Source: a virus (Duplodnaviria > Caudoviricetes). Taken from it: DNA of 64,000 bases. The stretch is taken from IMG/VR virus record IMGVR_UViG_3300025030_000042; one strand, 5' to 3'. Of the stretch, positions 1 to 64,000 are shown piece after piece. The notes under the pieces are model-generated. The model was not told the origin of the DNA. It worked only from the letters and a program-made list of their open reading frames with translations, and did not search any database. The position numbers and the translations under genes were made by a program. Numbering within the stretch: position 1 is the stretch's first letter; each line of letters opens with the position of its first letter.

Positions 1-422
1 GATTCTTCGTTTAATGGTATTTTTGAATTTATACCATAAATTTCACTAGAACTAGCTTGATAATATTTTGATTCTGGTATTATTGTTTTATACGCATTCA
101 ACAACCTTAAGGTTCCCAAAACTATTCCATCGGCAGTATTTTCACTCAAATCAAAAGAAACCCTGACGTGGGACTGCGCAGCTAAATTATAAATTTCATC
201 TGGTTTATATAAGTTTAATAATTCATACATTCTTCCAGAGTCATTCAAATCAAAATATTCAAGTTTAAAATTTAAATTATTTAACAAATGATCTATTCTA
301 CAAGTATTTATTAAACTTGTTCTTCGCTTTAATCCAATAACAAAATATCCTTTATTAAGAAGGAACTCTGAAAGAAAACTTCCATCTTGACCACTAACAC
401 CAGTTATTAATGCGGTTTTCAT
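1..422 (-). CDS. gmd: GDP-mannose 4,6-dehydratase (5' part, runs off window)
   Basis: Manual translation: MKTALITGVSGQDGSFLSEFLLNKGY...EIYNLAAQSHVRVSF...QASSSEIYG; ATGA overlap with the upstream HNH stop. Confidence 0.93.
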   Translation of the reverse strand, partial: MKTALITGVSGQDGSFLSEFLLNKGYFVIGLKRRTSLINTCRIDHLLNNLNFKLEYFDLNDSGRMYELLNLYKPDEIYNLAAQSHVRVSFDLSENTADGIVLGTLRLLNAYKTIIPESKYYQASSSEIYGINSKIPLNEE

Positions 423-1147
423 ATTATTTTATCCTTCCAATTATAAAAATTTTCCACCAGCATTTTTACCCATTCTTTAAATTTTACAATTGTCATATCT
501 CTTTTGGATTTATTACATACCTCACAACAGGTAACACAATTATCTTTTGTATATCCCAAACTATTATTCACCCTATCTATTCCATTATATGTATATCCTC
601 CATAATTTCCATTAGAAGGTTTTCTATATGTAGAAGGAACGGATGAGCAATAAAAACAATTCGCATCAATAAAATCTTTAAATTCTTGTCTTGTTAAAGA
701 AAATTCTATATTTTTTCTTTCAGCAGCTTTTTTATATCCCAACATTATTCTATTTACAGTTCCTTCTCCAAAATCCATACGATTAAATCTATAACACCCA
801 CAACTTGTTGAATTTCCACTTATTATATTTGATGTTTTGATCCAAACTTCATTACCACAATCGCAAATACACAATACTTTATCATTGTCAAAAGTATCTG
901 TAACAAACAAATATTTAAATTTCTTATTTTTTACTTTTTCTCTTGAAATATCTCTTCTTTTACAATTATTTAAAGATTTTTTACACCCACAACTTTTTCT
1001 ACTACCTCTGTGCCTCACTAATTCCCCTGTTTTTATCCAAACTTCATTACTGCAATCGCAAATACACAACCTTTTTCCACTTTTCATTTCATTTGTAGCT
1101 ACAAGTTTATCAAATCTATTTCCCAATAAATCCATCATTTTTCCCAT
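419..1147 (-). mobile_element. Free-standing HNH homing endonuclease
   Basis: Two CxCDCxNEVWIK...SCGC repeats plus GIDRVNNSLGYTKDNCVTCCEVCNKSK HNH core; wedged between fcl and gmd. Confidence 0.85.
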
Positions 1148-2075
1148 TTATTCCTCTCAAATTTGGATAGTTACTTTCAAAATGTTCGCAAACTTCTTCA
1201 AGCACTTCTTTTAGAGGAGTATAATCTGTTTTCTTCCAGCCTGTCAATCCCAAAAACTTCTTGTTGCAAGATGGTTTTAAATATTGGCCGGTTGGTTGAG
1301 AAACATCCCAAATAATATTTTCTTTTCTAAAACCTAAAATATCGCAAATCATATTAACGACTTGCCTAATAGAATGTGACTGCGTATTACCAACATTTAA
1401 AGGATATTCGTAGTCATATTTTTCCAATATTAGTTTAATAATCTTTGCTATATCTTTTGAACTTGTAAACTCACGCCACGCAGAGCCATCGCCCCAAATA
1501 GTTGCCTTCGTATTATTCTTTTTTGCTTCATATATTTTTCTTATCAATGCTGGAACTACGTGTGATCCATTCAAATCATAGTTATCGTTTACTCCAACCA
1601 AATTGTTTGGAACTATCGTAACAAAGTTACATCCATATTGTTTACGATATGCTCTTGATTGAATATCCAAAGCGCGTTTAGCGTAAGCGTATCCAAAGTT
1701 AGAAATATGTGGCTCTCCTAAATGTATTTTATCTTCAGTTAGCGGATGTTCTATAATATCAGGAAATATACAACTTGACATTAGAGACACAACTTTTTTA
1801 ACATTATATCTTCTTGAATATTCAAGAACATTCGTATTCATTTTTATATTGTCGTAAAAAAACTCTCCAAGATGTTCTTGATTATTTTTAACTCCACCCA
1901 CTCTTGCCGCCAAATGAATAACACATTCTGGGCAATACTTTTTAAACATAGCGTTACACTCTTCTTCACTTCTTAAATCATATTGTGAAGATGAAACATA
2001 AATCGCTTCTGGATATATTTCTTTTAAAGCGGTGCCAAGCATACCAGAACCGCCGGTAGTTAAAATATTTTTCAT
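1116..2075 (-). CDS. fcl: GDP-L-fucose synthase
   Basis: TGGSGMLG, HLAARVGG, YAYAKR, PNNLVGVNDNYDLNGSHVVPALIRK. Confidence 0.93.
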   Translation of the reverse strand: MKNILTTGGSGMLGTALKEIYPEAIYVSSSQYDLRSEEECNAMFKKYCPECVIHLAARVGGVKNNQEHLGEFFYDNIKMNTNVLEYSRRYNVKKVVSLMSSCIFPDIIEHPLTEDKIHLGEPHISNFGYAYAKRALDIQSRAYRKQYGCNFVTIVPNNLVGVNDNYDLNGSHVVPALIRKIYEAKKNNTKATIWGDGSAWREFTSSKDIAKIIKLILEKYDYEYPLNVGNTQSHSIRQVVNMICDILGFRKENIIWDVSQPTGQYLKPSCNKKFLGLTGWKKTDYTPLKEVLEEVCEHFESNYPNLRGINGKNDGFIGK

Positions 2076-2779
2076 TTTTTACACCCACCGTGTAATCCAC
2101 ACTCTTTTTGCTCTGAAGGAGCCTCCCAGCGCCACCGACCACTTCTTATATGATCCCAACGACAGGTTTTGTTAGAACAACAAGCACATCCAATACTGGA
2201 ATAACCCTCATAAAATAAAGGATTTATTTCTATCTTATTTTCTTTTATATATTCCCAAACTTCTTCTTCTGTCCAGTCGGCAAGAGGATTTATTTTCTTT
2301 TTTCCCGGATTCACAAAATCGTCTTCAATATTTTTTAGGTTATTTCTTGTATCGGATTGTCCATTTCTTAGTCCAGTAATCCAAGCATCACAAGATTTTA
2401 ACGCTCTTTGAAGAGGTTCTACTTTTCTTATATGACAGCATTCTTTTCTATTTTCAACCGATTCTCTAAATCCATTTATTCCATACTGATTAACATATTT
2501 TTCAACATTTTGTGCTTCTGGAAAGAAGATTTTGAAATCAAGATTTTCTTTATATTCGTCTATAATAAAAGAAATATATTGATATGTTTCATTATGAAGA
2601 CGACCGGTATCAAGAATAACAACGCTATATTTTTCTGTTGTCTTTTGTCCTATTTTTGATATCATATCAAGAACAACCGTTCCTTCTAAACCCAGAGAAG
2701 TGACCAATGTTATTCTTTCTCTGTACTGATTTAAGATTTGTTCAAGAAACTTTGCTGTATTTAAAACTTTATTTTTCAT
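2072..2779 (-). CDS. cysH: APS/PAPS reductase (Fe-S cluster type)
   Basis: LDTGRLHNETY, ECCHIRKVEPL, WITGLR, SIGCACC, RSGRW, ECGLH. Confidence 0.92.
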   Translation of the reverse strand: MKNKVLNTAKFLEQILNQYRERITLVTSLGLEGTVVLDMISKIGQKTTEKYSVVILDTGRLHNETYQYISFIIDEYKENLDFKIFFPEAQNVEKYVNQYGINGFRESVENRKECCHIRKVEPLQRALKSCDAWITGLRNGQSDTRNNLKNIEDDFVNPGKKKINPLADWTEEEVWEYIKENKIEINPLFYEGYSSIGCACCSNKTCRWDHIRSGRWRWEAPSEQKECGLHGGCKK

Positions 2780-3224
2780 CTCTTTCTATTTTCCACTCTT
2801 CTTTATTACCGTCTTTATCATATTGTTCTCTATTTCCAAGAACGCGTAATCTGACATCATTTACTACAATATCCCCTTCTTTTAATCGTTTACTGTTTTT
2901 TTCTGTTATTATAGTTCCCGCGCCAATAACACACTTATCTGGAATGTTTGACCCAGCAAGAATAATCGCTCCCGCACCAACCCACACATCATTTCCAATA
3001 ACGGTGGGTATAGTTACAATACGATTAGTATTTTCTGCGTTCATAGTGGATTCAATACTTTTTATCACGTGTTCAGCACTGTGGACAATCACTCCAGGTC
3101 CAAATAGAGTGTTTTCTCCTATTGTTATACCACCTCTGGCATTAAACCAACAGTTATCATTATAGCCACTTCCTTTTCCCATTTTAAATCTTTCTGGGTA
3201 ATTAATCACTACATTTTTGCTCAT
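2769..3224 (-). CDS. Hexapeptide-repeat (LbH) acyltransferase
   Basis: GGITIGENTLFGPGVIVHSAEH; IGNDVWVGAGAIILAG. Confidence 0.88.
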   Translation of the reverse strand: MSKNVVINYPERFKMGKGSGYNDNCWFNARGGITIGENTLFGPGVIVHSAEHVIKSIESTMNAENTNRIVTIPTVIGNDVWVGAGAIILAGSNIPDKCVIGAGTIITEKNSKRLKEGDIVVNDVRLRVLGNREQYDKDGNKEEWKIERDEK

Positions 3225-3225
3225 T

Positions 3226-3915
3226 TTATTTTACCATCAGAAGTTCTGCCAATCGAAAATCAACTTCGGTATCAATATCTACGCTTCTTTCTCTCGACAT
3301 ATAATAACCTTTAATTTTCCCACCAAAAAAATGTCCTTCTTCAAGAAACATTTTTCTTTTACATCCATATAATGCCCCATTTGGTCTATATTTCTTTTCC
3401 CAATCTTGAGATCTTGTATTATTATTGGCAAATGGCTTATCGGGATTATTTTCAGTTACAAAGTTACCATCAAACCGTAAAGATAACTCTGGAGGAAACT
3501 CATAATCCGTGATAGACACCACCCCATCACAAGCATATAAGAGTTTTTTGGCGGCCCGAACATCTTCTTTTATTCGCAACGGACAAGTCGGTAATGCCAA
3601 CCAAACTTCAGCAAATCTATTATTATTTTCTATTTCCTCTTGAACATAATGCCAAACCGTATCAATAACTTTGCTCGTGTTTGTGGATAAATGTTCTGGT
3701 CTCTTTGAGATATTAAAATATTTTTGATACCCACTATGCTTTGTTGCGATATCCAAAATCTCATCGTCATCAGAAGTAAAAATAATCTTTTCAAACTCTC
3801 CACAAACAGCATCAAGCGTCCAATAAACAAGTGGTTGTCCAGATAGTTCTTTGATGTTTTTCTTTTTTAATCTCTGACTTCCACCTCTCGCCGGAACAAC
3901 AAGTAATCTTGACAT
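3226..3915 (-). CDS. neuA: Acylneuraminate cytidylyltransferase (CMP-nonulosonate synthetase)
   Basis: PARGGSQRLKKKN, PTCPLR, PNGALY, SVDIDTEVDF. Confidence 0.9.
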   Translation of the reverse strand: MSRLLVVPARGGSQRLKKKNIKELSGQPLVYWTLDAVCGEFEKIIFTSDDDEILDIATKHSGYQKYFNISKRPEHLSTNTSKVIDTVWHYVQEEIENNNRFAEVWLALPTCPLRIKEDVRAAKKLLYACDGVVSITDYEFPPELSLRFDGNFVTENNPDKPFANNNTRSQDWEKKYRPNGALYGCKRKMFLEEGHFFGGKIKGYYMSRERSVDIDTEVDFRLAELLMVK

Positions 3916-4802
3916 TATTCCTCCCCTATTGCTATGCGATAAAGATATTCGGAATATTTATTTTTACCCAATCCTTCAGAAAGTTTTATTAGTTGCTCTT
4001 TATTTATCCAGCCTTTATTGAAGGCAATCTCTTCAATACAAGATATCATAAGTCCTTGCCGACTTTGAACAGTATATACGAAAGTTGAACTCTCCAATAA
4101 ACTATCATATGTTCCAGAATCAAAATAAGTATATCCTCGTCCCATTTGAACGAGTTCAAGTCTATTTTCTTCAAGATATTTATTGTTTACTGAAGTTATT
4201 TCAAGTTCTCCGCGTTCGGATGGTTCAATATTTTTCGCTACACTTACAACATCTGAATCATACATATAAAGACCAACTACAGCATAGTTGGATTTTGGCT
4301 TTTTTGGTTTTTCTTCAATACTGGATATTTTCCCATTTCTTTTATCTATTTTGACCACACCATATCTTTCCGGATTGTTGACACGATACGAAAATATCAC
4401 TCCATTCCTTTTATTTTTTACAACTTCTATACCCTTTTTTAAAACATCTTCCGATATATCCGCCCCATAAAAAATATTGTCTCCCAAAATAAGACAAACA
4501 TCATCATTTTTTATAAAATCTTCTGCTACAACAAAAGCATCCGCTATACCACGAGGAGCAGTTTGTATGGCATATGAAATATTTATTCCAAGATGTTTTC
4601 CATCTTTCAAAAGTTTTTGAAACTGTTCTTTATCTTCTGGATTACATATAATCAATACATCTTTGATATCCGCCAGCATTAGTGTTGAAAGAGGATAATA
4701 GACCATCGGTTTATCGTAAACCGATAATAAAGATTTCGTTGTTGTTTTGGTTATTGGATACAACCTTGTACCTCTGCCGCCGGCTAAAATAATACCTTTC
4801 AT
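3915..4802 (-). CDS. rfbA: Glucose-1-phosphate thymidylyltransferase
   Basis: MKGIILAGGRGTRLYP, YDKPMVYYPLS, LILGDNIFYG, PSERGELEIT. Confidence 0.95.
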   Translation of the reverse strand: MKGIILAGGRGTRLYPITKTTTKSLLSVYDKPMVYYPLSTLMLADIKDVLIICNPEDKEQFQKLLKDGKHLGINISYAIQTAPRGIADAFVVAEDFIKNDDVCLILGDNIFYGADISEDVLKKGIEVVKNKRNGVIFSYRVNNPERYGVVKIDKRNGKISSIEEKPKKPKSNYAVVGLYMYDSDVVSVAKNIEPSERGELEITSVNNKYLEENRLELVQMGRGYTYFDSGTYDSLLESSTFVYTVQSRQGLMISCIEEIAFNKGWINKEQLIKLSEGLGKNKYSEYLYRIAIGEE

Positions 4803-5761
4803 AAGCTATTTAAAAAACTCCTCATTTTTTCTATCCTATCATCATTTTCGGGCAGTTTTTTTTCTTTATCAATATGATATTTAAGTATTTGTTTTTCTTC
4901 GGGTATTTTAAGCATATATGATTTTCTAAATGATTTTTTTATCTGTTCTATGCCGTTCTCATCTTTAAAGTTTGACGCAACAGAAACAGCGTCCACCATT
5001 TTTCTGAAGTTTTCGGTCCAATCTGTTTGTGTAATCCATTTATTTTGAGGCGGGAAATGTTCTTCTATACCCTTTATTCTCTCCGACCCTTCACCGTGAT
5101 AGATAAAATCTATATCATTTAATCTTATGCTGTTTCCCCACACGACACTCAAATAATCTATTATCTGTCCCGTAAATCTGAAGTTAGTTGGATCTGCTAT
5201 AGAAAGCAAACCGAAACTTTTTATAGCATCCGTTGTTCTCATTACATTATGCCAGTTAGAATGTGGACCCTTTGATTGTTCTATTATTCTCTCCTCACTA
5301 GATAAGCCAACAATAGAGCATAAATAAGTCCCATAAATATTTTCATATAACTTTTGTGGATTATTATTATAAAATCTTTTAACACTCCCGCGCGCCGAGG
5401 ACATATTTAAATGATTTTCTAAATATCCTACAATATATAATATTCCATTTGTAGTGAAATAATCATCATTATCAATAATAACACAATATTCTGTTCTAAT
5501 ACTTTTAACAGTTTCAAACATTTTATTATGAAAATCTGTTAAAGTGGAATCATAAGGAAACTTTCTATACTCACAGTTTACATTTGTGTAATGTAATAGC
5601 TCTCGACTTAAATCTTTATCCCCACCATCGGCAAATATAATCTTTATTGGATTTCCTAAGTATTCAAGATCCTTTGATAATAAATCTAAAAATCTAAAAG
5701 TGCATTGTTCTCTTCCTTTAAGTGGAACAATAATGGTTATTTTTTCGTAAAGTTCTTTCAT
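4799..5761 (-). CDS. GT2-like (TIGR00180-type) glycosyltransferase
   Basis: ITIIVPLKGR, IFADGG, IIDNDDYF (DxD region). Confidence 0.7.
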   Translation of the reverse strand: MKELYEKITIIVPLKGREQCTFRFLDLLSKDLEYLGNPIKIIFADGGDKDLSRELLHYTNVNCEYRKFPYDSTLTDFHNKMFETVKSIRTEYCVIIDNDDYFTTNGILYIVGYLENHLNMSSARGSVKRFYNNNPQKLYENIYGTYLCSIVGLSSEERIIEQSKGPHSNWHNVMRTTDAIKSFGLLSIADPTNFRFTGQIIDYLSVVWGNSIRLNDIDFIYHGEGSERIKGIEEHFPPQNKWITQTDWTENFRKMVDAVSVASNFKDENGIEQIKKSFRKSYMLKIPEEKQILKYHIDKEKKLPENDDRIEKMRSFLNSL

Positions 5762-6502
5762 TTATTTTATTCTTCTAATATATCCATCGGGTTGACACGA
5801 TAATAATAACTTATTCTGTATATCCGTGTCAATTTCAAAGTTTGTATTTTCTTTTAAAAACTGTTGTAATGCTGTCCTTGGATTATTTCCCTTTCCCCAA
5901 GGTCTTTCGCGAGATGTCTTATCGTCCTCAAAATCTTCAATAATCGTATCACAAACGACAATATAATCGCCAACATTTAAAAACTGGGAATATAGTTTAA
6001 GTTCTTGATACACATGCTCGTGTGTGTGATTGCTATCAAGGATTATAAACGTAGAATCCCCGAACTTATATTTTTTAACGAGTTCAAGAACATCATTACT
6101 TACAGAATCTCCCTCTATAAAACACAAATCGCAGTTTCCTTTGTTTTTGTTTTCCACTCTTTTCTTTAAATCTTCTGGAATATATTTATCAATAGCAATA
6201 ACGAGTCCCGTTCTCTTCAAATGAGAAATAAAAAGAGATGTTCCAGCCCAACAAACACCCACTTCTATGATTGTTGTTGGTTTTGTTTTATATATTATTT
6301 CTTGTATCGCAAACAAATCTTGTGGCAGTTGAAGAGATGGTTCTCCGGCAAATGTCGTTTGATGAATCCAATGATATGAATCTGCTTTTTGAAGTATTTT
6401 GCTCATTTGATTAATAAGTTTTTTATCAAGAAACATCCTTTTTGCTTCTTCTTTTCTCATATGTTCAAACTCTTCGCGTGTATACATTTTATTCCTCTTC
6501 AA
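5762..6502 (-). CDS. CmcI/cephalosporin hydroxylase-family sugar O-methyltransferase
   Basis: QLPQDLFAIQEII, IIEVGVCWAGT, ILDSNHTHEHV, RPWGKGNNP. Confidence 0.88.
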   Translation of the reverse strand: MKRNKMYTREEFEHMRKEEAKRMFLDKKLINQMSKILQKADSYHWIHQTTFAGEPSLQLPQDLFAIQEIIYKTKPTTIIEVGVCWAGTSLFISHLKRTGLVIAIDKYIPEDLKKRVENKNKGNCDLCFIEGDSVSNDVLELVKKYKFGDSTFIILDSNHTHEHVYQELKLYSQFLNVGDYIVVCDTIIEDFEDDKTSRERPWGKGNNPRTALQQFLKENTNFEIDTDIQNKLLLSCQPDGYIRRIK

Positions 6503-7415
6503 AAAGTCTCTTTATTTCGTCCATTTCTTTTTTGTAGTTAAAATAAGAAGTTATAAATTTCACATCTCCGCACAATCCATTATAGTTCTTATAATGATTT
6601 TCTAATAGAGATTTAATAAAATTTTGTATTTCAAATTTATTATATTTTACATCCATTTTTCCCATCAGAAAAGAACCTAGTGGTTCTAAAAATTCTGGCG
6701 TAAAAGAGATACTTGGATCAAATTCAAAATTTAACTCTCTTTTAATATCTTCTCTTTCTATTAAATGTTCTTCTATACCGGAACTAATCATATATGGAGT
6801 TAATAATTTTTCCAAACGACCATTTATACAACACAAAAAAACAAATAATCTATCGGCAAACAAGATAGAATCAATTTTTGGATTTTTCTTTAAAAATTCA
6901 AAATAAAATCTATACATTTCAGATCTTAAAACGGAATGTTGACGAGCATGATAAAAATCAAAATAATATAATAATCTTGAAAATATTCTATCGGTTTTTA
7001 AAGGATTTTGTATTTGGTTATTAACCGCCTTAATATAATTCGTTTTAATGGTTAAATCTTTTTTTTGAATGTGATATTTAAAATATTCTCCATCGCAAGA
7101 AATACATTTAGGATCTTGTCTCATGTGCTCCAAACACTTAATAATACCGTCTTTAAAAATAATATCATCATCCGGACACTCTACAATATAATTTGTATTT
7201 ACCATTTGAGCAATAATATTCATTTTGTCAAAATATTTCATAGATCCGAAATAGATATATTCGAATCCAGATGGAACTAAATCTTTATACTCCTCCTTTG
7301 AACTGTCACAAATAATCTTACGACATTCAAAATCAGAATAATATTTAAATATTCTTTTTAAATTATAGTGACGATCGCGGACTGGAACAATAAGAGTTAG
7401 ATCGTTTATTTTCAT
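6489..7415 (-). CDS. GT2-like (TIGR00180-type) glycosyltransferase
   Basis: LTLIVPVRDRH, IICDSS, ECPDDDII. Confidence 0.7.
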   Translation of the reverse strand: MKINDLTLIVPVRDRHYNLKRIFKYYSDFECRKIICDSSKEEYKDLVPSGFEYIYFGSMKYFDKMNIIAQMVNTNYIVECPDDDIIFKDGIIKCLEHMRQDPKCISCDGEYFKYHIQKKDLTIKTNYIKAVNNQIQNPLKTDRIFSRLLYYFDFYHARQHSVLRSEMYRFYFEFLKKNPKIDSILFADRLFVFLCCINGRLEKLLTPYMISSGIEEHLIEREDIKRELNFEFDPSISFTPEFLEPLGSFLMGKMDVKYNKFEIQNFIKSLLENHYKNYNGLCGDVKFITSYFNYKKEMDEIKRLFEEE

Positions 7416-7419
7416 ATAT

Positions 7420-8547
7420 TTAATGTTTTATGTGAGTTAAATAAGACTTAATACAATCACATATATATTTTTGTTGTCCTCGTGTCAAACTGAAGGAGCA
7501 CGGAAGGTTAATGCCACGATTAGAAATATCATAAGCGACTTTATTTTTGTCTTTATATTGTTCCGATAGACTAAACGCTGGTAGAGAAGAAACTGGATAA
7601 AAGAACCTTCTTGCGGGAACATTCATATCGTTTAAGAAGTTTAATAACTTTTCAATGTTTATTTTTTGTAACTCCCCAAATAAAACCGTAGTCACCCAAG
7701 CAGAGTTATAAGTTTGTTCATCTTCATAATTAAAATATATATCATCAATGCTTGAAAGTTGTTCTTTATAATATTCAAACTGTTCTCTCTTGATATGAAG
7801 CAAAAGATCTATTTTTTCAAGTTGTGCACAAGCTAACGCACCTTGAATATTTGTTGGCATAAACTTTAATGAAACCAAATCATTAAAATATGGCTTTGTT
7901 GAATGTCCTCGTCCCAAATCTCTCAACATATAGCACTTATCATAAACCTCTTTATTATCTGTCAATAGTGCGCCACCCTCCAAAGTCGCCAAAGTTTTCG
8001 TCCGATGTAAGGAAAAAACCGACACATCTCCAAATGTCCCACATTGTCTTCCATTTAGTTTTGAACCCAATGCTTCAGCGCCATCTTGTATCAAAAATAG
8101 ATTATATTTTTTTGCTATATCCTCAAGTCTACTCCAGTTCGACATATTACCATAAATGTCCACCACTATAACCGCACGAGTCTTATCGGTTATATTTTTT
8201 TCTACTTCTTTTGGAGATATACACCAAGTTTGTTTATCAACATCTACAAAAACTGGCTTTGCTCCTAAAACCGATGTTGGAAAAACAGAAGCAGCCCAAG
8301 TAAAATCTGGAACTATTACTTCATCTCCTTGTTTTATATTTTGTGATTGCTGTGATATATATAAAGCACTCGTGCAGGAGGGTAAAAGAAGACAATATTT
8401 TCTTCCTATGTATTGGGCAAAATCTTTTTCAAACTTCTCTACGAAATAATATTTTTTAGATCCCTCAACATTTTTCAAAGCCTCGGTAACATATTCTATT
8501 TCCAGATTATCATAATACGGACCAGAAAAATCAGTTATTTTGTTCAT
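7420..8547 (-). CDS. DegT/DnrJ/EryC1/StrS PLP aminotransferase (perosamine synthase-like)
   Basis: EKFEKDFAQY, SCTSAL, QDGAEALGS, SLHRTKTLATLEGG. Confidence 0.92.
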   Translation of the reverse strand: MNKITDFSGPYYDNLEIEYVTEALKNVEGSKKYYFVEKFEKDFAQYIGRKYCLLLPSCTSALYISQQSQNIKQGDEVIVPDFTWAASVFPTSVLGAKPVFVDVDKQTWCISPKEVEKNITDKTRAVIVVDIYGNMSNWSRLEDIAKKYNLFLIQDGAEALGSKLNGRQCGTFGDVSVFSLHRTKTLATLEGGALLTDNKEVYDKCYMLRDLGRGHSTKPYFNDLVSLKFMPTNIQGALACAQLEKIDLLLHIKREQFEYYKEQLSSIDDIYFNYEDEQTYNSAWVTTVLFGELQKINIEKLLNFLNDMNVPARRFFYPVSSLPAFSLSEQYKDKNKVAYDISNRGINLPCSFSLTRGQQKYICDCIKSYLTHIKH

Positions 8548-8843
8548 TTCTCATCCTTCTTTAAATAATCAACACAAACATCTCTCAATCTTTTAACTTC
8601 TTTTGGAGACAACAGAAATTCATCCCAGTGACCATATTTACTAGTCTTTCCAAAAATATATTTTATTCCCGCCCATAACCTCTTGAAAAATGTTTTTTCT
8701 CTTAAAGAAACAATAACATACATATAATCATCATTTTCATTGTGATCATTAAAATATGATATACGAAAAGTGTGATCGAAATCCGAACAATCACAAGTAA
8801 AATACTCCATTTTCATCATTTCATCTGTAAACGACATTGGCAT
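8544..8843 (-). CDS. Hypothetical phage protein
   Basis: Coupled ORF; YFTCDCSDFDH motif. Confidence 0.6.
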   Translation of the reverse strand: MPMSFTDEMMKMEYFTCDCSDFDHTFRISYFNDHNENDDYMYVIVSLREKTFFKRLWAGIKYIFGKTSKYGHWDEFLLSPKEVKRLRDVCVDYLKKDEK

Positions 8844-9039
8844 ATTCCAAAAACTCCCGTGAAAAAAAATAATTTCTCCAATATGGCGTTGAATAAAAAT
8901 TAGGTACTTTAATCCAAAAAATTTTATATCTTTTTATTCTATCTAACTTACGTATTTTATATATTACTCCCAAAGAAAAATTAGTTTTATTATCACCCCT
9001 ATATGTTACCAAATCACCAATGAAAAACTCTTCACACAT
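8821..9039 (-). CDS. KOW/SH3-like microprotein (KVGDL family)
   Basis: FFIGDLVTY...LGVIYKI. Confidence 0.65.
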   Translation of the reverse strand: MCEEFFIGDLVTYRGDNKTNFSLGVIYKIRKLDRIKRYKIFWIKVPNFYSTPYWRNYFFSREFLEYANVVYR

Positions 9040-9697
9040 ATTTATTCTTTCTCAAAAATCTTGCTGGATTTCCTACCCATATCTCTCCGTCTGGAATATC
9101 TTTTAAAGCTACAGAACCGGCGCCAACTATAGAATCCGCTCCAATATTTATATTTTGTCTTACCGTCGCATTTGCCCCAATCCAAGTATGCTTACCTACT
9201 TTTACATTTCCGCACAAAACCGCTCGTGGACCAATCTCCACACCATCTTCCAAAATACAATTGTGTTCCACAAGACATCCGGTATTCAAAATATTCCAAT
9301 CGCCAACTTTCGCTTGTTCGTTAACAATAACTCCCGGATGTATTTGTGTTCCTTTTCCGAGGAGTGAAAAAACAATAGCAGATTTGTGTTGAACTGTCAA
9401 TGGAGAAATATTATATTTTTGTTCAAAAAGTTCTGAAAGTTCTATTCGTCTTTTGGCGTTTGGATTTCCTATGGTAACAACAAAACCGCCCAACATAATA
9501 AAGACTTTTCTTTTTTTTCTATCCCATTCTTCTATTGTTTTATAAAAATCACAAGGAAACTTTGGTTTATTTCCATATTCATCAATAATCTGAAATGATG
9601 GATTTCCATATTCTTCTTCATCATTAACTATAATAGAATGAATAACGGTCGCTTGTCCCGTTCCGCCAAATAATAATATACTATATGGTCTACTCAT
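9032..9697 (-). CDS. NeuD/PglD-like sugar O/N-acetyltransferase
   Basis: TIGNPNAKRR, hexapeptide repeats, LNTGCLVEHNC, WVGNPAR. Confidence 0.9.
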   Translation of the reverse strand: MSRPYSILLFGGTGQATVIHSIIVNDEEEYGNPSFQIIDEYGNKPKFPCDFYKTIEEWDRKKRKVFIMLGGFVVTIGNPNAKRRIELSELFEQKYNISPLTVQHKSAIVFSLLGKGTQIHPGVIVNEQAKVGDWNILNTGCLVEHNCILEDGVEIGPRAVLCGNVKVGKHTWIGANATVRQNINIGADSIVGAGSVALKDIPDGEIWVGNPARFLRKNKYV

Positions 9698-10445
9698 TTA
9701 CTTCCTCTTCTATTTTGATGCTTACTTGATATTTTTTGCCATCCTTATAAAAAAAAGATTTATTTCCAGGAACAGTCCTGGCTCTCATAATATTTATTAA
9801 ATCCACCGCCTTATATTCTTTATCAAGTTTTATTTCAGAATGTTGATCGAGTTCTTTCGCATAATGAAAAGTTCCATGTGAAGTATCTACTAGAGTTAGT
9901 GTATATTTTCCTTCCAATATATTTTTATATTGCCGGCAAAATAAATCTATCATTGTTTCAGCGCATTTATTATAAAGTTGTTCTCCATTTGTTGTTATAT
10001 CTTTTTGAATTTTCTGCTGAAATAATATTTGTCCACGATCGATCTTATCGTCAATAAAATGAATAGTGACACCAGAAGGAGAATCTTCAACTATATCCCA
10101 AAACCAATAATTACGCCCGCGAGAATATGGAATATATGAAGGATGTAGATTTATAACCCCTATTTTCATATATTCTATTACTCGTTGTTTTAAAATTGTC
10201 GGATACCATAAAAGAAAAAGTATATCAATATTTAATGATTTTAAGTATAAAACAAACTCTTTCCCGTTTATATCAATACCGCAAAAATATTCAATATTAG
10301 AATAATAGCAAAAATCTTTTATTTTATCTCTATATCCTTCATCCTTTTCATTTCCAATAACAAAAGATATTTTTCGTTCTTCCTGTCCCATAAATCTTAA
10401 AAGTTCATACCCAACATAATTGGAAGCACAAACGCCAATGTTCAT
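9690..10445 (-). CDS. NDP-amino-sugar N-formyltransferase
   Basis: INLHPSYIPYSRG, GVTIHFIDDKIDRG, NIMRART. Confidence 0.88.
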   Translation of the reverse strand: MNIGVCASNYVGYELLRFMGQEERKISFVIGNEKDEGYRDKIKDFCYYSNIEYFCGIDINGKEFVLYLKSLNIDILFLLWYPTILKQRVIEYMKIGVINLHPSYIPYSRGRNYWFWDIVEDSPSGVTIHFIDDKIDRGQILFQQKIQKDITTNGEQLYNKCAETMIDLFCRQYKNILEGKYTLTLVDTSHGTFHYAKELDQHSEIKLDKEYKAVDLINIMRARTVPGNKSFFYKDGKKYQVSIKIEEEVNE

Positions 10446-11122
10446 TTATTTTCCTTTTCAAAAACTACATCGCACGAATTTCTTATTCTATATTCTTCCG
10501 GAAAGTTATTTTGATCATATGTAAAATATCTTATACTATCACTAAAAGAAGTCGGCATATATTCATTATTTCTCAAAAAACTATATATATCGCCAAGTCT
10601 TATAAAAAGATAAGGAATCTGTGTATCATCTTTCCAAGTTTGAAGTGTCAAATATGTTTCTTTTATGCTTCCAGCGGCAAAATCTTGAAATATCATTTTT
10701 TCTGGATTACATAAATCTATTACTTTTTGAAGTGCTACTTGATAGTTTTCAGAATATTGAAGCGCCGATTTCACAAAGAACTTATTTATTTTTATTTTTG
10801 GAATATCCGAATAAAACTCAACAACACCACTATCTTTTAAAAGTTCTTTTCCTCTTTCACATATTTTTTGTGTTTCAACTACAATATACTTTTTAACTTT
10901 TTTGTTTATTGTAAAATAACTTAATGCTAACGACCCGCCAAAATCCATAACGACATCATTATCTTCAATATTATTATTTAAAAAAGCATTTATATTCTTA
11001 TTATGTTTCAAAAACTTTGTCGTTTCCATTTCAACCCACTCGTTTGTTTCAAGAGTAGATTTTCTCGAATCTTTGATTTCATCTAAACTTTTATATATTC
11101 CATTCCAAATATATGTTGTCAT
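10442..11122 (-). CDS. TIGR04325-like SAM methyltransferase
   Basis: VMDFGGSLALSY, IVVET, SALQY. Confidence 0.75.
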   Translation of the reverse strand: MTTYIWNGIYKSLDEIKDSRKSTLETNEWVEMETTKFLKHNKNINAFLNNNIEDNDVVMDFGGSLALSYFTINKKVKKYIVVETQKICERGKELLKDSGVVEFYSDIPKIKINKFFVKSALQYSENYQVALQKVIDLCNPEKMIFQDFAAGSIKETYLTLQTWKDDTQIPYLFIRLGDIYSFLRNNEYMPTSFSDSIRYFTYDQNNFPEEYRIRNSCDVVFEKENK

Positions 11123-11337
11123 TGAATAATGTCCAAGTTACAAGTCAATGTATATTCTTTATATGAAGTCCCCATCCAATAAACCAATACGGGTTTCCAA
11201 GCATTATCCCCACATTTAAGAACGACACCATATGTTTTATTATATTTATCTTTAACCAGAGATCCCTGTTTAATATCTATATAATCACATTCAAAATCTT
11301 TATATTGAACTATTGGATTTATAGATTTAATAATCAT
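11119..11337 (-). CDS. KOW/SH3-like microprotein (divergent)
   Basis: IKQGSLVKDKYNKTYGVVLK...VLVYW. Confidence 0.55.
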   Translation of the reverse strand: MIIKSINPIVQYKDFECDYIDIKQGSLVKDKYNKTYGVVLKCGDNAWKPVLVYWMGTSYKEYTLTCNLDIIQ

Positions 11338-12276
11338 TTTATTCCGTAAACAGTTTTATTGTTTCGTTAATCTTCCCACTTTACCACAACATTATATCCA
11401 TTTTGACGATACACTTCTTCTTTTTCTAAAGTTTCTTGATAAACATCTTTATTTAATTTTCCAATTACAGGATGAATTTCTTCTAAATTTAAAAAATTTG
11501 GATGAGCATGCCAAAATTTTCCATGAAATAAAAAAACTGTATTAGCGATTAAAGAAAAACCATCGGCACATAATCTTTTATATTTTCCTTTTTCGAGTTT
11601 TAAATGTTTTTCTCTTTCTAAATCAGAAAATTAATTTCTATTTTATCCAGCCACTCTTGTGATGGTTTTGAAATATGAGCAGAACTACACCTTCGACAAC
11701 CATATCTTATTGTTTTTGATAGATGTGAGTTTGGAGTTATCCAAAATTCTCCGTGTCTCAAACACATAAGACAAACTTTAGTATGATTATTAACATATTT
11801 AACTTTAGAATATTCAAACATATTTCCATATTTATTAATTGATTTTTCTATAAATTCCTCCTTATTGGAAACTTTTATTTTCGATAAATATTCATAAGCA
11901 CATTTTTTACAACCTTTTCCATTTAAATGATCATATGGAAGTTGTTCAAAATATTCATGTTTTTACATCTAATCAACACTTTACAATGTGCAGTTTTATA
12001 ATCAACTAACGAATAATCATATCGATCGCCATGAATATTATAGGATTCTAAAATAAATTCATCTCTAGTTTTTTTATCTTTATCTTGCGCGCATTTTTTA
12101 CAACCATTTCCATATAAATGAGCAGACGCTCGTTGAAAAAATACTCCATGTATTTTACAAATTATATTGATTTTACTATCAGTGTTTATATATACACTTT
12201 CAGAATAATCATATTTATCACCATAAATATTTTTTGCTTCTTCAATAAATTGTTGAATTGTTTTCTTTTTTACCAT
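11338..12276 (-). pseudogene. Frameshifted homing endonuclease (repeated YGDKYDYSxVxY...ICKxHG Zn modules + Vsr/PD-(D/E)xK-like C-terminus)
   Basis: Three ORF pieces join if one base is added in an A5 run (~11960) and a T4 run (~11627); tail reads CADGFSL..TVFLFHGKFWHAHP...GYNVVVKWED. Confidence 0.8.
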
Positions 12277-13169
12277 TAACTCAAATTTTTTAATAATCTT
12301 AAAGTTTTTTTAATTTCATTTTCAAGATTTTCTTTTGGTTTATATCCAAATTTTTTAATTTTATCAAAATTTACTTTATATGAATATTGATTTAACAATG
12401 GTGTATCAACAAAATTTAATTGTGTATTCAAATTATATTTCTTTATAATAGAAACAATATTATCGAGTCTAAAATTATCCGTTAAAACATTATAAATTTC
12501 ATTTTTTTTTACTTTATCTAATAATATTAATTCAATGACTTGACAAAGATCTTTTAATCCTAAATAGGGACGATACATTGTATAATTTTCAGAAAAAATT
12601 GTTAACGGAATATTTAAACTTGCTTGCCAACAAAACTTATTAATACAGGTTTGAAAGCGTATACCAGATGAAACACCAAAAATTGTAGCCAATCTCAAAA
12701 TAATATAATTCTTAATATTTTCTTTTAAAAAATTTTCAGTTTGATATTTTGTAATAGCATAAGGAGATTGGGGAGATATTATTCCGTTTTCATATACAAT
12801 TTCCTTATTTTTCCCATATACCGAAGTGGTAGAAAACATTATTATTCTTTTATTTTGTATTTTTTTAAAAAATTCAATTGTCTTGTAATAGTTTTCTTCC
12901 CAAACAAATTTTTCATTTTCAAAACTATTTGGAGCATCAACAATATTTGCTAAATGTAAAATTACATCTATATTTTGTAATTCCTCATCTGTTAAATCAA
13001 TATAATCTTTTAATAAAAACTTAAAATTTTTTCTTTTTAAATTGAATAGTGAACAATATCTTTGTGTTAATAAATTATCTACTCCGACAATATTATATTT
13101 CTTATCTAAATTTCTAATTAAATAAGATCCCAAATGCCCGCAAACGCCTGTAATCATTACATTTTTCAT
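12276..13169 (-). CDS. NAD-dependent epimerase/dehydratase (extended SDR)
   Basis: ITGVCGHLGSY, STTSVYG, SPYAITK, LRLATIFG. Confidence 0.9.
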   Translation of the reverse strand: MKNVMITGVCGHLGSYLIRNLDKKYNIVGVDNLLTQRYCSLFNLKRKNFKFLLKDYIDLTDEELQNIDVILHLANIVDAPNSFENEKFVWEENYYKTIEFFKKIQNKRIIMFSTTSVYGKNKEIVYENGIISPQSPYAITKYQTENFLKENIKNYIILRLATIFGVSSGIRFQTCINKFCWQASLNIPLTIFSENYTMYRPYLGLKDLCQVIELILLDKVKKNEIYNVLTDNFRLDNIVSIIKKYNLNTQLNFVDTPLLNQYSYKVNFDKIKKFGYKPKENLENEIKKTLRLLKNLS

Positions 13170-13172
13170 ATA

Positions 13173-13541
13173 TCACCAAGTTTCTCCAAAATGCCCCGGT
13201 TCTACTTTTTGTTCATCTGCCGGATCATATTTCCTATCAATATAATACATCATTATTGTATCATCTTCAAGAGCGCAATATCCGTGCCACATATAAACTG
13301 GTATATTTACCGACTCACCTTGTTTTAAAATGACCCATTTCACTTGTTTTTCTGGATTAAGATTATCTACAAGACCTACTTTTAAAGAACCTTTAAGACA
13401 GACCCATTTTTCATTTTGTGTCGAATGAATTTTAAATGCGTTTTTTTTATCTTTCTTCGGAAATGTAACATTTATTTGAATATTATGAATATCCACAACA
13501 TCGTATAAACGCAACCCTTTCTCATCTTCAAATCTATTCAT
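13173..13541 (-). CDS. RmlC-like cupin (sugar 3,5-epimerase family)
   Basis: FEDEKG, AFKIH, IPVYMWHGYCALEDDT, YDPADE. Confidence 0.75.
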   Translation of the reverse strand: MNRFEDEKGLRLYDVVDIHNIQINVTFPKKDKKNAFKIHSTQNEKWVCLKGSLKVGLVDNLNPEKQVKWVILKQGESVNIPVYMWHGYCALEDDTIMMYYIDRKYDPADEQKVEPGHFGETW

Positions 13542-13542
13542 C

Positions 13543-13710
13543 TTAACATACCTTTGTTAGATTATCTACGTGGCATATCCAAAATTTGGATATACTTAAA
13601 AAGTATACATCATAAAGATCACTAAAAATATCTTTTTTGAGAATAATCCCAACACCCGATAATCGTACGCCGTCAACCAATTCATAATAAACTAAATCAC
13701 CCGTTTTCAT
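13543..13710 (-). CDS. KOW/SH3-like microprotein (below ORF-track cutoff)
   Basis: Manual translation MKTGDLVYYELVDGVRLSGVGIILKKDIFSDLYDVYFLSISKFWICHVDNLTKVC; similar to the adjacent ORF. Confidence 0.7.
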   Translation of the reverse strand: MKTGDLVYYELVDGVRLSGVGIILKKDIFSDLYDVYFLSISKFWICHVDNLTKVC

Positions 13711-13891
13711 TGATGTTCACCTTTATTAAGTTATCCCGATGACACAACCATATTTTTGATATTTTATTATTAAAAAAATACACTTTATAAAGCCCATATA
13801 CATTCATACTTAACATCAATCCAATAGCATTATTTTTTATAAGGTTAATATTATTTTTATTTTTATATACAACCAAATCGCCTACTTTCAT
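13697..13891 (-). CDS. KOW/SH3-like microprotein
   Basis: MKVGDLVVYK...IGLML...YKVYF...WLCHRDNLIKV. Confidence 0.7.
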   Translation of the reverse strand: MKVGDLVVYKNKNNINLIKNNAIGLMLSMNVYGLYKVYFFNNKISKIWLCHRDNLIKVNINENG

Positions 13892-15177
13892 AAATCTTCT
13901 TTACCAATAATACGAATCTCTGGAATATATTCAATAAACTTGCCTCCACGATCCAAGAAATCTTTTTCTTTTTTAAAGATTTCTTCTCTAAAGTTCCAAG
14001 CAGACAACAAATAATAATCCGGAACAATCTCTTTTTCTTTTAACTGTTCCGGGGAAACAATCGGAATACTTTTACCTGGCGAATATTTCCCCTGTTTCTC
14101 TGGGGTTGTATCAATAATATATGGCACCAAACTTTTTCCAATATTACAATAGTTATAAACTACTGTGCTCTTGCTGGTTGCTCCATATCCAACGACATTT
14201 TTTTTCCCTTTTTTTAAAGCAATCAACAAGTGAACAAGTTGTCTTTTATTTCTTCTCACGCCGGCAGCAAAAGAAACATATGTTACATATTTTGTTATTC
14301 CGAAATCTCGTTCTTCAAATATCGCATCCGCTACGCTACCATCAACATCTTCTTTTAATTTTTGTGATTCTTTTTTGACGGCATAAAACCTATTTGAACC
14401 GCCGTGCGTATTGACTTTTTCTATTTTATGTATTTTCATTCCCGCGCGATCCAAAAATACCTTCATCGAGTGGGCACAAAATAGATAAGCGTGTTCGTCA
14501 TATATTTGTTCATATGAACCAAGTTTCAACATTTCCAAAAGCGACGGATCCTCAAAAATAAAAACTCCATCATCATTCAATACTTCTTGAACACTTTTAA
14601 ATGCTTGATAAAGTCTGGAAATATGACACATACAGTTGGCAGAATAAACGACATCAAACTTGCCTTGTTCTGTCAACATTTTATCTTTCAAAGGCTCATC
14701 CCAGAACTCACTATATGTTGTGTATCCAAGTTCTTGCGTGATTTTGGCAAAGTTACCACACGGTTCTACAGCAACTACCTCTTCTGGTGTAAAGTTTTTG
14801 ATAAAAATTCCATCGTTTGAACCAACTTCCATAACTCTTTTTGGAGAAAACTCTTTTTTTATTTGTTCCGCAACTCTTTTGAAATGTTCTCGCATTGTGT
14901 TGGACATAGAAGAACGATAAGGATAATGATCGTGAAATAACATTCGTTTATCCGGAATCATTCCCAGAGCGACCAAACAACTATCTGGATCGAATGTGGC
15001 ACTCAAATTAAATCTAAACTCATAATCCGGATATTGCCCGATTAAAAATGCGTTTGCTAACGGTTGTAATCCAAGTTCTATAAATGTTATTCTTTCTCTT
15101 TGATGATTTTTTTCAAGTTTTACGCTACCGCCGAGTCTTTTTTTATCTGTAGTAATCATTATTTTAGTGTCTCCCAC
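13888..15177 (-). CDS. NDP-sugar C-methyltransferase (Zn-binding + class I SAM)
   Basis: LGLQPLANAF, EVGSNDG, YEQIYDEH, NTHGGSNR, GYGATSKS, LSAWNF. Confidence 0.9.
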   Translation of the reverse strand: MGDTKIMITTDKKRLGGSVKLEKNHQRERITFIELGLQPLANAFLIGQYPDYEFRFNLSATFDPDSCLVALGMIPDKRMLFHDHYPYRSSMSNTMREHFKRVAEQIKKEFSPKRVMEVGSNDGIFIKNFTPEEVVAVEPCGNFAKITQELGYTTYSEFWDEPLKDKMLTEQGKFDVVYSANCMCHISRLYQAFKSVQEVLNDDGVFIFEDPSLLEMLKLGSYEQIYDEHAYLFCAHSMKVFLDRAGMKIHKIEKVNTHGGSNRFYAVKKESQKLKEDVDGSVADAIFEERDFGITKYVTYVSFAAGVRRNKRQLVHLLIALKKGKKNVVGYGATSKSTVVYNYCNIGKSLVPYIIDTTPEKQGKYSPGKSIPIVSPEQLKEKEIVPDYYLLSAWNFREEIFKKEKDFLDRGGKFIEYIPEIRIIGKEDL

Positions 15178-16115
15178 ATATCCAATACATCTTGTGTCGC
15201 TTTTACGATTTCTTTATGTTGTGGTTCTGGGAGTGGCATTAAAGGCATTCGTTCATTTCTACTCATTAATCCACAATATTCTAAAGAAGAACGCAAAGAA
15301 ATATGCCAACCGTATTTCTTGGCAATCTTCAAATACGGCTGTTCTATATTTTCAACTATCTGTTTACATTTTTCTTTATTGCCTTCCTGATATGATTTGT
15401 AAAATGTAGTAGATATTTCTGGAGCAAATGATCCAACGCCTATTAAATATGATTGAGCCCCATATGGTTCACTGTTCATATATTGTTCTTTTGCGCGACC
15501 TGAAACAAGTATAGCAAGTTCGTCTTTCAAAGATTTAATAATCTCTTTACTATATTCATAATCTTTTGAATCTTCTTTTAACGCTATTACATTATCTATT
15601 TGAGCAAGTTTTTTAAGTAAATCAATGGGATATGGAATACGAGCACTGGAATGAGTATTTAAATGATCTGCGTGTATCAAAATACCGATATTAGAAGCAC
15701 TTTTAGCAACAAGTTCATAATGTTTCAAAACTTGTTCTTCAAAGTGATATCGCTCACTAAAAATAAGTGAAATGGCATCGGCACCATATTCACTCGCATT
15801 TTGAGCAAAATCACGACTTACTGTCGTTCTACAAGCAAGAGGATCCGCTACTATGACAACGCAATCATTATATTTCTTTTTAATATATTTAGACACATAA
15901 AGATTTAATGTATCTATTTCTTCGTTTTCCAACAAAGTAAATCTTGAAGAATAACACATTGCGTAAAAAACGCGAGCGCCATCTAAATAAAGAAAATCAA
16001 TATAATCAAACAAAACATCGTAATCTATTTCTTCATCATCTTTAAATGGCGGTATTATAGGAAATATCGGTCCTTTGATTTTATTTTTTAGTTCTTCAAA
16101 CTTCGTTGGTTTCAT
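15159..16115 (-). CDS. DHDPS/NanA-family class I aldolase
   Basis: PIIPPFK, IALKEDSK Schiff-base Lys, TIM-barrel length. Confidence 0.8.
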   Translation of the reverse strand: MKPTKFEELKNKIKGPIFPIIPPFKDDEEIDYDVLFDYIDFLYLDGARVFYAMCYSSRFTLLENEEIDTLNLYVSKYIKKKYNDCVVIVADPLACRTTVSRDFAQNASEYGADAISLIFSERYHFEEQVLKHYELVAKSASNIGILIHADHLNTHSSARIPYPIDLLKKLAQIDNVIALKEDSKDYEYSKEIIKSLKDELAILVSGRAKEQYMNSEPYGAQSYLIGVGSFAPEISTTFYKSYQEGNKEKCKQIVENIEQPYLKIAKKYGWHISLRSSLEYCGLMSRNERMPLMPLPEPQHKEIVKATQDVLDMWETLK

Positions 16116-16764
16116 TATATTCCTCTTCGGGTAAATGTTTCCAAGATTCTCGATTTATTATTTTACCTATCAAACATTTTGTAATTTTATGTTTATATTC
16201 TTCATATAAATCGCTATATGAATAGCCATTTTTAAATTTTCTTCTAATATCTAAAACTTCTTCGGGGGTTAATTTTGAATGAAATCCGCTTTCTCTTATT
16301 TTACCCCACATAGGATTATTTTTTCCAGAAACATCATGATGATTTTGACTTATTTTTTCTTTTGTTTCTTCGGTGTGCTTTTTGCCATAAAATGGATTTT
16401 TTTCTCCCTTGAGTGATTCGCTTATTTTCTTTTTTGTTTCTTCGCTAATAATTTTATGACCATTTATGATTCGCTCAATATTATATCCATATCTTTTATC
16501 CCAAGATTTTTTATCTTCTATCCAAAATTGTTCTGCTTCTGCTAAAAAATTTTCACAAACATATTCTATTATTTCAAATACAAAATTTTGTTTACCATAT
16601 TTATCCCAAGCACTTTGAAGATGACAAGAATTTCTTTTCCATTTAAAGTCTATTTTATGCCAAGTCCATCGCTTTCCAAAATTAACAGTGCTTCCAATAT
16701 AAATTTTTCCATTTATTAAATTTCTTATTTGATATATACCACTTTTTAGATTATGACCTATCAT
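16096..16764 (-). mobile_element. GIY-YIG homing endonuclease with NUMOD3
   Basis: SGIYQIRNLINGKIYIGS; GEKNPFYGKKHTEETKEKIS. Confidence 0.92.
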
Positions 16765-16770
16765 CTTGTG

Positions 16771-18654
16771 TTATAATATTCCTTTATATTTTTTTAAATA
16801 ATGTAATCCTTCAAATATTCCAACTCCAAAATTATTATGTTGTTGCCAAATTTCCGTAATCCAGGAAAAATCTTTATCTTTTAAAACTTCTAAAACTTTA
16901 TCAAAATCTATCGTTCCATCTCCAAATTTTAATCCTTCTTCGTTTATATTTTTTGCGTCACTTATATGTAAATGTTGAATAAACGGCTTAACTTTTTGGG
17001 TATATTCTATCAAATCTTCTTTTGCCCAGTTACAATAAAGAGCACTATGACAAACATCATAACACATTTTCAGATTCAAAGCAACACAAAAATCTATCAT
17101 ATGTTCTGCTTTTGTAAAGGCATATTGTGTCCAGTGTCCCGAAAAATACCATGGAAATTTTGGAAGCGATTCTGGCAAAATATTTATTTGTTCTGAAGAA
17201 CAAGACAGTCTCTTGAAATTTTTAATTGCCCTTTCCATCATATCATCTTCATATTTTTCTAATCCCTTTTCTAAACTCATTCCTCCCACATGAACAACCA
17301 CAGAAGGAATACCTTTAAATCTTTGTCCTATTTCTATTGTTTTGTCAATGGTCTTTTGTATTATTTCGACAGATTTATCAACCACATTTTTATCTAAAGA
17401 ACAAAAATCCACCAAAGTTCTATCTACAATTTCCGGAGCATGTATAATAAGTTTTGAGTTTTTATTACTACCTTTAAAATTTATATTTAAATCATTAGAA
17501 GAACAATGAAACTCTATAATTTTAGCATCAATTTGTTTATATTCCTCATAATCGTGAAAACGACATTTTATTCCATAATCCTTTTTAAAATTAAACTTTA
17601 TATTTTTCCAATCTGGAATATCATTACTAAAATCTTCTTTACAAATATATTGTTCTTTTTCTATGTCTCGTTTAATCTCTTTCCCAAAATATTCTTCAAT
17701 CTCATGAGGAAATATTCCTTTTCCCGGAGATTTCCATTCAATTAATTCTTTTATTAATATTGTGCCTTTTTTAATTTTTTTTATTGCCACCGCAGATTTG
17801 GCAAATACTTCTTTATTTAATTTTTCAGCTACATTTACTTTTTTATTACAGTGAAATGATTTTTCAAAATTACGAATATTAGATACCATTTCTTTAAATT
17901 CATTAGGTAACAATGATGAAGAGTGATCTGGTCCTGATTGATTTTTGTTTAAAGTAATATGTTTTTCTATTATTCTTGCTCCTAAAGCAATTGCTCCTAT
18001 TGGAAGAAAAATCCCCGGATCGTGAGATGAGAGTCCTACAACATTTTGTCCCTCTTTTACTAACTCTTTTAAAAATTCAATAAATTTTATTCCAATATCA
18101 GCATAATCGCAAGGATATGTGCTATTAGTTAATAATAAAGCAAAATTTATAATATTATGATCATAATAATAATCAACACATTTTATAATTTCTTTTTGAT
18201 TCCATGTGCCCGTGGAAATAACCAGAGGCAGTCCATACAAGTTACATTTTTTAATCAACTCGTAGTTCACCATATCGGCAGACGAAATCTTAAATGCCTT
18301 CACGCCAAGATTATAACAAAACTCTGCCGACTTTAAATCAAACGGGGTTATGATAAGATCAATATTTAAATCATTACACTTCTTTTTAATAACCGAATAA
18401 TCTTCTTCAGAAAGTTCAGTTTCTTTTAGAATAGGAATAATATAGTCAAAATTCCACTCGGCGGCGTTGCTATCTTCCAATATTTTTTTTGTATAAATCT
18501 CTTCAAGGTTTCTTTTTTGAAATTTGACGGCATTAACACCAGCATTTTTTGATATTTCAATAAGGTCCAATGCTGTTCCAAGATCTCCATTATGATTTAT
18601 TCCAATCTCGGAAATGATGTAAACCTCTTTTCTTATTTGATCAAAAAAACTCAT
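16771..18654 (-). CDS. neuB: Nonulosonate synthase (NeuB) + SAF + C-terminal xylose-isomerase/AP-endonuclease-like TIM barrel
   Basis: ISEIGINHNGD, AVKFQKR, GLSSHD, IEKHIT, GPDHSSSL; C-term DVCH, HLHISDA, TEIWQQH. Confidence 0.9.
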   Translation of the reverse strand: MSFFDQIRKEVYIISEIGINHNGDLGTALDLIEISKNAGVNAVKFQKRNLEEIYTKKILEDSNAAEWNFDYIIPILKETELSEEDYSVIKKKCNDLNIDLIITPFDLKSAEFCYNLGVKAFKISSADMVNYELIKKCNLYGLPLVISTGTWNQKEIIKCVDYYYDHNIINFALLLTNSTYPCDYADIGIKFIEFLKELVKEGQNVVGLSSHDPGIFLPIGAIALGARIIEKHITLNKNQSGPDHSSSLLPNEFKEMVSNIRNFEKSFHCNKKVNVAEKLNKEVFAKSAVAIKKIKKGTILIKELIEWKSPGKGIFPHEIEEYFGKEIKRDIEKEQYICKEDFSNDIPDWKNIKFNFKKDYGIKCRFHDYEEYKQIDAKIIEFHCSSNDLNINFKGSNKNSKLIIHAPEIVDRTLVDFCSLDKNVVDKSVEIIQKTIDKTIEIGQRFKGIPSVVVHVGGMSLEKGLEKYEDDMMERAIKNFKRLSCSSEQINILPESLPKFPWYFSGHWTQYAFTKAEHMIDFCVALNLKMCYDVCHSALYCNWAKEDLIEYTQKVKPFIQHLHISDAKNINEEGLKFGDGTIDFDKVLEVLKDKDFSWITEIWQQHNNFGVGIFEGLHYLKKYKGIL

Positions 18655-18833
18655 TAAACTACCTTTTTATAGCCTTTCTTATGTCCTAAATATAGTTTTG
18701 GAATCATAGAAACGGTATTTGAATCAAGAGAATATATTTTTATCATATTCATAGTTAAATCTAAAATCACTCTATAAAATCTTTTATCACCTATCTCAAG
18801 ATAAACTAAATCCCCAACTTTAAAATCATTCAT
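18654..18833 (-). CDS. KOW/SH3-like microprotein (below cutoff)
   Basis: Manual translation MNDFKVGDLVYLEIGDKRFYRVILDL...KGYKKVV; TAATG coupling to neuB. Confidence 0.7.
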   Translation of the reverse strand: MNDFKVGDLVYLEIGDKRFYRVILDLTMNMIKIYSLDSNTVSMIPKLYLGHKKGYKKVV

Positions 18834-19785
18834 TTTGTAATCTCTCTATATCACTCTTAACCATTTGCACAATAATCTCTTGGAATGAAGTTCTTGGACT
18901 CCACCCCAAAACTTCTTTTATTTTTGTATTATCTCCGATCAAAACATTTGGCGTAGCATCTTTATAATATTTTTTATCAACTCCAACATATTCTTGCCAA
19001 TCTTTTATTCCAATATACGAAAAACCAACATTTAAAATATCTTTTAAAGAATGCGCTTGACCAGTCGCAACAATATAATCTCCTGGCATATCTCTTTGAA
19101 GCATAAGATATATTGCTTCTATGGTGTCCGGCGCATATCCAAAATCTTTTGAAGTTTCAAGATTTCCTAAATATATTTTTTTTTGTATTCCCAGATATAT
19201 TTTCGCAATGCCATCCGTTATCTTTCTTGTTACAAACTCAAAACCTCGTCGTTCGCTATCGTGAGAAAACAAAATACCGTTACAGTTAAACATATCGTAT
19301 GTTTCGCGATATATTTTTGTATACCAATATGCTGCCGCCTTGGAAACGCCATAGGGACTTACAGGAAGAATGGGACTAACTTCCGTAATCATACCAACAT
19401 TTCTGGCGTACATTTCTGATGACCCAGCTTGAAAAAACTTTATTTTTTTTCCATATGACCGGATTGCTTCCAGCAATCTCAAAACACCAAGAGCGGTTAT
19501 ATCGGTTGTTTCTTCGGGATTTTTCCAACTTTCAAAGGGAAATGATTGGGAAGCAAGATTATATATCTCGTCCGGATTGCTTTTTTCAATGGCACCTAAA
19601 AGAGATTTTTGATCCGTTAAACATCCAGTAAAAAATGTTATTTTTCCTTCAAGGTGTTGAGTGTTTATTCTATTTCTTTCTCTTTCTAACCCAAAAACTT
19701 CATAATCTTTTTTCAATAGAAAATCAGCAAGATGAGAACCATCTTGTCCATTGATTCCAGTTATAAGTGCTCGTTTTTTTAGCAT
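18826..19785 (-). CDS. gmd: GDP-mannose 4,6-dehydratase, second paralog
   Basis: ITGINGQDGSHLA, EIYNLASQS, QAGSSEMY, SPYGVSK, FVTRKIT. Confidence 0.9.
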   Translation of the reverse strand: MLKKRALITGINGQDGSHLADFLLKKDYEVFGLERERNRINTQHLEGKITFFTGCLTDQKSLLGAIEKSNPDEIYNLASQSFPFESWKNPEETTDITALGVLRLLEAIRSYGKKIKFFQAGSSEMYARNVGMITEVSPILPVSPYGVSKAAAYWYTKIYRETYDMFNCNGILFSHDSERRGFEFVTRKITDGIAKIYLGIQKKIYLGNLETSKDFGYAPDTIEAIYLMLQRDMPGDYIVATGQAHSLKDILNVGFSYIGIKDWQEYVGVDKKYYKDATPNVLIGDNTKIKEVLGWSPRTSFQEIIVQMVKSDIERLQNE

Positions 19786-19963
19786 ATTTTTTTATATAAA
19801 AGTTCAATATGATTATCAAAATATGTTAAAAATTTCTTATATTTAAAACAATATAACCTATATGTTTGCTTGCCGTTTTTAAAAAAGAAGAGATTACAAA
19901 ATAATCTGGTTCATTTATTTTAACTTTATAAATGTAAACTATAAGATCTCCGGAAGTAATCAT
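19786..19963 (-). CDS. Possible KOW-like microprotein (3' frame uncertain)
   Basis: Begins MITSGDLIVYIY, ATGA-coupled to GT29 stop; fills the gap. Confidence 0.4.
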
Positions 19964-20583
19964 TTTAAAATGATCAGCCCTTCTTCATCAAGTTCAATAA
20001 GAAGATTTTTTTCTTCGTTAACACCGTGATATCCACTCGGTTGTGGGCGAGAACCGTAATAATGTGTTCTAACATATTCCGCATCTTCTTTACCACTATC
20101 AAACCCATAACAAACCGGTCGGACACCAGAAAAAATACAAGTTAAAATAAAACACACACCAACAGTCGGATTTTTTAAAAGATTAAAATATTTTTTATAA
20201 AGTTCCACCGTTCGGTAATCATAAAGAAATACTTGATTACTGGAATGAGTATTTTTATCTTTGTTCCAAAAAGGAACTAAATCTTCGGCAATATATAAGA
20301 TATTCGTGTTTCGCAAATCGCGAATAAAGTATTGCGGTTGATTTGACCATTCATCTTCGCGAAGTTTATTATTATTGAAGACGTGATTATTCACACAGCG
20401 AACAGTAGTTTTACTACCCACCCAACGCTCAAATCCCTCTGTTGGCGCACGATTAAATCGCATTACATCTTCAAAAGCGTCTATTTCTTCTCCATATTCG
20501 GTCTCAACAAGTTTTCCGCTACTGCCAACCACAGCGACACTCTCCGATATTTGAAGTTCTGGATTTACATATAAAAGTTTCAT
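19960..20583 (-). CDS. GT29 sialyltransferase-like protein
   Basis: Sialylmotif L VAVVGSSG..YGEEIDAFEDVMRFNRAPTEGFERWVGSKTT; motif S PTVG...YGF; motif III HYY; VS HxxxxE. Confidence 0.85.
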   Translation of the reverse strand: MKLLYVNPELQISESVAVVGSSGKLVETEYGEEIDAFEDVMRFNRAPTEGFERWVGSKTTVRCVNNHVFNNNKLREDEWSNQPQYFIRDLRNTNILYIAEDLVPFWNKDKNTHSSNQVFLYDYRTVELYKKYFNLLKNPTVGVCFILTCIFSGVRPVCYGFDSGKEDAEYVRTHYYGSRPQPSGYHGVNEEKNLLIELDEEGLIILK

Positions 20584-20850
20584 TTATGTATTCTCGCTTG
20601 GACCGGATAATAATATTGATTTACGACCGACTAAACTATCATTATCAAACTTATAAATCTTATTTTCCAAAAAATCATAAGTTTTATAATCATACTTAAA
20701 ATCTCCTATTCGGCCGTCTTTAAGAGAGAATATTCGTTCTCTCGTTTTAACATCGTCAGTATTGATGGACAATATTAAATAAATCTTGGCTCCTCCAATG
20801 ATATGATTGATGATCAAATCTCCGGGTTTAAATCTAAATATTTTACCCAT
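20584..20850 (-). CDS. KOW/SH3-like microprotein
   Basis: FRFKPGDLIINH. Confidence 0.6.
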   Translation of the reverse strand: MGKIFRFKPGDLIINHIIGGAKIYLILSINTDDVKTRERIFSLKDGRIGDFKYDYKTYDFLENKIYKFDNDSLVGRKSILLSGPSENT

Positions 20851-21664
20851 TCGCGTATTCTTTCATAAAGGATTTCGCACCACCCTGGAAATGTAGCATC
20901 AAAAATCTAATATCTCGTTTTAAAATTTGGTTATAACCATAAGGATTTTTGTTAAACCATTTTATTTTTTTGATGCCGTTTTCCATTTCAAAAAAGTCTG
21001 ACTGGTTGATATTGTGATCAAAAGTTGTATCATCCGAAAATATTGTGCTCGTTTCTCCGACCATTCCAGGGTTATTATATCCGTCGTTTGAAAAAATATC
21101 CCAAATGGTCATATCGTTGGCGCCGCCCGCACGACCATTTTCTTGAAGATTTTTGAAGTGATAAAAACACTTATTAAAGTTAAACTTGTCTTTTTTAGAA
21201 TAAATGTTTGTTGTCAGTTGACACCATTCATTCAACACTGTTAAATCCATAATAAATGTAATACCGGCGGAAATACGATTTGTTGTGGTATAACGAAAGT
21301 TTTTAAATTTTTCTGCCTCTTCGTTAACATCACAAAACAAAAGCGTATCGCTATCTGTAGTAAAAAATCTATAAATATTATGAAACTTTACAAACTCATT
21401 TAAAATGAACCATCTTGAAAAACAAAATTTCTCAAAATGAATATTATTCGTGCTCATATGTTGATATATTTTTTCAAACTCTTTCGCAGAGTGAAAGTAT
21501 TCTTTGATATTATAATGTTCAATATGATCAAAACGATCGTTTTCTTCTGTTCCCAAAAGAATAATCCGAGACATCGGATTTCTACGGCGGGCTTGTTGAA
21601 TAGAATATTGTAAATAATCAGACCAACCGATATGAATATATATGATTGGAATATTTAAACACAT
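20843..21664 (-). CDS. Putative GT-A glycosyltransferase
   Basis: FCFSRWFILNE, FTTDSD (DxD), GANDMT; context. Confidence 0.55.
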   Translation of the reverse strand: MCLNIPIIYIHIGWSDYLQYSIQQARRRNPMSRIILLGTEENDRFDHIEHYNIKEYFHSAKEFEKIYQHMSTNNIHFEKFCFSRWFILNEFVKFHNIYRFFTTDSDTLLFCDVNEEAEKFKNFRYTTTNRISAGITFIMDLTVLNEWCQLTTNIYSKKDKFNFNKCFYHFKNLQENGRAGGANDMTIWDIFSNDGYNNPGMVGETSTIFSDDTTFDHNINQSDFFEMENGIKKIKWFNKNPYGYNQILKRDIRFLMLHFQGGAKSFMKEYANG

Positions 21665-21847
21665 TTATGATACCTTTTGATAAGAAAAATCTGCCCAAAT
21701 GGGTAAATATATTATTTTTTTCTTACTACACCCATTTACACAATAAAGTTTATAACACAAATATATTCCATGTTGTATCGTTCTCAAAACTAACCGATAA
21801 TCTTCGGTTACGGTTATCAAATCACCAATTTTAAACTTTTTTAACAC
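21665..21847 (-). CDS. KOW/SH3-like microprotein (tandem 1)
   Basis: KKFKIGDLIT...YRLVL...YLCYKLYCVNG...YQKV. Confidence 0.72.
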   Translation of the reverse strand: MLKKFKIGDLITVTEDYRLVLRTIQHGIYLCYKLYCVNGCSKKKIIYLPIWADFSYQKVS

Positions 21848-22029
21848 TATAATACCTTTTGATAAATACTTTCTTGACTAATGGATTGATATATTATTTC
21901 GTTCTTTTTCCACCCATTTATACAATAAAGTTTATAACATAAAAATAATCCTTTTTGTTCTACTCCCAAAACTAACCGATAATGTTCTTTGTGTATTTTA
22001 ACTATCAAATCACCAACTTTAAACTTCAC
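21847..22029 (-). CDS. KOW/SH3-like microprotein (tandem 2, GTG start)
   Basis: KFKVGDLIV...YRLVL...FLCYKLYCING...YQKVL. Confidence 0.72.
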   Translation of the reverse strand: MKFKVGDLIVKIHKEHYRLVLGVEQKGLFLCYKLYCINGWKKNEIIYQSISQESIYQKVL

Positions 22030-22201
22030 AAATTTTCCAATATTTATCAGCATAATAAAAAGTTTCTCGAACAATAAAAAACTTTTTTGTAAAAGAATCG
22101 CCAAAATATAAAGATCTGTAACAGAGATCATTATCAACACTTAAAATAAGTCTATAGTGACCACTGTTATTTGTTACTAAATCCCCAGTCTTAAACTTCA
22201 T
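22019..22201 (-). CDS. KOW/SH3-like microprotein (tandem 3)
   Basis: MKFKTGDLVT...HYRLIL...LCYRSLY. Confidence 0.72.
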   Translation of the reverse strand: MKFKTGDLVTNNSGHYRLILSVDNDLCYRSLYFGDSFTKKFFIVRETFYYADKYWKICEV

Positions 22202-22220
22202 ACTTTTCCCAATATTTTTA

Positions 22221-22439
22221 TTATAATACCTTCTCGTATTGATCGGTGCTCATCCAACTAACCACACAACCTTTTAATGGCGGATTATTTATAAAATAAA
22301 CTTTGACCAATTCAATTCCACATGATAGTCTTTTTATATCCAAAACAAATCTATAACCATATGTACCATCCAATCGTCCAACTAAATCCCCGACCTTAAA
22401 TCTCAAAATGCTTGACATATATTTTATTATTGCCCACAA
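22221..22439 (-). CDS. KOW/SH3-like microprotein (tandem 4)
   Basis: RFKVGDLVG...YRFVL...YEKVL. Confidence 0.7.
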   Translation of the reverse strand: MWAIIKYMSSILRFKVGDLVGRLDGTYGYRFVLDIKRLSCGIELVKVYFINNPPLKGCVVSWMSTDQYEKVL

Positions 22440-22839
22440 GTTTCAAAAACTGTAAATAATCTTTTATATAATCCTTCTCATCATATTCCATTGAACAAAT
22501 AGACATCAAAATCGCATATTCGTTCATAAATGTTATTTCTGCCCACTCCATCTCCGAGTGAAACACACTATCACCTGCCCAAGCATAGATATACCTCTTT
22601 TCGTGCCCGTTGTCAAGCATTATTCGGATTTTTCCCTTAACAATAACAAGCACTTGCTGATTTTGATGATGTGCATGATATCCTCGCGTCTCTCCTGGAG
22701 GAACATCCGTCACAACAAAAATCCGTTGCGGCACAAACGGAATATCAGAAAAACTTATTGGTAAAAGTTTTCCTCTATTCTTTTCGTCATAAATATTAAG
22801 AATATTTCTATTCAAGATATTCATACTTTCTATATTCAT
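22396..22839 (-). CDS. FdtA/QdtA-like cupin 3,4-ketoisomerase
   Basis: DEKNRGKL, PFVPQRIF, RGYHAHH, YDEKDYIKDY. Confidence 0.85.
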   Translation of the reverse strand: MNIESMNILNRNILNIYDEKNRGKLLPISFSDIPFVPQRIFVVTDVPPGETRGYHAHHQNQQVLVIVKGKIRIMLDNGHEKRYIYAWAGDSVFHSEMEWAEITFMNEYAILMSICSMEYDEKDYIKDYLQFLKLVGNNKIYVKHFEI

Positions 22840-23857
22840 GAAGAAACTCTTCTATTTTCTGAATATCGTTTTCTTCTAAAAACGGATGGACTGGAAGAGA
22901 TAATATTTTATCATTTACGCGGTATCCGACATCATTATATTTTCCTTGTAATGCCGGAAGTTCGCTTACGTGATATGAATAATGAATCATATACGGTATT
23001 TCTGATTTGTTGAGTTGTTCAATAATAAAATCTCTATTATTCCATAGAGTTACATATTGATGATATACGCCTCCACGGCGGCCGTCAATACCTTTAATTA
23101 TATTATTATAATGTCTTGCAATCTTTCTTCTTTTGTTGTTTAACTTTTCAAACTTTTTAAGTTTTATATTTAGTATTGTCGCTTGTGTTTCATCTATGCG
23201 CGAGTTGATACCGCCCTCCTCCGTTACCATTCCTCCAGTTTGACCGTAAAACCGAAGTTTTCTTAAAAGTTCATTATCTTCGTCGGAATCAGTTAAAATC
23301 GCACTCGAATCACCATTTGAGTTCAAAGGTTTTGTAGGATAAAAAGAATAACACGCAAAATCAGATAAAAAACCACATCCAGATCCAGTGCTTTGAGCAC
23401 AATCTTCTATTAAAATATGATTATTTTGTTTACAATATGAATATATATCAATCATATTTGCTCGGTTACCAAAAAGATTTACCGGTAATACAATACCGTT
23501 TTGAATATCTGGAAGTTTATTTATATCTATCGTCATACTACGATCAACATCAACATAATGAATATTATTTGTATATTTTTTTATTGCCACCGCAGTAGGC
23601 ATTGCCGTAAAGTTGGGAACTATAACAGTCGCATTTGGATTTTTCTTTAAAGAAATCTGGATACATAACATCAAAGCGTCTGTCGCATTTTTAACAGTTA
23701 TACAATGTTTGCGACCAATATATTCGGCAAAACTTTTTTCAAACTTTTTTGTTTGTTCTCCGAAAAAAAACTGACCGGAACACAATGTTTTCGTAACCTC
23801 ATTTAAAAGTTCCGGTTGATAAAAAAGATAATCTTTTTCTAAATCGTTGAACTTCAA
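22808..23857 (-). CDS. DegT-family PLP aminotransferase (FdtB-like)
   Basis: IEDCAQS, SFYPTKPL, NSRIDE, LSLPVHP. Confidence 0.9.
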   Translation of the reverse strand: MKFNDLEKDYLFYQPELLNEVTKTLCSGQFFFGEQTKKFEKSFAEYIGRKHCITVKNATDALMLCIQISLKKNPNATVIVPNFTAMPTAVAIKKYTNNIHYVDVDRSMTIDINKLPDIQNGIVLPVNLFGNRANMIDIYSYCKQNNHILIEDCAQSTGSGCGFLSDFACYSFYPTKPLNSNGDSSAILTDSDEDNELLRKLRFYGQTGGMVTEEGGINSRIDETQATILNIKLKKFEKLNNKRRKIARHYNNIIKGIDGRRGGVYHQYVTLWNNRDFIIEQLNKSEIPYMIHYSYHVSELPALQGKYNDVGYRVNDKILSLPVHPFLEENDIQKIEEFLHEYRKYEYLE

Positions 23858-24078
23858 AACTTCACCTTCTTTAAATAATCAAATATAATACCACGAAACG
23901 AATGATTACTTACCTTTTCATTTCCAATCCAATAAATAATATATTGATTTTTTTCGTCATCATAACCAATCACCACGCCAACCCCTTTACACCAATCAAC
24001 ACAATAATCAATAATATTAAAACCTTCAAACTTTTTATGTTCTACAAGATCTCCAATATCCAAGTATCTTTTTTTCAT
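23854..24078 (-). CDS. KOW/SH3-like microprotein
   Basis: LDIGDLVEH...GVGVVI...YIIYW. Confidence 0.65.
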   Translation of the reverse strand: MKKRYLDIGDLVEHKKFEGFNIIDYCVDWCKGVGVVIGYDDEKNQYIIYWIGNEKVSNHSFRGIIFDYLKKVKF

Positions 24079-24737
24079 TATTTACATAACAACATCGAAC
24101 CCTTCCAGTCCCCAAAATCCATATTTTCATTATGTTTAATATGTTGCTCAATCTTAAAATGATATATATCAAGCATATTTTCAAACTCAATGAAGTTTAT
24201 TATAGATTGATAGGTTGTTCCACCGTAGGAAGGATTTAGTTTTATGCTCGTTGATTTATATTCAGAAAATAACTGACGATGTAATATTATTTTTCGTGAC
24301 ATCATCAAAACTTTTTCAAAACATTCAAGAGGCTTTTCCAACACATCAATAAACGCATTCATTAAAACAACATCATACTCTTCCACAAAATCTATATTAT
24401 CTTTATAAATATCAAATGTAATATAGGTGTTTGATGGGTTGACTGCTCTTGATACAGCGTTTACGATGTGTGGTAGGTCTGCTCCGATATAAAAATACTC
24501 TGGAAATACTCTTGAAAACTCTGCCGCTCCACACCCGAGTTCAACAATAGAAGACATTTTCGGAATATGAGAAACAAGTGTTTTTAATATTGAAAAATGA
24601 TCGGAGTGTTCTAATATGGGAAATAAAACACCTTGCGCTCCCAAGATCATTTGTTTGGGAGTTGTCTTTTTGTCATACCAACAGGTATCTGTATTATATT
24701 TCTTCTTCTTTTGGGACATTTGCTTTAGAATATTCAA
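24078..24737 (-). CDS. Class I SAM methyltransferase
   Basis: IVELGCGAA, YIGAD. Confidence 0.75.
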   Translation of the reverse strand: MNILKQMSQKKKKYNTDTCWYDKKTTPKQMILGAQGVLFPILEHSDHFSILKTLVSHIPKMSSIVELGCGAAEFSRVFPEYFYIGADLPHIVNAVSRAVNPSNTYITFDIYKDNIDFVEEYDVVLMNAFIDVLEKPLECFEKVLMMSRKIILHRQLFSEYKSTSIKLNPSYGGTTYQSIINFIEFENMLDIYHFKIEQHIKHNENMDFGDWKGSMLLCK

Positions 24738-24900
24738 AAAAACCGTTTATATTATAAAAAACAGAACCGATTTTCATAAAAAAAGAGTTGACAACTAAAT
24801 ATCTATGTTTTCCCAAATAAACCCTATATGATTTTTTATTCCCCTTCAAACAATATACCAAATCCCCAACTTTAAACTTTTCCGGTTCGCTTGAACTCAC
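24694..24900 (-). CDS. KOW/SH3-like microprotein
   Basis: EKFKVGDLVY. Confidence 0.65.
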   Translation of the reverse strand: MSSSEPEKFKVGDLVYCLKGNKKSYRVYLGKHRYLVVNSFFMKIGSVFYNINGFFEYSKANVPKEEEI

Positions 24901-25126
24901 TGATTTTCTCGTTTTGAAGTGTCCATAGTTCGTTGACTTGTTTTTGAAGTGCCGCCAAAGAAATATTGGAAGACTTACAAATAAAACAAGTTAAACTAAC
25001 CAACGCATTTAAAACTGGAACAATAGAATCTGGCTGTCTCATCCAATCTGTTCTATCACGAAGTTCTTCAAGTCTCTTTCGCAACCCCATATACACCATA
25101 TTCGTTTTTTCTTCAAGAGTCATCAT
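24872..25126 (-). CDS. Hypothetical helical protein
   Basis: Coupled ORF. Confidence 0.55.
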   Translation of the reverse strand: MMTLEEKTNMVYMGLRKRLEELRDRTDWMRQPDSIVPVLNALVSLTCFICKSSNISLAALQKQVNELWTLQNEKISEFKRTGKV

Positions 25127-25316
25127 TTTGTTTTATCTCCTTGTAATGTAAGTAAACATAGTTTTTTGTAAAACTAACTATTTGACCAGAACAAATGCCG
25201 TTAATTCTTAACAAATAGTAACGATCGCCAGTTACCTTGTAAACAAATCTTATAAGTCCATAAAATTTTTCTATAATAAGATCTCCAACTTTAAACTTTG
25301 TTTTTTTCATCTTCAA
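25113..25316 (-). CDS. KOW/SH3-like microprotein
   Basis: TKFKVGDLII. Confidence 0.65.
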   Translation of the reverse strand: MKMKKTKFKVGDLIIEKFYGLIRFVYKVTGDRYYLLRINGICSGQIVSFTKNYVYLHYKEIKQNDDS

Positions 25317-26172
25317 ATCTTTTTAAGAGTTCTGGCAATGTTTTCTGAATCGGTTCCGGATGTGTTCCTTCAAACTTTGCCGTAAACGCTGGTCCTCTAT
25401 ATTCCGGTTTGAACTCGTGCGTGCCAGAATAGAGGTGCTCCGTCATTTCTCTTTCTTCATCTGTTTCTGAAGATATCCACGGTAAATACACACGATTGAA
25501 GTAATCTGGAATGATCTTGTTAATAGCAACCTTACTTTCGTAATACTCCATTTTCTGTTTGACTTGACTCGGAAAACAATAGCTGTAGTGATACATCATC
25601 AAACCGATTTCATTGAACATTTGATCACTGGAAATATGTTTTTGTTGTATCGGCGATTTATGTTGAATCGTTGGTGGACGGTGTGTTTTCCAAAAACAAT
25701 CAGGGGTTAGACGAAACGCCCTCAAAAAATTATCGGTTGCCTGTTCAAATCCGGTCACATATCTATCAAATCCACCATAAAACGAATAGGGCTTGACTCC
25801 GCACGAGGTTGGTTGCTCCTTCTCCAAAAACCGAATCACATTTTCAATATCTTCGGACTTGTAACACTCGTCGCTGTCAATCTGAAAAAGGTAATCGGCG
25901 TTCGCTTCGTTCACAAACTTCATATATGCGTTACATTGTTGATCTTTTTCGGACCATTGACCGTGAACGATTTTGATTTTGCCAGTGGGATCTGGAAAAG
26001 AATACAAAATATTATTTGTGTTGTCCGATGAGGTTTTGTGTCCCTTATCTTGCCAGTAACGGACCGGTCCTTGCGCTATTGCGATGACCGAGGCATATGG
26101 ATAAACACATTCAAGAACTTGTCGTAAAACATAATCGCTGTTAAAGGTAATCATTCCGAAGGCGAGTTTCAT
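25291..26172 (-). CDS. GT2-like glycosyltransferase
   Basis: AFGMITFN, YLFQIDSDE, YHYSY; start trimmed to MKLAF. Confidence 0.7.
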   Translation of the reverse strand: MKLAFGMITFNSDYVLRQVLECVYPYASVIAIAQGPVRYWQDKGHKTSSDNTNNILYSFPDPTGKIKIVHGQWSEKDQQCNAYMKFVNEANADYLFQIDSDECYKSEDIENVIRFLEKEQPTSCGVKPYSFYGGFDRYVTGFEQATDNFLRAFRLTPDCFWKTHRPPTIQHKSPIQQKHISSDQMFNEIGLMMYHYSYCFPSQVKQKMEYYESKVAINKIIPDYFNRVYLPWISSETDEEREMTEHLYSGTHEFKPEYRGPAFTAKFEGTHPEPIQKTLPELLKRFEDEKNKV

Positions 26173-26176
26173 TTGG

Positions 26177-26368
26177 TTATTTTCCAACAAGTAACTTTCT
26201 ACAATGCCGAAACGCATTATATATCATATCTCGTTCAAGATTACAATAGTTTACTCTATTTTGTTCATTTTGACAACTATCACTAAAAAACTTATTTGTA
26301 TAATATCCCGAAAAAAAGAATACCGTCATAAGCAAAAGCATTATGAATATAATTTTAAGTTTCATCAT
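26177..26368 (-). CDS. Small membrane-anchored hypothetical
   Basis: N-terminal hydrophobic helix. Confidence 0.5.
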   Translation of the reverse strand: MMKLKIIFIMLLLMTVFFFSGYYTNKFFSDSCQNEQNRVNYCNLERDMIYNAFRHCRKLLVGK

Positions 26369-26576
26369 TTAATTTCCAAACACAAAACTGTGATTTGATA
26401 TTTGTTATTGTTACTTTTTCAATATAAACTTTTCTACACCTTTTGGCACAAAGAAAAAGAACCTTAACATAATCGCGTCCTAAAATCCTGTTTTCTCCAC
26501 AAACAAGCCCCATACACTTATCGTAATCTGAATAAACCAGATCGCCAACTGATAGTTCTAATCTTATCATTCCCAA
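26355..26576 (-). CDS. KOW/SH3-like microprotein
   Basis: LSVGDLVY...MGLV...VKVLF. Confidence 0.62.
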   Translation of the reverse strand: MGMIRLELSVGDLVYSDYDKCMGLVCGENRILGRDYVKVLFLCAKRCRKVYIEKVTITNIKSQFCVWKLNDET

Positions 26577-27478
26577 TGCTCTTCAATCTTTTTAATCTTT
26601 TTAATCTTTTTCCAGTTTTCTTTACACACGAAATAATATTCAGTGTAACGCTCCCGATTCTCAATGTCAAGCGAAAATATTCCTGTGATTCCGTGCCTTT
26701 GCGCGGGCACAAAAAAATCTTTTTCGTAATCTGCCCGAAAATCCGAAAAGTGAAAGAAATCTGGATTTCCCTTTACTGTTCTAAAACTCCAAGGTGCTTT
26801 TTGAATAATCCCAGCATCATCCAAGATACAAATATTATGTTCGCCAAATAACTCTGGAAATAGATTTAAATATTTCTGATCTCCACATTGACCATATTCT
26901 TTCACATATTCGTTATTCGGGTTTAATAACCAGTTTCGCCAAGTATAAAGACAAGAGTTACCTATGCGATCGTTTTTGAAATAAGTAAACGAAACATTAT
27001 ATTTTCCGTTATTTTCATCCGACGCATTATTTTTAACAATGCCGATACTTTTATTTTCTATTTTATCCACAATATTTTGAACATCGGAATAGAAATAAAC
27101 ATCGGAATCAACATAAATGACCGAATCTGGATTATATGTTTCCAGAACGTAATAAGAAAAGAACGATGCTAAACACCACATCATTTCCATTCGTTTTGGA
27201 TCAATATTTTTTTTATTGCCCACATTCATTGCTTCAAATGATAGTGGCTTTTTGAGAAGTTGAAGATAATCTTGATCGACGTGTAGAACTCTTATATCAA
27301 CTGGGATTATATTTTTATATTGCCCATTCTGTATCTCGTCTCGAAAAAACTCATATATTTCATTATCAAGACAAAGATAATACAGTTTAAAGTCTTTTGT
27401 GTGTTTTTCTAACGATTGATATAATGATAGACCTTGAGGAAGGAAGTTGATATCAGATAGAGTTGTTAAAGTTATCAT
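26567..27478 (-). CDS. GT-A glycosyltransferase
   Basis: LYYLCLD, YVDSDVYF, GDQKYLN. Confidence 0.75.
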   Translation of the reverse strand: MITLTTLSDINFLPQGLSLYQSLEKHTKDFKLYYLCLDNEIYEFFRDEIQNGQYKNIIPVDIRVLHVDQDYLQLLKKPLSFEAMNVGNKKNIDPKRMEMMWCLASFFSYYVLETYNPDSVIYVDSDVYFYSDVQNIVDKIENKSIGIVKNNASDENNGKYNVSFTYFKNDRIGNSCLYTWRNWLLNPNNEYVKEYGQCGDQKYLNLFPELFGEHNICILDDAGIIQKAPWSFRTVKGNPDFFHFSDFRADYEKDFFVPAQRHGITGIFSLDIENRERYTEYYFVCKENWKKIKKIKKIEEHWE

Positions 27479-27774
27479 TAAAAAGTAAAATGTCCGCCTT
27501 TATCTTCAGTGCTTTCTTCAAAAGCAACATCATCGTCATTGCCTATCTCAACCGGAATCTTAAAAGTTTGAATCAAATCCCAAGTACACTTTTCACACAA
27601 ATCAAAAAAATAATCTACATCATCTTCAAATAGTTCTGATTCATAACATCCAGTAATAAACCCACACAATCCAGTATGATTATGTTCATCTGGTTTACAA
27701 GTTTGTCCACATTTATTACAAATAGCGTCAGTTTCTTCTTTATAAACCACTTGTTTTTCTTTATATACTCTCAT
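27478..27774 (-). CDS. Hypothetical Zn-binding phage protein
   Basis: ICNKCG and DLCEKC. Confidence 0.6.
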   Translation of the reverse strand: MRVYKEKQVVYKEETDAICNKCGQTCKPDEHNHTGLCGFITGCYESELFEDDVDYFFDLCEKCTWDLIQTFKIPVEIGNDDDVAFEESTEDKGGHFTF

Positions 27775-27962
27775 TTTATTTTCTCCAGCGAATAGTCGCT
27801 ATGTCTCTGATATTCAGACCATATATCATTATTATGTTTAACCCAATAAACTCTATTGAAATCCCCTATATATTTTTTCACAATAATGCCTAAAGAAGCC
27901 GCATCGGACCAATGTCTCACCAAATCCCCTACTTTAAACTTTTTGTTGTTTTGTTTGATCAT
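27771..27962 (-). CDS. KOW/SH3-like microprotein
   Basis: KKFKVGDLVRH...LGIIVKK...VYW. Confidence 0.7.
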   Translation of the reverse strand: MIKQNNKKFKVGDLVRHWSDAASLGIIVKKYIGDFNRVYWVKHNNDIWSEYQRHSDYSLEKIK

Positions 27963-27986
27963 TTTGATGAAACTACTTTTGCGTTT

Positions 27987-28178
27987 TCATAAATATAACT
28001 TTTTGTTACAAAATAACCAACCCAAGCAGTTTCGGCGTATTTGGGATATATAATATGCCAAAATATTGTCTTCAAATTTCTCTATCTCATATATAGCTCC
28101 AATATAATGTTTATAGAGAGTGTTGATTTTTGAATATGAATATTCAATCAAATCGCCCACTTTAAACTTATTATCCAT
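27987..28178 (-). CDS. KOW/SH3-like microprotein
   Basis: NKFKVGDLIEY. Confidence 0.62.
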   Translation of the reverse strand: MDNKFKVGDLIEYSYSKINTLYKHYIGAIYEIEKFEDNILAYYISQIRRNCLGWLFCNKKLYL

Positions 28179-30189
28179 TCATTTCTCGCATTCTTTCAAT
28201 ATACATTTTTTGATACTTACGAAATACTTCAAGTTCTTGTTTTCTCTTCAAATCGTCCGTTTCTTTATTTGATGATAACCCGCGCGGATTCACATAATAG
28301 AGAACTCCGCTTTTGCTCTCCATTTTTTGGAATATAGCACCTCCAAACACCGAACGCAACCAAAACTCCCAATCGGAACAACTAAAATATTCCTCGCTGA
28401 AATGCCCGAATCGATCATGCAACGATTTTCGCCACACTGGCGCACAATGCGGAAGATTCTGTCGCAGAACCGCTTCCACAGAAAACTTTTCCATACGAGC
28501 ATACAATTTCTCTTCTCCGCTGTTGTTTACCCAGTTCTCGTTCGGTTTATGTGTTATATAAGCATCCGAATATACCAGATCCACTTCCTTCGGAGCGCGA
28601 TATAGTGCTTTCATGTGCCGTTCCAAAGACCAAAATGATTTTCGATCATCAAGATTCCAGTTAGATAATATTGTTGATGTAGATAACCTTATCGCTTCAT
28701 TCCAACATCCATATACACCCTTATCTTCGTCAAGAATTTTATAAACTATATTTTCTGGGTATTCAGATTTAAACTTTTCTATTGCCGCATTTTCTTTTTC
28801 AAAATCCGGCGATGTTTTCGGATGAACAAAAACAACTTCGCATTTACTTGGAAACACGGATTGTTCTTTTACATTTTCAATAAAACTATCAATAAACTCG
28901 CCACCTTTAAAAACAGAAGTCAATACAGAAACTTTGGGAAGATCATCTATAGTCACTTTCATTACTGAATGATCCAATAATGCTTCAACAAACTCTTTAT
29001 ATTTATCTTTATTATCAAAATTTTTCTTAATATGTTCTTGAAGTTGTTTTGCTTGAGATTTGAAACGAGAATATCCTTTATATACCTCTCGCAACTTCAT
29101 TTTAAACGAACCTTGCTTCGGATATGCCCATTGACTTTCTGGAATCAATACATTATTCCAAACGGCTTCTTTTTGAATGGGCTTGATATCGTAATCTACT
29201 TTAGCAAATAAAGGTTTATTTTTTGTTTTACCGTCTTTTTCTGTAACCGAAGCATAAAGAAAATCGGTTTGTCCGCCCCAATCGATCGTTATAACAGGGG
29301 TGCCGTAAGTTGCGGAATCGAATAAAGAAAAACTCCACCCTTCTCCGTGAGATATACAAATCGTTGCTTTAATCTTTTTGTGACTGTACAACCCCGCCAT
29401 TTCTTCTTGAGAAAGATCACCGTGAAGCAAGTGAACAGAACATTTACGCTCTTTATAATCTTTCAAAACATATTCAAGTTTCTTTTCTGTGTGTTCTCTA
29501 TCCATCATTGAATGATTTCGCAAACTCGTCTTTACAACTAATCCCACCGGAACATCAATAAACTCTTCCACAAACCAACGAACAGTATTTTCAAAGTTCT
29601 TTCTTATACTCCACTGCGACATAAGAAGAAAGTTAAAATCGTGCGGTAATGAATCTAGATTCAAATCTTTTGGTTCTTGTTTTGGATAAGCATAATGAAC
29701 AACCTTGACTGGTTTTTGAACACGATAATCTTTTATGATTTCACCGGTTTGATTATTTTTTGCTTCATATGAAGTTGTATCAAAACCATATTTTGCGTGA
29801 TTAGATATTACAAGAACACGATCAAAAATCTCATTTATTTTTGATACCCATTCTCCAGAGATTTTCGTTGTTTCAATGCCCGAAGTATAAAGAACATCAA
29901 CCGGAGCCATTTTGGCAACTTCTTTTTCATTGGGGATTGAAATCTGAAGACTCATATCAAACTGCCCACCTTGTTGAAGGTAAAGTTGAGTCTTTAAAAG
30001 AAGAGAATCAATCCATTTTCTTTCTTCGGTGTCCTCAAAACTCCAACCACATTGCCCCCACGGTAGAGAAACAGCATATATATCAAAATATTCTTCATAT
30101 TCGCGAAGCGCGCGCAAAGCAAATCTTGCTTGTTCGCCATATCCCGCTGTAACCAATATAGGAGCACGAACCAATATTTTCTTTTTCAT
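28171..30189 (-). CDS. Bifunctional glycosyltransferase (GT4-like + GT2)
   Basis: TAGYGEQAR, SHGEGW; then KVSVLTSVFKG, NWNLDDR, DWEFWLR. Confidence 0.85.
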   Translation of the reverse strand: MKKKILVRAPILVTAGYGEQARFALRALREYEEYFDIYAVSLPWGQCGWSFEDTEERKWIDSLLLKTQLYLQQGGQFDMSLQISIPNEKEVAKMAPVDVLYTSGIETTKISGEWVSKINEIFDRVLVISNHAKYGFDTTSYEAKNNQTGEIIKDYRVQKPVKVVHYAYPKQEPKDLNLDSLPHDFNFLLMSQWSIRKNFENTVRWFVEEFIDVPVGLVVKTSLRNHSMMDREHTEKKLEYVLKDYKERKCSVHLLHGDLSQEEMAGLYSHKKIKATICISHGEGWSFSLFDSATYGTPVITIDWGGQTDFLYASVTEKDGKTKNKPLFAKVDYDIKPIQKEAVWNNVLIPESQWAYPKQGSFKMKLREVYKGYSRFKSQAKQLQEHIKKNFDNKDKYKEFVEALLDHSVMKVTIDDLPKVSVLTSVFKGGEFIDSFIENVKEQSVFPSKCEVVFVHPKTSPDFEKENAAIEKFKSEYPENIVYKILDEDKGVYGCWNEAIRLSTSTILSNWNLDDRKSFWSLERHMKALYRAPKEVDLVYSDAYITHKPNENWVNNSGEEKLYARMEKFSVEAVLRQNLPHCAPVWRKSLHDRFGHFSEEYFSCSDWEFWLRSVFGGAIFQKMESKSGVLYYVNPRGLSSNKETDDLKRKQELEVFRKYQKMYIERMREMNG

Positions 30190-31484
30190 TATTTAATCTC
30201 CATCAACTTCCAACCTTGATAACCTTTTCGCCTACCTAGAACATTCCAAGAACCATATTTTTCATAAAGTTCCAACATTAGTTCTACCCATCGAGTTTGA
30301 AAGCGTTCGTAGTTCATATTTTTTAATATATGTTCACGACCTTTTTTACCCCATTCATCTCGTTCTTCTTTGGACATATAATACATTTTTTTCATTGCTT
30401 CAACAAAATCTTTTCCAGATATTGCGTCATCGTAAATATAAGGTACCATATAACCAAACTGATCTCGCCCCGATGAACCAACGAGAGTTTGAGCCGCCGG
30501 ATATACTGGAATACCAAACCAATTTTCGCCATCGGTTAGTTGATCTTTCATTCCGCCCGTCCAAGTTGCAATGACAGGAGTCTCGCAACTCATTGATTCC
30601 ATTAGAAATATTCCCCAACCTTCCGCCGAGCTCGCCGAAATCGTGCAGTCCGCCATATTATAAATCATTGCCAGCGCTTCGGGTGGAATTTTCTGTCTTG
30701 AAAAGAGAACTTCTCCATTTGTCAATCCCAAATATTCAATAATCTGTTCAAGATCGCATCCATTCGGATCAGTCGGATCTGTATGAAGAATCAATGTCGA
30801 TTTATCTTTTCCTACTTCGTTTAAAAAATCATTGAACCACCAAACGATTGAACCAGTGTTTTTTCGTTTGGCATTTCGGCTGTTATAAAAGAAAATGAAC
30901 TTATTACCGTCTGTCGTAGTTGTAGCAAAACTATCTTTACGAAATCTTTCAACATCCAGCATTGGCAACTTCTTAAAAATATTTGTGTCAACGGCGTGCG
31001 GAAGATATTCGCATTCCACTTCGGGTGCTACTTTTTGATTTAAATCTTGAGTTAGTTTGGAGATTGCTACGAGTTTATCTACACTTGTCCAAGAAGATCT
31101 ATTAAAATAGGGGTATGGGTGATTATCCCAAATCTCATAATACACAATTGGCATCAAAGGTCGTATTTCATTAGCAATATCAAATAGATGCGAGTGGAAT
31201 CTTGGATCGCTCATGAGGTAAATCATATCTGGTCTTTCTTGACGAATAACCGATCGAATAAGTTCTTGATTTCCGAAACCATCTACCGGTACGATCAAGA
31301 GATCATCGCCAAATTCTTCTGTTTTTGAATGTTGATAATTCGGATGCGCAATGGCACCAGCCAAGTGAACTATCTTAAACTTACCACTTCTCAAAAGTGC
31401 TTCGGCAATGATTCTACTTTGGTGCGCTACACCGCTCGTCGAATAAATCATATCCGAAATAAACAATACTTTTATTTTATCCAT
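30189..31484 (-). CDS. GT4 glycosyltransferase
   Basis: STSGVAHQ, PHAVD, SRNAKRK, SSAEGWGIFLMESMSC. Confidence 0.88.
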   Translation of the reverse strand: MDKIKVLFISDMIYSTSGVAHQSRIIAEALLRSGKFKIVHLAGAIAHPNYQHSKTEEFGDDLLIVPVDGFGNQELIRSVIRQERPDMIYLMSDPRFHSHLFDIANEIRPLMPIVYYEIWDNHPYPYFNRSSWTSVDKLVAISKLTQDLNQKVAPEVECEYLPHAVDTNIFKKLPMLDVERFRKDSFATTTTDGNKFIFFYNSRNAKRKNTGSIVWWFNDFLNEVGKDKSTLILHTDPTDPNGCDLEQIIEYLGLTNGEVLFSRQKIPPEALAMIYNMADCTISASSAEGWGIFLMESMSCETPVIATWTGGMKDQLTDGENWFGIPVYPAAQTLVGSSGRDQFGYMVPYIYDDAISGKDFVEAMKKMYYMSKEERDEWGKKGREHILKNMNYERFQTRWVELMLELYEKYGSWNVLGRRKGYQGWKLMEIK

Positions 31485-31491
31485 TTTAACC

Positions 31492-31719
31492 TCATTTATT
31501 TCCTACCTTTCTTAAGTATTCTGGAGAATGTCTTAAAATCTTTGTATTAGATTTCCAGATTTTAAGAATACTATATGGACTTATAATCCAATAAACTAAA
31601 ACATTTATTCCTATTTGTTTCACTATTATTCCCAAACTTTTTAAAAACGAATTTTCTGTCGAAGGTATTTCCCAATAGCTCACCAAATCACCCACTTTAA
31701 ACATTTTTCGGATATCCAA
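31492..31719 (-). CDS. KOW/SH3-like microprotein
   Basis: MFKVGDLVSY...LGIIVK...VLVYW. Confidence 0.7.
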   Translation of the reverse strand: MDIRKMFKVGDLVSYWEIPSTENSFLKSLGIIVKQIGINVLVYWIISPYSILKIWKSNTKILRHSPEYLRKVGNK

Positions 31720-32533
31720 ATGAAGATGAGCAATGTTTTGTCATAAAAAACTCGCATCGTTCGCATTTTGAACGATTTTTGACATATCTCTTATTATCAA
31801 TATTTGTCAAAGAAGTCAAGAGTAGATGTTTGGCGTTGTCCAATCTTTTTTGTCCTGAAGTCGGAGTGAATATTTCTACGAAATCTTTTTTTGCTGTTCT
31901 CTTCAATAAAATGAAATGTGTTTGAATATTTTTTATTCCTTCTTCAATCTCGTATTTCTGGGAGAAATAAAGTTTATATAACATAAGTTGATATAATATT
32001 GAAACATCTGACTTTTTTTCTAAATTCCAGCCCCAACTACATGTTTTCAGGTCGATAATATGATACTTTTGATCTGACGTCTGAATAACAAGATCAATAA
32101 ACCCTTTAAAAGATATCTTTCTATTTTTATATTCTATAATATGTTCATATAATTTATCTTCTATACCAACTACTTTAAAATCTCCAAAGTGCTTCTTTAT
32201 TTCTGGAGAAATATATTTAATAATGTTCAAACCTTGAACTTTCATTTCCTCGATCAGTTTTTTGTTTTCAACAAGATGTTCTTTTGATAGAGTTTTAAGT
32301 TCTTTTAAAAAAGCCTTTAAAAAGAAACTATTCCAATCTTCTATATTATTATCATTTTTTATTTGGTTTTCCGCGACCGAATGTATTGCGGTTCCGAAAG
32401 CAGTATGAACATTTCCTTGAAATATTTTAAGTTTATCAATATGAATAAGTTTGTGTTTAAATGCACAAAAATACCAATCTTTAAGTTCACTATAAGATAT
32501 ATGTTTTTTATTGTTAGTCTTTTGAACTTCCAC
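31697..32533 (-). CDS. PD-(D/E)xK exonuclease (RecB/Cas4-like)
   Basis: HISYS, FGTAIH, FKGFIDLV, IIDLKT, QLMLY, C-terminal Cys cluster. Confidence 0.85.
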   Translation of the reverse strand: MEVQKTNNKKHISYSELKDWYFCAFKHKLIHIDKLKIFQGNVHTAFGTAIHSVAENQIKNDNNIEDWNSFFLKAFLKELKTLSKEHLVENKKLIEEMKVQGLNIIKYISPEIKKHFGDFKVVGIEDKLYEHIIEYKNRKISFKGFIDLVIQTSDQKYHIIDLKTCSWGWNLEKKSDVSILYQLMLYKLYFSQKYEIEEGIKNIQTHFILLKRTAKKDFVEIFTPTSGQKRLDNAKHLLLTSLTNIDNKRYVKNRSKCERCEFFMTKHCSSSFGYPKNV

Positions 32534-32990
32534 TATTCACCGTTTTTACTTTCTTTTCTATATTTTGTCTGGCTATATCTTTTCTTGTAATAAGTTTCGG
32601 CATTTTAAGCGTTTTATCTTTTGATTCGGTTTTTATTCTTTGTATTTGTTCTTCTGAATATGTTATATCTACAACAAGTTCTTCTGCTTTTGCTTCTTCG
32701 CTTTTCTTACTTAAAGTTTTAACATATTCTTTTGCTGGGATTAGATTAAAGATCCACACCCCAAATCGTTTGCGTTCGCTTACATTTGAACAGACGCAAG
32801 ATTTGGAAACATATTTAATAAAATATCCAGCATCTTTCAGAGCCCGAGCAACATCTGAAGTTGTTATAGTAATCTTTTTTTCTCTATCTCCGCGCAAAGG
32901 TAATGAAAGAGAGATGGTCACCACTCTTCCATCTGGAGATATAACAAGATTTTTTAAGATATCTATTTCTCTTTCCTTCGGAGTTTTCAT
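32514..32990 (-). CDS. Hypothetical protein
   Basis: Coupled ORF. Confidence 0.6.
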   Translation of the reverse strand: MKTPKEREIDILKNLVISPDGRVVTISLSLPLRGDREKKITITTSDVARALKDAGYFIKYVSKSCVCSNVSERKRFGVWIFNLIPAKEYVKTLSKKSEEAKAEELVVDITYSEEQIQRIKTESKDKTLKMPKLITRKDIARQNIEKKVKTVNSGSSKD

Positions 32991-33679
32991 TCCTCACCTC
33001 TAACTAAAGAATCAAGTTCTTGTAACTTCTTATATAATGCTGGACAAATAGTTCTAATATTTAGATAATCCGCTTCTAAATAATAACTTTCAAATCCAAT
33101 CGCAAAGTATTCTCTAATACTTGTAATACTATATGGAGAAATAAAGTAACTGTTTGTCAATATATTTAATCGATCATATCCAATGTCATATAGAAGAAAC
33201 TTATCAAAATTTACATCATAGTTGATGTTGTTAAATACGCTCAAGTCGTTTTCAATATCTAAACTTTTTAACTGGCGATATAACATATGTCTTTTTAGTA
33301 AAAACTCTTTTAATAGTTCTTTGTCGTCATAAATAAAGTTTTTATATTTCTCTTCTACCGCGTGAGATATTTCGTGAACGATATCATCGACAATATCATC
33401 TTCATTTTCTTGATCATTTGTTAAATAAATCGCACCATCCTTAAAAGATGCGTTTACTTTTTTTGTTTCAAGTTCTGGAAAATAACCAATAAAAATATCG
33501 TCAACATCTTCGGTATAATACCAAGGAATGGTTTTCTCCAACCTATTTTTAACACTTTCAATGTTTATATGATCTGGAATAGAGTCTTTTATATAAAGAT
33601 ATATATGATCAAATAATTTCCACTGTTTTTTAGAAGTATTTTCAATATATTCAAAAGTTTTATTATCCATCGTCTTCAC
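32987..33679 (-). CDS. Putative zincin metallopeptidase
   Basis: VHEISH and downstream EYFA. Confidence 0.6.
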   Translation of the reverse strand: MKTMDNKTFEYIENTSKKQWKLFDHIYLYIKDSIPDHINIESVKNRLEKTIPWYYTEDVDDIFIGYFPELETKKVNASFKDGAIYLTNDQENEDDIVDDIVHEISHAVEEKYKNFIYDDKELLKEFLLKRHMLYRQLKSLDIENDLSVFNNINYDVNFDKFLLYDIGYDRLNILTNSYFISPYSITSIREYFAIGFESYYLEADYLNIRTICPALYKKLQELDSLVRGEE

Positions 33680-33956
33680 TCTTAAGATTATCCATATCTT
33701 TTAATGCTTGTTGATATCCAGCAAAAAAGTTTTCTTCTGCCATTATCAGCAATAACTCCGGAAACTCTTTTGCGATAGTTTCTAAAATCATTTCTACTGT
33801 AACATTTCCATCTTCTGGTTCGACCTGTTCTCCAGTATATTCAACTAGAAACTTTTTAAGTGGTGAATCTTCCACAGAGACGACTTTATTTTTCTCTTCA
33901 TTTTCAAAATCTTTTTCTTTTACGATCTTATCTTGATTTAAGGTAGAAGTATCCAT
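33663..33956 (-). CDS. Hypothetical protein
   Basis: AAGGAG RBS, first gene of the block. Confidence 0.65.
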   Translation of the reverse strand: MDTSTLNQDKIVKEKDFENEEKNKVVSVEDSPLKKFLVEYTGEQVEPEDGNVTVEMILETIAKEFPELLLIMAEENFFAGYQQALKDMDNLKSEDDG

Positions 33957-33985
33957 TGAAGTCTCCTTTAGGTTTTGAATATTTT

Positions 33986-34014
33986 ATTCTACATATTTTT
34001 AGTTTCTTTGTCAA
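33986..34014 (-). promoter_or_regulatory. sigma70-type promoter
   Basis: TTGACA-N17-TAGAAT at the head of the 34-kb minus-strand block. Confidence 0.75.
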
Positions 34015-34160
34015 TGTCTTTTTTAAATCTTGAATATTTTTTTCTAGGATCGAATGTTTTTTACTTTGTATATTTCTTTTTTATTTACTTTTTGTTTTCG
34101 TGTTCGTTTACTTTCGATCTACATACATTCGATCTTTGATCGATCTAACCACCAGTAAAG

Positions 34161-34189
34161 ATTAAACTCCTTAAAAATCGCCTTGTCAA
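34161..34189 (-). promoter_or_regulatory. sigma70-type promoter
   Basis: TTGACA-N17-TTTAAT. Confidence 0.55.
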
Positions 34190-34362
34190 GCATTATTTTT
34201 AAATATTTTATTACTTTTTGTAATCATTGAAAATTTTGTCTTCACTTTGAATGAGAAATCTGTGCCATTTTAGGTGACACATAATCCATTTTTTTGTTCA
34301 GTCTATTATTCAACTAGCTTTTCAATTATTGGTACATACTTATTTATATAGGAGAAAATATT

Positions 34363-35082
34363 ATGTTTTTTAAAGTAGTAAGTTTGCTCGTTTCTTCTTT
34401 CGTTTTACTTTCGTGTCATCCAAAAATAGAAATGTCAAATATTATAAATTATCAAAAATCTGTTTTACCATTTCAATCTTTCGTTAAAATATCAAGACTT
34501 GTAAAAGTTAAAATATGTATTGGAACCAAGTGTATTGAAAGAATAGGAAAATCTAATGGTTCAGGTTCCATTATAACAAAAAAAAGTCGCGCTGGTCAAT
34601 ATGTTTTAACTGCTGGACATATGTGTGAAAAGTCTGAAATTTCACTTTTTGAAGAAGTTTCTTCTAAAATAGTTATTAGGGATTTTGATGATAACGAACA
34701 CGAAGCAACAATAGTAAAAATTGATTCTGAAAATGATATTTGTTTGTTATTATCCAGTACTTTAAATAAACCATCGATTATGATATCTTCAAATCCTTTA
34801 GAATCTGGAGAAAGAATCTATAATGTGGCTGCCCCAGGTGGTGTGTTTTTTAAACAAGTGGTTCCAGTATTTGAAGGTATCTTCAGCGGAACTACTTATG
34901 ATAAAAAATACGATGTATATTCTATTTTTGGCGCGCCCGGTTCAAGTGGGTCTATGGTATTAAACTATCGCGGCTATTTGGTTGGTATTATTGTAGAAGG
35001 ATATCGCGGTATTAATGTTATGCGTGGTCCGAACTATGATATCATCAAAAAATTTCTTTTCAGTGTTTTAAAAAAGTGTTGA
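34363..35082 (+). CDS. Trypsin-like (S1) serine protease, possible lipoprotein
   Basis: LTAGHMC, DICLL, GSSGS; signal ending LLSC. Confidence 0.85.
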   Translation: MFFKVVSLLVSSFVLLSCHPKIEMSNIINYQKSVLPFQSFVKISRLVKVKICIGTKCIERIGKSNGSGSIITKKSRAGQYVLTAGHMCEKSEISLFEEVSSKIVIRDFDDNEHEATIVKIDSENDICLLLSSTLNKPSIMISSNPLESGERIYNVAAPGGVFFKQVVPVFEGIFSGTTYDKKYDVYSIFGAPGSSGSMVLNYRGYLVGIIVEGYRGINVMRGPNYDIIKKFLFSVLKKC

Positions 35083-35112
35083 CAACTTAAAATTTTGCTA
35101 TAACATATATTT

Positions 35113-35550
35113 ATGTCTCTCCCCAGTTATTGGCGTTACAACGAACTTACAAGTAAACACGATATTGATTTAAAATATTTTTCTGTTTCCAAAAATCTTA
35201 AACTTCAAAATAAAATATCTGAAGAGTTTGAGGTTATGTTAAATCAGTTATCTTTAGAAGAAATCATCGCTTTAAAACTTGAACTTGGAAGTAAGGCGCT
35301 GGGCGGAAAACTTTTTGGTTTTTCATTTTGGAAAATATTAAATAGTCTTACAAAAGATGCTATTTTGAAATATGCTTTTTCTGCTTGCGTTAACAAGTTC
35401 GAAGCAATGACATTTATAGGATTAAATCATCAAGCATTTAAAAAATATATTTACAAGTATAAAATATTTCAATATTTCAGAGCACTTACGAAACATCAAG
35501 AGCGAATGAAAATTTCTCTTGACAAGATAAAAGAGACTGATCTAACATAG
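35113..35550 (+). CDS. Hypothetical protein
   Basis: ORF in co-oriented run. Confidence 0.6.
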   Translation: MSLPSYWRYNELTSKHDIDLKYFSVSKNLKLQNKISEEFEVMLNQLSLEEIIALKLELGSKALGGKLFGFSFWKILNSLTKDAILKYAFSACVNKFEAMTFIGLNHQAFKKYIYKYKIFQYFRALTKHQERMKISLDKIKETDLT

Positions 35551-35581
35551 ACTTGTTCGCCATTACGAAAAGGAGATTAAA

Positions 35582-35845
35582 ATGGCACTAAATAATCAAA
35601 AAAGGGATTTTGATCCGGAGAAGTTGGTAGTATTTTTTGAAGGAAAGTTTATCGTTAACGAAAGAACTGAATGTATTGCGCGTGTTTATTCTTATGATGG
35701 AGGAGAAAAGAGGATTAAAATCCTTTCGGAGCAATCTCGGCGAGATGGAACAAAGAGGATACTAAAGCAATGTCCATCTTTTTCAAATCCAGAACATATT
35801 AGTCAATTAACGCAACTACTTACGGATTGTAGTAATTATCTATAA
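35582..35845 (+). CDS. Hypothetical protein
   Basis: AAAGGAG RBS. Confidence 0.65.
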   Translation: MALNNQKRDFDPEKLVVFFEGKFIVNERTECIARVYSYDGGEKRIKILSEQSRRDGTKRILKQCPSFSNPEHISQLTQLLTDCSNYL

Positions 35846-35854
35846 GGAAATAAA

Positions 35855-36133
35855 ATGGCTTCAAAAGATTTAACCCAACAAGATCTTTATAAAAAAGAAT
35901 ATTATGAAACTTGCCCTGTAAGACAGGGTACACCTCTCAAAGTCTCTGATCTGGAAAGAGATCCAGAGTTTAAAGATACAATGAATAAATATTTTAATGC
36001 TGGATATACTATGGCAACACCAGAAAGCTTTGAAGCAAAGTTTCCAAACGCCAACTACGATCTAATGATTAAAGAAAAGGTTATTGCTTTAATGACACCA
36101 GAAAAAACTCTGGTGCGTGAAATATTCAGATGA
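35855..36133 (+). CDS. Hypothetical protein
   Basis: AAGGA RBS. Confidence 0.65.
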   Translation: MASKDLTQQDLYKKEYYETCPVRQGTPLKVSDLERDPEFKDTMNKYFNAGYTMATPESFEAKFPNANYDLMIKEKVIALMTPEKTLVREIFR

Positions 36134-36206
36134 AAAAGAAGAATGCCCAGTATTTTTTTTCTGGGATGTGCTTGAAAATAGTTTACACTAAAAGGAGGAT
36201 AAGTAA

Positions 36207-36290
36207 ATGCTTTATGTGCTTGTAGCAGTCACTGGATTGGCAGTAGGTCTTCTACTTCCAGTAGCACTTCGCAAAATTCAAAATCTGTAA
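36207..36290 (+). CDS. 27-aa membrane peptide
   Basis: AAAGGAGG RBS; MLYVLVAVTGLAVGLLLPVALRKIQNL. Confidence 0.65.
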   Translation: MLYVLVAVTGLAVGLLLPVALRKIQNL

Positions 36291-36324
36291 TGCTCCAAAT
36301 TGGTTACCCTATGGGTGGATTCTT

Positions 36325-36351
36325 CCGTGTAGGATGGGACACGGTTTTCTT
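36325..36351 (+). terminator. Intrinsic terminator
   Basis: CCGTGT-8nt-ACACGG then TTTTCTT. Confidence 0.55.
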
Positions 36352-36366
36352 AAAAAAGAGTGATAT

Positions 36367-37068
36367 ATGATATATAAAAAACACTTTTTCTTAAATAGAA
36401 AAAAGCGCAAATATTCTTCTTGTTCAAAGTGCGATGGTCAAGAAGATGGTGACAATCTTGACCCAAGAATAGTAAGAAAAGTTACTCACCCACTATATCC
36501 ATTTTTTGATGATGAGGGTGATGAACAAGAATCAAGCGGCATTGAGGTAAACGATAATCATATATTATTTTATACTAATGTCAATAAATCTAGCGCATTG
36601 ATGTTAAACAAATCGATCCAGCAACTCAATAAAGAACTTTTAATTAATTCCATCATTCTCAATAATCCTGTAGCGCATATTTATCTTCATATCAATAGTG
36701 ATGGTGGAAATCTTTTTGATGGAATGAGTTGTGTTGATTATATTCGTAATTCAAAACTACAAATCCACAGTATTGTCGATGGTTCGGCAGCGTCAGCGGC
36801 AACAATGATGTCAGTCGTTGCTAAACACAGAGCAATCAATCGTCACGGATTTATGCTTATTCATCAGTTATCTGGTGGTATTATGGGATCGTTTGAAGAG
36901 TTAAAGGACGATTGGGAAAATGCCAAAATCTTAATGGATACAATGAGAGAAATATATAAAGAACATACGAAGATTCCAAAAAAGAAATTAGACGAGATTC
37001 TTCAAAGGGACATTTGGTTTGACGCGAAACAATGTTTAGCTTATGGATTAGTGGACGAAATATTATGA
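36367..37068 (+). CDS. clpP: ClpP-like protease subunit
   Basis: INSDGG, AASAAT, MLIHQ, DIWFDAKQCLAYGLVDEI. Confidence 0.9.
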   Translation: MIYKKHFFLNRKKRKYSSCSKCDGQEDGDNLDPRIVRKVTHPLYPFFDDEGDEQESSGIEVNDNHILFYTNVNKSSALMLNKSIQQLNKELLINSIILNNPVAHIYLHINSDGGNLFDGMSCVDYIRNSKLQIHSIVDGSAASAATMMSVVAKHRAINRHGFMLIHQLSGGIMGSFEELKDDWENAKILMDTMREIYKEHTKIPKKKLDEILQRDIWFDAKQCLAYGLVDEIL

Positions 37069-37283
37069 TGATCGATCCATTCTTTACCAAATTTAGAGTT
37101 GGTCAACTCATCGATGCTTCAAAAGTTTCTGGCATAAAAGAAGATTATGGGATTATTTTTAATCTTACCGAAGAAAATATTAAAATGTATTTTGCTAAAA
37201 ATTGTGAAAATCATCGTTTAGAAATTTGGAACAAAGAAGGAGAACAGCATCTTATAAAAGATCTTAAAATTATTTTTAAATAA
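37065..37283 (+). CDS. KOW/SH3-like microprotein
   Basis: KFRVGQLIDAS...DYGIIF; ATGA-coupled to clpP. Confidence 0.68.
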   Translation: MMIDPFFTKFRVGQLIDASKVSGIKEDYGIIFNLTEENIKMYFAKNCENHRLEIWNKEGEQHLIKDLKIIFK

Positions 37284-37285
37284 CA

Positions 37286-37511
37286 ATGAAAAATCCTTTC
37301 AAAAATATAAAAGTCGGTCAGATTGTTGACGCATCATCATATAGTCTTATAGAAAATGACTATGGATGGGATCGTATATGATATTTCTGTCAATAGTATT
37401 AAACTTTATTTCTTAAAAAGCAGCAAGTTAGGAACCGGCAATGCACAACTAGAGGATTGGGATAGAGCCACCTTTTCGCATATTTTAAAAGATATCAAAA
37501 TCGTTAAATAG
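37286..37511 (+). pseudogene. KOW-like paralog broken by a 4-bp duplication
   Basis: IKVGQIVDAS...DY then ATGGATGG at 37362-37369; removing 4 nt gives GIVYDISVNSIKLYF...ILKDIKIVK, matching the upstream paralog. Confidence 0.75.
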
Positions 37512-38457
37512 AAACTTCTTCTTCCGAACCGATATCTTCGTCATCACTCCCAAAGTCAACACTGTCGCTTCCCAAATCATTTTTTTTATCTTCATATTCA
37601 TCGGTCGTAAGTTCCGGAACGCTTGTTTGAAGTTCATCTTCCCACTTATCAAAATATAGTTTAAGATTGGTTATAAGATAATCCGTAAATAACTCAATAT
37701 CTTCTTCATTTCCCAAAAGATGATATGAATCCATTATGTTTTTCTGGATTGTATTAAAAGTTTCCAACGCCATATTTCGTCCGGTTTCATCTTCTCCGGG
37801 AATAGAAAAACGATCAAGTTCTTCGTCTTCTTCAGATTTTTTATTTCCTTGTATTCCGCCGGTCGGATTTTCTATATCAATAAACTTGTTTTCATCTTCT
37901 TCGTCTGAACCGAACTCAACATCACCTTTAATATCATTATCAGATAAAGAAACATCTACATCTTCACTTAACGACATCTCATCTTCTTCATCTTCTAACG
38001 CCGGTTTTGTTCGTTCTCTTTGAATATCATTCATTACAGCATTGACGATATGTGCTTTAAACGATTTTCTTTGTTCTGGAGAAGTAGTTAAATCTTTGTA
38101 ATCATCTTCTAGTGCCGGAATGATTTTCTTTAGAAGATCTTCGAGAATATTGATTCCAGTAGATTGATGAGGAATACGATCTTCTTTGCTTTTTGCTTCC
38201 GTGATTCTTTTAAGAATGTTTTGAATGTTTTCGCGGAGTTTCATTTCTTCAATAAACTCTTTTCTATCAATCATTTTATAATCTTTTTGTTTACCAGATG
38301 AAAAAGCCATACCGCCTCCGGACATTCCTGATGATTCGTCGAGATCATCTTCACTTTCGACTTCTTTTATATCACAGCGCTCAAGACCTTTTCCATTTTT
38401 AGTTTTAACAATCGATTCTTGAATGATTTCTTCTATTTGTTTTTGTGTCAATGACAT
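37504..38457 (-). CDS. Acidic hypothetical protein
   Basis: D/E-rich 317 aa ORF. Confidence 0.65.
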   Translation of the reverse strand: MSLTQKQIEEIIQESIVKTKNGKGLERCDIKEVESEDDLDESSGMSGGGMAFSSGKQKDYKMIDRKEFIEEMKLRENIQNILKRITEAKSKEDRIPHQSTGINILEDLLKKIIPALEDDYKDLTTSPEQRKSFKAHIVNAVMNDIQRERTKPALEDEEDEMSLSEDVDVSLSDNDIKGDVEFGSDEEDENKFIDIENPTGGIQGNKKSEEDEELDRFSIPGEDETGRNMALETFNTIQKNIMDSYHLLGNEEDIELFTDYLITNLKLYFDKWEDELQTSVPELTTDEYEDKKNDLGSDSVDFGSDDEDIGSEEEVSI

Positions 38458-38458
38458 T

Positions 38459-40303
38459 TTATATTCTTATTATTGCTCCTTCGTATATTGAACTCGTAGC
38501 TTGTTCATTAACAATATTCCAAGCGGTATTTTTCTCTTCTTCGGATAAATGTTCTGGCATATACTCTTTAAATAGTTTTTGATTGTCGGAAGCAATAATA
38601 TTTCTCAATTCTGTTCCGGAAATACCACTTGAAAACATCGGCGTGTTTATAATCTTTACTTTAACGCCCAACTTATTTTGATCCGACCATTCTTGTGCTT
38701 TGGAGAAGCGATCGTCTTGAGCATCTTTTTTGCCGAGACCAAACAAAATGGTGTCTCCAGGATTCATTGAAGACATAACATCATAAGCAGATTTAACCGG
38801 ACTTGAATCTTTTGAAATCATTACTTCGATCTTTGGATCGTTTTGCGTAAACATTTTCCAAAGATATATTGAAACTTTTTTGGTTATAACAACTCGTTTA
38901 TCAACGCTATGCCCCGTTCGTTCTTTCGGAGATACAAAAATATATACTTTTGTTACTTCTGGAATGTCCGCAAGATATTTGGCAACTTGATAGTGACCAG
39001 CGTGCGGAGGTTTGAACCCTCCAGGAACTACAGCTATCATATTTCCTGTATAAAGTTCATTAGAAGCGGTGTTTTGTTCAACTTTATTATACTCTACAAT
39101 AGGGGTATGATTTTTTTCTCTACCGAAGCGCTTCATTCCACAGATTTGATTCGCTGGAGCAAAGCAACCCGTCATTTTATATGCTTTATTTTTATACTCA
39201 AAAACGATGCCTTCCATAGAAGTATTTATGCGATTTAAGTCTTTTAGTTTCCGCATATTAGATAAAAGAAAGTTAATATTTTCTCTATTTCCACTGGATT
39301 TTATTTCTTCTATAGAGTCGTTTATGGTTTGACGATATTTCTTGACTGCCGAAATATGATCGTTGATTAAAACGCTATGATTTCCATTTAAAAGTTCTGT
39401 TGAAAAGTCAGTAACAATCTCTTCTAAAGGAAATAATGCTCCTTGAATAATAGAAATGGAGCGCTTTTTGATTTCTGTGATGCGTTCTTTAAGTTCTCGC
39501 GGTGAACCTTTGGGTAATACAAGTTTTTCATTACCTAAAATATTCTCAATAACGATATTTTGAATAACTTCAGATACCTCTGGAAGTCTTTTTTCTACAT
39601 ATGGTGCTATTTTTGACTTCAAATACTCTTCAATCGTATTGCTTTCGCTTGTTTTTGATGAAAATAGTAGTTTTTCAAGACTTATTTTGGCGTTTCTGAA
39701 AACAAGATCGTTTTCAAGAGGATTTAGATCTCTTACTTTATTGGAAAATATCGGAATATTGTTTTTTGTTGATTTTTTTTCCAATATTTCAAGAGTTTCG
39801 CCGATATCATAAGAAAGTTCAGCAACATTTAAAGTCAAAATCTCATTTGTCTCTGGAATATATTGTTTGTGACCGTTATTATGAATCATAATGCCGGATT
39901 TTTCGTATTCCAAAAGGTTTTTTGCGTTCGGTCCAAATAAATCGGCGTTATAAAAGACCGTTCCTTCTTGAAACATCTCTTTTTTTACATATTTTGGAAT
40001 ATGTGAGAGAGCTTCATTAAAAGATTTGAGACTTTCAATATAAATGTTCTTTACTTTGTTCCCGCCGGCAAAATCTCGCTCCAATAAGACACCAAGTGTC
40101 ATTCCGCCGGATCGAATATCACCAAGATTTCGCGCCAAAGTCGCTTGTTCATTTTTATATGATAATAAAGCGTTAAATCCGTCTATTTTTTCAACGACGG
40201 GAAGTTTTCCGGCGGATAACAAAGAAAATATTTTTTTAATATCGCGAAAGGTTAGTTCTCGATCATCGTAAATGTGATTTAAGTGACCCGATGCTCCAGC
40301 CAT
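38459..40303 (-). CDS. Large-phage protein with C-terminal cytidylyltransferase-like (HxGH) domain
   Basis: MAGASGHLNH, VVEKIDG, SMEGIVF; PGGFKPPHAGH, ISGTELR. Confidence 0.72.
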   Translation of the reverse strand: MAGASGHLNHIYDDRELTFRDIKKIFSLLSAGKLPVVEKIDGFNALLSYKNEQATLARNLGDIRSGGMTLGVLLERDFAGGNKVKNIYIESLKSFNEALSHIPKYVKKEMFQEGTVFYNADLFGPNAKNLLEYEKSGIMIHNNGHKQYIPETNEILTLNVAELSYDIGETLEILEKKSTKNNIPIFSNKVRDLNPLENDLVFRNAKISLEKLLFSSKTSESNTIEEYLKSKIAPYVEKRLPEVSEVIQNIVIENILGNEKLVLPKGSPRELKERITEIKKRSISIIQGALFPLEEIVTDFSTELLNGNHSVLINDHISAVKKYRQTINDSIEEIKSSGNRENINFLLSNMRKLKDLNRINTSMEGIVFEYKNKAYKMTGCFAPANQICGMKRFGREKNHTPIVEYNKVEQNTASNELYTGNMIAVVPGGFKPPHAGHYQVAKYLADIPEVTKVYIFVSPKERTGHSVDKRVVITKKVSIYLWKMFTQNDPKIEVMISKDSSPVKSAYDVMSSMNPGDTILFGLGKKDAQDDRFSKAQEWSDQNKLGVKVKIINTPMFSSGISGTELRNIIASDNQKLFKEYMPEHLSEEEKNTAWNIVNEQATSSIYEGAIIRI

Positions 40304-40304
40304 T

Positions 40305-40988
40305 TTATTCGTCCTTTTGAAATACCATATTTTTAACATATTGATTCATAAACTTTTCTTTTATTTCTGAATCATAATGATTTTCATTATATATTTCTTT
40401 ATATTTATATTTCTTCATAAAATGATATATTTCAACAAAACTAAAAAACTTATATGGAATCTTTTTTTCTAAAAAACCTTGTAACGAATAAAAAGATTGT
40501 TTTTCTAATGTTATTGGAACCCGTAATAATAAAATGTATTTTGGAGAAAACAAACAAAACTTTTCTATTATTTTATCATCATTCCAACAATATTGAATAG
40601 CAGAGTTAGAATGAATGATATCAAACTTTTGATTTAAATCAATGTTATTTATTGAAAAACGATATTCTACATTATCAATATTGCCCCTATTCTTAATATT
40701 TTCACATATTCGTTTATCTTCAATAATAATATATTTTTTAATATTTTCTTTTTCAAAAATACTTCCAAAAACATTTATAAAATGTTCACCATAACTACCA
40801 CCGTGATCTAAAATAGAAAGCGATTGTTTTTCTGATAAGAGAAGTTTCAAATATTGAATATAGATTTCATCGTGTTTAACGGACAATATTTGTCCAGAAG
40901 TATAAATGGGATATAAATAATCTGACGGTTGTCTTTCAACAATGTCTTTTATTTCGGACAATGTAAATCGTCCATCAAACATTTCCAT
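40305..40988 (-). CDS. TIGR04325-like SAM methyltransferase (paralog of 10442)
   Basis: ILDHGGSYGEHF, SNSAIQY. Confidence 0.75.
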   Translation of the reverse strand: MEMFDGRFTLSEIKDIVERQPSDYLYPIYTSGQILSVKHDEIYIQYLKLLLSEKQSLSILDHGGSYGEHFINVFGSIFEKENIKKYIIIEDKRICENIKNRGNIDNVEYRFSINNIDLNQKFDIIHSNSAIQYCWNDDKIIEKFCLFSPKYILLLRVPITLEKQSFYSLQGFLEKKIPYKFFSFVEIYHFMKKYKYKEIYNENHYDSEIKEKFMNQYVKNMVFQKDE

Positions 40989-41248
40989 TATCTCTTTGTT
41001 TGTTCTTCTAAAAGTTTGACTTGTTCTTCAAGAATGGATATTTTTTCCATAAGTTTTCTGCTATTTCGTCGGATTTCGTGAAGGTGTTGCTTTGCGATTG
41101 ATAAATCGTTTTGTTCACGAACCGTTCGTGGAGTTAAACGATTTAAAATCTCTGAAAGCGCTTGAACATAACTCGTTAAAGTAGGTGTTGGAGTTTCACC
41201 TTCGTTTAAAATAAACTGGCGAGTTATATCATTTAGATTAATCTTCAC
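40988..41248 (-). CDS. Hypothetical coiled-coil protein
   Basis: Coupled ORF. Confidence 0.6.
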   Translation of the reverse strand: MKINLNDITRQFILNEGETPTPTLTSYVQALSEILNRLTPRTVREQNDLSIAKQHLHEIRRNSRKLMEKISILEEQVKLLEEQTKR

Positions 41249-41510
41249 TTTTCTTTAAACTCTTTCGTAAAGCAAATCCGCGAAGTTGTTTCTTTGGTTT
41301 TTCTTCTTCTATACGATCTTCCGATAAAACTTCATCTGTTTGTTTTTCAGATATCGCTTTTTCAACCATTTTTTCAAAATTTGGTTCTTTTTCGGTTCTT
41401 TCTTCGATATAAAGATCCAAATCATCTTTTTCGACATCCACTTTATTTAAAAGTGCTTTCTTTTCTTCTTTGATCTTATTTCGCAGTCTTTTTAGTCTTT
41501 TGCTGGGCAT
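41238..41510 (-). CDS. Hypothetical charged protein
   Basis: Coupled ORF. Confidence 0.6.
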   Translation of the reverse strand: MPSKRLKRLRNKIKEEKKALLNKVDVEKDDLDLYIEERTEKEPNFEKMVEKAISEKQTDEVLSEDRIEEEKPKKQLRGFALRKSLKKSED

Positions 41511-41511
41511 A

Positions 41512-41901
41512 TTAAATATTATCCTCTCTATTTCCTTTTATTGTTTTATCCAAAGCAACAATAAGATCGTCAACAAAACCTTGTTGCTTTTCGTTTGATA
41601 GTTGATCATATGTTTTCTGAAGTTGTTTAATAGCATCTTGTAAGAGTCCAATCGGAGCGTGTTCACCTTTAAATGCCAGTTTTGAAACTTCCACCAAAGG
41701 TCCAGTATGCCATATCGAAAGCGGTTTGGCAAGTTCTTTGTCAACAACGACAAGACTTTTCGGATCGAGTTTATCTGCTTCCGGTTCGTTATACGAAAGA
41801 CGAGTGTCTTCTTTCAATAAACCAAATTTCTTTAATAATGATTTTCTGACACCATCATTATGATTTTCAAAAAGTTTTGCGTATTCAATATCCCAAGACA
41901 T
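41512..41901 (-). CDS. Hypothetical protein
   Basis: Shares LxKKFGxLKE with the next ORF. Confidence 0.6.
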   Translation of the reverse strand: MSWDIEYAKLFENHNDGVRKSLLKKFGLLKEDTRLSYNEPEADKLDPKSLVVVDKELAKPLSIWHTGPLVEVSKLAFKGEHAPIGLLQDAIKQLQKTYDQLSNEKQQGFVDDLIVALDKTIKGNREDNI

Positions 41902-42615
41902 TTATTTTTTCTTTTCTTCTTTTGCTACCCACTTTTTTTCCGGAGATAATATTAACTTCTTAATCGGACCTTCTTTTTGTTTATTTTTTGTCCATTCCGG
42001 ATCGTCTTTGTGGATTTCTACGTGTTTTTCTTCAAGATTTTGTTCTTCGTCTAACTGCTCTTCTTCCTCGTCAAGTTGTTCGTCTTCTTCGAGTTCTTCG
42101 CTTTCTTTCAAAATCCCAAACTTCTTCATCAACGATTCATTCAAAGACTTGCGTCTACCTGAAAATATATCTGTAAAAGTTTCTTCAATGTGTTGTTCTT
42201 TTTTCTCTGACATTGTTGTATGTTGTCTCCTTTTTTTATAATCGTCTTCCCAATCTCTAAAAAGCATATTTCCTTTTTCGTATGCTTCTCGTTCCATTTC
42301 TCTTAAATGAGGATTTTTTTGAGCATATCCTTCTTCAGCGCTTGTTAGATTTTGAAAATTTCCTCTGGTATCTTGATTACTATGTAGGCACTCGTGGAAT
42401 AAACTGCGTATAATGTCTTTTGGGTGTCTATTCGTAATATAGAGAACGATTTTTTTATTTTCTGGATCATAATGTGCCGTTTTACCAAAAAAATCTTTTG
42501 AGTTTTTACAATCAGATTTTAAAACAACTTTTAGTCCTTCTGGAAGTTCTATATGTTGTTTTAAATACTTAATAGATTCTTTTATCTTTTGTATTAACTC
42601 ACTTTTATCTTCCAT
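41902..42615 (-). CDS. HExxH-containing protein with acidic tail
   Basis: RHPKDIIRSLFHECLH; EMEREAY. Confidence 0.6.
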   Translation of the reverse strand: MEDKSELIQKIKESIKYLKQHIELPEGLKVVLKSDCKNSKDFFGKTAHYDPENKKIVLYITNRHPKDIIRSLFHECLHSNQDTRGNFQNLTSAEEGYAQKNPHLREMEREAYEKGNMLFRDWEDDYKKRRQHTTMSEKKEQHIEETFTDIFSGRRKSLNESLMKKFGILKESEELEEDEQLDEEEEQLDEEQNLEEKHVEIHKDDPEWTKNKQKEGPIKKLILSPEKKWVAKEEKKK

Positions 42616-42623
42616 TGGTTTTA

Positions 42624-43445
42624 TTACTTTTTACTTTTCTGTTTTTGATGCATTTTATCAACTTCTTCAAGAAGTGATTCCAGAGAAACGCCTTTTTCTA
42701 TCGTTGGCATTTCAAAACCCTCAGAAAGTTTCATTTCAAGACGGCTATCCACTTCTTTTACAAGTTTACCAACCGCAATCTTTAAAATATTCATCGGGTT
42801 CTTTAATAATGAAGAAAGTCTTACCGTTATAGTATCTTTGATTCCCAGAACTTCTTGTAAAAATCTAAATGTATCATTGGATTCAATATGAGAAACAATA
42901 TTTTTGATTTCTTCTGGAGTCTGTAAATCTTGTAACATTCTTTCATAAAAAAGCAATATTCTTGATTGTTTGTCAACATTTTGTCGTAGTTGTTTTGCCT
43001 GCTGTTCATCTTCTGGTTTGCTGATTTCTGGAGAACTTTTTTGTTGTATTGTTGGTTCTTTAACATCTATATCTGACGACGATTGATTGGCCAATTGATC
43101 AATATTCACTTTTTTTCTGGGAGTTGGTGGAACATCTGGTTGATTTGCTAGTTGATCAATATTCACATTGCGTCGTTGTTTTGATGCTGGTGTATGAGCA
43201 CCAGTTTTTGACAGATCTATTTCTCCGGCGACATTAGGAGAAGTTCCGGCACTTCTAACATTTTTTTTAACTATTGGTTTTGGCGGTTCCGGACTTTTTT
43301 TTGGTTGTTTTGGTTCAACCTTTTTTGGTTTTTTCTTTTTGGGTATCTCCATTTTATCGGTTCCATCTTCGTCCATTAAAGAACGATTTAGTTCTTCAAG
43401 AATAAGCTTTTTTAAGAAATCATGAGTTACTTTCATTAGAGACAA
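42624..43445 (-). CDS. Hypothetical low-complexity protein
   Basis: GGAGGA RBS; internal repeat VNIDQLANQ x2. Confidence 0.65.
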   Translation of the reverse strand: MSLMKVTHDFLKKLILEELNRSLMDEDGTDKMEIPKKKKPKKVEPKQPKKSPEPPKPIVKKNVRSAGTSPNVAGEIDLSKTGAHTPASKQRRNVNIDQLANQPDVPPTPRKKVNIDQLANQSSSDIDVKEPTIQQKSSPEISKPEDEQQAKQLRQNVDKQSRILLFYERMLQDLQTPEEIKNIVSHIESNDTFRFLQEVLGIKDTITVRLSSLLKNPMNILKIAVGKLVKEVDSRLEMKLSEGFEMPTIEKGVSLESLLEEVDKMHQKQKSKK

Positions 43446-43554
43446 TCCTCCAATGATAAGTAGTTGTAAAGAATAAAATTAATATATTCATCTTTATTTC
43501 AATAATGTTTTATCATTTCTTCTAACTACTTGATATTACTGCGTTCTTTTTTTC

Positions 43555-43582
43555 TTGACAGCGGCGACAGTTCTGATAGACT
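43555..43582 (+). promoter_or_regulatory. sigma70-type promoter
   Basis: TTGACA-N16-TAGACT with TG extension at start of plus-strand block. Confidence 0.55.
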
Positions 43583-43629
43583 GTTTTGTAGAGGTTGGAA
43601 AACGCATTCACCGAAGAAAGGAAAGTAAG

Positions 43630-43827
43630 ATGCGTTACAAAGTGGCAGATTGCGTATCGAGATTTGGAAATACAGAAAATATCGGCATCATTATTGACAT
43701 CGCTAGCGATCAACAGTATTATAAGGTCGCTTGGTTTACGAGTGATGGTCTTTCGGAGTTTGCTGAATATTGTGCCGATTATCAACTATGTGATACTCAA
43801 ACGAATGAAGAAATTTGGTTCGAGTAA
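43630..43827 (+). CDS. KOW/SH3-like microprotein (divergent)
   Basis: MRYKVADCVS...IGIIID...YKVAW. Confidence 0.6.
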   Translation: MRYKVADCVSRFGNTENIGIIIDIASDQQYYKVAWFTSDGLSEFAEYCADYQLCDTQTNEEIWFE

Positions 43828-43866
43828 ATAAAGTTCAAATCATTAACATTGAAAAGGGGTTTGAAA

Positions 43867-44301
43867 ATGTTTCAAGTTCGCAATTTTCCACTATCGTCTG
43901 AAGATGTTTCACTTAATCCATATGAGGTAAGATGTATTCTCGCTGATCATTTTGAATACGCTCATTTTGATATCTGGGATGGATATGGATCTGCTACAGT
44001 GGGTGGTTGTCGCGTCGGCGATAGGGTTTATTATGCAGTTTCTTTTTGTTCTCCGGTTGACAATTTTGATCGGTCTATTGGTAGACAAGAAGCATATGAC
44101 AACATGATCGACGATCTTCGGACTTCAATGCGAAGTGTATTTCATTTCAATGAGAAGACAGAAAATCTAACTCCCGCTCAAGTTTTTCAGATTGTTTTGG
44201 AAACGCATCTCAAAAAAATGCGTCAAGTTCCAAGTTGGTGTGGTCGTCACCCACAAATTACGATTCGTAATCGTCGTAAGAATCGATCAATGTGGAAGTG
44301 A
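43867..44301 (+). CDS. Hypothetical protein
   Basis: AAGGGG RBS; SFCSPVDNFDRSIGR. Confidence 0.6.
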   Translation: MFQVRNFPLSSEDVSLNPYEVRCILADHFEYAHFDIWDGYGSATVGGCRVGDRVYYAVSFCSPVDNFDRSIGRQEAYDNMIDDLRTSMRSVFHFNEKTENLTPAQVFQIVLETHLKKMRQVPSWCGRHPQITIRNRRKNRSMWK

Positions 44302-44317
44302 TATATTTACTATAAAG

Positions 44318-44552
44318 GAGTTTTACAACAAATATTTTTGATTTACCAAAATCTATATTTCAAGTTGGCGATTTGATTACGCTTTCGGGAAACTACGGAA
44401 CGATCATAACTGGTCCTTTTTATGAAGGTGAATTTGCTCTTGAAAAATACATTTATTGGAAGTTGTCGATCATTTGGAACATACAATGTACGATTATGTA
44501 TGCCCGAGAAAACTCTTTGATTTTAGTAAAAAGAAAACAAAATGATCTTTGA
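44318..44552 (+). CDS. KOW-like frame without clear start codon
   Basis: Manual translation IFQVGDLITLSGNYGTII; AAGGAG upstream but no ATG. Confidence 0.35.
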
Positions 44553-44850
44553 AACACTTGAAAACTTATCGAAATATCAAGTATTATCCGGAGTTTCTTT
44601 TGTTTTTGCCAAATTATGTAGTTTAGCGACAGTAGCAAATATCTTTGTTTCTATGGGTAACGCAAGTTTTCGCAACTATGCTTTATGGTCGTTAGCATTG
44701 ACAATCTTTTTCATTCTAATGTGTTTTGTTTTTATTGGAATCCATTTAGTAAAAGAAAGTTCGTCAAATAAAGAAAAACAAATAGAAGAACTTCTAAAAG
44801 ATCCAGAATGGAAACTACTTTTACAAAAGAAGTTGACTCAATGTCAATAG
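44542..44850 (+). CDS. Two-TM membrane protein
   Basis: Two hydrophobic stretches. Confidence 0.6.
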   Translation: MIFETLENLSKYQVLSGVSFVFAKLCSLATVANIFVSMGNASFRNYALWSLALTIFFILMCFVFIGIHLVKESSSNKEKQIEELLKDPEWKLLLQKKLTQCQ

Positions 44851-45068
44851 AAACATTAGAAAATGTATTAGTTCTCTTGGAAAATCGGTTAAAGCAACAG
44901 AGATTGGAACAACACTATTCGAGTGGAAATCCGAGTTGTATTACAAAAAATCACAATGGTCATTCTTTTGATACAGGAGTAACACGAGGTTTAAATGTTT
45001 CGGTTTGTATTGTCAGATCATTTATCAACGACACAAAGAAAAAGTTAGAAAGAAAACAAAATGTTTAA
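44841..45068 (+). CDS. Hypothetical protein
   Basis: Coupled ORF. Confidence 0.55.
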   Translation: MSIETLENVLVLLENRLKQQRLEQHYSSGNPSCITKNHNGHSFDTGVTRGLNVSVCIVRSFINDTKKKLERKQNV

Positions 45069-45254
45069 AGTAGGAAATCTGGTAAAACTGGTTGGTTTTT
45101 CTTGTGAAAAGAAAAAAACATTATTGGTACTTTTGTAAAAGTGCGAGGACCTCAATGTAAGGTGCTGTGGTTTTGGAATATTCCAGATTATTGTCATCGC
45201 GAAAGTTTGAATAAAACTTTTTGGTTTCATAAAGAACTCCAAAAGTTGCTTTAA
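45061..45254 (+). pseudogene. KOW-like microprotein frameshifted in an A7 run
   Basis: MFKVGNLVKL...; one extra A at 45112-45118 gives NIIGTFVKVRGPQCKVLWF...QKLL. Confidence 0.65.
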
Positions 45255-45359
45255 ACCCATAACCCTTTGATATCACAAAGAAAAAAAACTTCTTGACAAA
45301 ACGGCGACTCTGAAACAAACTTTATTTGTCGTTAACACTTTTTCGCAGGAGACTATGTA

Positions 45360-46490
45360 ATGGGAATCACGTTCAAGAGTTTGGGAAAATGTCTACCTCA
45401 TGTCGTTGACATCCGTAAACCAGTTTTGCTCCGTTCTAGACACGGACAAGGAAAGAGCACATTGGTTTACGATTTCGCAAACGAGATTAAAATGCCCGTT
45501 GTTGAAAGACGAGCATCGCAAATGACCGAAGGTGATCTTTTAGGACTACCAAAGATCGATGGTGATCGAACCGCCTGGCTTCCGCCGGATTGGCTTCGCC
45601 AAGCTTGTTTGGAACCGGTTGTCTTGTTCATCGACGAAATCGATCGCGCAACGATGGAAGTTCGTCAAGGATTTTTCGAGTTATGTGATTCTCGCAAGAT
45701 CGCCGGAAATCATCTCCATCCGGATACTTTGATTTTCGCCGCCGTCAACGGTGGAGAGAATACTGCTCAATATCAAGTTGGCGAAATGGATCCAGCAGAA
45801 CTCGATCGTTGGACGGTATTCGATCTTGAACCATCTGTAGAGGATTGGCTTTACTGGGCAAAGGATAATGTGGAACTAATCGTTTGGGATTTTATCAATC
45901 AAAATCACGTTCATTTGGAACACAACAGCGATTTTGAACCAAACAAGGTTTATCCTTCGCGTCGTTCGTGGCATCGTTTTTCCGATTGTATTAAGAAGGG
46001 TGATCTCATTAAACCTGGAAAAACTACTCCTGTTCTATACAATCTCGCGTGTTCTTTCGTTGGTTTGGAAGCGGCAACGCAGTTTGGCGATTTCGTGAAA
46101 AACTATAAACATCAGGTAACACCGGGAAACATTCTTGACGAAGGTAAATTTGATCTCGTAAAAGACTTTTCAATCAATGATCATACATCTTTGGTTGAAA
46201 AGATTGTTACCCAAAAGCATCTTCAAAAGAAGTTTACAAACAAGGTTTCCAAGAATGTTGTAGAATATTTTAACATGTTGCCGTCCGAAGTTGCGATGAA
46301 ATTCTGGACTTCGATCGGCATTGAAAACTCGGAAAATCTCGTAAAGATTCACAACAACATTCATATGCGACTCGTTAAGATGTTGAACGAAGAAGGCGTT
46401 ATTGAAAAACTCGAAAAGGGCGAGTTTACGAACGAAGAACAAAAGTCCGCGGAACCAAAAGAAACAACCACGACTTCCAAAGAGAAATAA
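45360..46490 (+). CDS. MoxR-like AAA+ ATPase
   Basis: HGQGKST, GDLLGLP, LFIDEIDRA, MDPAELDRW, PSRRSW. Confidence 0.88.
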   Translation: MGITFKSLGKCLPHVVDIRKPVLLRSRHGQGKSTLVYDFANEIKMPVVERRASQMTEGDLLGLPKIDGDRTAWLPPDWLRQACLEPVVLFIDEIDRATMEVRQGFFELCDSRKIAGNHLHPDTLIFAAVNGGENTAQYQVGEMDPAELDRWTVFDLEPSVEDWLYWAKDNVELIVWDFINQNHVHLEHNSDFEPNKVYPSRRSWHRFSDCIKKGDLIKPGKTTPVLYNLACSFVGLEAATQFGDFVKNYKHQVTPGNILDEGKFDLVKDFSINDHTSLVEKIVTQKHLQKKFTNKVSKNVVEYFNMLPSEVAMKFWTSIGIENSENLVKIHNNIHMRLVKMLNEEGVIEKLEKGEFTNEEQKSAEPKETTTTSKEK

Positions 46491-46521
46491 CTTTTAAAAA
46501 CTCTTAAAAAGAGATAATATA

Positions 46522-47775
46522 ATGTCTTCTTCTACTAATTCCGCCCAAGAAGCACCTCCAAAAGAAAGTCAAATGACGCGCTACATTGATCATTTCAATC
46601 TCAATGATCACACTGCACGACTTCTTTTGGAGGAACCCTTTTTCGCCGCCCTATCGCGACGAATTAATAAAGTGTCGACCAAAGGTATACCAACTGCCGG
46701 TGTTCGTATCAATCCCAATACTGCGCAGTTTGAATTATTTTATAATCCAGATTTTTTTTGTTATCTCACGAACAAGCAACGTTTGGCAGTTCTTAAACAC
46801 GAATATTATCATCTTATTTTTGAGCACGTCACTGGCCGAAAACCATCGGATAAAAATCTCCATAAGGTGTGGAATATTGCTACAGATCTTGCAATCAATT
46901 CATATCTTATGGATGAACTTCCAGACTTTTGTTGTTTTCCGGAACGAGGGATCTTCAAAGATCTCCCGAAAGAAAAAGCGGCTGAATGGTATTTCAATGT
47001 TTTGAAAAATCAAAAAGAGTTTATTGAAAAGCATTTTCCAGATTCTAAAATGTATGGTGCTGGAGCTGGTTCTGGAAAAGATCAACAGTTTGATAATCAT
47101 TCTGAATGGATCGAAAACGACGAAGCGTCTCGTGAAATCCGCGAGATTGCCAAAGAGAAACTTCGCGAGATCGCACGAAAATCTGCTCAAGAGGCGAACG
47201 AGGCGAACTCTTGGGGTTCTGTTCCGCAGTCTTGTCGCGACAACATTCTAAAGTGGTTGGCGGGCCGTGTGGACTGGAAAAAGGTGTTACGATATTTTAT
47301 CAAGATGTCACAAAAGGCGAATAAGTCATCGTCAATCAGAAAACTAAATAAAAGATATCCTTATATTCACGCCGGCAAAAAGTCGAATAGATGTGCTCGA
47401 TTGGCGATTTCAGTTGATCAATCTGGATCTGTTTCGGATGAGTTATTGTCAAAGTTCTTTTCAGAGTTAAACGGATTATCACATTTGGCAGAATTCGTTG
47501 TAATTCCTTTTGATACCGAAGTTGCTACCGATGCCGTTTTCGTTTGGAAAAAAGGAGAGAAACGAAAGGGTCAACGAGTTCGTTGCGGGGGAACCGATTT
47601 TGATGCTCCGACTCGTTATGTCAACGAAAGAAGTTTTGACGGTCATATTGTATTGACGGATCTTTGCGCTCCGAAACCGATTCCGTCAAAGTGCCAAAGA
47701 ATCTGGATGACCAGTCAAGAGCACGGAACGAACCCTTATTTTCAAACGAACGAGCGCATTGTGATTGTTGATTAA
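46522..47775 (+). CDS. Metallopeptidase-VWA protein (DUF2201-like)
   Basis: LKHEYYH, NIATDLAINS, VDQSGSVS, GGTDF, LTD. Confidence 0.88.
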   Translation: MSSSTNSAQEAPPKESQMTRYIDHFNLNDHTARLLLEEPFFAALSRRINKVSTKGIPTAGVRINPNTAQFELFYNPDFFCYLTNKQRLAVLKHEYYHLIFEHVTGRKPSDKNLHKVWNIATDLAINSYLMDELPDFCCFPERGIFKDLPKEKAAEWYFNVLKNQKEFIEKHFPDSKMYGAGAGSGKDQQFDNHSEWIENDEASREIREIAKEKLREIARKSAQEANEANSWGSVPQSCRDNILKWLAGRVDWKKVLRYFIKMSQKANKSSSIRKLNKRYPYIHAGKKSNRCARLAISVDQSGSVSDELLSKFFSELNGLSHLAEFVVIPFDTEVATDAVFVWKKGEKRKGQRVRCGGTDFDAPTRYVNERSFDGHIVLTDLCAPKPIPSKCQRIWMTSQEHGTNPYFQTNERIVIVD

Positions 47776-48026
47776 AGGAACTAAAATGGAAATGTTTTGG
47801 GGTATTTTATTAATCCTTTTCGCTGTTTATTCGATCGCTTGGTGGAGTAAATAAAATGTTATATTTATTTCTTTTTCTTTGTTTTCTTTGTATTGTCGGA
47901 TCAATTTTTCTATCCGTGCGAGGTTTTCAAGGAAAGTTATCAAATTTTAACGCTGGATTCGGATGGTTGCAAACCGCATATCTTTCGATGATTATTATCG
48001 TACGAATGCTGATGGGGTGGTGAACT

Positions 48027-48296
48027 ATGCGACTCGTATTTAGTATTAATGTTGAAGAATATGATACCGAAAAAAAAATGATCAAAGATATTCGGGAAAT
48101 GCTTCATAGATTTTATTATGATGATTTGACCGAAGAAGACAAAGGACTTTTGGATACCGCTCAAGTTGCTTTGATTAGAGATGGAGACAGGGCAAGTCTG
48201 AATACGCTTTTACCGAAGTTACAGGGAAGGGCGGGAGAACATTATCAAGGAAGAAAGGCGTCGTTAGAAGAGATTTCTAAACTTGTGAGTGGTTAA
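48027..48296 (+). CDS. Hypothetical protein
   Basis: Co-oriented ORF. Confidence 0.6.
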   Translation: MRLVFSINVEEYDTEKKMIKDIREMLHRFYYDDLTEEDKGLLDTAQVALIRDGDRASLNTLLPKLQGRAGEHYQGRKASLEEISKLVSG

Positions 48297-48309
48297 AAGT
48301 AAAATGAAA

Positions 48310-48984
48310 TTATAAAGAATTTTTAATCTGTGAAATATGTTCGAGTGAAATATGACCGTGATCAAATTCCCAGTGATGATTTTTACAAAGTCCGATAAGA
48401 TTAGAAATATCATTTATTTCTGATATTAAAGTTTTTGGAGGAAATGAAGATATTGATTTTATATGACACGCATCAATGTGTAAAGTATAATCACATAAAG
48501 CACATTTTAACAAAAGATTATGTTTTTGGGCTATTTTCCGAGCGTGATATCTGACTCTAGAAAAGTGATTACAAGAAAACGATTTTGTTATTTTAATAGT
48601 TTCCAGCGTTAATGAGTTAGTAGGAATATGTTCTTTATCATAACAAGTTTTACAAAGATTAGTTTTTTTATCATTTAGTGGAATAGAACAAATATTACAA
48701 AAGTTAGTAAATGTTTTCACTCTTTTTGGATATTTTGTATTATTAAATATTGCAGAACATTTTTGAGAACAAAAGTTATTTGGAAACTTTTTTATTTCAC
48801 TACGAAGTTTTAAAAATGATTTATAACAGTTTAAACATTCTACTAAAATCTTACTTGAAGCATTTTCTTTTCTATAGAGTTTTGCACAATCGTTGGAACA
48901 AAAATGTTTTTTACTTCTCTCTATTCGACATTTTTGTCTTTGAAAGGATTTAGAACATCTATGACATTTTATTTGAATAAGCAT
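48310..48984 (-). mobile_element. HNH endonuclease with Cys-rich N-terminal repeats, opposite to neighbours
   Basis: CxxCxKSF/FCSxxC repeats; DACHIK...NLIGLCKNHHWEFD; GGAG RBS before MLIQ. Confidence 0.85.
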
Positions 48985-49053
48985 ACGTATTCTCCATTTA
49001 TTATAAGTAGTATTCTCATTGGGATTTGAAACAAATATAGAAGGTAGTATTAA

Positions 49054-49125
49054 GGGGCTCGGGCGGTTCAGTAATCGCGTCGGTCTTATAAACCGAGAAA
49101 CCGTGAGCGACACACGGGAGCCCTA
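49054..49125 (+). tRNA. Non-canonical tRNA-Ile(UAU), no encoded CCA
   Basis: All four stems pair: GGGGCTC/GAGCCCT, GCGG/TCGC, TCGGT/ACCGA with loop CTTATAA, CCGTG/CACGG; loops lack conserved residues. Confidence 0.7.
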
Positions 49126-49144
49126 TATAAAAGAGAAAATAAAA

Positions 49145-49585
49145 ATGACATCAACAACCGAAAAACTTTCGCTTCTGGAAAATCACATTCTCTCAAAATA
49201 TGGAATCAAAGTTGTTTATTCATATAAAGTTAAAACGGATACATATTATCCAGACAAAAAACTTATTGAAATCTGTCCTCGTCAAATAGCAAAACATAAA
49301 CTTTATTCTTTATTACACGAAGCGGGACACATTCTCATACAAACACCATACGCCAAATATGTTCGCAAGTTTCCTTTAAGTCACCAGACAACTTTATACG
49401 GAAAAGATTATCGAATAGATGTTTTACGAGAAGAATATTTTGCTTGGGACAAAGGGTTTGATTTATCAAAGGAGTTAAAACTTGATATCAATGAAGAAAA
49501 ATATTATAAGTATGCCCGAAAGTTTTTATGGGGGTATATTAAATGGTTAATGAATCCTGGTAAAAGATATCAATGGATTACCTAA
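49145..49585 (+). CDS. ImmA/IrrE-like zinc metallopeptidase
   Basis: LLHEAGH, EEYFAW; start trimmed to MTSTT. Confidence 0.65.
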   Translation: MTSTTEKLSLLENHILSKYGIKVVYSYKVKTDTYYPDKKLIEICPRQIAKHKLYSLLHEAGHILIQTPYAKYVRKFPLSHQTTLYGKDYRIDVLREEYFAWDKGFDLSKELKLDINEEKYYKYARKFLWGYIKWLMNPGKRYQWIT

Positions 49586-49782
49586 AAAAAATAAGAGTTG
49601 GAAGTCTGATTACTTGGAAAACCAACGATTTTATTAAAGATTACTTATTTAATACAGGAATTATTGTTTTAAAGACCGAAGGTTATTTTAAAGTTTATTG
49701 GTACAATAGAAAAATAAATAAATCGTATTTTTTACAACATTCATATGGAGCGATTTACAATATTATTGTTTTGTCATATTAA
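49573..49782 (+). CDS. KOW/SH3-like microprotein
   Basis: IRVGSLITW...TGIIVLK...FKVYW. Confidence 0.65.
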   Translation: MDYLKKIRVGSLITWKTNDFIKDYLFNTGIIVLKTEGYFKVYWYNRKINKSYFLQHSYGAIYNIIVLSY

Positions 49783-49822
49783 AAAGTATTTATTATGATG
49801 TCCGCAACGAAAGGAACTTGAA

Positions 49823-50197
49823 ATGATGTCTACTAACGACAAAGAACTTTCGAATGCCGAACTCGAAGCAATCCTTTCCAGTCTTAAAACCTTAAAGGAT
49901 CTTGAAAGATTTGATTTGTCCACAAACGACGAGATCAATCTAAAGTTACTGGATATTGAAAAAGAAATCGCTCTTTATCTAAAGAAGAACTTTTATTCTG
50001 ATCTCTACGTTGGAAAAGATAGTTTGGGGCTTGAACTTTATAATGTTCGTTTTGATCCAACTGTTCCAGGGAAGGGTTTTCGCGGCAGAGCAAAAGATAT
50101 TCGTAATACCACCATCGCTTATGTGTGGTATGATATGAAGTCCAAAGAAATCGTCCACACCCCAGAACAATACTCCTACAATAAACGAATGAACTAA
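49823..50197 (+). CDS. Hypothetical protein
   Basis: AAAGGA RBS. Confidence 0.65.
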   Translation: MMSTNDKELSNAELEAILSSLKTLKDLERFDLSTNDEINLKLLDIEKEIALYLKKNFYSDLYVGKDSLGLELYNVRFDPTVPGKGFRGRAKDIRNTTIAYVWYDMKSKEIVHTPEQYSYNKRMN

Positions 50198-50285
50198 TCT
50201 AAAATACTTTAAAGATTTTTAGATTTTACTTTAGGTATTATTTGTTATATACTATTGTTTTTTATTGTTGCCGCCGATAAACCTC

Positions 50286-50314
50286 TTGACAAAAAGCCGT
50301 TAAACTGTTATAAT
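50286..50314 (+). promoter_or_regulatory. Consensus sigma70 promoter
   Basis: TTGACA-N17-TATAAT with TG extension. Confidence 0.85.
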
Positions 50315-50400
50315 GATTATATAATATACGATATAGATAATATGAAATGTTTTTGTAAATAAGAATCAACGCCTAAAAAGGAAAAAGAAAAAAGACAACT

Positions 50401-50583
50401 ATGGACACTACGGTAAGAGATTTAGAGAATAGAACGAAATATGTATTTATTATTCAATGGATTGACGATGAAGATCTTTTAAGAAAAGCAGTTAAATATA
50501 ATGAAAGAGATGCCAACAATCACCTTCAATCATTACTGGACGATGGATTTTCGGCGTGGATAACAAAAGAAAAAAAGAAATAA
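50401..50583 (+). CDS. Hypothetical protein
   Basis: Downstream of promoter. Confidence 0.55.
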   Translation: MDTTVRDLENRTKYVFIIQWIDDEDLLRKAVKYNERDANNHLQSLLDDGFSAWITKEKKK

Positions 50584-50753
50584 AAGTTGGTGACTTGATC
50601 AAAGATACTTGGTATGATGATTCGTTGGGAATAGTATTAAAAGTTGATCAATACTCTTATAATGTATTTTGGATTAAAATGTCTATAGGATTAACAGAAA
50701 GACATTTTGAAAAAAATCTTCATTATGAATATGTCGAAAGGATTGAACAATGA
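50556..50753 (+). CDS. KOW/SH3-like microprotein
   Basis: IKVGDLIKD...LGIVLKV...YNVFW. Confidence 0.7.
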   Translation: MDNKRKKEIKVGDLIKDTWYDDSLGIVLKVDQYSYNVFWIKMSIGLTERHFEKNLHYEYVERIEQ

Positions 50754-50995
50754 CCATTCAAACCCAACAACGCGAAAATCAATATCTTGATATCATCAAG
50801 TCTACTGTTGAATCATATGAGTTTATCAAGACTTGCTTGAATGCCGAGTATAGTCCTATTCATCACTTCAATACGATTGAACTAACTTTGGTTTCTAATG
50901 TTCCTTCGTATACCATCCGCACCGAACTTCAAGAAAAGCTTTCCGATAAGTTTCCTCAACAACGATTTGCTTTTAAATTTATGGCGTCATCATAA
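50750..50995 (+). CDS. Hypothetical protein
   Basis: ATGA coupling. Confidence 0.6.
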   Translation: MTIQTQQRENQYLDIIKSTVESYEFIKTCLNAEYSPIHHFNTIELTLVSNVPSYTIRTELQEKLSDKFPQQRFAFKFMASS

Positions 50996-51062
50996 AAGAA
51001 AATATTATGCGAGATCAAAAACTAATCAAAAAGATTAAAGACTTTTCAAAGGAATAGAATAA

Positions 51063-51254
51063 ATGTTCTTTATTTCTTCTAGTGCCCGAAAAATTCTTGA
51101 AGCGGTAACAATCGCGGTTGTTTCGGCATTAACTATTTCGGTCGGAAATAAACTGATCGAAAAAGCGTTTAAGGAAAAGAAAGAACAACCAGAAACCGCT
51201 TCAACCACTTCAACAAAAAAGAAGCGCCCACCACAAAAAGAAAATAATCAATAA
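51063..51254 (+). CDS. Small membrane-associated protein
   Basis: Hydrophobic helix, basic tail. Confidence 0.55.
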   Translation: MFFISSSARKILEAVTIAVVSALTISVGNKLIEKAFKEKKEQPETASTTSTKKKRPPQKENNQ

Positions 51255-51255
51255 A

Positions 51256-51993
51256 ATGCGAATCTTAAAAACTCCATTTACATTTGATATCAAAAAACAT
51301 TTTTCTGAGGAACAACAAAAAGTATTTAACATTTTAACTTCCGTTCCTGGATGTTATATTGCTGGCGGAGCTGCTTTGGCAATGTATGATAATAATCCAG
51401 TGATATTGAAAGATTTTGATGTTTATTGTAATACGAAAACCATTCGTAGAATCGTTTATAATAAAATGTATGATGTATTTGGTTCGCCGTTAAACTATCC
51501 AACTTATCCGGGAAATGGAAGTTATCTTTATAATTATTTAACTTTTTCTACACTTACACAACTTATGTTAAATAAAAGTAAAAGTTTGAAAAGCCTGTTT
51601 CGTTCATTTGATTTTACAGTTTGTTGTTTTGCTACAGATGGTAAATATTACTACTTTACTCCGCAAGCAAAACGCGATCTCATCAAAAGAGAAATCGTTT
51701 GTAATGAAATTACCAGTAATGAATTAAAAACAATATCTCGCTTAAAGCGTTATAAATCAAAAGGATTTCGTTTAAATAATGAAAAGTTCTGGAATACTTT
51801 TAACAAAAAGAAAAGAACTTTTTCTTCTGGAGATATGATTAAATCTCTATCTTTATATCACGACAAACAAAGAATATTGGTTTTAGATAAAGACAAAAAA
51901 GTTTATAAATGTTTTAATATTTATAACAAAAAGATTTATTTTGTTATATCCGATGTTCTTGAATCAAACTACAAAATCGTTAAGACAAAATGA
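51256..51993 (+). CDS. tRNA nucleotidyltransferase/poly(A) polymerase-like nucleotidyltransferase
   Basis: YIAGGA, DFDVY (DxD), FDFTVC. Confidence 0.7.
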   Translation: MRILKTPFTFDIKKHFSEEQQKVFNILTSVPGCYIAGGAALAMYDNNPVILKDFDVYCNTKTIRRIVYNKMYDVFGSPLNYPTYPGNGSYLYNYLTFSTLTQLMLNKSKSLKSLFRSFDFTVCCFATDGKYYYFTPQAKRDLIKREIVCNEITSNELKTISRLKRYKSKGFRLNNEKFWNTFNKKKRTFSSGDMIKSLSLYHDKQRILVLDKDKKVYKCFNIYNKKIYFVISDVLESNYKIVKTK

Positions 51994-52181
51994 AATACAA
52001 AATCGGCGATTTAATAGAAAATATTATTTGGGGAAGTATCGGATTTATTTATGATATAGAAAATAATAGATATTATCGTATGATTTGGTTTTATGATATT
52101 GATAATAAAAAAGGATATCATTGTGAAAGTTGTTCAATATCTTTAATAGATACCGATAGAACAGTATTATTGGAGAAATAA
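51990..52181 (+). CDS. KOW/SH3-like microprotein
   Basis: MKYKIGDLIE...IGFIY...MIW. Confidence 0.7.
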   Translation: MKYKIGDLIENIIWGSIGFIYDIENNRYYRMIWFYDIDNKKGYHCESCSISLIDTDRTVLLEK

Positions 52182-52186
52182 ATAAA

Positions 52187-52591
52187 ATGTCATATTGTAG
52201 ATTTAGCGAAGGCGATGTATATATGTTTTATCATTGCGGAGGGTTTATTGAATGCTGTTCTTGTTCTCTTGCTCCGCTCGTAAACACCATATGGACAAAA
52301 GGACACAAAAAAGGTTCGTTGTTTGAAGAATGTGATCAATGTCAAGGTTCTGGATGTGAACACTGTTGGTGTAAACACTGTCAAGGTCAAGGGTGTAAAT
52401 CCTGTATGATGCACGGAAGTTTATCGTTTGAAACATTTGAAGAGGCGATTGAACACCTAAAAGAACATCAAAAAAATGGTGACGATTTTCCTTCAGATGT
52501 ATTTGATATGTTGGAAGAAGACATTAGGACCGAAGGTAGACCGAAAAAAGTAGTTTGTAATGACGACGAAGTTGATGAAGAAAATGAATAA
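52187..52591 (+). CDS. Cys-rich hypothetical protein
   Basis: CDQCQGSGC and CKHCQGQGC. Confidence 0.6.
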   Translation: MSYCRFSEGDVYMFYHCGGFIECCSCSLAPLVNTIWTKGHKKGSLFEECDQCQGSGCEHCWCKHCQGQGCKSCMMHGSLSFETFEEAIEHLKEHQKNGDDFPSDVFDMLEEDIRTEGRPKKVVCNDDEVDEENE

Positions 52592-52874
52592 AGAAGATAA
52601 CGACCGATATCAAAATCAACCTTGGTATATCAAGTTATGGAGACGAAGATATTATCTTTTGATTCCATATTTTACTATTGTTTGTTATCTATATAATATT
52701 TTCATGGTGTCTAAAAACGAAGAACGATTATCTCTTAATAAATGCTGGAAAATCAATATTGGGTTAGCACAAATGAAAATGAAATGGTATTATGATTGGA
52801 ATGAAATGAAAGAGAAATTAGATAAAATAGATAAAATAAAAGATGGACAAAATAGGTTAAATAAAAATGTATAA
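52560..52874 (+). CDS. Hypothetical protein
   Basis: QPWYIKLWRRRYYL. Confidence 0.55.
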   Translation: MTTKLMKKMNKEDNDRYQNQPWYIKLWRRRYYLLIPYFTIVCYLYNIFMVSKNEERLSLNKCWKINIGLAQMKMKWYYDWNEMKEKLDKIDKIKDGQNRLNKNV

Positions 52875-54147
52875 TGCTATTATTGGAAAAATCAAGATCT
52901 ATCCTCACCCTAACGCAGATAGACTAAAAATGGGCGTTATTTGTAATACAACGGTTGTTGTTGGGTTAAATATTCAAGAAAATGATTTAATGATGTTATT
53001 TCCCAGTGATGGACAACTCTCTGAAACTTTTGCCATCTCCAACAATTTAATCAGTTATTCCGATCCGCAAACTGGTGAAAAAAAAGGTGGTTATTTCGCA
53101 AAAAATCGTCGCGTCCGCGCTCAAAAGCTACGAGGCGTTAGTAGTGATGGATTCGCCTGTGAACTTTCACTTTTAAAAAATGCTGGAGTATCTCAAAAAA
53201 CTATTGATTCTTTAAAAAAAGGGGATCAATTTAACGAGTTGGATGATATTTCTATATGTAATAAATATATTACGCCCGCAACAAAACAAGCGTTGGCCCA
53301 TAAGGCAAATCAAGTTAAAAAAACCAATAAAAGATTTCCGGAACACTATGAGACAAAACAGTTACGTTATGAAATCGATAAGATACCTAACTATTCAATA
53401 TTATACATAAATCTCAAAGTCCACGGAACTTCTGCCAGATATAGTTTTGTTCATGAAGAAATCGCCGTTAAACCTCCTTGGTTTAAACGCATCTTTGGCG
53501 CCAAACCAAAAACAAAACTTGAATATCGTCATCAAGTTGGCACTCGTCGAGTCATTCTTGATAACGAAAATGTTATGGATTTTCACGGAAATGTTCAATA
53601 TCGTTACGATTTTATGAAAGATATTTTTCATCTTCTAAAAAAAGGCGAACTTATCTATGGTGAAATCGCTGGATATCAATCTGAAAATGTTTCTATTATG
53701 CCATCGGTTTCAACTTCAACAATAAAAGATAAATCGTTTTCAAAAAAGTATGGTCCTACTATAACCTACAAATACGGCTGTCCTAACGGAACTCATAAGT
53801 TCTTTGTTTATAGAATAGCAATGATAAATGAAGATGGTTACATTATAGATTTACCTTGGTTACAAACAAAGAAAAGAGCAATGGAGTTAGGACTTCAGTG
53901 TGTTCCAGAGTTTGAAGGTCCATTTGTTTACGACGGCAACAAAGAAGAACTTTTAAATAAAGTATTACAATATGTAGACGGTCCGGATCCATTAGATGAA
54001 ACTCATATTAGAGAGGGTGTTGTGGTTCGCATTGAAAATGAAAACGGTGTATCGTTCTTAAAAGAAAAATCTTTTAACTTTAAAGTTTTGGAAGGAATTG
54101 CGAAAGATAATGCCGATTATATTGATTTAGAGGAACAGGAAGGGTAA
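52867..54147 (+). CDS. ATP-dependent RNA ligase (DRB0094-like, N-terminal OB fold)
   Basis: HPNADRL, KLRGVSSDG, KVHGTS, YGEIAG, REGVVVR, KEKSFNF. Confidence 0.88.
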   Translation: MYNAIIGKIKIYPHPNADRLKMGVICNTTVVVGLNIQENDLMMLFPSDGQLSETFAISNNLISYSDPQTGEKKGGYFAKNRRVRAQKLRGVSSDGFACELSLLKNAGVSQKTIDSLKKGDQFNELDDISICNKYITPATKQALAHKANQVKKTNKRFPEHYETKQLRYEIDKIPNYSILYINLKVHGTSARYSFVHEEIAVKPPWFKRIFGAKPKTKLEYRHQVGTRRVILDNENVMDFHGNVQYRYDFMKDIFHLLKKGELIYGEIAGYQSENVSIMPSVSTSTIKDKSFSKKYGPTITYKYGCPNGTHKFFVYRIAMINEDGYIIDLPWLQTKKRAMELGLQCVPEFEGPFVYDGNKEELLNKVLQYVDGPDPLDETHIREGVVVRIENENGVSFLKEKSFNFKVLEGIAKDNADYIDLEEQEG

Positions 54148-54157
54148 ATTTTGCACA

Positions 54158-54439
54158 ATGAAAAATGAATCTTATTTAGAGAAGATTGATAAGATTGATT
54201 TTACAATTTTAAAGGTTGGAGATTTACTATTTGATTATTATGATTGCGTAGCGGATGGTCGTTGGTTATTTGTTGTAAATAAAACCGATACACATATAAC
54301 TTTTTTGTTTAACTTCAAACAAATATTTAAACCTTTTTTATTAAAATATTGGGATAATAAAGCAAATAAAAAAATAAACAATGGATATAGTAACAAATAT
54401 CGCAAATATTTTATCGTTACCAAATCGGTAACGAAATAA
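54158..54439 (+). CDS. KOW/SH3-like microprotein
   Basis: ILKVGDLLFD. Confidence 0.62.
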   Translation: MKNESYLEKIDKIDFTILKVGDLLFDYYDCVADGRWLFVVNKTDTHITFLFNFKQIFKPFLLKYWDNKANKKINNGYSNKYRKYFIVTKSVTK

Positions 54440-54444
54440 CTTTT

Positions 54445-54678
54445 ATGAAACCGAAAAGAGGTTCTGATATATCGATACACTACATCGATCTTAAAATAGG
54501 AGATCTAATTTTATTCAAAAATGAACCAGAATATGTAGTATTAAAGAAAAACGAAAAAACAATAATAATGTTTGATATCAAAAGAACAAAAATATTTGAA
54601 TATAATTTATGCTATAAAAATGTTTTGGGCGCGTTACTTTATTGTGGATTATCAAAAAGATATATGAAAATATTATAA
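54445..54678 (+). CDS. KOW/SH3-like microprotein
   Basis: DLKIGDLILF. Confidence 0.62.
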   Translation: MKPKRGSDISIHYIDLKIGDLILFKNEPEYVVLKKNEKTIIMFDIKRTKIFEYNLCYKNVLGALLYCGLSKRYMKIL

Positions 54679-54679
54679 T

Positions 54680-54838
54680 ATGTCTTCAATAGAAAATAAA
54701 ATATATATTAAAGATTTGAATGTTGGCGATTTGATATTGGATCCGATCGATGGAGCGATATTTGTGTTTGAAAAAAACGAAAGAAAAACTTTCGGTATAT
54801 TCTATAGAACAAAAACAATTTTTTTAAATATTATTTGA
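54680..54838 (+). CDS. KOW/SH3-like microprotein (below cutoff)
   Basis: Manual translation IKDLNVGDLILDPIDG. Confidence 0.55.
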   Translation: MSSIENKIYIKDLNVGDLILDPIDGAIFVFEKNERKTFGIFYRTKTIFLNII

Positions 54839-54915
54839 AAGTAGTTTATTATACCCGGGTAAAGTGTTATTCGGCCCTCACAACAACACAGAGAACTCAT
54901 AATCTAGGATATATA

Positions 54916-55083
54916 ATGAAACTTTTTGACAGAGATCTTTTTCAAACGAAGCAAACGATGAACCGTCTTGAGCGGATTGTTTTACTTATTTTTATTATGT
55001 CGATGACAAGCATTATTGGTGTTGGGGTATGGTTCGTGTGGAATCATTATTATTCCCCGATAATATTATGTTCGGCATTATAA
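54916..55083 (+). CDS. Small membrane protein
   Basis: One TM helix. Confidence 0.5.
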   Translation: MKLFDRDLFQTKQTMNRLERIVLLIFIMSMTSIIGVGVWFVWNHYYSPIILCSAL

Positions 55084-55124
55084 TAAAATCATTTACTTCT
55101 TTTGTGTCCGACAACCTCATTTTA

Positions 55125-55270
55125 TGTGTCTGACAGTTGGCCATGGCAGCCAGTATATCACACGCGCCTTTTTGGCGCCGGCGTCCTTCGGCGTCTCCAC
55201 GGGCTGCACAGACGCCTTCCGGACGACGCTGGAGAACATTCATCAAGTCAGCTCTCCATCGCCGTCATAC
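55125..55270. other. Short GC-rich island with a long hairpin
   Basis: GGCGTC..GACGCC stem nested in CCGGCGTCC..GGACGACGCTGG within AT-rich DNA. Confidence 0.6.
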
Positions 55271-55361
55271 AATAAAATATCTCTCTCGATAACGCCAATA
55301 TCGATCAATAACATTGCGAATGTTATTGAAAAGAAAAAGCGTTATTATTATTAAAAAGATC

Positions 55362-55390
55362 TTGACAAACACTCAACAATATTATATACT
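55362..55390 (+). promoter_or_regulatory. sigma70-type promoter
   Basis: TTGACA-N17-TATACT. Confidence 0.78.
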
Positions 55391-55396
55391 TGTGTT

Positions 55397-55642
55397 ATGA
55401 ATGAATGCGAATATATCGAACGTATTATGTCGATGGTAAAAGTTGGCGACCTTGCAAGACACAAGCGTTGTTCAAATATCGTAATGGTTTATAAAATAAA
55501 AATGTTTAAACATTGGTGTGAATGTTTCGTTATTCCAAAAATGGTCAACACCGACGCGCCTCTTTATAAATATTCATCCTTTGTTGACGACTTTCATCGA
55601 ATACCTCATTATAAAACCATTTCAAAAGGCAATCAAAAATGA
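55397..55642 (+). CDS. KOW/SH3-like microprotein
   Basis: VKVGDLARHKRCSNIVMV. Confidence 0.68.
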   Translation: MNECEYIERIMSMVKVGDLARHKRCSNIVMVYKIKMFKHWCECFVIPKMVNTDAPLYKYSSFVDDFHRIPHYKTISKGNQK

Positions 55643-55866
55643 ACATCGGCGATCTTCTGAAAATAAAAGAAGAAGACTATACTGTCGCCAAAACAACATA
55701 TTCGGTTATATATGCGAAAGATGGAAACCTTTTTTGGATATATCCACCGGTATATGATCGATATAATCAAGTATGGCGTGGTTTTTCTATTAAACGTATG
55801 GATCCAAAATATCGCGATCACTTTTGGTGGTCCATTCGAAAAGTTGCCGGACACAAAGAAAAATAA
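55639..55866 (+). CDS. KOW/SH3-like microprotein
   Basis: MNIGDLLKI. Confidence 0.62.
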   Translation: MNIGDLLKIKEEDYTVAKTTYSVIYAKDGNLFWIYPPVYDRYNQVWRGFSIKRMDPKYRDHFWWSIRKVAGHKEK

Positions 55867-55867
55867 A

Positions 55868-56122
55868 ATGAATCATTCAATATATAAATTAAAACTTCAT
55901 CATGATGATATTAATGTCGGCGATCTTGTTATTAGTTATGATGAAAATGAAAAAAATATTCGCATCATCATAAAAAAGAATAAAAAACAATTAAAATATT
56001 ATAGAATGCGCTCGACAAGTTTATTTTCCAAAGTTTATATGGAAACGATTCCTTTCGCACGCATCGGCCCAAACGATGTGTTTTATCGTGTATATCATAT
56101 ACCAGCGGGCAACATAAAATAA
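55868..56122 (+). CDS. KOW/SH3-like microprotein
   Basis: DINVGDLVIS. Confidence 0.6.
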   Translation: MNHSIYKLKLHHDDINVGDLVISYDENEKNIRIIIKKNKKQLKYYRMRSTSLFSKVYMETIPFARIGPNDVFYRVYHIPAGNIK

Positions 56123-56123
56123 A

Positions 56124-56324
56124 ATGATTTCAAAACCAACAAAGCCAAAAGCCGGCGATCTCATAAAACATATATCTTGTTCCAATCATGTTATGGTTCA
56201 TGAGATAGATGAAAAAGGTTTTGTTTATGTATTTCCAGATTTAAAGTCAACTTTTTGGACAAATCATTCGTTCAATTCATTTTATGATTATCGTAATTGT
56301 AAAATAGTAGTTCGGACAACATAA
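56124..56324 (+). CDS. KOW/SH3-like microprotein
   Basis: KAGDLIKHISCSNHVMV (close to 55397). Confidence 0.68.
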   Translation: MISKPTKPKAGDLIKHISCSNHVMVHEIDEKGFVYVFPDLKSTFWTNHSFNSFYDYRNCKIVVRTT

Positions 56325-56341
56325 AAATAAAGGAGATATAA

Positions 56342-56803
56342 ATGAACAGCCCGTTTAAACCAACTACAAAGGAATATATTACAGACGATAGGTTATTTAA
56401 AATTAATGAAGATTATATAACAGACGACGAAGAGAGCCCAGACTACTATGGACCTAAAACATTACCCATCGGAAGAGTATCTCTAAAAGAAATTATGGAT
56501 GCTTATAAAGATATAGATCCAGGTTGTGTTTATATTGAGGCGGGTTATGACGAGGGTTGGAATAAAGGAGAAAAACTTTACATTAAAATCCCAAAAACAG
56601 ATGAGATGTTTGCTGAACGGATGAAGAAATACGAAATAGAAATGGTTAAATATAACGAATGGTTGACACAACAAGAATATTGGAAAACTCCGGAAGGCAA
56701 AACAGAAAAACAAAGAATCAAAGAAGAGAAAAAGAAACAAAAACTTCTCAAAGAAATGGAAAAAATTCAAATAAAGTTAAATATATTGAAGGATGCGGAA
56801 TGA
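56342..56803 (+). CDS. Hypothetical protein, coiled-coil tail
   Basis: AAAGGAG RBS. Confidence 0.7.
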   Translation: MNSPFKPTTKEYITDDRLFKINEDYITDDEESPDYYGPKTLPIGRVSLKEIMDAYKDIDPGCVYIEAGYDEGWNKGEKLYIKIPKTDEMFAERMKKYEIEMVKYNEWLTQQEYWKTPEGKTEKQRIKEEKKKQKLLKEMEKIQIKLNILKDAE

Positions 56804-56809
56804 TAACAA

Positions 56810-57110
56810 ATCGATCGCGGTTATCATAAAGAAAAAGAATGTTATCGATGCGTGGACACAACCGATACAACAATCGATAAGTGCGGTAAGTGGTCGATTG
56901 GGTAATGGGAGATATAAGAGAAATAAAGATAATAATGAAAAGAGAGAAACGAGCAGTAAATGAGAAGGAAGGAACGGTAAGGTCGTGTGTGGACGATAAG
57001 TGGACGATTGGATAATGGAAAGATAAGAGATAATGAAGATCGGGTGTGGACGGACGTTCGCGAACCAAACGGTTGTATTTCCGAAATAAAATAAATAAAA
57101 CCTTAAATCT
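56810..57110 (+). repeat. Purine-rich, C-poor degenerate repeat tract
   Basis: Many GATAA; TAAGTGG.CGATTGG.TAATGG twice; GTGTGGAC twice. Confidence 0.55.
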
Positions 57111-57148
57111 GGAAAAATGGTCCGGGCGTTACGAATGGATATGCGCAC

Positions 57149-57316
57149 CCACTAGTGGCTACCCGAGTAGCCGGCTAATATACTATCCGGCTTCTGGACT
57201 TGCCGGCAATTCGACAAGCCACGGAAGTTGCGAAAGCCTGGCGACTCCGTTAGCCACGGCAAACCCGATAGCCGCCTGGCTACCAGACTTGCCGTGGCTG
57301 CAGTGTTAGCCGGCTA
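57149..57316. repeat. Dense GC-rich palindrome/inverted-repeat cluster
   Basis: CCACTAGTGG, TAGCCGGCTA x2, TTGCCGGCAA, AGCCACGGCAA/TTGCCGTGGCT. Confidence 0.75.
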
Positions 57317-57821
57317 CCATCGCCTTGCGCAGCTTGCCAAGTGCCCGATGCTTTGCATTGCCTACGTCAATCTGCGAGATTCCCAGCATATCCGCGATAT
57401 CCTTGTTACGCTCGCCATTCAAGATCCACGTGAGCAAGCATTGCTCGTACTCGCTGAGAGACTGCATCGCCCTGCGGAGCCTATCAGAGTCCACTGCCGA
57501 TGCTAGTGCCTCTTCTGGCGTATTGGACTCGTCTGCTACTGCTGCCGCTTGATCGTCGCCTGCCACGGTCCTACGATGGCTGGCGCCCCGCAGATGGTCC
57601 ATGGTCGTCTGATATGCGACCATACCGCACCATGTTCCGAGCGATGCGCCACGGCTCGGATCGTACTTGTCAAGGGTTCCCTCGGCGAGTCTGAGGTATG
57701 TTGCTTGCACGCAATCATCACGATCCTGCAGGCGATTGAACTTGGCAAGCTGCTTGCTTACCAGGCCACAGATCAAGCCGTGGTATTTGCTGGCGACGGT
57801 CTGGAGGTTGGCAGTTTCCAT
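57306..57821 (-). CDS. ECF-type sigma70-family RNA polymerase sigma factor
   Basis: Region 2 DDCVQATYLRL..KYDPSRG.SLGTW...VAYQTTMDHLR; region 4 LSEYEQ...RNKDIADMLGISQIDVGNAKHRALGKLRK. Confidence 0.88.
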   Translation of the reverse strand: METANLQTVASKYHGLICGLVSKQLAKFNRLQDRDDCVQATYLRLAEGTLDKYDPSRGASLGTWCGMVAYQTTMDHLRGASHRRTVAGDDQAAAVADESNTPEEALASAVDSDRLRRAMQSLSEYEQCLLTWILNGERNKDIADMLGISQIDVGNAKHRALGKLRKAMVAG

Positions 57822-57856
57822 TGTCGATCCCTTTCGTTTCGTTAGCGTCTGTAGCT

Positions 57857-57885
57857 ACTATGAACGATAGAGAATCGGTTGTCAA
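57857..57885 (-). promoter_or_regulatory. sigma70-type promoter of the ECF gene
   Basis: TTGACA-N17-CATAGT, upstream A/T tracts, AAAGGGA RBS downstream. Confidence 0.7.
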
Positions 57886-57950
57886 GCGTCAAAAGAAAAG
57901 TTTTTTCTCTATAGGCGCCCCGCAGAGACGTTTTCTGGAGTCGGGTGTTC

Positions 57951-58244
57951 TTATCGGGACCCTCGAAAAAAACGGTTATTCGCTCGAAGCCTACCGTGCT
58001 GAGACCGCTCGTAATGCTCGAGTGCCTGCGCAAGCTCCGAGCCTACGCGCCGCTCGTAAACGTCCCTGGCGAGCCATAGGAACGCCTGGCGTACCTCGGG
58101 AGTCAGCACGATCCCCGTTGCCCGATGGCGCCATACCTCGTGGCGAACATCCGATCGGGCGCGCCGGGCGGCCCACAAGCCGAGACAGACGGCGAGGAAT
58201 CCAACGGCGAGGGAAAGCGCAACAATCATTTCGATGGGATTCAT
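57951..58244 (-). CDS. Single-TM hypothetical protein
   Basis: AAAGGA RBS after motif copy 1. Confidence 0.7.
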   Translation of the reverse strand: MNPIEMIVALSLAVGFLAVCLGLWAARRARSDVRHEVWRHRATGIVLTPEVRQAFLWLARDVYERRVGSELAQALEHYERSQHGRLRANNRFFRGSR

Positions 58245-58276
58245 TGTTTATCGTCCTTTGTTGGTTCGTTCGCGAA

Positions 58277-58304
58277 GTTATACGATCGCCGCTGGGATTT
58301 ATTT
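58277..58304 (-). promoter_or_regulatory. Bipartite motif copy 1
   Basis: AAATAAA-N10-GATCGTATAAC. Confidence 0.82.
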
Positions 58305-58336
58305 GCTGCCGGGCACAAGAAAAAAGAACATTAACG

Positions 58337-58549
58337 CTATCCGTTCGATAGCGTTAATCGCTTCGAATCAAGTACATCGCATGCTCTGAGGAACCTATCC
58401 CGGTCGAATCGCGGGTTATCCACTTGGAATAGATCGGCTACATTGCCGATAATGCGCCAGATTGCCTTATCAGCGTCGGATCCTTCGTTTTCCAATATCA
58501 GCTCATGACGAAACATATCCGCAAACTTCTGATAGTCCTTTTTTGTCAT
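58337..58549 (-). CDS. MTKKDY...RFDRDRFLxAC family protein
   Basis: Paralog of 58982; start trimmed. Confidence 0.75.
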   Translation of the reverse strand: MTKKDYQKFADMFRHELILENEGSDADKAIWRIIGNVADLFQVDNPRFDRDRFLRACDVLDSKRLTLSNG

Positions 58550-58576
58550 CGGGAAGCCTTTCGTTGGGTTCGAAGG

Positions 58577-58604
58577 GTTATACGATCGTGCTAAAGGTTT
58601 ATTT
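58577..58604 (-). promoter_or_regulatory. Bipartite motif copy 2
   Basis: AAATAAA-N10-GATCGTATAAC. Confidence 0.82.
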
Positions 58605-58644
58605 GCTGCCGGACACAAGAAAAAAGAACACTTGATTAAGATCT

Positions 58645-58978
58645 CCTTAGAGCTAGATAGAAATTATTCTTTCTGGATAACCACCGAAAGAACCGGCTTT
58701 CAATGATATTCACTACTTACGAAAAGTCAAGTAGTTTAATGAAGAAACTCCCTAAGCGATGATAGAATGGTACCAACGAAAGGGCTAGCCGAAACAACCG
58801 ACTTTCAATGATATCAAGTGGTTATCCAGAAAGAACAATTTTGATTGACTTTTCCTTAGGGCTAGATAGAACGGTACCGAATGCATGCCGCCCGTAAACA
58901 AGCTGTTTTCAATGATATTCAATACTTACGAAAAGTCAAGTAGTTTAATGAAGATCTGCCCTAAGCGATGATAGAATG
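58645..58978. repeat. Non-coding ~105-bp-period repeat array with an 18-bp inverted repeat
   Basis: GATAGAA at 58656/58761/58865/58970; 72-bp direct repeat (67/72); IR 58667-84/58818-35. Confidence 0.85.
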
Positions 58979-58981
58979 ATA

Positions 58982-59188
58982 TCACCGGCAGGGCACCCAC
59001 GTGGGCACGTCCTTCGAGCATGCTTTCAAAAATCGATCACGATCGAACCTCGCGCTGTCGGCCTGAAACAGATCAGCAGTTTTGCTAATAATGCGCCAGA
59101 CCACTGCGCGTTCATTGTCACCATCGGCGGCCACTAGTAACTCATGCTGAAACATATGGATAAACCGCTGGTAATCTTTCTTTGTCAT
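58982..59188 (-). CDS. MTKKDY...RFDRDRFLxAC family protein
   Basis: Paralog of 58337. Confidence 0.75.
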   Translation of the reverse strand: MTKKDYQRFIHMFQHELLVAADGDNERAVVWRIISKTADLFQADSARFDRDRFLKACSKDVPTWVPCR

Positions 59189-59216
59189 TAGGGAACCTTT
59201 CGTTGGCGTTCGAAAA

Positions 59217-59244
59217 GTTATACGATCAAGGACGATCGATATTT
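59217..59244 (-). promoter_or_regulatory. Bipartite motif copy 3
   Basis: AAATATC-N10-GATCGTATAAC. Confidence 0.8.
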
Positions 59245-59515
59245 CATTTTATTTTTTGTTCAATGATCTCGCGCGGTTGTCACTTTCTTTTTGATATGGT
59301 GAATTTTGGCGATCGGGGTACTATTTACTGTAAAATAGCGGTCCAATCGCCCCCTAACCGCTCCATTTACCCCATTTTCAATCAAAAATTCCCATCCTAC
59401 CCCAAACAGCGGGTGGCTACCAAGGGTAGTCAAAGGTTTATATATTTTTTCTATCGTAACTGCCTTGTCCGTTCTTACCCTGTTTGTTACGCCCCTTTCA
59501 TATTTTTTCTTTATG

Positions 59516-59899
59516 TTAACGCCGAACAATGATCGCGCCTTTCGCTTCCATTATCGTCAACCATACGTTAAGCCCAATCGAATCCGTACTTTTCAAAGAT
59601 GTTAAATCTCCATTCCATCTATGACCTTGCGTCGTTCCCTCATGTCCGATGCAACCTTCGAACAACGATCGCACATTATCATCCGGCAAAGCAAGATCGA
59701 GATTCGGATCTTCCCAGATATTCTTTACTGGATCGTTCGATTCGGTTAGCATCTTTTCCTTATCAACTAAAACCGGCGCTTGGCTTTCTTCGAGTCTCAA
59801 GGGTCCGCGTGAATACGTTCCAAATGACGATCGTCCTTTCTCATAATATCCAGCCAAGCCCTTGATCACAACGATCGGTTTATCATTCTTGGTTGGCAT
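59516..59899 (-). CDS. Hypothetical protein
   Basis: GAAGGA RBS after copy 4; start MPTK. Confidence 0.65.
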   Translation of the reverse strand: MPTKNDKPIVVIKGLAGYYEKGRSSFGTYSRGPLRLEESQAPVLVDKEKMLTESNDPVKNIWEDPNLDLALPDDNVRSLFEGCIGHEGTTQGHRWNGDLTSLKSTDSIGLNVWLTIMEAKGAIIVRR

Positions 59900-59929
59900 T
59901 GAAAGATCCTTCTGTTGATTGCTTGTGGA

Positions 59930-59957
59930 GTTATACGATCGTGGATGGGTTTTATTT
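59930..59957 (-). promoter_or_regulatory. Bipartite motif copy 4
   Basis: AAATAAA-N10-GATCGTATAAC. Confidence 0.82.
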
Positions 59958-59958
59958 T

Positions 59959-60351
59959 TCATTTCTCCGAAACAAAATAGGGTCGCAATTCCCCTCGAAT
60001 ATCCCAATAATGTCCACTATGTGTTGCCAGATCGCAAACCTCTTTCGGACCATAGTCGAGCTTTTCGTAATAGTCCTCGCGATCCCTATGGGTCGAAACA
60101 ATCTTACCATCAGGCATCGTATAACAGAACACAATTTTGCGCGCAATCATATCGCGCGTTGCTTGCTTCCAACCATCGCAATAAGAAAAAACCCATTGCG
60201 GGCACTTTGCTTTTTTCAAGGATTCGGTGATCTCGCATTCCTCCTTATTGATATCGCTGGAAAGCATACCATAAATTTGTGCTTTGCTGTAAAGATCGGC
60301 AAGTTGTCGAATCGCACGATTTTGATGATTGTATGCAGTCTGGAATTTCAT
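59959..60351 (-). CDS. Hypothetical protein
   Basis: AAAGGA RBS after copy 5. Confidence 0.7.
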   Translation of the reverse strand: MKFQTAYNHQNRAIRQLADLYSKAQIYGMLSSDINKEECEITESLKKAKCPQWVFSYCDGWKQATRDMIARKIVFCYTMPDGKIVSTHRDREDYYEKLDYGPKEVCDLATHSGHYWDIRGELRPYFVSEK

Positions 60352-60381
60352 TTGCCGATCCTTTGTTGGATGGTTCGATCG

Positions 60382-60409
60382 GTTATACGATCGGGAGCGG
60401 TTTTTATTT
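60382..60409 (-). promoter_or_regulatory. Bipartite motif copy 5
   Basis: AAATAAA-N10-GATCGTATAAC. Confidence 0.82.
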
Positions 60410-60462
60410 TTGTTATCGCTCCCGATATCGTTATCCTTTGTCGCGCGCGCCTGGCGGGGCCA

Positions 60463-60735
60463 TCATCGCCGGCGCGATCCTCGGCCAAATTGGCCAAATG
60501 TTACCATTGTGGATGGGATCGCGTTAGCGATGAACTTTGCCATATCGCCGTACCAGTTTTGTGCGCGCGCTAGGCGAGAATATGGCAGGTTTTCAAAATT
60601 TTGCTTGAGATATTCCAATTCATCGCCGTCCGCTTGTATCTCTGTGACCAAATTTTCCGTATTCATAACTCTCAAGGTTTCGCCCACGTGCCATTGTACC
60701 TCTTTTCCGGAATTCAATATAATATAAAGTGCCAT
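60463..60735 (-). CDS. Hypothetical protein
   Basis: AAAGGA RBS after copy 6. Confidence 0.7.
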   Translation of the reverse strand: MALYIILNSGKEVQWHVGETLRVMNTENLVTEIQADGDELEYLKQNFENLPYSRLARAQNWYGDMAKFIANAIPSTMVTFGQFGRGSRRR

Positions 60736-60756
60736 CGGATGTTCCTTTGTTGGAAA

Positions 60757-60784
60757 GTTATACGATCGCCACTGGAGAATATTT
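60757..60784 (-). promoter_or_regulatory. Bipartite motif copy 6
   Basis: AAATATT-N10-GATCGTATAAC. Confidence 0.8.
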
Positions 60785-60787
60785 GTT

Positions 60788-60970
60788 TTAACTCATCGCA
60801 GAATAAGCGATATGATTCTGCAGTGTTAGATCGGCTTCTCGTTTTGCCTCACTTTTGGTTCCAGCGGTCCATACGCTAACAACACACCGTCCGTAATGAT
60901 ACCAGTCGCAAAGCCAACCGCTATCCTTCTTTACCATTTTTAGAGTATATTGTTTCCTTTTGTTTTCCAT
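60788..60970 (-). CDS. Hypothetical protein
   Basis: Start trimmed to MENKRK. Confidence 0.55.
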   Translation of the reverse strand: MENKRKQYTLKMVKKDSGWLCDWYHYGRCVVSVWTAGTKSEAKREADLTLQNHIAYSAMS

Positions 60971-60978
60971 TGTTTTTT

Positions 60979-61152
60979 TTACTTCGCCTCTGTCTCTGTT
61001 TCTGACACGTTGAATCCCGTTTGCGTCAAGATTGCCCACAACGTTTTGACGTGCACGCTTTCGACCTTGTTTGCGTCAAGTTCATTCAGCCAGTTTCGCA
61101 AAATCTTTTGAAATTCCTCTCCGGTCATTTGACTTACATGTTTCCAAGCCAT
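60979..61152 (-). CDS. 57-aa hypothetical protein (below cutoff)
   Basis: AAGGA RBS after copy 7; MAWKHVSQMTGEEFQKILRNWL... Confidence 0.65.
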   Translation of the reverse strand: MAWKHVSQMTGEEFQKILRNWLNELDANKVESVHVKTLWAILTQTGFNVSETETEAK

Positions 61153-61183
61153 TGGATTGATCCTTGTTCGTTTCGTTCATAAG

Positions 61184-61211
61184 GTTATACGATCGTCGGC
61201 AGGATTTATTT
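61184..61211 (-). promoter_or_regulatory. Bipartite motif copy 7
   Basis: TGAAATAAA-N10-GATCGTATAAC. Confidence 0.82.
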
Positions 61212-61471
61212 CAAGCCTTCTTTCTTTTTGTTACCGCCGGAATTCCGGCCGCCGGAGACTTTCCTTGCTGCTCTGCTTCCGAATCCAAATGATCCAGAGC
61301 AATATCAACCACTTCGTTCTTTACCTTCGTTGTCGTGTTGTGCAAAGCCTTTAGATTGTTCCAGAAAATCGTCATATTCTGGCGTGCCAAAGCCGATCGG
61401 GCTTGCACCAGCGACTTTTCGATGGTTTCGAGAAGTTCCACAAGCGCCGTCTTTTCGTTTAGGGTGAGCAT
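61211..61471 (-). CDS. Hypothetical helical protein
   Basis: Follows copy 8. Confidence 0.68.
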   Translation of the reverse strand: MLTLNEKTALVELLETIEKSLVQARSALARQNMTIFWNNLKALHNTTTKVKNEVVDIALDHLDSEAEQQGKSPAAGIPAVTKRKKA

Positions 61472-61503
61472 TGTTGTCTTCTTTCGTTTATGTGTTGTGG
61501 TGG

Positions 61504-61531
61504 GTTATACGATCAATGCTGGAATTTATTG
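61504..61531 (-). promoter_or_regulatory. Bipartite motif copy 8
   Basis: CAATAAA-N10-GATCGTATAAC. Confidence 0.8.
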
Positions 61532-61948
61532 CCGATAAATGAAGAACATTTCGCCGTCAAGTTCCGCTTCGTTTTCCTCGCCGTCATAACCTGAAATGAA
61601 ATGCCCTCTGCCATCGGCAGAAATCGCATCATTGACAAAGTGATCAAAATCCTTGATCAGCGCTCGGATCGTATCGTTGGCATCCTCGCACTTTTCCTTT
61701 TGAAACGATTGAATCATTTTCTCCGCTTCCAAGGGTAGATCCGTATGTGACAGAATGAAACCGGTATTGAATGCCCAAAAACTTTGCTCGATTTGTTCCC
61801 TGCAACGCGTATTGGCTTCGTCATTGGTCAACACAAGAAAGTTTTCCCGTTCGCCGGAAACTTCAAAGCAATCGCTATCATAATCGTTTCGTGAAACATC
61901 CTCAAGATCACAATCGAGAAACTTTGCGAGGGCTTTTGCTTTTGTCAT
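61526..61948 (-). CDS. Acidic hypothetical phage protein
   Basis: FLVLTNDEA; ADGRGHFISGYDGEENE. Confidence 0.72.
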   Translation of the reverse strand: MTKAKALAKFLDCDLEDVSRNDYDSDCFEVSGERENFLVLTNDEANTRCREQIEQSFWAFNTGFILSHTDLPLEAEKMIQSFQKEKCEDANDTIRALIKDFDHFVNDAISADGRGHFISGYDGEENEAELDGEMFFIYRQ

Positions 61949-61995
61949 TGGATTAAAACCTTTTGGGCGAATACTTGATATAGCTTGCGTGGCAT
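61945..61995 (-). pseudogene. 16-codon remnant of a 63615-type gene
   Basis: MPRKLYQVFAQKVLIQ; 23 nt identical to 63978-64000. Confidence 0.65.
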
Positions 61996-62034
61996 TTGAA
62001 AAACCTTTGTTGTGGTGTTCGAAGGGTTATACGA

Positions 62035-62400
<366 letters not shown>

Positions 62401-62425
62401 TGTGCTTGTTCCTTTGCTGCGGTGT

Positions 62426-62941
62426 TCAATGAGTTATACGATCGTCGACATATTTTCTTTTGAAGAATCTTTCGAGTCCTACCTTAAAAAAGAAATTGTG
62501 ATCAATGTCATTTGCTTTATAGGTTTCGCGCATACAATTAAAAAGAACATGGCTTAACTCGTGAATAAATGTAATGTATAGTTTATATTCCGTGCCGTTG
62601 GAGATTTTGATCGTTCTTTCATATGGTATCGTAACTCCGTTACATTGTTCAACATTATCTGAACACAGCACTGAATCTGAATCAAAGAATGTTATCTGTG
62701 TTATCGGAAGTTCTTCGTTTGCCATACAATCGAGCGTGGCATCATTAAAAACATTTCTCCAGAAATCAAGCGTTTCTTTTGTCCACACTTCGATCATTGT
62801 CTGCTTTGGACCGTTGATATTCTCCAATTTAACGTTCGAACCGTAACTTGTTCTATAGATATGATACGGTTCGATCGGATCGATTATTTCACAGCCGACA
62901 CAACAAATAACCACAATCAAAATATTTTGTTTATTGACCAT
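62426..62941 (-). CDS. Putative lipoprotein zinc metallopeptidase
   Basis: MVNKQNILIVVICCVGC signal; FIHELSH. Confidence 0.6.
   Translation of the reverse strand: MVNKQNILIVVICCVGCEIIDPIEPYHIYRTSYGSNVKLENINGPKQTMIEVWTKETLDFWRNVFNDATLDCMANEELPITQITFFDSDSVLCSDNVEQCNGVTIPYERTIKISNGTEYKLYITFIHELSHVLFNCMRETYKANDIDHNFFFKVGLERFFKRKYVDDRITH
62433..62460 (-). promoter_or_regulatory. Bipartite motif copy 10
   Basis: AAAGAAA-N10-GATCGTATAAC. Confidence 0.78.
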
Positions 62942-63320
62942 AGACATTACCCTTGAAAACATAAAGATCATAAGATCCAAAAGACTTTGATTTTTCCGAA
63001 AGTTTGTCTCCCAATTCCCCAAGTCCACGATCCCAGAACCCTGCGCCATGGCCATTGCGCGTCAACCAAAAATCGTGTCCAGCGTGGCTTTCATCGTATT
63101 CCTCATAATATTCCATAAGTTCGACTTTTGCATACTCTTGAAAATCTTCACATTCCTTGATCATTTTTTTTAGAATCTTTGAATCAATATCCTCAATTCC
63201 ATAGTTATCTTCTAGTGATGCTTCCATTTCGCCGTCTTCCGACCATTCGGTCGAAGACCATAAAGCACGCTCAAGATAGCCTGTCACAAAATCACTTAGA
63301 TTATCAAGATCGATCGTCAT
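62931..63320 (-). CDS. Hypothetical phage protein
   Basis: GYLERALWSS; AGHDFWLTRNGHGAGFWDRG. Confidence 0.75.
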   Translation of the reverse strand: MTIDLDNLSDFVTGYLERALWSSTEWSEDGEMEASLEDNYGIEDIDSKILKKMIKECEDFQEYAKVELMEYYEEYDESHAGHDFWLTRNGHGAGFWDRGLGELGDKLSEKSKSFGSYDLYVFKGNVYGQ

Positions 63321-63351
63321 TTTGTTTCTCGCTTGTTGGGTTGCTTGTGGA

Positions 63352-63379
63352 GTTATACGATCGAACCTGGAGATTATTC
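63352..63379 (-). promoter_or_regulatory. Bipartite motif copy 11
   Basis: GAATAAT-N10-GATCGTATAAC. Confidence 0.78.
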
Positions 63380-63568
63380 GCTAGAATCTTCGATAAATGA
63401 ATAATTTTTATACAATGAGCCATCTATATATTTTATCATAATATAACTAAGTTTATTTCTATTTTCTCCAAAAAGAATACCATATAAACTCAAGATCGAT
63501 TCTGGATTACCAACAACACTATTGCACGAAGAATCTTGTTCGTCATATGCCCATTGCAGTATTAACAT
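63374..63568 (-). CDS. Hypothetical protein
   Basis: Co-oriented ORF. Confidence 0.5.
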   Translation of the reverse strand: MLILQWAYDEQDSSCNSVVGNPESILSLYGILFGENRNKLSYIMIKYIDGSLYKNYSFIEDSSE

Positions 63569-63614
63569 TTTCTTTGTTTTCCTTACTTTTTTAGAAAAAC
63601 AAATTTAACTTTGT

Positions 63615-64000
63615 TTACTCGCTATCCGGAATTTCATTTGTCAGAACATCATAGAAAATCTCTTTAATGTAATCTTTGATATCGTTTCGATTCTTTCCGG
63701 AAACCTTCACATTAATCTGATTGTCTAGCGAAGCGGTAACGGTAACTCTGTGGTTTGTCCAATCATCATAAAAACCATTTTCGTTCATATGATGAAATGC
63801 GGTAAAAAACATAAGCTTTTCGCCAGTTGAATAATCAAGATCGATCGTTGTTCCAGAGTCAAATCCCGATCCGCTGGGCATACGATTCTTAACAAGTTCT
63901 TCGATCTTTGTGGTATGGTTATCAAACCATACGTCATTGTCGTGCTTTTCGCAGTTACGGCGCGCCTGAACTGTGCTGGCGAATACTTGATATAGCTTGC
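63615..64000 (-). CDS. Hypothetical phage protein (5' end beyond window)
   Basis: Frame open to the window end: RKLYQVFASTVQARRNC...MPSGSGFDSG...FHHMNENGFYDDWT. Confidence 0.72.
   Translation of the reverse strand, partial: KLYQVFASTVQARRNCEKHDNDVWFDNHTTKIEELVKNRMPSGSGFDSGTTIDLDYSTGEKLMFFTAFHHMNENGFYDDWTNHRVTVTASLDNQINVKVSGKNRNDIKDYIKEIFYDVLTNEIPDSE

What the first reader, a model, noticed from the sequence alone, without database searches (positions are those of the whole stretch)
8821..56324. About 30 dispersed paralogous 'K[VI]GDL[VI]' KOW/SH3-like microproteins threaded between genes
Seen: about 30 ORFs of 55-95 aa share (F)K[VIT]GDL[VI], often followed by a G[IV][IV] strand, a Y/F-x-V-x-W/F strand and a terminal Y-x-K-V. 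Several fall below the ORF-track cutoff (13543, 18654, 54680). They occur singly or in runs between glycan enzymes and accessory genes, usually joined by ATGA/TAATG overlaps. None were seen in 37.5-43.4 kb or in the GC-rich array. Established: this N-terminal signature is typical of KOW/SH3-barrel, Tudor and PWWP folds (e.g. the NusG KOW, which binds Rho and S10). Inference: a greatly expanded and diversifying small beta-barrel family. Possible roles are decoys or anti-defence proteins, RNA/transcription-coupling factors for very long operons, or self-spreading minigenes.
Basis: partly seen in the sequence, partly recalled or inferred. Interest (0 to 1): 0.82.

Follow-up and report, generated by a model that had tools for sequence, protein, structure and literature searches.

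The report
Expanded SH3-like minigene family in phage
About 30 tiny genes scattered through this stretch of an uncultured ~211-kb groundwater phage are real, diverged copies of one unnamed small beta-barrel protein family. The same family forms dense head-to-tail gene arrays in related T4-like large phages, and its function is still unknown.

Summary
A profile built only from 73 proteins of other metagenomes finds 27 window ORFs at E<0.01. Three more are marginal, and one copy is frameshifted. The strict motif occurs 19 times against 0.27 in shuffles. The motif's Gly uses all four codons and its Leu six, so selection acts on the protein.

A representative folds confidently (pLDDT 84.7) as a five-strand SH3-like barrel, nearest to KOW, Tudor, PWWP and HspQ domains (Z 7-8). 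No Pfam, NCBIfam or PDB sequence family matches, so KOW membership is not supported. The most divergent copy did not fold confidently.

Three orthologue pairs give dN/dS of 0.13, 0.24 and 0.68. The youngest tandem pair gives about 1.3, with unchanged strands and altered loops. A relative lacks one copy, and the junction lies inside the shared 5' motif, which points to unequal recombination.

The family is not private to this phage. Related 185-203 kb T4-like phages carry at least 10-15 copies each. Their arrays are usually joined by a 14-nt overlap, in which M-K-V-G-D of one copy is also E-S-R-stop of the previous one.

The function is untested. My best guess is a diversified binding scaffold. 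First readers of overlapping and neighbouring windows of this genome had already noted this family.

The parts
8821..9039 (-). family member, 72 aa (FIGDLV)
   Evidence: external-only HMM E=1.7e-12; overlaps the upstream gene by 8 nt
11119..11337 (-). family member, 72 aa (KQGSLV, motif at residue 23)
   Evidence: external HMM E=1.9e-7; a 1-aa variant, P0049, occurs in another sample
13543..13710 (-). family member, 55 aa; tandem with 13697
   Evidence: external HMM E=1.7e-8; 14-nt overlap with the upstream copy
13697..13891 (-). family member, 64 aa; its C-terminal NENG-stop is the out-of-frame reading of the next copy's MKTGD
   Evidence: external HMM E=4.1e-11; 44% identical to 13543
18654..18833 (-). 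family member, 59 aa, between the GDP-mannose dehydratase-like and NeuB-like genes
   Evidence: external HMM E=1.4e-7; overlaps of 8 and 1 nt
19826..19963 (-). marginal member, 45 aa (SGDLIV only)
   Evidence: motif only; not detected by any profile
20584..20850 (-). family member, 88 aa (KPGDLI), upstream of a GT29-like gene
   Evidence: external HMM E=1.1e-5; 1-aa variant P0037
21665..21847 (-). family member, 60 aa; last of a tandem quartet
   Evidence: external HMM E=1.3e-6; 57% identical to 21847; dS 0.24, dN 0.32
21847..22053 (-). family member, 68 aa (start refined from the 97-aa ORF)
   Evidence: external HMM E=8.5e-8; same product as the called protein P0013
22019..22201 (-). family member, 60 aa (KTGDLV)
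   Evidence: external HMM E=4.7e-8
22221..22418 (-). family member, 65 aa; first of the quartet
   Evidence: external HMM E=4.7e-8
23854..24078 (-). family member, 74 aa (DIGDLV)
   Evidence: external HMM E=1.5e-7
24694..24900 (-). family member, 68 aa
   Evidence: external HMM E=3.7e-6
25113..25316 (-). family member, 67 aa
   Evidence: external HMM E=3.1e-9
26355..26576 (-). family member, 73 aa (SVGDLV)
   Evidence: external HMM E=2.8e-7
27771..27962 (-). family member, 63 aa; the one modelled
   Evidence: external HMM E=1.2e-16; AF2 pLDDT 84.7; orthologue dN/dS 0.24
27987..28178 (-). family member, 63 aa; absent from a diverged relative
   Evidence: external HMM E=8.4e-9; relative L008 lacks it, and the junction lies inside the shared KFKVGD codons
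31492..31719 (-). family member, 75 aa
   Evidence: external HMM E=3.6e-11
37065..37283 (+). family member, 72 aa (RVGQLI)
   Evidence: external HMM E=1.4e-7; the called gene P0028 starts at 37065
37286..37511 (+). frameshifted copy: the N-terminal part (IKVGQIV) ends at a stop, and the C-terminal part continues in the +1 frame after a G run
   Evidence: translations; the C-terminal part hit the window profile
43630..43827 (+). family member, 65 aa (KVADCV), acidic
   Evidence: external HMM E=2.8e-12; orthologue dN/dS 0.13
49573..49782 (+). family member, 69 aa (RVGSLI)
   Evidence: external HMM E=1.9e-8
50556..50753 (+). family member, 65 aa
   Evidence: external HMM E=7.6e-15; phrog_9237 E=2.7e-5
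51990..52181 (+). family member, 63 aa
   Evidence: external HMM E=1.8e-10; ATGA overlap with the upstream gene
54158..54439 (+). divergent member, 93 aa; first of a trio
   Evidence: external HMM E=3.6e-3; AF2 model poor, pLDDT 52.6
54445..54678 (+). marginal member, 77 aa (KIGDLI)
   Evidence: hits the window-derived profile only; the ESM Atlas model's neighbours are SH3-like domains at TM 0.5-0.6
54680..54838 (+). marginal member, 52 aa (NVGDLI)
   Evidence: motif plus the window-derived profile only
55397..55642 (+). family member, 81 aa; first of a quartet
   Evidence: external HMM E=1.3e-8
55639..55866 (+). family member, 75 aa (NIGDLL)
   Evidence: external HMM E=3.3e-4
55868..56122 (+). 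family member, 84 aa (start refined from the 136-aa ORF)
   Evidence: external HMM E=9.9e-9; starts 1 nt after the previous stop
56124..56324 (+). family member, 66 aa (KAGDLI)
   Evidence: external HMM E=7.6e-7; orthologue dN/dS 0.68; the copies upstream of it are not conserved in relative L018

Best explanation
These are translated genes of one unnamed multigene family of stand-alone proteins, 50-95 aa long.

Fold and conservation. Each protein is a single SH3-like five-strand beta-barrel. The conserved residues are (F)K-V-G-D-L-V leading into and starting strand 1, G-I-I-V in strand 2, Y-x-V-Y-W in strand 3 and Y-x-K-V at the end. From their hydrophobic character and position on the strands I infer that they form the core. 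The loops and tails vary freely.

How the family grows and shrinks. New copies arise by tandem duplication. Copy number also changes by unequal recombination between the conserved 5' motifs of neighbouring copies, and some copies decay.

Distribution. The family is a hallmark of a clade of uncultured T4-like phages of about 185-210 kb. There it usually sits as head-to-tail arrays whose genes overlap by 14 or 4 nt, which implies translational coupling. In this phage the copies are also interleaved with glycan-synthesis, RNA-repair and other accessory genes inside long operons.

Function (inferred, not shown). The barrel is a constant scaffold and the variable surfaces bind different partners. 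The partners are most likely host or phage macromolecules, so the family would be an adaptor or inhibitor repertoire.
For: SHOWN
- The family is real and is selected as protein. See the motif excess, the external-only HMM and the motif-less HMM. The motif's Gly is coded GGT 7, GGA 8, GGC 9, GGG 5, and its Leu uses six codons.
- Orthologue dN/dS is 0.24, 0.13 and 0.68, against 0.12-0.39 for the neighbouring genes.
- Fold: AF2 pLDDT 84.7 and pTM 0.70, with five strands. VIA Z is 7-8 to Hpy99I N-domain, a PWWP domain, HspQ and NusG/Spt5 KOW. AFDB neighbours are DUF2158, KOW, DUF2187 and DUF4926. The ESM Atlas's own model has the same neighbours.
- Turnover: relative L008 lacks copy 27987-28178, and the breakpoint lies inside the shared AAGTTTAAAGTGGGCGATTT codons. 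The copies upstream of 56124 are not conserved in L018. 37286-37511 is a frameshifted copy. Tandem neighbours are closest kin (p=8e-4). The youngest pair has dS 0.24 and dN 0.32, with identical strand codons and altered loops.
- Clade-wide spread: 73 of 120 IMG/VR loci picked by the motif hold members, up to 18 in 14 kb. Complete 185-203 kb records hold 11-15 matches at E<=1e-3, and a 61%-complete 113-kb record holds 10. The three large records encode a Gp23-type capsid protein. Three of the four records (two large ones and the 113-kb one) encode a 54-55% identical homologue of the window's VWA protein, which in G001 and G003 lies within about 2 kb downstream of their main family cluster.
- Array junctions: 20 of 51 overlap by 14 nt and 15 of 51 by 4 nt.
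- Operon embedding in the window.

INFERRED
- A binding-scaffold role, from the pattern of conserved strands and variable loops, from the mixed charge (window median pI 9.3; external copies 37 basic and 25 acidic), and from natural 2-5-domain tandem fusions.
Against: - No partner, ligand or phenotype is known.
- No RNA or protein data were found.
- The family is absent from the promoter-rich early-like module at 57-64 kb. That fits poorly with an immediate-early host-takeover role.
- Two of three orthologue pairs are under clear purifying selection rather than an arms race.
- An omega of about 1.3 in one 60-codon pair cannot be told statistically from neutrality.
- For about 10 copies, likeness beyond the motif is undetectable. 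The most divergent copy modelled poorly.
- Fusion partners of distant hits (ThiF, MazG, Rpb6) are inconsistent.
Confidence: 0.6

Rival explanations
1. The copies are nucleic-acid-binding proteins built on an SH3-like barrel. They could be small transcription or RNA regulators, or chromatin-like DNA binders, as proposed for the ~35-copy zinc-ribbon expansion of Bacillus phage G.
For: - 20 of 29 window copies have pI > 8.5.
- The best fold matches include DNA/RNA binders: Hpy99I N-domain, an ssDNA-bound PWWP domain, ribosomal KOW proteins and the UvrD Tudor domain.
- There is a weak profile link to the hemimethylated-DNA binder HspQ/YccV: hhalign 61% over 26 columns and sub-threshold Pfam hits.
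- Precedent: PMC7824862.
Against: - The high pI may simply reflect the Lys-rich proteome of a 30% GC genome.
- External members are bimodal in charge (25 of 73 have pI < 6), and window copy 43630 has pI 4.1.
- No basic surface residue is conserved apart from the Lys of the motif.
- The link to HspQ covers only the first hairpin.
Confidence: 0.22
2. The main role is at the DNA level. The repeated 5' motif and the overlapping junctions would make arrays of these minigenes a recombination 'landing pad' that captures and shuffles accessory genes, much as promoter/stem-loop cassettes are proposed to do in T4 hyperplastic regions. Alternatively, the minigenes spread selfishly. Either way the proteins would matter little.
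For: - The deletion or duplication breakpoint lies exactly in the shared motif.
- In relatives the copies form contiguous arrays just upstream of the MoxR-VWA pair.
- Here accessory genes, including GIY-YIG and HNH endonuclease genes, sit between the copies.
Against: - Synonymous sites of the motif are randomised, so DNA identity between most copies is too short for efficient homologous recombination.
- Orthologues are under purifying selection on the protein.
- There are no flanking repeats, and no nuclease is linked to individual copies.
- Only one breakpoint was observed.
Confidence: 0.1
3. Neighbouring, co-translated copies assemble into hetero-oligomers, such as Sm/Hfq-like rings or an R67-DHFR-like tetramer of SH3-like subunits. 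The paralogues would then be subunits of one machine.
For: - The overlapping junctions imply coupled, roughly equimolar translation.
- There are weak likenesses to R67 DHFR: Pfam E=0.17, VIA Z 6.2 at 26% identity, and an Atlas viral DHFR_2 cluster at score 0.89.
- Natural tandem fusions of 2-5 domains exist.
Against: - No oligomer was modelled or tested.
- Copy number differs widely between relatives, and copies are lost singly. A fixed-stoichiometry complex would not tolerate that.
- All the R67 scores are below significance.
Confidence: 0.05
4. The ORFs are chance products of AT-rich sequence, or mis-annotated intergenic spacers.
For: - The ORFs are short.
- About 10 copies share little beyond six residues.
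- No expression data exist.
Against: - The motif is about 70 times more frequent than in shuffles.
- A profile built from other metagenomes finds 27 copies and no off-frame hits.
- Synonymous variation at the conserved residues, dN/dS < 1 and a confident fold all point to real genes.
Confidence: 0.02

Closest known systems
KOW domain (NusG/Spt5, ribosomal uL24 and eL27; Pfam PF00467)
   Same: Both are five-strand SH3-like barrels of about 55 residues. Both start with a hydrophobic-x-x-G-D/E-x-V motif leading into strand 1, followed by a Gly-containing hairpin. VIA Z is 7.4-7.7 to NusG KOW and 7.0-7.4 to Spt5 KOW domains.
   Different: No member reaches the Pfam KOW model, even at E<=10. hhalign against the E. 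coli NusG KOW gives 12.7%. These proteins stand alone, with no NGN or ribosomal context, and they occur in tens of copies.
HspQ/YccV-like domain (Pfam PF08755; PDB 5ycq)
   Same: This is the best combined sequence and fold lead. VIA gives Z 7.8 at 25% identity and Foldseek TM 0.66. hhalign gives 61% over the first hairpin, aligning KFGIGQQVRH..GYLGVVVDID with KFKVGDLVRH..SLGIIVK.
   Different: All hits are below threshold (17.4 bits against a cut-off of 22.8, and only in external members). The likeness covers 26 columns. HspQ is a 105-aa single-copy bacterial protein.
Small stand-alone SH3-like proteins of unknown role (DUF2158/YodC, DUF2187, DUF4926; SPbeta YorP)
   Same: Same size, same fold, and often encoded by phages or prophages. 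They are the top AFDB and Atlas structural neighbours. YorP is 2heq, with Z 6.5.
   Different: No sequence-profile match to any of these families. None of them is reported here as a multi-copy array.
Tudor/PWWP 'royal family' and bacterial Tudor-like domains (UvrD/PcrA C-terminal domain)
   Same: Barrel topology. Z is 6-7.8.
   Different: No Pfam hit.
Lineage-specific expansion of a small domain in a jumbo phage (about 35 zinc-ribbon copies in Bacillus phage G; PMC7824862)
   Same: Tens of paralogues of a tiny domain in one large phage genome, with unknown function.
   Different: The fold differs. Here the expansion is shared by a whole clade, and the copies are organised as overlapping head-to-tail arrays.
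Hyperplastic regions of T4-type phages (own knowledge: clusters of small, non-essential, fast-turnover ORFs)
   Same: The relatives encode a Gp23-type capsid. The small genes cluster in accessory regions and turn over quickly.
   Different: Here one homologous family fills these regions. No promoter/stem-loop cassettes flank the copies in the window.

Membership tests
SH3-like small beta-barrel fold | Five antiparallel strands forming a closed or partly open barrel of about 60 residues | tested here: met
   The AF2 model of 27771-27962 has strands at 14-17, 24-30, 35-41, 47-53 and 57-59, with pLDDT 84.7. 196 PDB chains score Z>=5, and all the top rows are SH3-like barrels.
SH3-like small beta-barrel fold | The same fold in the most divergent copies | tested here: inconclusive
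   The AF2 model of 54158-54439 has pLDDT 52.6. The Atlas model of 54445-54678 has pLDDT 0.61, and its neighbours are SH3-like at TM 0.5-0.6.
KOW (Pfam PF00467) | Match to the family profile at or above the gathering score | tested here: not met
   None of 29 members hits KOW at E<=10. One external member reaches 17.8 bits on KOWx_SPT5, below the cut-off of 20.
KOW (Pfam PF00467) | Profile-level homology to a reference KOW domain (E. coli NusG C-terminal domain) | tested here: not met
   hhalign gives 12.7% probability over 28 columns.
KOW (Pfam PF00467) | Binding to Rho, ribosomal protein S10 or the ribosome | not testable with these tools
   This needs biochemistry.
HspQ/YccV-like (PF08755) | Match to the family profile at or above the gathering score | tested here: not met
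   The best hit is 17.4 bits against a cut-off of 22.8, and only in external members P0063 and P0108. TIGR02097 reaches E=0.065 at best.
HspQ/YccV-like (PF08755) | Profile-profile homology to E. coli HspQ | tested here: inconclusive
   hhalign gives 60.9% probability, but over the first 26 columns only.
Tudor/PWWP | An aromatic cage that binds methylated ligands | not testable with these tools
   Model coordinates are not exposed. Conserved Y, Y and W lie on strand 3, and their orientation is unknown.
DUF2158 / DUF2187 / DUF4926 | Match to the family profile | tested here: not met
   No hit in 29 members at E<=10. The likeness is structural only.
Lineage-specific multigene family of a large phage | Ten or more homologous copies in one genome, with tandem clusters and evidence of birth and death | tested here: met
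   There are 27 firm copies in 64 kb. Tandem kin are enriched. One copy is lost in a relative. One copy is frameshifted. Relatives hold 10-15 or more copies.

The most novel reading that the evidence does not exclude
The family works at two levels. Its proteins form a diversifying binder repertoire. At the same time the arrays, through the conserved 5' codons and the fixed 14- or 4-nt overlapping junctions, act as a cassette platform. Accessory genes (glycan enzymes, RNA ligase, endonucleases) would be captured, kept translationally coupled and shuffled on this platform. It would be a phage counterpart of an integron-like gene-capture region, built from coding repeats rather than att sites.
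Probability: 0.1. Interest if true: 0.8.

Novelty: new variant of a known kind. Interest (0 to 1): 0.55.

Why it matters
Within 8.8-56.3 kb, roughly one gene in three belongs to this single family (about 30 of some 95 genes, by my count from the ORF list). No Pfam, NCBIfam or named PHROG model covers it, and no solved structure matches it by sequence.

The family recurs as dense arrays in a clade of uncultured T4-like phages of about 190-210 kb, found in several environmental metagenomes. Naming it and building a profile for it would annotate a sizeable share of the 'hypothetical' genes in these phages.

The pattern of conserved core and variable surface, the fast copy turnover and the unusual 14-nt coding overlap make it a tractable model for two questions: how phages generate small-protein diversity, and how overlapping reading frames constrain each other. 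In that overlap, the start of one copy dictates the C-terminus of the previous one.

If the proteins turn out to be inhibitors or adaptors of host systems, the family would be a rich source of new small binders.

Tried and rejected
- Looking for the window's own record or close relatives in IMG/VR with the VWA protein or an exact 30-mer found nothing.
- No whole genome is held for the window, so the genome-wide copy number could not be counted. Only one extra copy beyond the window was verified.
- None of the 20 external hits checked lies on the 211-kb contig.
- tblastn of two members against 50,697 isolated phage records gave no match.
- The profile found nothing in P-SSM2, HTVC008M, Vibrio phage phiKT1024 or Microcystis phage Mel-JY01. 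It gave one weak hit in a 484-kb uncultured phage.
- megablast of 12 kb of the window against phages gave no match.
- Pfam, PHROGs and NCBIfam scans gave only a weak phrog_9237 hit of unknown function.
- A PDB sequence search with the profile gave nothing significant. The alpha-hemolysin and designed-protein hits are chance matches to KVGDLV.
- The long multi-stretch hits of the representative search are repetitive or low-complexity proteins.
- Fusion partners in IMG/VR hits are inconsistent.
- No RNA holder was listed among public runs.
- Laying contigs of four runs showed only the same clone, with no informative variants.
- Four near-identical contigs gave no polymorphism for pN/pS.
- A precomputed Gad2 (anti-Gabija) label on 51256-51993 was not reproduced with the Pfam copy at hand.
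- The family alignments were too variable for the search for related loci.
- Literature searches found no description of this family.

Full report
**Where the window comes from.** The window is about 30% GC and has no tRNA genes. It is packed with co-directional genes. These include a nonulosonic-acid and deoxy-sugar cluster: DegT aminotransferases, a formyltransferase, NeuB, a GDP-mannose dehydratase and glycosyltransferases. There are also a PD-(D/E)XK nuclease, a MoxR-type AAA ATPase with a VWA/DUF2201 partner, and an RNA ligase. Proteins of the window lie on contigs of up to 211,467 bp. Those contigs are virtually identical in many groundwater and soil metagenomes. No isolated phage is close: the best protein identities are 23-29%.

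- The strict motif occurs 19 times against 0.27 in shuffles.
- An iterated in-window profile converged on 28 ORFs, two or three of them off-frame artefacts.
- To avoid circularity I searched 1.84 billion cluster representatives with the family alignment (A1). That gave 109 hits, of which 18 are the window's own proteins. Most of the rest are 45-100-aa stand-alone proteins with the consensus M..KFKVGDLV..(8-12)..IGIII..(6-10)..YKVYWF.
- A profile built only from 73 of these external proteins, each under 60% identical to any window ORF, recovers 27 window ORFs at E<0.01. Of these, 25 score E<=1.1e-5. No hit falls in a non-coding frame.
- With the motif columns cut out, the same profile still ranks 14 members first (E<0.01), and 20 of its top 21 hits are members. 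So likeness extends beyond the first six residues for about two thirds of the copies.
- For about ten copies, likeness beyond the motif cannot be shown by sequence.
- Three further ORFs (54445, 54680, 19826) are marginal.
- 37286-37511 is a copy broken by a +1 frameshift at a G run.
- No copy lies between 37.5 and 43.6 kb, or in the GC-richer block beyond 56.3 kb.

**Are they translated?**
- The conserved Gly is coded by GGT, GGA, GGC and GGG in 7, 8, 9 and 5 copies. The conserved Leu uses six codons. The conservation is therefore at the amino-acid level, not the DNA level.
- A diverged relative, represented by short contigs from one run at 84-88% DNA identity, gives orthologue dN/dS values of 0.24, 0.13 and 0.68 for three members. 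The flanking genes give 0.12-0.39.
- No RNA data were available.

**Fold.**
- AlphaFold2 on 27771-27962 with the family alignment gives pLDDT 84.7 and pTM 0.70, with five strands.
- An all-against-all structural search puts SH3-like barrels on top at Z 7-8: Hpy99I N-domain, a PWWP domain, HspQ, NusG and Spt5 KOW domains, NdhS, and Tudor domains.
- Foldseek agrees at weak E-values.
- AFDB clusters give DUF2158, KOW, DUF2187 and DUF4926.
- The ESM Atlas's own model has the same neighbours, and 96 of its 100 nearest clusters by sequence features are unnamed; the top clusters with recorded taxa are viral.
- BFVD hits are uncharacterised small phage proteins.
- By sequence nothing named matches: no Pfam, no NCBIfam, no PDB chain, and only phrog_9237 of unknown function.
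- Profile-profile comparison gives 61% to E. coli HspQ over the first hairpin only and 12.7% to the NusG KOW.
- The family therefore has the KOW/Tudor type of fold but is not a member of those families.
- A second model, of the divergent copy 54158-54439, was poor (pLDDT 52.6).

**Evolutionary dynamics.**
- Copies are very diverged. Only nine pairs reach BLAST E<1e-3, and four of those nine are tandem neighbours (Fisher p=8e-4).
- The youngest pair (21665/21847) has dS 0.24 and dN 0.32. Strand-coding blocks are unchanged, and substitutions are concentrated between them. Older pairs are saturated at synonymous sites.
- In relative L008 the copy 27987-28178 is missing. The remaining gene has the 5' end of that copy joined to the body of 27771-27962, and the join lies inside the shared KFKVGD codons. 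This is the signature of unequal recombination between neighbouring copies; the direction (loss or gain) is not resolved.
- In relative L018 the gene upstream of the 56124 orthologue is unrelated to the three copies found there in the window.

**Distribution.**
Of these, 73 contain family ORFs, often many: 18 in 14 kb, 11 in 7.5 kb and 10 in 5.8 kb.
- Whole-record searches found 12, 11, 15 and 10 matches at E<=1e-3 in records of 203, 190, 186 and 113 kb. In the three large records most matches cluster in one region.
- The three large records encode a Gp23-type major capsid protein.
- Three of the four records (the 203-kb, 186-kb and 113-kb ones) encode a 54-55% identical homologue of the window's VWA protein. 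In the 203-kb and 186-kb records it lies within about 2 kb downstream of the main family cluster. These phages are therefore relatives of the window's phage.
- Another 191-kb relative has at least 8 copies in 20 kb.
- The expansion is thus a trait of the clade. What is particular to this phage is the interleaving of copies with enzyme genes.

**An unexpected detail.**
- In the relatives' arrays the commonest junction, 20 of 51, is a 14-nt overlap of sequence [A/G]TG-AAA-GTN-GGT-GA.
- This reads M-K-V-G-D for the downstream copy and x-E-S-R-stop for the upstream copy. When the downstream copy starts MQVGD, the upstream copy ends A-S-R-stop.
- That explains the recurrent 'LEVISESR' C-termini. 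It shows that the two conserved ends are one piece of DNA read in two frames.
- The window has one such junction, 13697/13543, where the upstream copy ends NENG-stop.

**Function.** Nothing tested here reveals it.
- The family is absent from the block at 57-64 kb, which carries 11 copies of GATCGTATAAC and a sigma-factor gene.
- Charge is mixed.
- Natural proteins with 2-5 tandem domains exist.
- Other fusions are inconsistent.
- I commit to a diversified binding scaffold as the most likely role. Nucleic-acid binding, a DNA-level cassette role and hetero-oligomers are rivals.
- The nearest published precedent I found for such an expansion is the ~35-copy zinc ribbon of Bacillus phage G (PMC7824862).
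- Three literature searches found no description of this family.

**Earlier notes of this scan.** First readers of overlapping and neighbouring windows of the same genome had listed the same family. I verified one of their positions outside my window, their tandem-quartet description and their promoter-motif positions. The genome-wide total they imply, roughly 60 or more, remains unverified.

Noticed in passing
L056:2424-9193, L047:153-1807 and other IMG/VR loci; window 13697-13710: In arrays of the family, adjacent genes most often overlap by 14 nt. The sequence [A/G]TGAAAGTNGGTGA codes M-K-V-G-D of one copy and E-S-R-stop of the previous copy. The conserved C-terminus 'EVISESR' is therefore the alternate-frame reading of the next copy's N-terminal motif.
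   Followed up: yes
window 37286-37511: A family copy is split by a +1 frameshift at a G run (TGGG), next to the intact copy 37065-37283. It is either a pseudogene or a slippage site. The same sequence is found in several metagenomes.
   Followed up: partly
window 58277-63362 (- strand): There are eleven exact copies of GATCGTATAAC (3.2 expected by chance, allowing one mismatch), all on the minus strand of the GC-richer block. A sigma-70 r2/r4-type sigma factor gene lies next to them at 57306-57821. None lies near a family copy.
   Followed up: partly
window 16096-16764, 48310-49113, 11618-12276: Homing-endonuclease-type genes sit inside the accessory operons. They are a GIY-YIG + NUMOD3 protein between the NeuB-like and DHDPS-like genes, an HNH_2 protein on the opposite strand, and two DUF723 ORFs.
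   Followed up: no
window 19960-20583 and 16771-18654: A 207-aa ORF carries a precomputed Glyco_transf_29 (sialyltransferase) Pfam label. It lies in the same operon as a NeuB-SAF-TIM-barrel fusion protein. This suggests a phage-encoded nonulosonic-acid pathway with its own transferase.
   Followed up: no
window 51256-51993: A precomputed Pfam label calls this 245-aa protein Gad2 (anti-Gabija). I could not reproduce the hit with the Pfam copy available. A family copy overlaps its stop codon (ATGA).
   Followed up: partly
window 58698-58785 and 58907-58994; 61966-62035 and about 63978 onward: There are short direct repeats within the promoter-rich block: an 89-bp pair at 90% identity, and a 70-bp exact pair that runs off the window's end. 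One strain variant (L004) differs by a small indel near 62113-62123.
   Followed up: no
P0014, P0021, P0036, P0083, P0091 (external proteins): Some metagenomic relatives are natural fusions of 2-5 tandem family domains in one polypeptide. By eye, one of them (P0091) ends in what looks like a DUF3310-type motif. I did not test this.
   Followed up: no

Follow-up and report, generated by a model that had tools for sequence, protein, structure and literature searches.

The stretch of DNA that we analysed, a 64-kb window (64,000 nucleotides) of a 211-kb groundwater phage related to T4, carries at positions 49054..49125 on the plus strand a 72-nt tRNA-family gene with the anticodon UAU, recognized by its cloverleaf and by its score against the RF00005 covariance model. 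The acceptor stem (49054-60 paired with 49118-24) has 7 bp, six of them Watson-Crick and the other G1.U72, and is followed by G8 and G9 (49061-62), by a D arm (49063-78) in which a 4-bp stem, GCGG/UCGC with G13.U22, encloses the D-loop UUCAGUAA, and by G26 (49079). The anticodon arm (49080-96) and the T arm (49101-17) each have a 5-bp stem, separated by a 4-nt variable loop, GAAA (49097-100); the anticodon loop CUUAUAA (49085-91) contains U33, A37 and A38 as well as the anticodon itself (49087-49089), and the T-loop reads AGCGACA (49106-12). The discriminator A73 (49125) is followed by TAT, with no encoded CCA. The first-pass annotation had described four paired stems of 7, 4, 5 and 5 bp with a canonical anticodon loop, which both the sequence and the minimum free energy (MFE) fold confirmed, and had singled out G8, the T-loop AGCGACA and the missing CCA, all of which we read in the sequence as described.

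The cloverleaf was both the MFE and the centroid fold of the element (-29.8 kcal/mol, z -2.8), with all 21 of 21 stem pairs intact and tRNA-type spacers of 2, 1 and 0 nt on the plus strand; a minus-strand tRNA was excluded, since both G.U pairs and the spacers suit the plus strand alone. When both strands of the window were scanned, no other perfect 7/4/5/5 cloverleaf with spacers of tRNA type was found, and neither 40 block-shuffled windows nor 20,000 shuffled versions of the element produced a single one. Its base composition also sets it apart: the element has 60% G+C in surrounding DNA of 32%, and it ranks second for G+C among all 70-nt stretches of the AT-rich first 56 kb of the window (0.61 versus a mean of 0.32). 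An attP site or host tRNA fragment was excluded as well, the gene being complete, non-canonical and unmatched in genomes.

The unusual features lie in the loops, with no stem pair broken. In the RF00005 alignment, the consensus tertiary bases are replaced by G8, U14, A18 (as aligned), A54 and G55, while G19, C56, R57, A58 and the G53-C61 pair are kept, leaving the near-universal set of U8, A14, G18, G19, U54, U55, C56 and A58 incomplete. The D-loop had initially been described as lacking both A14 and GG; A14 and G18 are indeed replaced, but one G is present and aligns with G19. In the MFE fold, the D arm gains the pairs U14-A21 and U15-A20, giving a 6-bp stem with the 4-nt loop CAGU. With G19, C56, R57 and A58 retained, the elbow is changed but still present, and, as modelled, the D arm can take the 6-bp/4-nt form seen in tRNA-Sec. 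Changes restricted to loops beside intact stems would, we infer, rarely be expected from neutral decay.

Detection of the gene depended strongly on search settings. ARAGORN at default settings found no tRNA in the 64-kb window, and Rfam with its normal filters had no match on either the 64 kb or a 401-nt query, bearing out the suspicion of the first-pass annotation that standard finders may miss the gene. Scoring with ARAGORN and Infernal, which that annotation had proposed as a check, gave a tRNA-Ile(tat) call at the element when the ARAGORN threshold was relaxed to 95% or 90%, and 35.3 bits against RF00005 (E 1.4e-6; full length, model positions 1-71, plus strand only) for an 81-nt query, a length at which speed filters are lax; the gathering cut-off of this model is 29 bits. 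In shuffled sequence, ARAGORN made one false call per 40 windows at the 95% threshold and about 0.5 per window at 90%, and the 90% call alone is not significant. The covariance-model score, for its part, partly restates the structure that first drew attention to the element. By the same model, T4 tRNAs score 48.8-75.4 bits and canonical phage tRNA-Ile(UAU) genes 44-71 bits, compared with 35.3 bits here. Within the part of the phage that we surveyed (the window plus about 57 kb beyond it reached through protein look-ups, with about 90 kb of the 211 kb unseen), four tRNA-family genes were found, all of them deviant in some way, of which this one scores lowest and the others 39.9-47.0 bits.

Divergent from the tRNA gene, with a start 70 nt away, lies a gene for a homing-type HNH endonuclease (48310..48984, minus strand; 224 aa, ribosome-binding site GGAGA, Pfam HNH_2 5.8e-9), and the relatives of this endonuclease are strongly associated with tRNA clusters. 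With a search distance of 2.5 kb around the endonuclease gene, tRNAs occur in 70 of 79 loci of HNH relatives, as against 3 of 34 control loci (Fisher p 2e-16), for totals of 358 tRNAs in 411 kb and 3 in 292 kb, respectively. A tRNA-cluster position was also seen for HNH relatives in loci L084 and L086, and in the neighbourhood studied here the element is the sole candidate tRNA. ARAGORN made 12 tRNA-Ile(tat) calls in the 79 loci, including cases among L091, L094, L101 and L165 in which the gene adjoins the HNH gene or is divergent upstream of it, as in our phage. The view that UAU anticodons are rare thus holds for bacteria but not for phage tRNA clusters. G8 G9 and a compact D arm recur in some of these tRNA-Ile(tat) genes, and in L165 the D stem is identical (GCGG/UCGC). 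The context of the HNH family independently supports a tRNA gene at this position.

The same observations bear on whether the cloverleaf could have arisen by chance in non-coding or coding DNA. Very many windows were scanned overall, so some chance cloverleaves are expected, and relaxed ARAGORN thresholds do yield false calls; against this stand the empty shuffles of both window and element, the Rfam E-value, the local G+C island and an adjoining endonuclease from a family tied to tRNA clusters. We consider a chance origin highly improbable and conclude that the element is a tRNA-family gene of a T4-related phage with the anticodon UAU.

Downstream, an ORF on the plus strand (49145..49585) begins 20 nt past the discriminator and encodes 146 aa with a HEAGH motif and a match to a PHROG 87 metallo-protease (6.7e-6); a homologue search with it recovered only itself. 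The promoter and terminator scan found no terminator after the element, and this ORF is probably co-transcribed with the tRNA gene. Upstream, the sole sigma-70-like match is weak (TTGAAA-16-TATTAA, 49026..49053, plus strand); it ends one base before G1 and, if used, would start transcription within the acceptor stem. The scan skipped it because its second hexamer lacks T at the last position. Some gene callers stretch the ORF back to a TTG at 49019, spanning the cloverleaf; a coding N-terminal extension of this kind was excluded, given the absence of a ribosome-binding site and a G+C of 60%, unlike local coding DNA.

This layout could suggest a cis-acting leader or punctuation element, a tRNA-shaped structure whose cleavage by RNase P or RNase Z would set the 5′ end of the mRNA for the 146-aa ORF or, if transcription started at the promoter-like match, a region that amounts to a set of 5′-UTR hairpins. 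The short, terminator-free distance between the element and the start codon, the promoter-like match abutting G1, and the inclusion of the region in the ORF by some gene callers would all fit, although tRNA genes embedded in operons share the same layout, the promoter match is weak and was not called by the scan, and neither the Ile-type anticodon loop and A73 nor the association of the HNH family with tRNA clusters would be explained. We regard this reading as very unlikely.

Searches for relatives of the element itself returned little. An exact 32-nt piece had no match in IMG/VR, and a pattern anchored on the D-, anticodon and T-loops, with stems left free, matched nothing in IMG/VR or in genome contigs and only the phage itself in metagenome contigs. 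A looser pattern of anticodon loop and T-loop had 34 matches in IMG/VR, none with paired stems and therefore all attributable to chance. A blastn search against cultured phages gave nothing significant, and the DUF2201 and RecA-like proteins of the phage share at most 30% identity with those of cultured phages, which leaves no near relative for comparison. Among the assemblies that carry the locus, identity is 99.9-100%, and the gene and its surroundings show no SNPs; no homologue turned up in the collections searched, and the identical assemblies offer no stem covariation. Two run searches listed no RNA dataset with this locus, and four runs from the same studies that are labelled as metatranscriptomes contained nothing on 48300-50300, which is uninformative on expression either way.

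These results allow for a relic or hitch-hiker, that is, a former tRNA-Ile gene that travelled with the HNH mobile element or was stranded by it, ceased to function as its loops changed and persists only through clonality of the sampled population. The covariance-model score is the lowest among the tRNA genes of the phage, the gene is solitary, outside any cluster and next to a mobile endonuclease gene, and the identity of every assembly offers no sign of conservation. Random decay, however, should strike the 42 stem bases too, yet the differences at about nine conserved loop positions are accompanied by no broken pair among the 21. Several of the changes also occur in two-sided sets (8/14, 15/48, 18/55 and 16/59), U14-A21 and U15-A20 are new pairs, and a high G+C has been held within AT-rich DNA. 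We judge a relic to be unlikely, somewhat less so than a leader.

Comparison with known tRNAs placed the element between several systems. The closest in setting are phage tRNA-Ile(UAU) genes from IMG/VR loci with an HNH relative (L095, L101, L162, L165 and L108/L114), which lie antisense or divergent beside the HNH gene as here and have U33, UAU, A37 and A73 in common with the element; those of L165, L108 and L114 also share G8 G9, and that of L165 the small D-loop in addition to the D stem noted above. They differ in that they keep a UUC-type T-loop and mostly keep GG in the D-loop, and in that they are called by ARAGORN defaults, with four scoring 44-71 bits in Rfam. Sequence similarity to the element is confined to short stems, a likeness rather than an established homology. 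The tRNA-Ile(UAU) of L094 has a long extra arm with a GAU loop, which the element lacks (72 nt, variable loop GAAA, no GAU anywhere). In T4 and T5, an AUA decoder likewise adjoins a homing endonuclease gene (tRNA-Ile(CAU) beside segB and tRNA-Ile2(CAU) beside hegA), although these tRNAs have a CAU anticodon, depend on host TilS, have canonical loops and belong to multi-tRNA clusters; the T4 tRNA-Ile scores 53.9 bits in Rfam, and the T5 record contains no UAU tRNA.

Outside phages, tRNA-Ile(UAU) decodes AUA in Mycoplasma mobile and in a Bacillus subtilis tilS deletion strain (PMC3575796, PMC3919564). The tRNA-Ile2(UAU) from M. mobile and the B. subtilis suppressor share with the element a UAU anticodon without lysidine, and A37, but have canonical cores, and M. 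mobile requires an adapted IleRS and ribosome (PMC3575796, PMC3919564). Non-canonical tRNAs with UAU are also known among the bacterial or phage allo-tRNAs (Mukai et al., PMC5389517); these are serine-tRNA-like, with 8/4 or 9/3 arms and a long variable arm, and the 7/5 body and 4-nt variable loop of the element exclude it from that group (PMC5389517).

For the core of the molecule, the best parallels are tRNA-Sec and tRNA-Pyl. The tRNA-Sec core combines a 6-bp D stem and 4-nt D-loop with a U20:G19:C56 triple and C16:C59 (PMC3711452; PMC7609411), and the element, in its predicted structure, resembles E. coli selC and the Aquifex aeolicus structure in having the same D stem and loop lengths (loop CGGU in selC versus CAGU here), in lacking the U8-A14 and 15-48 pairs and in combining G19-C56 with U20 (PMC3711452); C16 and C59 are likewise shared with E. 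coli tRNA-Sec (PMC7609411). Membership in tRNA-Sec, with its 8/5 acceptor/T arm, long variable arm, UCA anticodon and normal T-Psi-C loop, was excluded: a 13-bp arm (8/5 or 9/4) would be needed, and the element has 7/5, a 4-nt variable loop, UAU and A54 G55. Like the element, tRNA-Pyl of Desulfitobacterium hafniense is a 7/5 molecule with G8; it lacks G18, G19 and T-Psi-C and yet functions with the ordinary elongation factor and ribosome (PMC7609411); it differs in its single linker base, 6-bp anticodon stem, 3-nt variable loop, CUA anticodon and dedicated synthetase (PMC7609411).

Codon usage in the phage is consistent with a need for AUA decoding. Of the Ile codons, 38% are ATA, which occurs at 32 per 1000 across all codons; by block, it reaches 32-36 per 1000 in the glycan and replication genes versus 9 per 1000 in an early-like GC-rich island. 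The proposal of the first-pass annotation that the tRNA serves ATA-using phage genes fits this usage. The GC-rich island at 55.1 kb had no Rfam family match.

We favour, at roughly even confidence, a functional tRNA-Ile that decodes AUA and has a non-canonical elbow as the best explanation of this candidate. Beyond what is demonstrated (the fold, the score against the covariance model, the tRNA clusters around the HNH family and the codon usage), we infer transcription, processing, charging, decoding and tertiary contacts along the following lines. The gene would be transcribed from the plus strand together with the downstream genes, cut by RNase P at G1 and by an RNase Z-type activity after A73, and given its CCA by the host enzyme. 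IleRS would then charge it, identity-type features being present in the loop CUUAUAA with A37 and A38, and in A73. In the elbow, the 6-bp D stem with its 4-nt loop CAGU probably replaces the U8-A14 and 15-48 contacts, as in tRNA-Sec, and the D arm would meet the unusual T-loop (A54 G55 C56 G57 A58 C59 A60) through G19-C56. The product would supply AUA decoding capacity for the glycan and replication genes of the phage. At the level of the anticodon, the features of a lysidine-independent tRNA-Ile(UAU) are present (UAU, U33, A37, A38 and A73).

Several points count against such a decoder. UAU tRNAs are poorly charged by E. coli-type IleRS, and on E. coli ribosomes a UAU tRNA also reads AUG (PMC3575796). 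U8, A14, G18, U54 and U55 are all replaced, the lone promoter match starts inside the acceptor stem, and the other UAU tRNAs near HNH relatives retain a T-Psi-C-type T-loop.

The loop changes could instead belong to a tRNA-like RNA that is produced without taking part in decoding, keeping its acceptor and Ile-type anticodon arms to engage a tRNA-binding factor as a decoy or sponge. Possible targets include a host anticodon nuclease or a different defence protein directed at tRNAs, a modification enzyme and IleRS, with the altered elbow barring the RNA from normal tRNA traffic. Consistent with this, the bases replaced are those read by the standard tRNA machinery while the anticodon arm is canonical, and deviation extends to all four tRNA-family genes seen in the phage. 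In addition, stable RNAs that resemble tRNAs, of unknown function, are encoded beside the tRNA genes of T4 and T5: T5 RNA1-3 and the T4 species 1 and 2 RNAs are tRNA-sized, have degenerate tRNA features and lie beside tRNA and homing-endonuclease genes, although T5 RNA3 has an incomplete cloverleaf and an encoded CCA, compared with the perfect cloverleaf and canonical anticodon loop here.

The genes that follow may also hint at such a role. The element belongs to a block of small genes without known function, and 2-4 kb downstream come a nucleotidyltransferase-like gene (51256-51993, plus strand) and an RNA ligase gene (52867-54147, plus strand; Pfam RNA_ligase 2e-12), a setting that suggests pressure from RNA-cleaving defences (PMC7824862). 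Matches for these two genes were to PHROG 1614 and PHROG 968, with a precomputed match to the Gad2 family. The two genes are possibly an RNA-repair pair; ligase-associated nucleotidyltransferases have been described in jumbo phages (PMC7824862). A PDB sequence search with the nucleotidyltransferase-like protein, the ligase and the downstream ORF found no match.

There are known cases of phage tRNAs that counteract defences aimed at tRNAs (PMC10264068, PMC11555353), yet the published examples are working decoders changed in the anticodon loop, not the elbow (PMC10264068). We identified no defence system directed against tRNA-Ile, heavy AUA use represents a direct decoding need, and tRNA-Sec and tRNA-Pyl show that cores of this kind are usable in translation (PMC7609411). 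We therefore hold a non-decoding RNA to be a serious but rather improbable reading, more plausible than a relic.

Returning to the AUA-decoding tRNA-Ile, a further and more doubtful step, which we offer tentatively, is that the gene represents a new structural class: an elongator tRNA working in ordinary bacterial translation without U8, A14, G18, T54 or Psi55, in which a 7/5 body with a short variable loop is joined to a 6-bp/4-nt D arm of the tRNA-Sec type and a T-loop with A54-G55. Such an elbow might be invisible to host enzymes that recognize, modify or cleave at the elbow, and AUA decoding would be independent of TilS.

For annotation, these results indicate that ARAGORN defaults and filtered Rfam searches both under-count phage tRNAs and that the HNH family can help to reveal hidden tRNA genes. 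Together with the other loci examined here, they suggest that phage AUA and AGA decoders are unusually often non-canonical and overlooked by standard annotation. If the element is a working tRNA, the "universal" elbow bases of bacterial elongators would be replaceable wholesale on a standard class I body; if it is a decoy instead, it would represent a phage counter-defence RNA of a new kind.

The first-pass annotation had described a 72-nt cloverleaf with anticodon UAU at 49054-49125 (+); the site is intergenic, and the annotation's account of stems, G8, loops and absent CCA matches the sequence base by base. The acceptor stem has 7 bp, G1·U72 among them, and is followed by G8 and G9; the D stem (GCGG/UCGC, including G13·U22) closes the D-loop UUCAGUAA; position 26 is G; a 5-bp anticodon stem carries the loop CUUAUAA (U33, UAU, A37, A38); the variable loop is GAAA; and the T arm has a 5-bp stem and the loop AGCGACA. 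The gene ends with the discriminator A73; the next three bases are TAT, not CCA. This cloverleaf is both the minimum free energy and the centroid fold (-29.8 kcal/mol, z -2.8), and in the predicted minimum free energy structure U14-A21 and U15-A20 lengthen the D arm to 6 bp and leave CAGU as its 4-nt loop. Because the reverse strand folds less well, lacks the tRNA spacers and turns both G·U pairs into A·C mismatches, any role of the structure is as plus-strand RNA.

A scan of both strands of the 64-kb window for fully paired 7/4/5/5 cloverleaves at tRNA spacing returned the UAU cloverleaf gene alone; neither 40 block-shuffled windows nor 20,000 shuffles of the gene yielded any. Its G+C content (0.61 versus a mean of 0.32) ranks second among 70-nt stretches of the AT-rich first 56 kb. 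The richest G+C island of the AT-rich part (0.71), intergenic at 55112-55275, has a multi-branched fold (z -2.7) and matched no Rfam family even with lax filters. Standard finders are silent at 49054-49125, as had been anticipated: ARAGORN at default settings called no tRNA anywhere in the window, and Rfam returned no tRNA match either for the whole window or for a 401-nt piece. The scoring proposed in the first-pass annotation, with ARAGORN and covariance models, nonetheless recovered the gene. At ARAGORN thresholds of 95% and 90%, it was the sole call in the window, as tRNA-Ile(tat), that is, anticodon UAU; shuffled windows gave one false call in 40 windows at the 95% setting and approximately 0.5 per window at 90%, so the relaxed call is weak evidence taken alone. 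Given 81 nt and lax sequence filters, Rfam aligned RF00005 over its full length at 35.3 bits (gathering score 29, E 1.4e-6), a score partly dependent on the observation itself, as much of it stems from the structure that first drew attention; the earlier Rfam misses were therefore filter losses from the missing primary-sequence signature. The locus is a real tRNA-family gene overlooked by standard annotation, and a chance cloverleaf can be ruled out for practical purposes.

The RF00005 alignment keeps G10-C25, C11-G24, G53-C61 and A73 in stems and ends, and G19, U20, A21, C32, U33, A37, A38, C56, G57 and A58 in the loops; replaced are U8 by G, A14 by U, G18 by A, U54 by A, U55 by G and Y60 by A. 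That the gene is the relic of a former tRNA gene is improbable: approximately nine conserved loop positions have changed while every pair formed by the 42 stem bases is intact, and several changes are two-sided (8/14, 15/48, 18/55, 16/59), which makes decay unlikely. The predicted D arm resembles the hallmark of tRNA-Sec, six D-stem pairs closing a 4-nt loop. In E. coli selC, a GU linker leads into such a 6-bp stem, whose loop is CGGU where CAGU is predicted here. In the Aquifex tRNA-Sec structure (PMC3711452), two extra D-stem pairs stand in for U8-A14 and R15-Y48, and the D-loop and T-loop are joined by a U20:G19:C56 triple together with G18:U55 and U16:U59; in E. coli tRNA-Sec, C16 contacts C59 (PMC7609411). 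The UAU cloverleaf gene carries C16, G19, U20, C56 and C59. The tRNA-Pyl of D. hafniense has G8 and lacks G18, G19 and T-Psi-C, yet functions in translation (PMC7609411). Because of these precedents, a folded, usable L-shape is plausible by analogy. Identity as tRNA-Sec, tRNA-Pyl or allo-tRNA was rejected, given the 7/5 arms, 4-nt variable loop and UAU anticodon.

The same DNA recurs in numerous assemblies from groundwater and soil, one of them a 210,922-bp NCBI record, and copies of the locus are 99.9-100% identical across assemblies, leaving no population variation to exploit. The region traced beyond the window encodes gp32-like, RecA/UvsX-like, DnaB-like and other replication genes. The UAU cloverleaf gene sits within a 160-nt gap between divergent genes, an HNH endonuclease (48984-48310, -; Pfam HNH_2, ribosome-binding site GGAGA) and a 146-aa ORF with a HEAGH motif (start 49145, +); upstream of the gap lie genes for a MoxR-type ATPase and a DUF2201/VWA protein. 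Public calls conflict on the ORF at 49019-49585 (+), starting it at TTG 49019 (188 aa), which would translate right across the UAU cloverleaf gene, or at ATG 49145 (146 aa); the shorter form fits composition and structure better. The sole sigma-70-like match upstream, TTGAAA-16-TATTAA ending at 49053, is weak, and the promoter scan made no call there. If used, it would start transcription inside the acceptor stem, a caveat for every RNA reading; read-through from upstream plus-strand genes is an alternative source of transcript. A leader or processing element is a reading that we consider very improbable.

Relatives of the HNH protein share 32-46% identity. On the contigs of two of the three closest (L084-L088), default-called tRNAs adjoin the HNH gene on the opposite strand; the 1.9-kb contig of the third (L089) has no tRNA. 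A profile-based IMG/VR scan gave 79 loci (L090-L168). Within flanks of just 2.5 kb to either side, 70 of them had one or more tRNAs called by ARAGORN at default settings (358 tRNAs in 411 kb), versus 3 of 34 control loci (3 tRNAs in 292 kb), chance matches of a tRNA-loop pattern from the same collection; the Fisher p of 2e-16 overstates independence, many of the 79 loci being near-duplicates. The enrichment is very large and present in many distinct contigs, and the endonuclease is usually antisense to the tRNAs. This HNH_2 family therefore resides in phage tRNA clusters and is a strong marker of them, much as T4 SegB and the T5 heg genes are housed in such clusters. With an endonuclease of this kind only 70 nt away, the simplest reading of the tRNA-shaped gene is a tRNA gene, and this neighborhood is the main evidence independent of the fold.

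The view that UAU anticodons are rare holds for bacteria and fails for phage tRNA clusters, since ARAGORN made 12 tRNA-Ile(tat) calls within the 79 loci; in T4 and T5, the corresponding anticodon is CAU. Three of these genes abut the HNH gene (L091, L094, L133) and two lie divergently upstream in the layout seen here (L101, L165). Their bodies are highly variable. Those of L095 and L101 are canonical (Rfam 71 and 56 bits). The three abutting genes, 86-94 nt in length, have a long extra arm: L091:3088-3179 (-), L133:3086-3179 (-) and L094:3127-3212 (-), the last with an extra-arm loop that shows GAU, the anticodon of ordinary tRNA-Ile. The UAU tRNAs of L108/L114 and L165 share G8 G9 with the UAU cloverleaf gene and are likewise missed by the filtered Rfam search; that of L165 also has the identical D stem GCGG/UCGC, with a very small D-loop. 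The T-loop AGCGACA is absent from all UAU tRNAs compared near HNH relatives.

Other tRNA genes at these loci also depart from the standard form. L108 and L114 each contain, at 2336-2410 (-), a 75-nt gene that follows a TTGACA-17-TATAAT promoter and is separated by 91 nt from the HNH relative downstream. It scores 35.5 bits with the Rfam tRNA model while ARAGORN is silent; its UCU (Arg AGA) anticodon arm directly follows the acceptor strand and precedes a GG-containing segment. A default-called tRNA-Asp(GUC) at L084:213-286 (-) forms a perfect cloverleaf with T-loop AUCGUAC, its A54 and U58 swapped relative to the usual U54/A58. In an unrelated phage of 43% G+C, tRNA genes that ARAGORN calls with a two-base 'tg' anticodon (6-nt anticodon loop with UUG) lie a short way upstream of HNH relatives (L084:2798-2870 and L090:2298-2370, both -); such genes also occur in the phage studied here (L047:3646-3719), which suggests a conserved short-loop tRNA type, not damage. 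Canonical-looking UAU tRNA genes with a 17-nt anticodon arm identical to ours occur in Arenimonas, Rhodanobacter and Luteimonas (Xanthomonadales-type; L053:1063-1138, L061:2752-2826, L079 near 7167-7183), with no similarity outside that arm; ARAGORN called two of the three as tRNA-Ile(UAU) and, in L079, only an unassigned 'ca' gene at 7210-7283.

ARAGORN and Rfam found three more tRNA-family genes in approximately 57 kb of this phage beyond the window, each odd in its own way. The first resembles Ile(GAU) and has C37 and an anticodon stem of 3 bp (L008:5842-5911, +; 43.4 bits); the second, of 72 nt, has an anticodon loop of 6 or 8 nt (L047:3646-3719, +; 47.0 bits); the third is an Asn(GUU) gene of 85 nt whose variable arm is long (L047:3723-3807, +; 39.9 bits). 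In all three the D-loop, with GG, and the T-loop, of UUC type, are normal, so the host employs ordinary tRNA architecture; among the four genes seen, only the UAU cloverleaf gene has an altered elbow, the D-loop/T-loop contact region. Proven T4 tRNAs score 48.8-75.4 bits, versus its 35.3.

The phage genes do use ATA, as the first-pass annotation had inferred: in the window's long ORFs it accounts for 414 of 1076 Ile codons (38%), or 32 of every 1000 codons. The proposed count by block gave 9 per 1000 in the GC-rich island of small, early-like genes, 19 in the UAU gene's own block and 32-36 in glycan and replication genes (window, L008, L046). This distribution within the phage fits a supply-and-demand role but is confounded with G+C content. 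We put at about even odds a functional tRNA-Ile that reads AUA and has a non-canonical elbow partly like that of tRNA-Sec. Arguing for it are A73 and an anticodon loop of the Ile type, the AUA load, the real UAU tRNAs accompanying the same endonuclease family elsewhere and the tRNA-Sec and tRNA-Pyl precedents; against it stand the five near-universal bases lost, a score below that of the other tRNA genes seen in the genome, the lack of an extra GAU arm and the known poor charging of UAU tRNAs by IleRS of the E. coli type, with AUG misread too (PMC3575796).

Downstream of the 146-aa ORF, small ORFs of unknown kind precede an NTase-like gene (51256-51993, +; PHROG nucleotidyltransferase, precomputed Gad2 family match) and, 0.9 kb further, an Rnl2-type RNA ligase (52867-54147, +), a pair (51256-54147) resembling the ligase-associated NTase pairs of jumbo-phage RNA repair. 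Their proximity (PMC7824862), the canonical anticodon arm mounted on an altered body, the known ability of phage tRNAs to counter defences that target tRNAs (PMC10264068, PMC11555353) and the stable tRNA-like RNAs that T4 and T5 encode lend some weight to a non-decoding tRNA-like RNA, for example a decoy, which we judge somewhat unlikely. The architecture predicted for the putative AUA-reading tRNA-Ile is unusual and comes from a single sequence, for which pattern searches of IMG/VR, metagenome contigs and genome contigs found no relative other than the phage itself. The UAU cloverleaf gene extends a broader series of phage tRNAs for rare codons that depart from the standard form.
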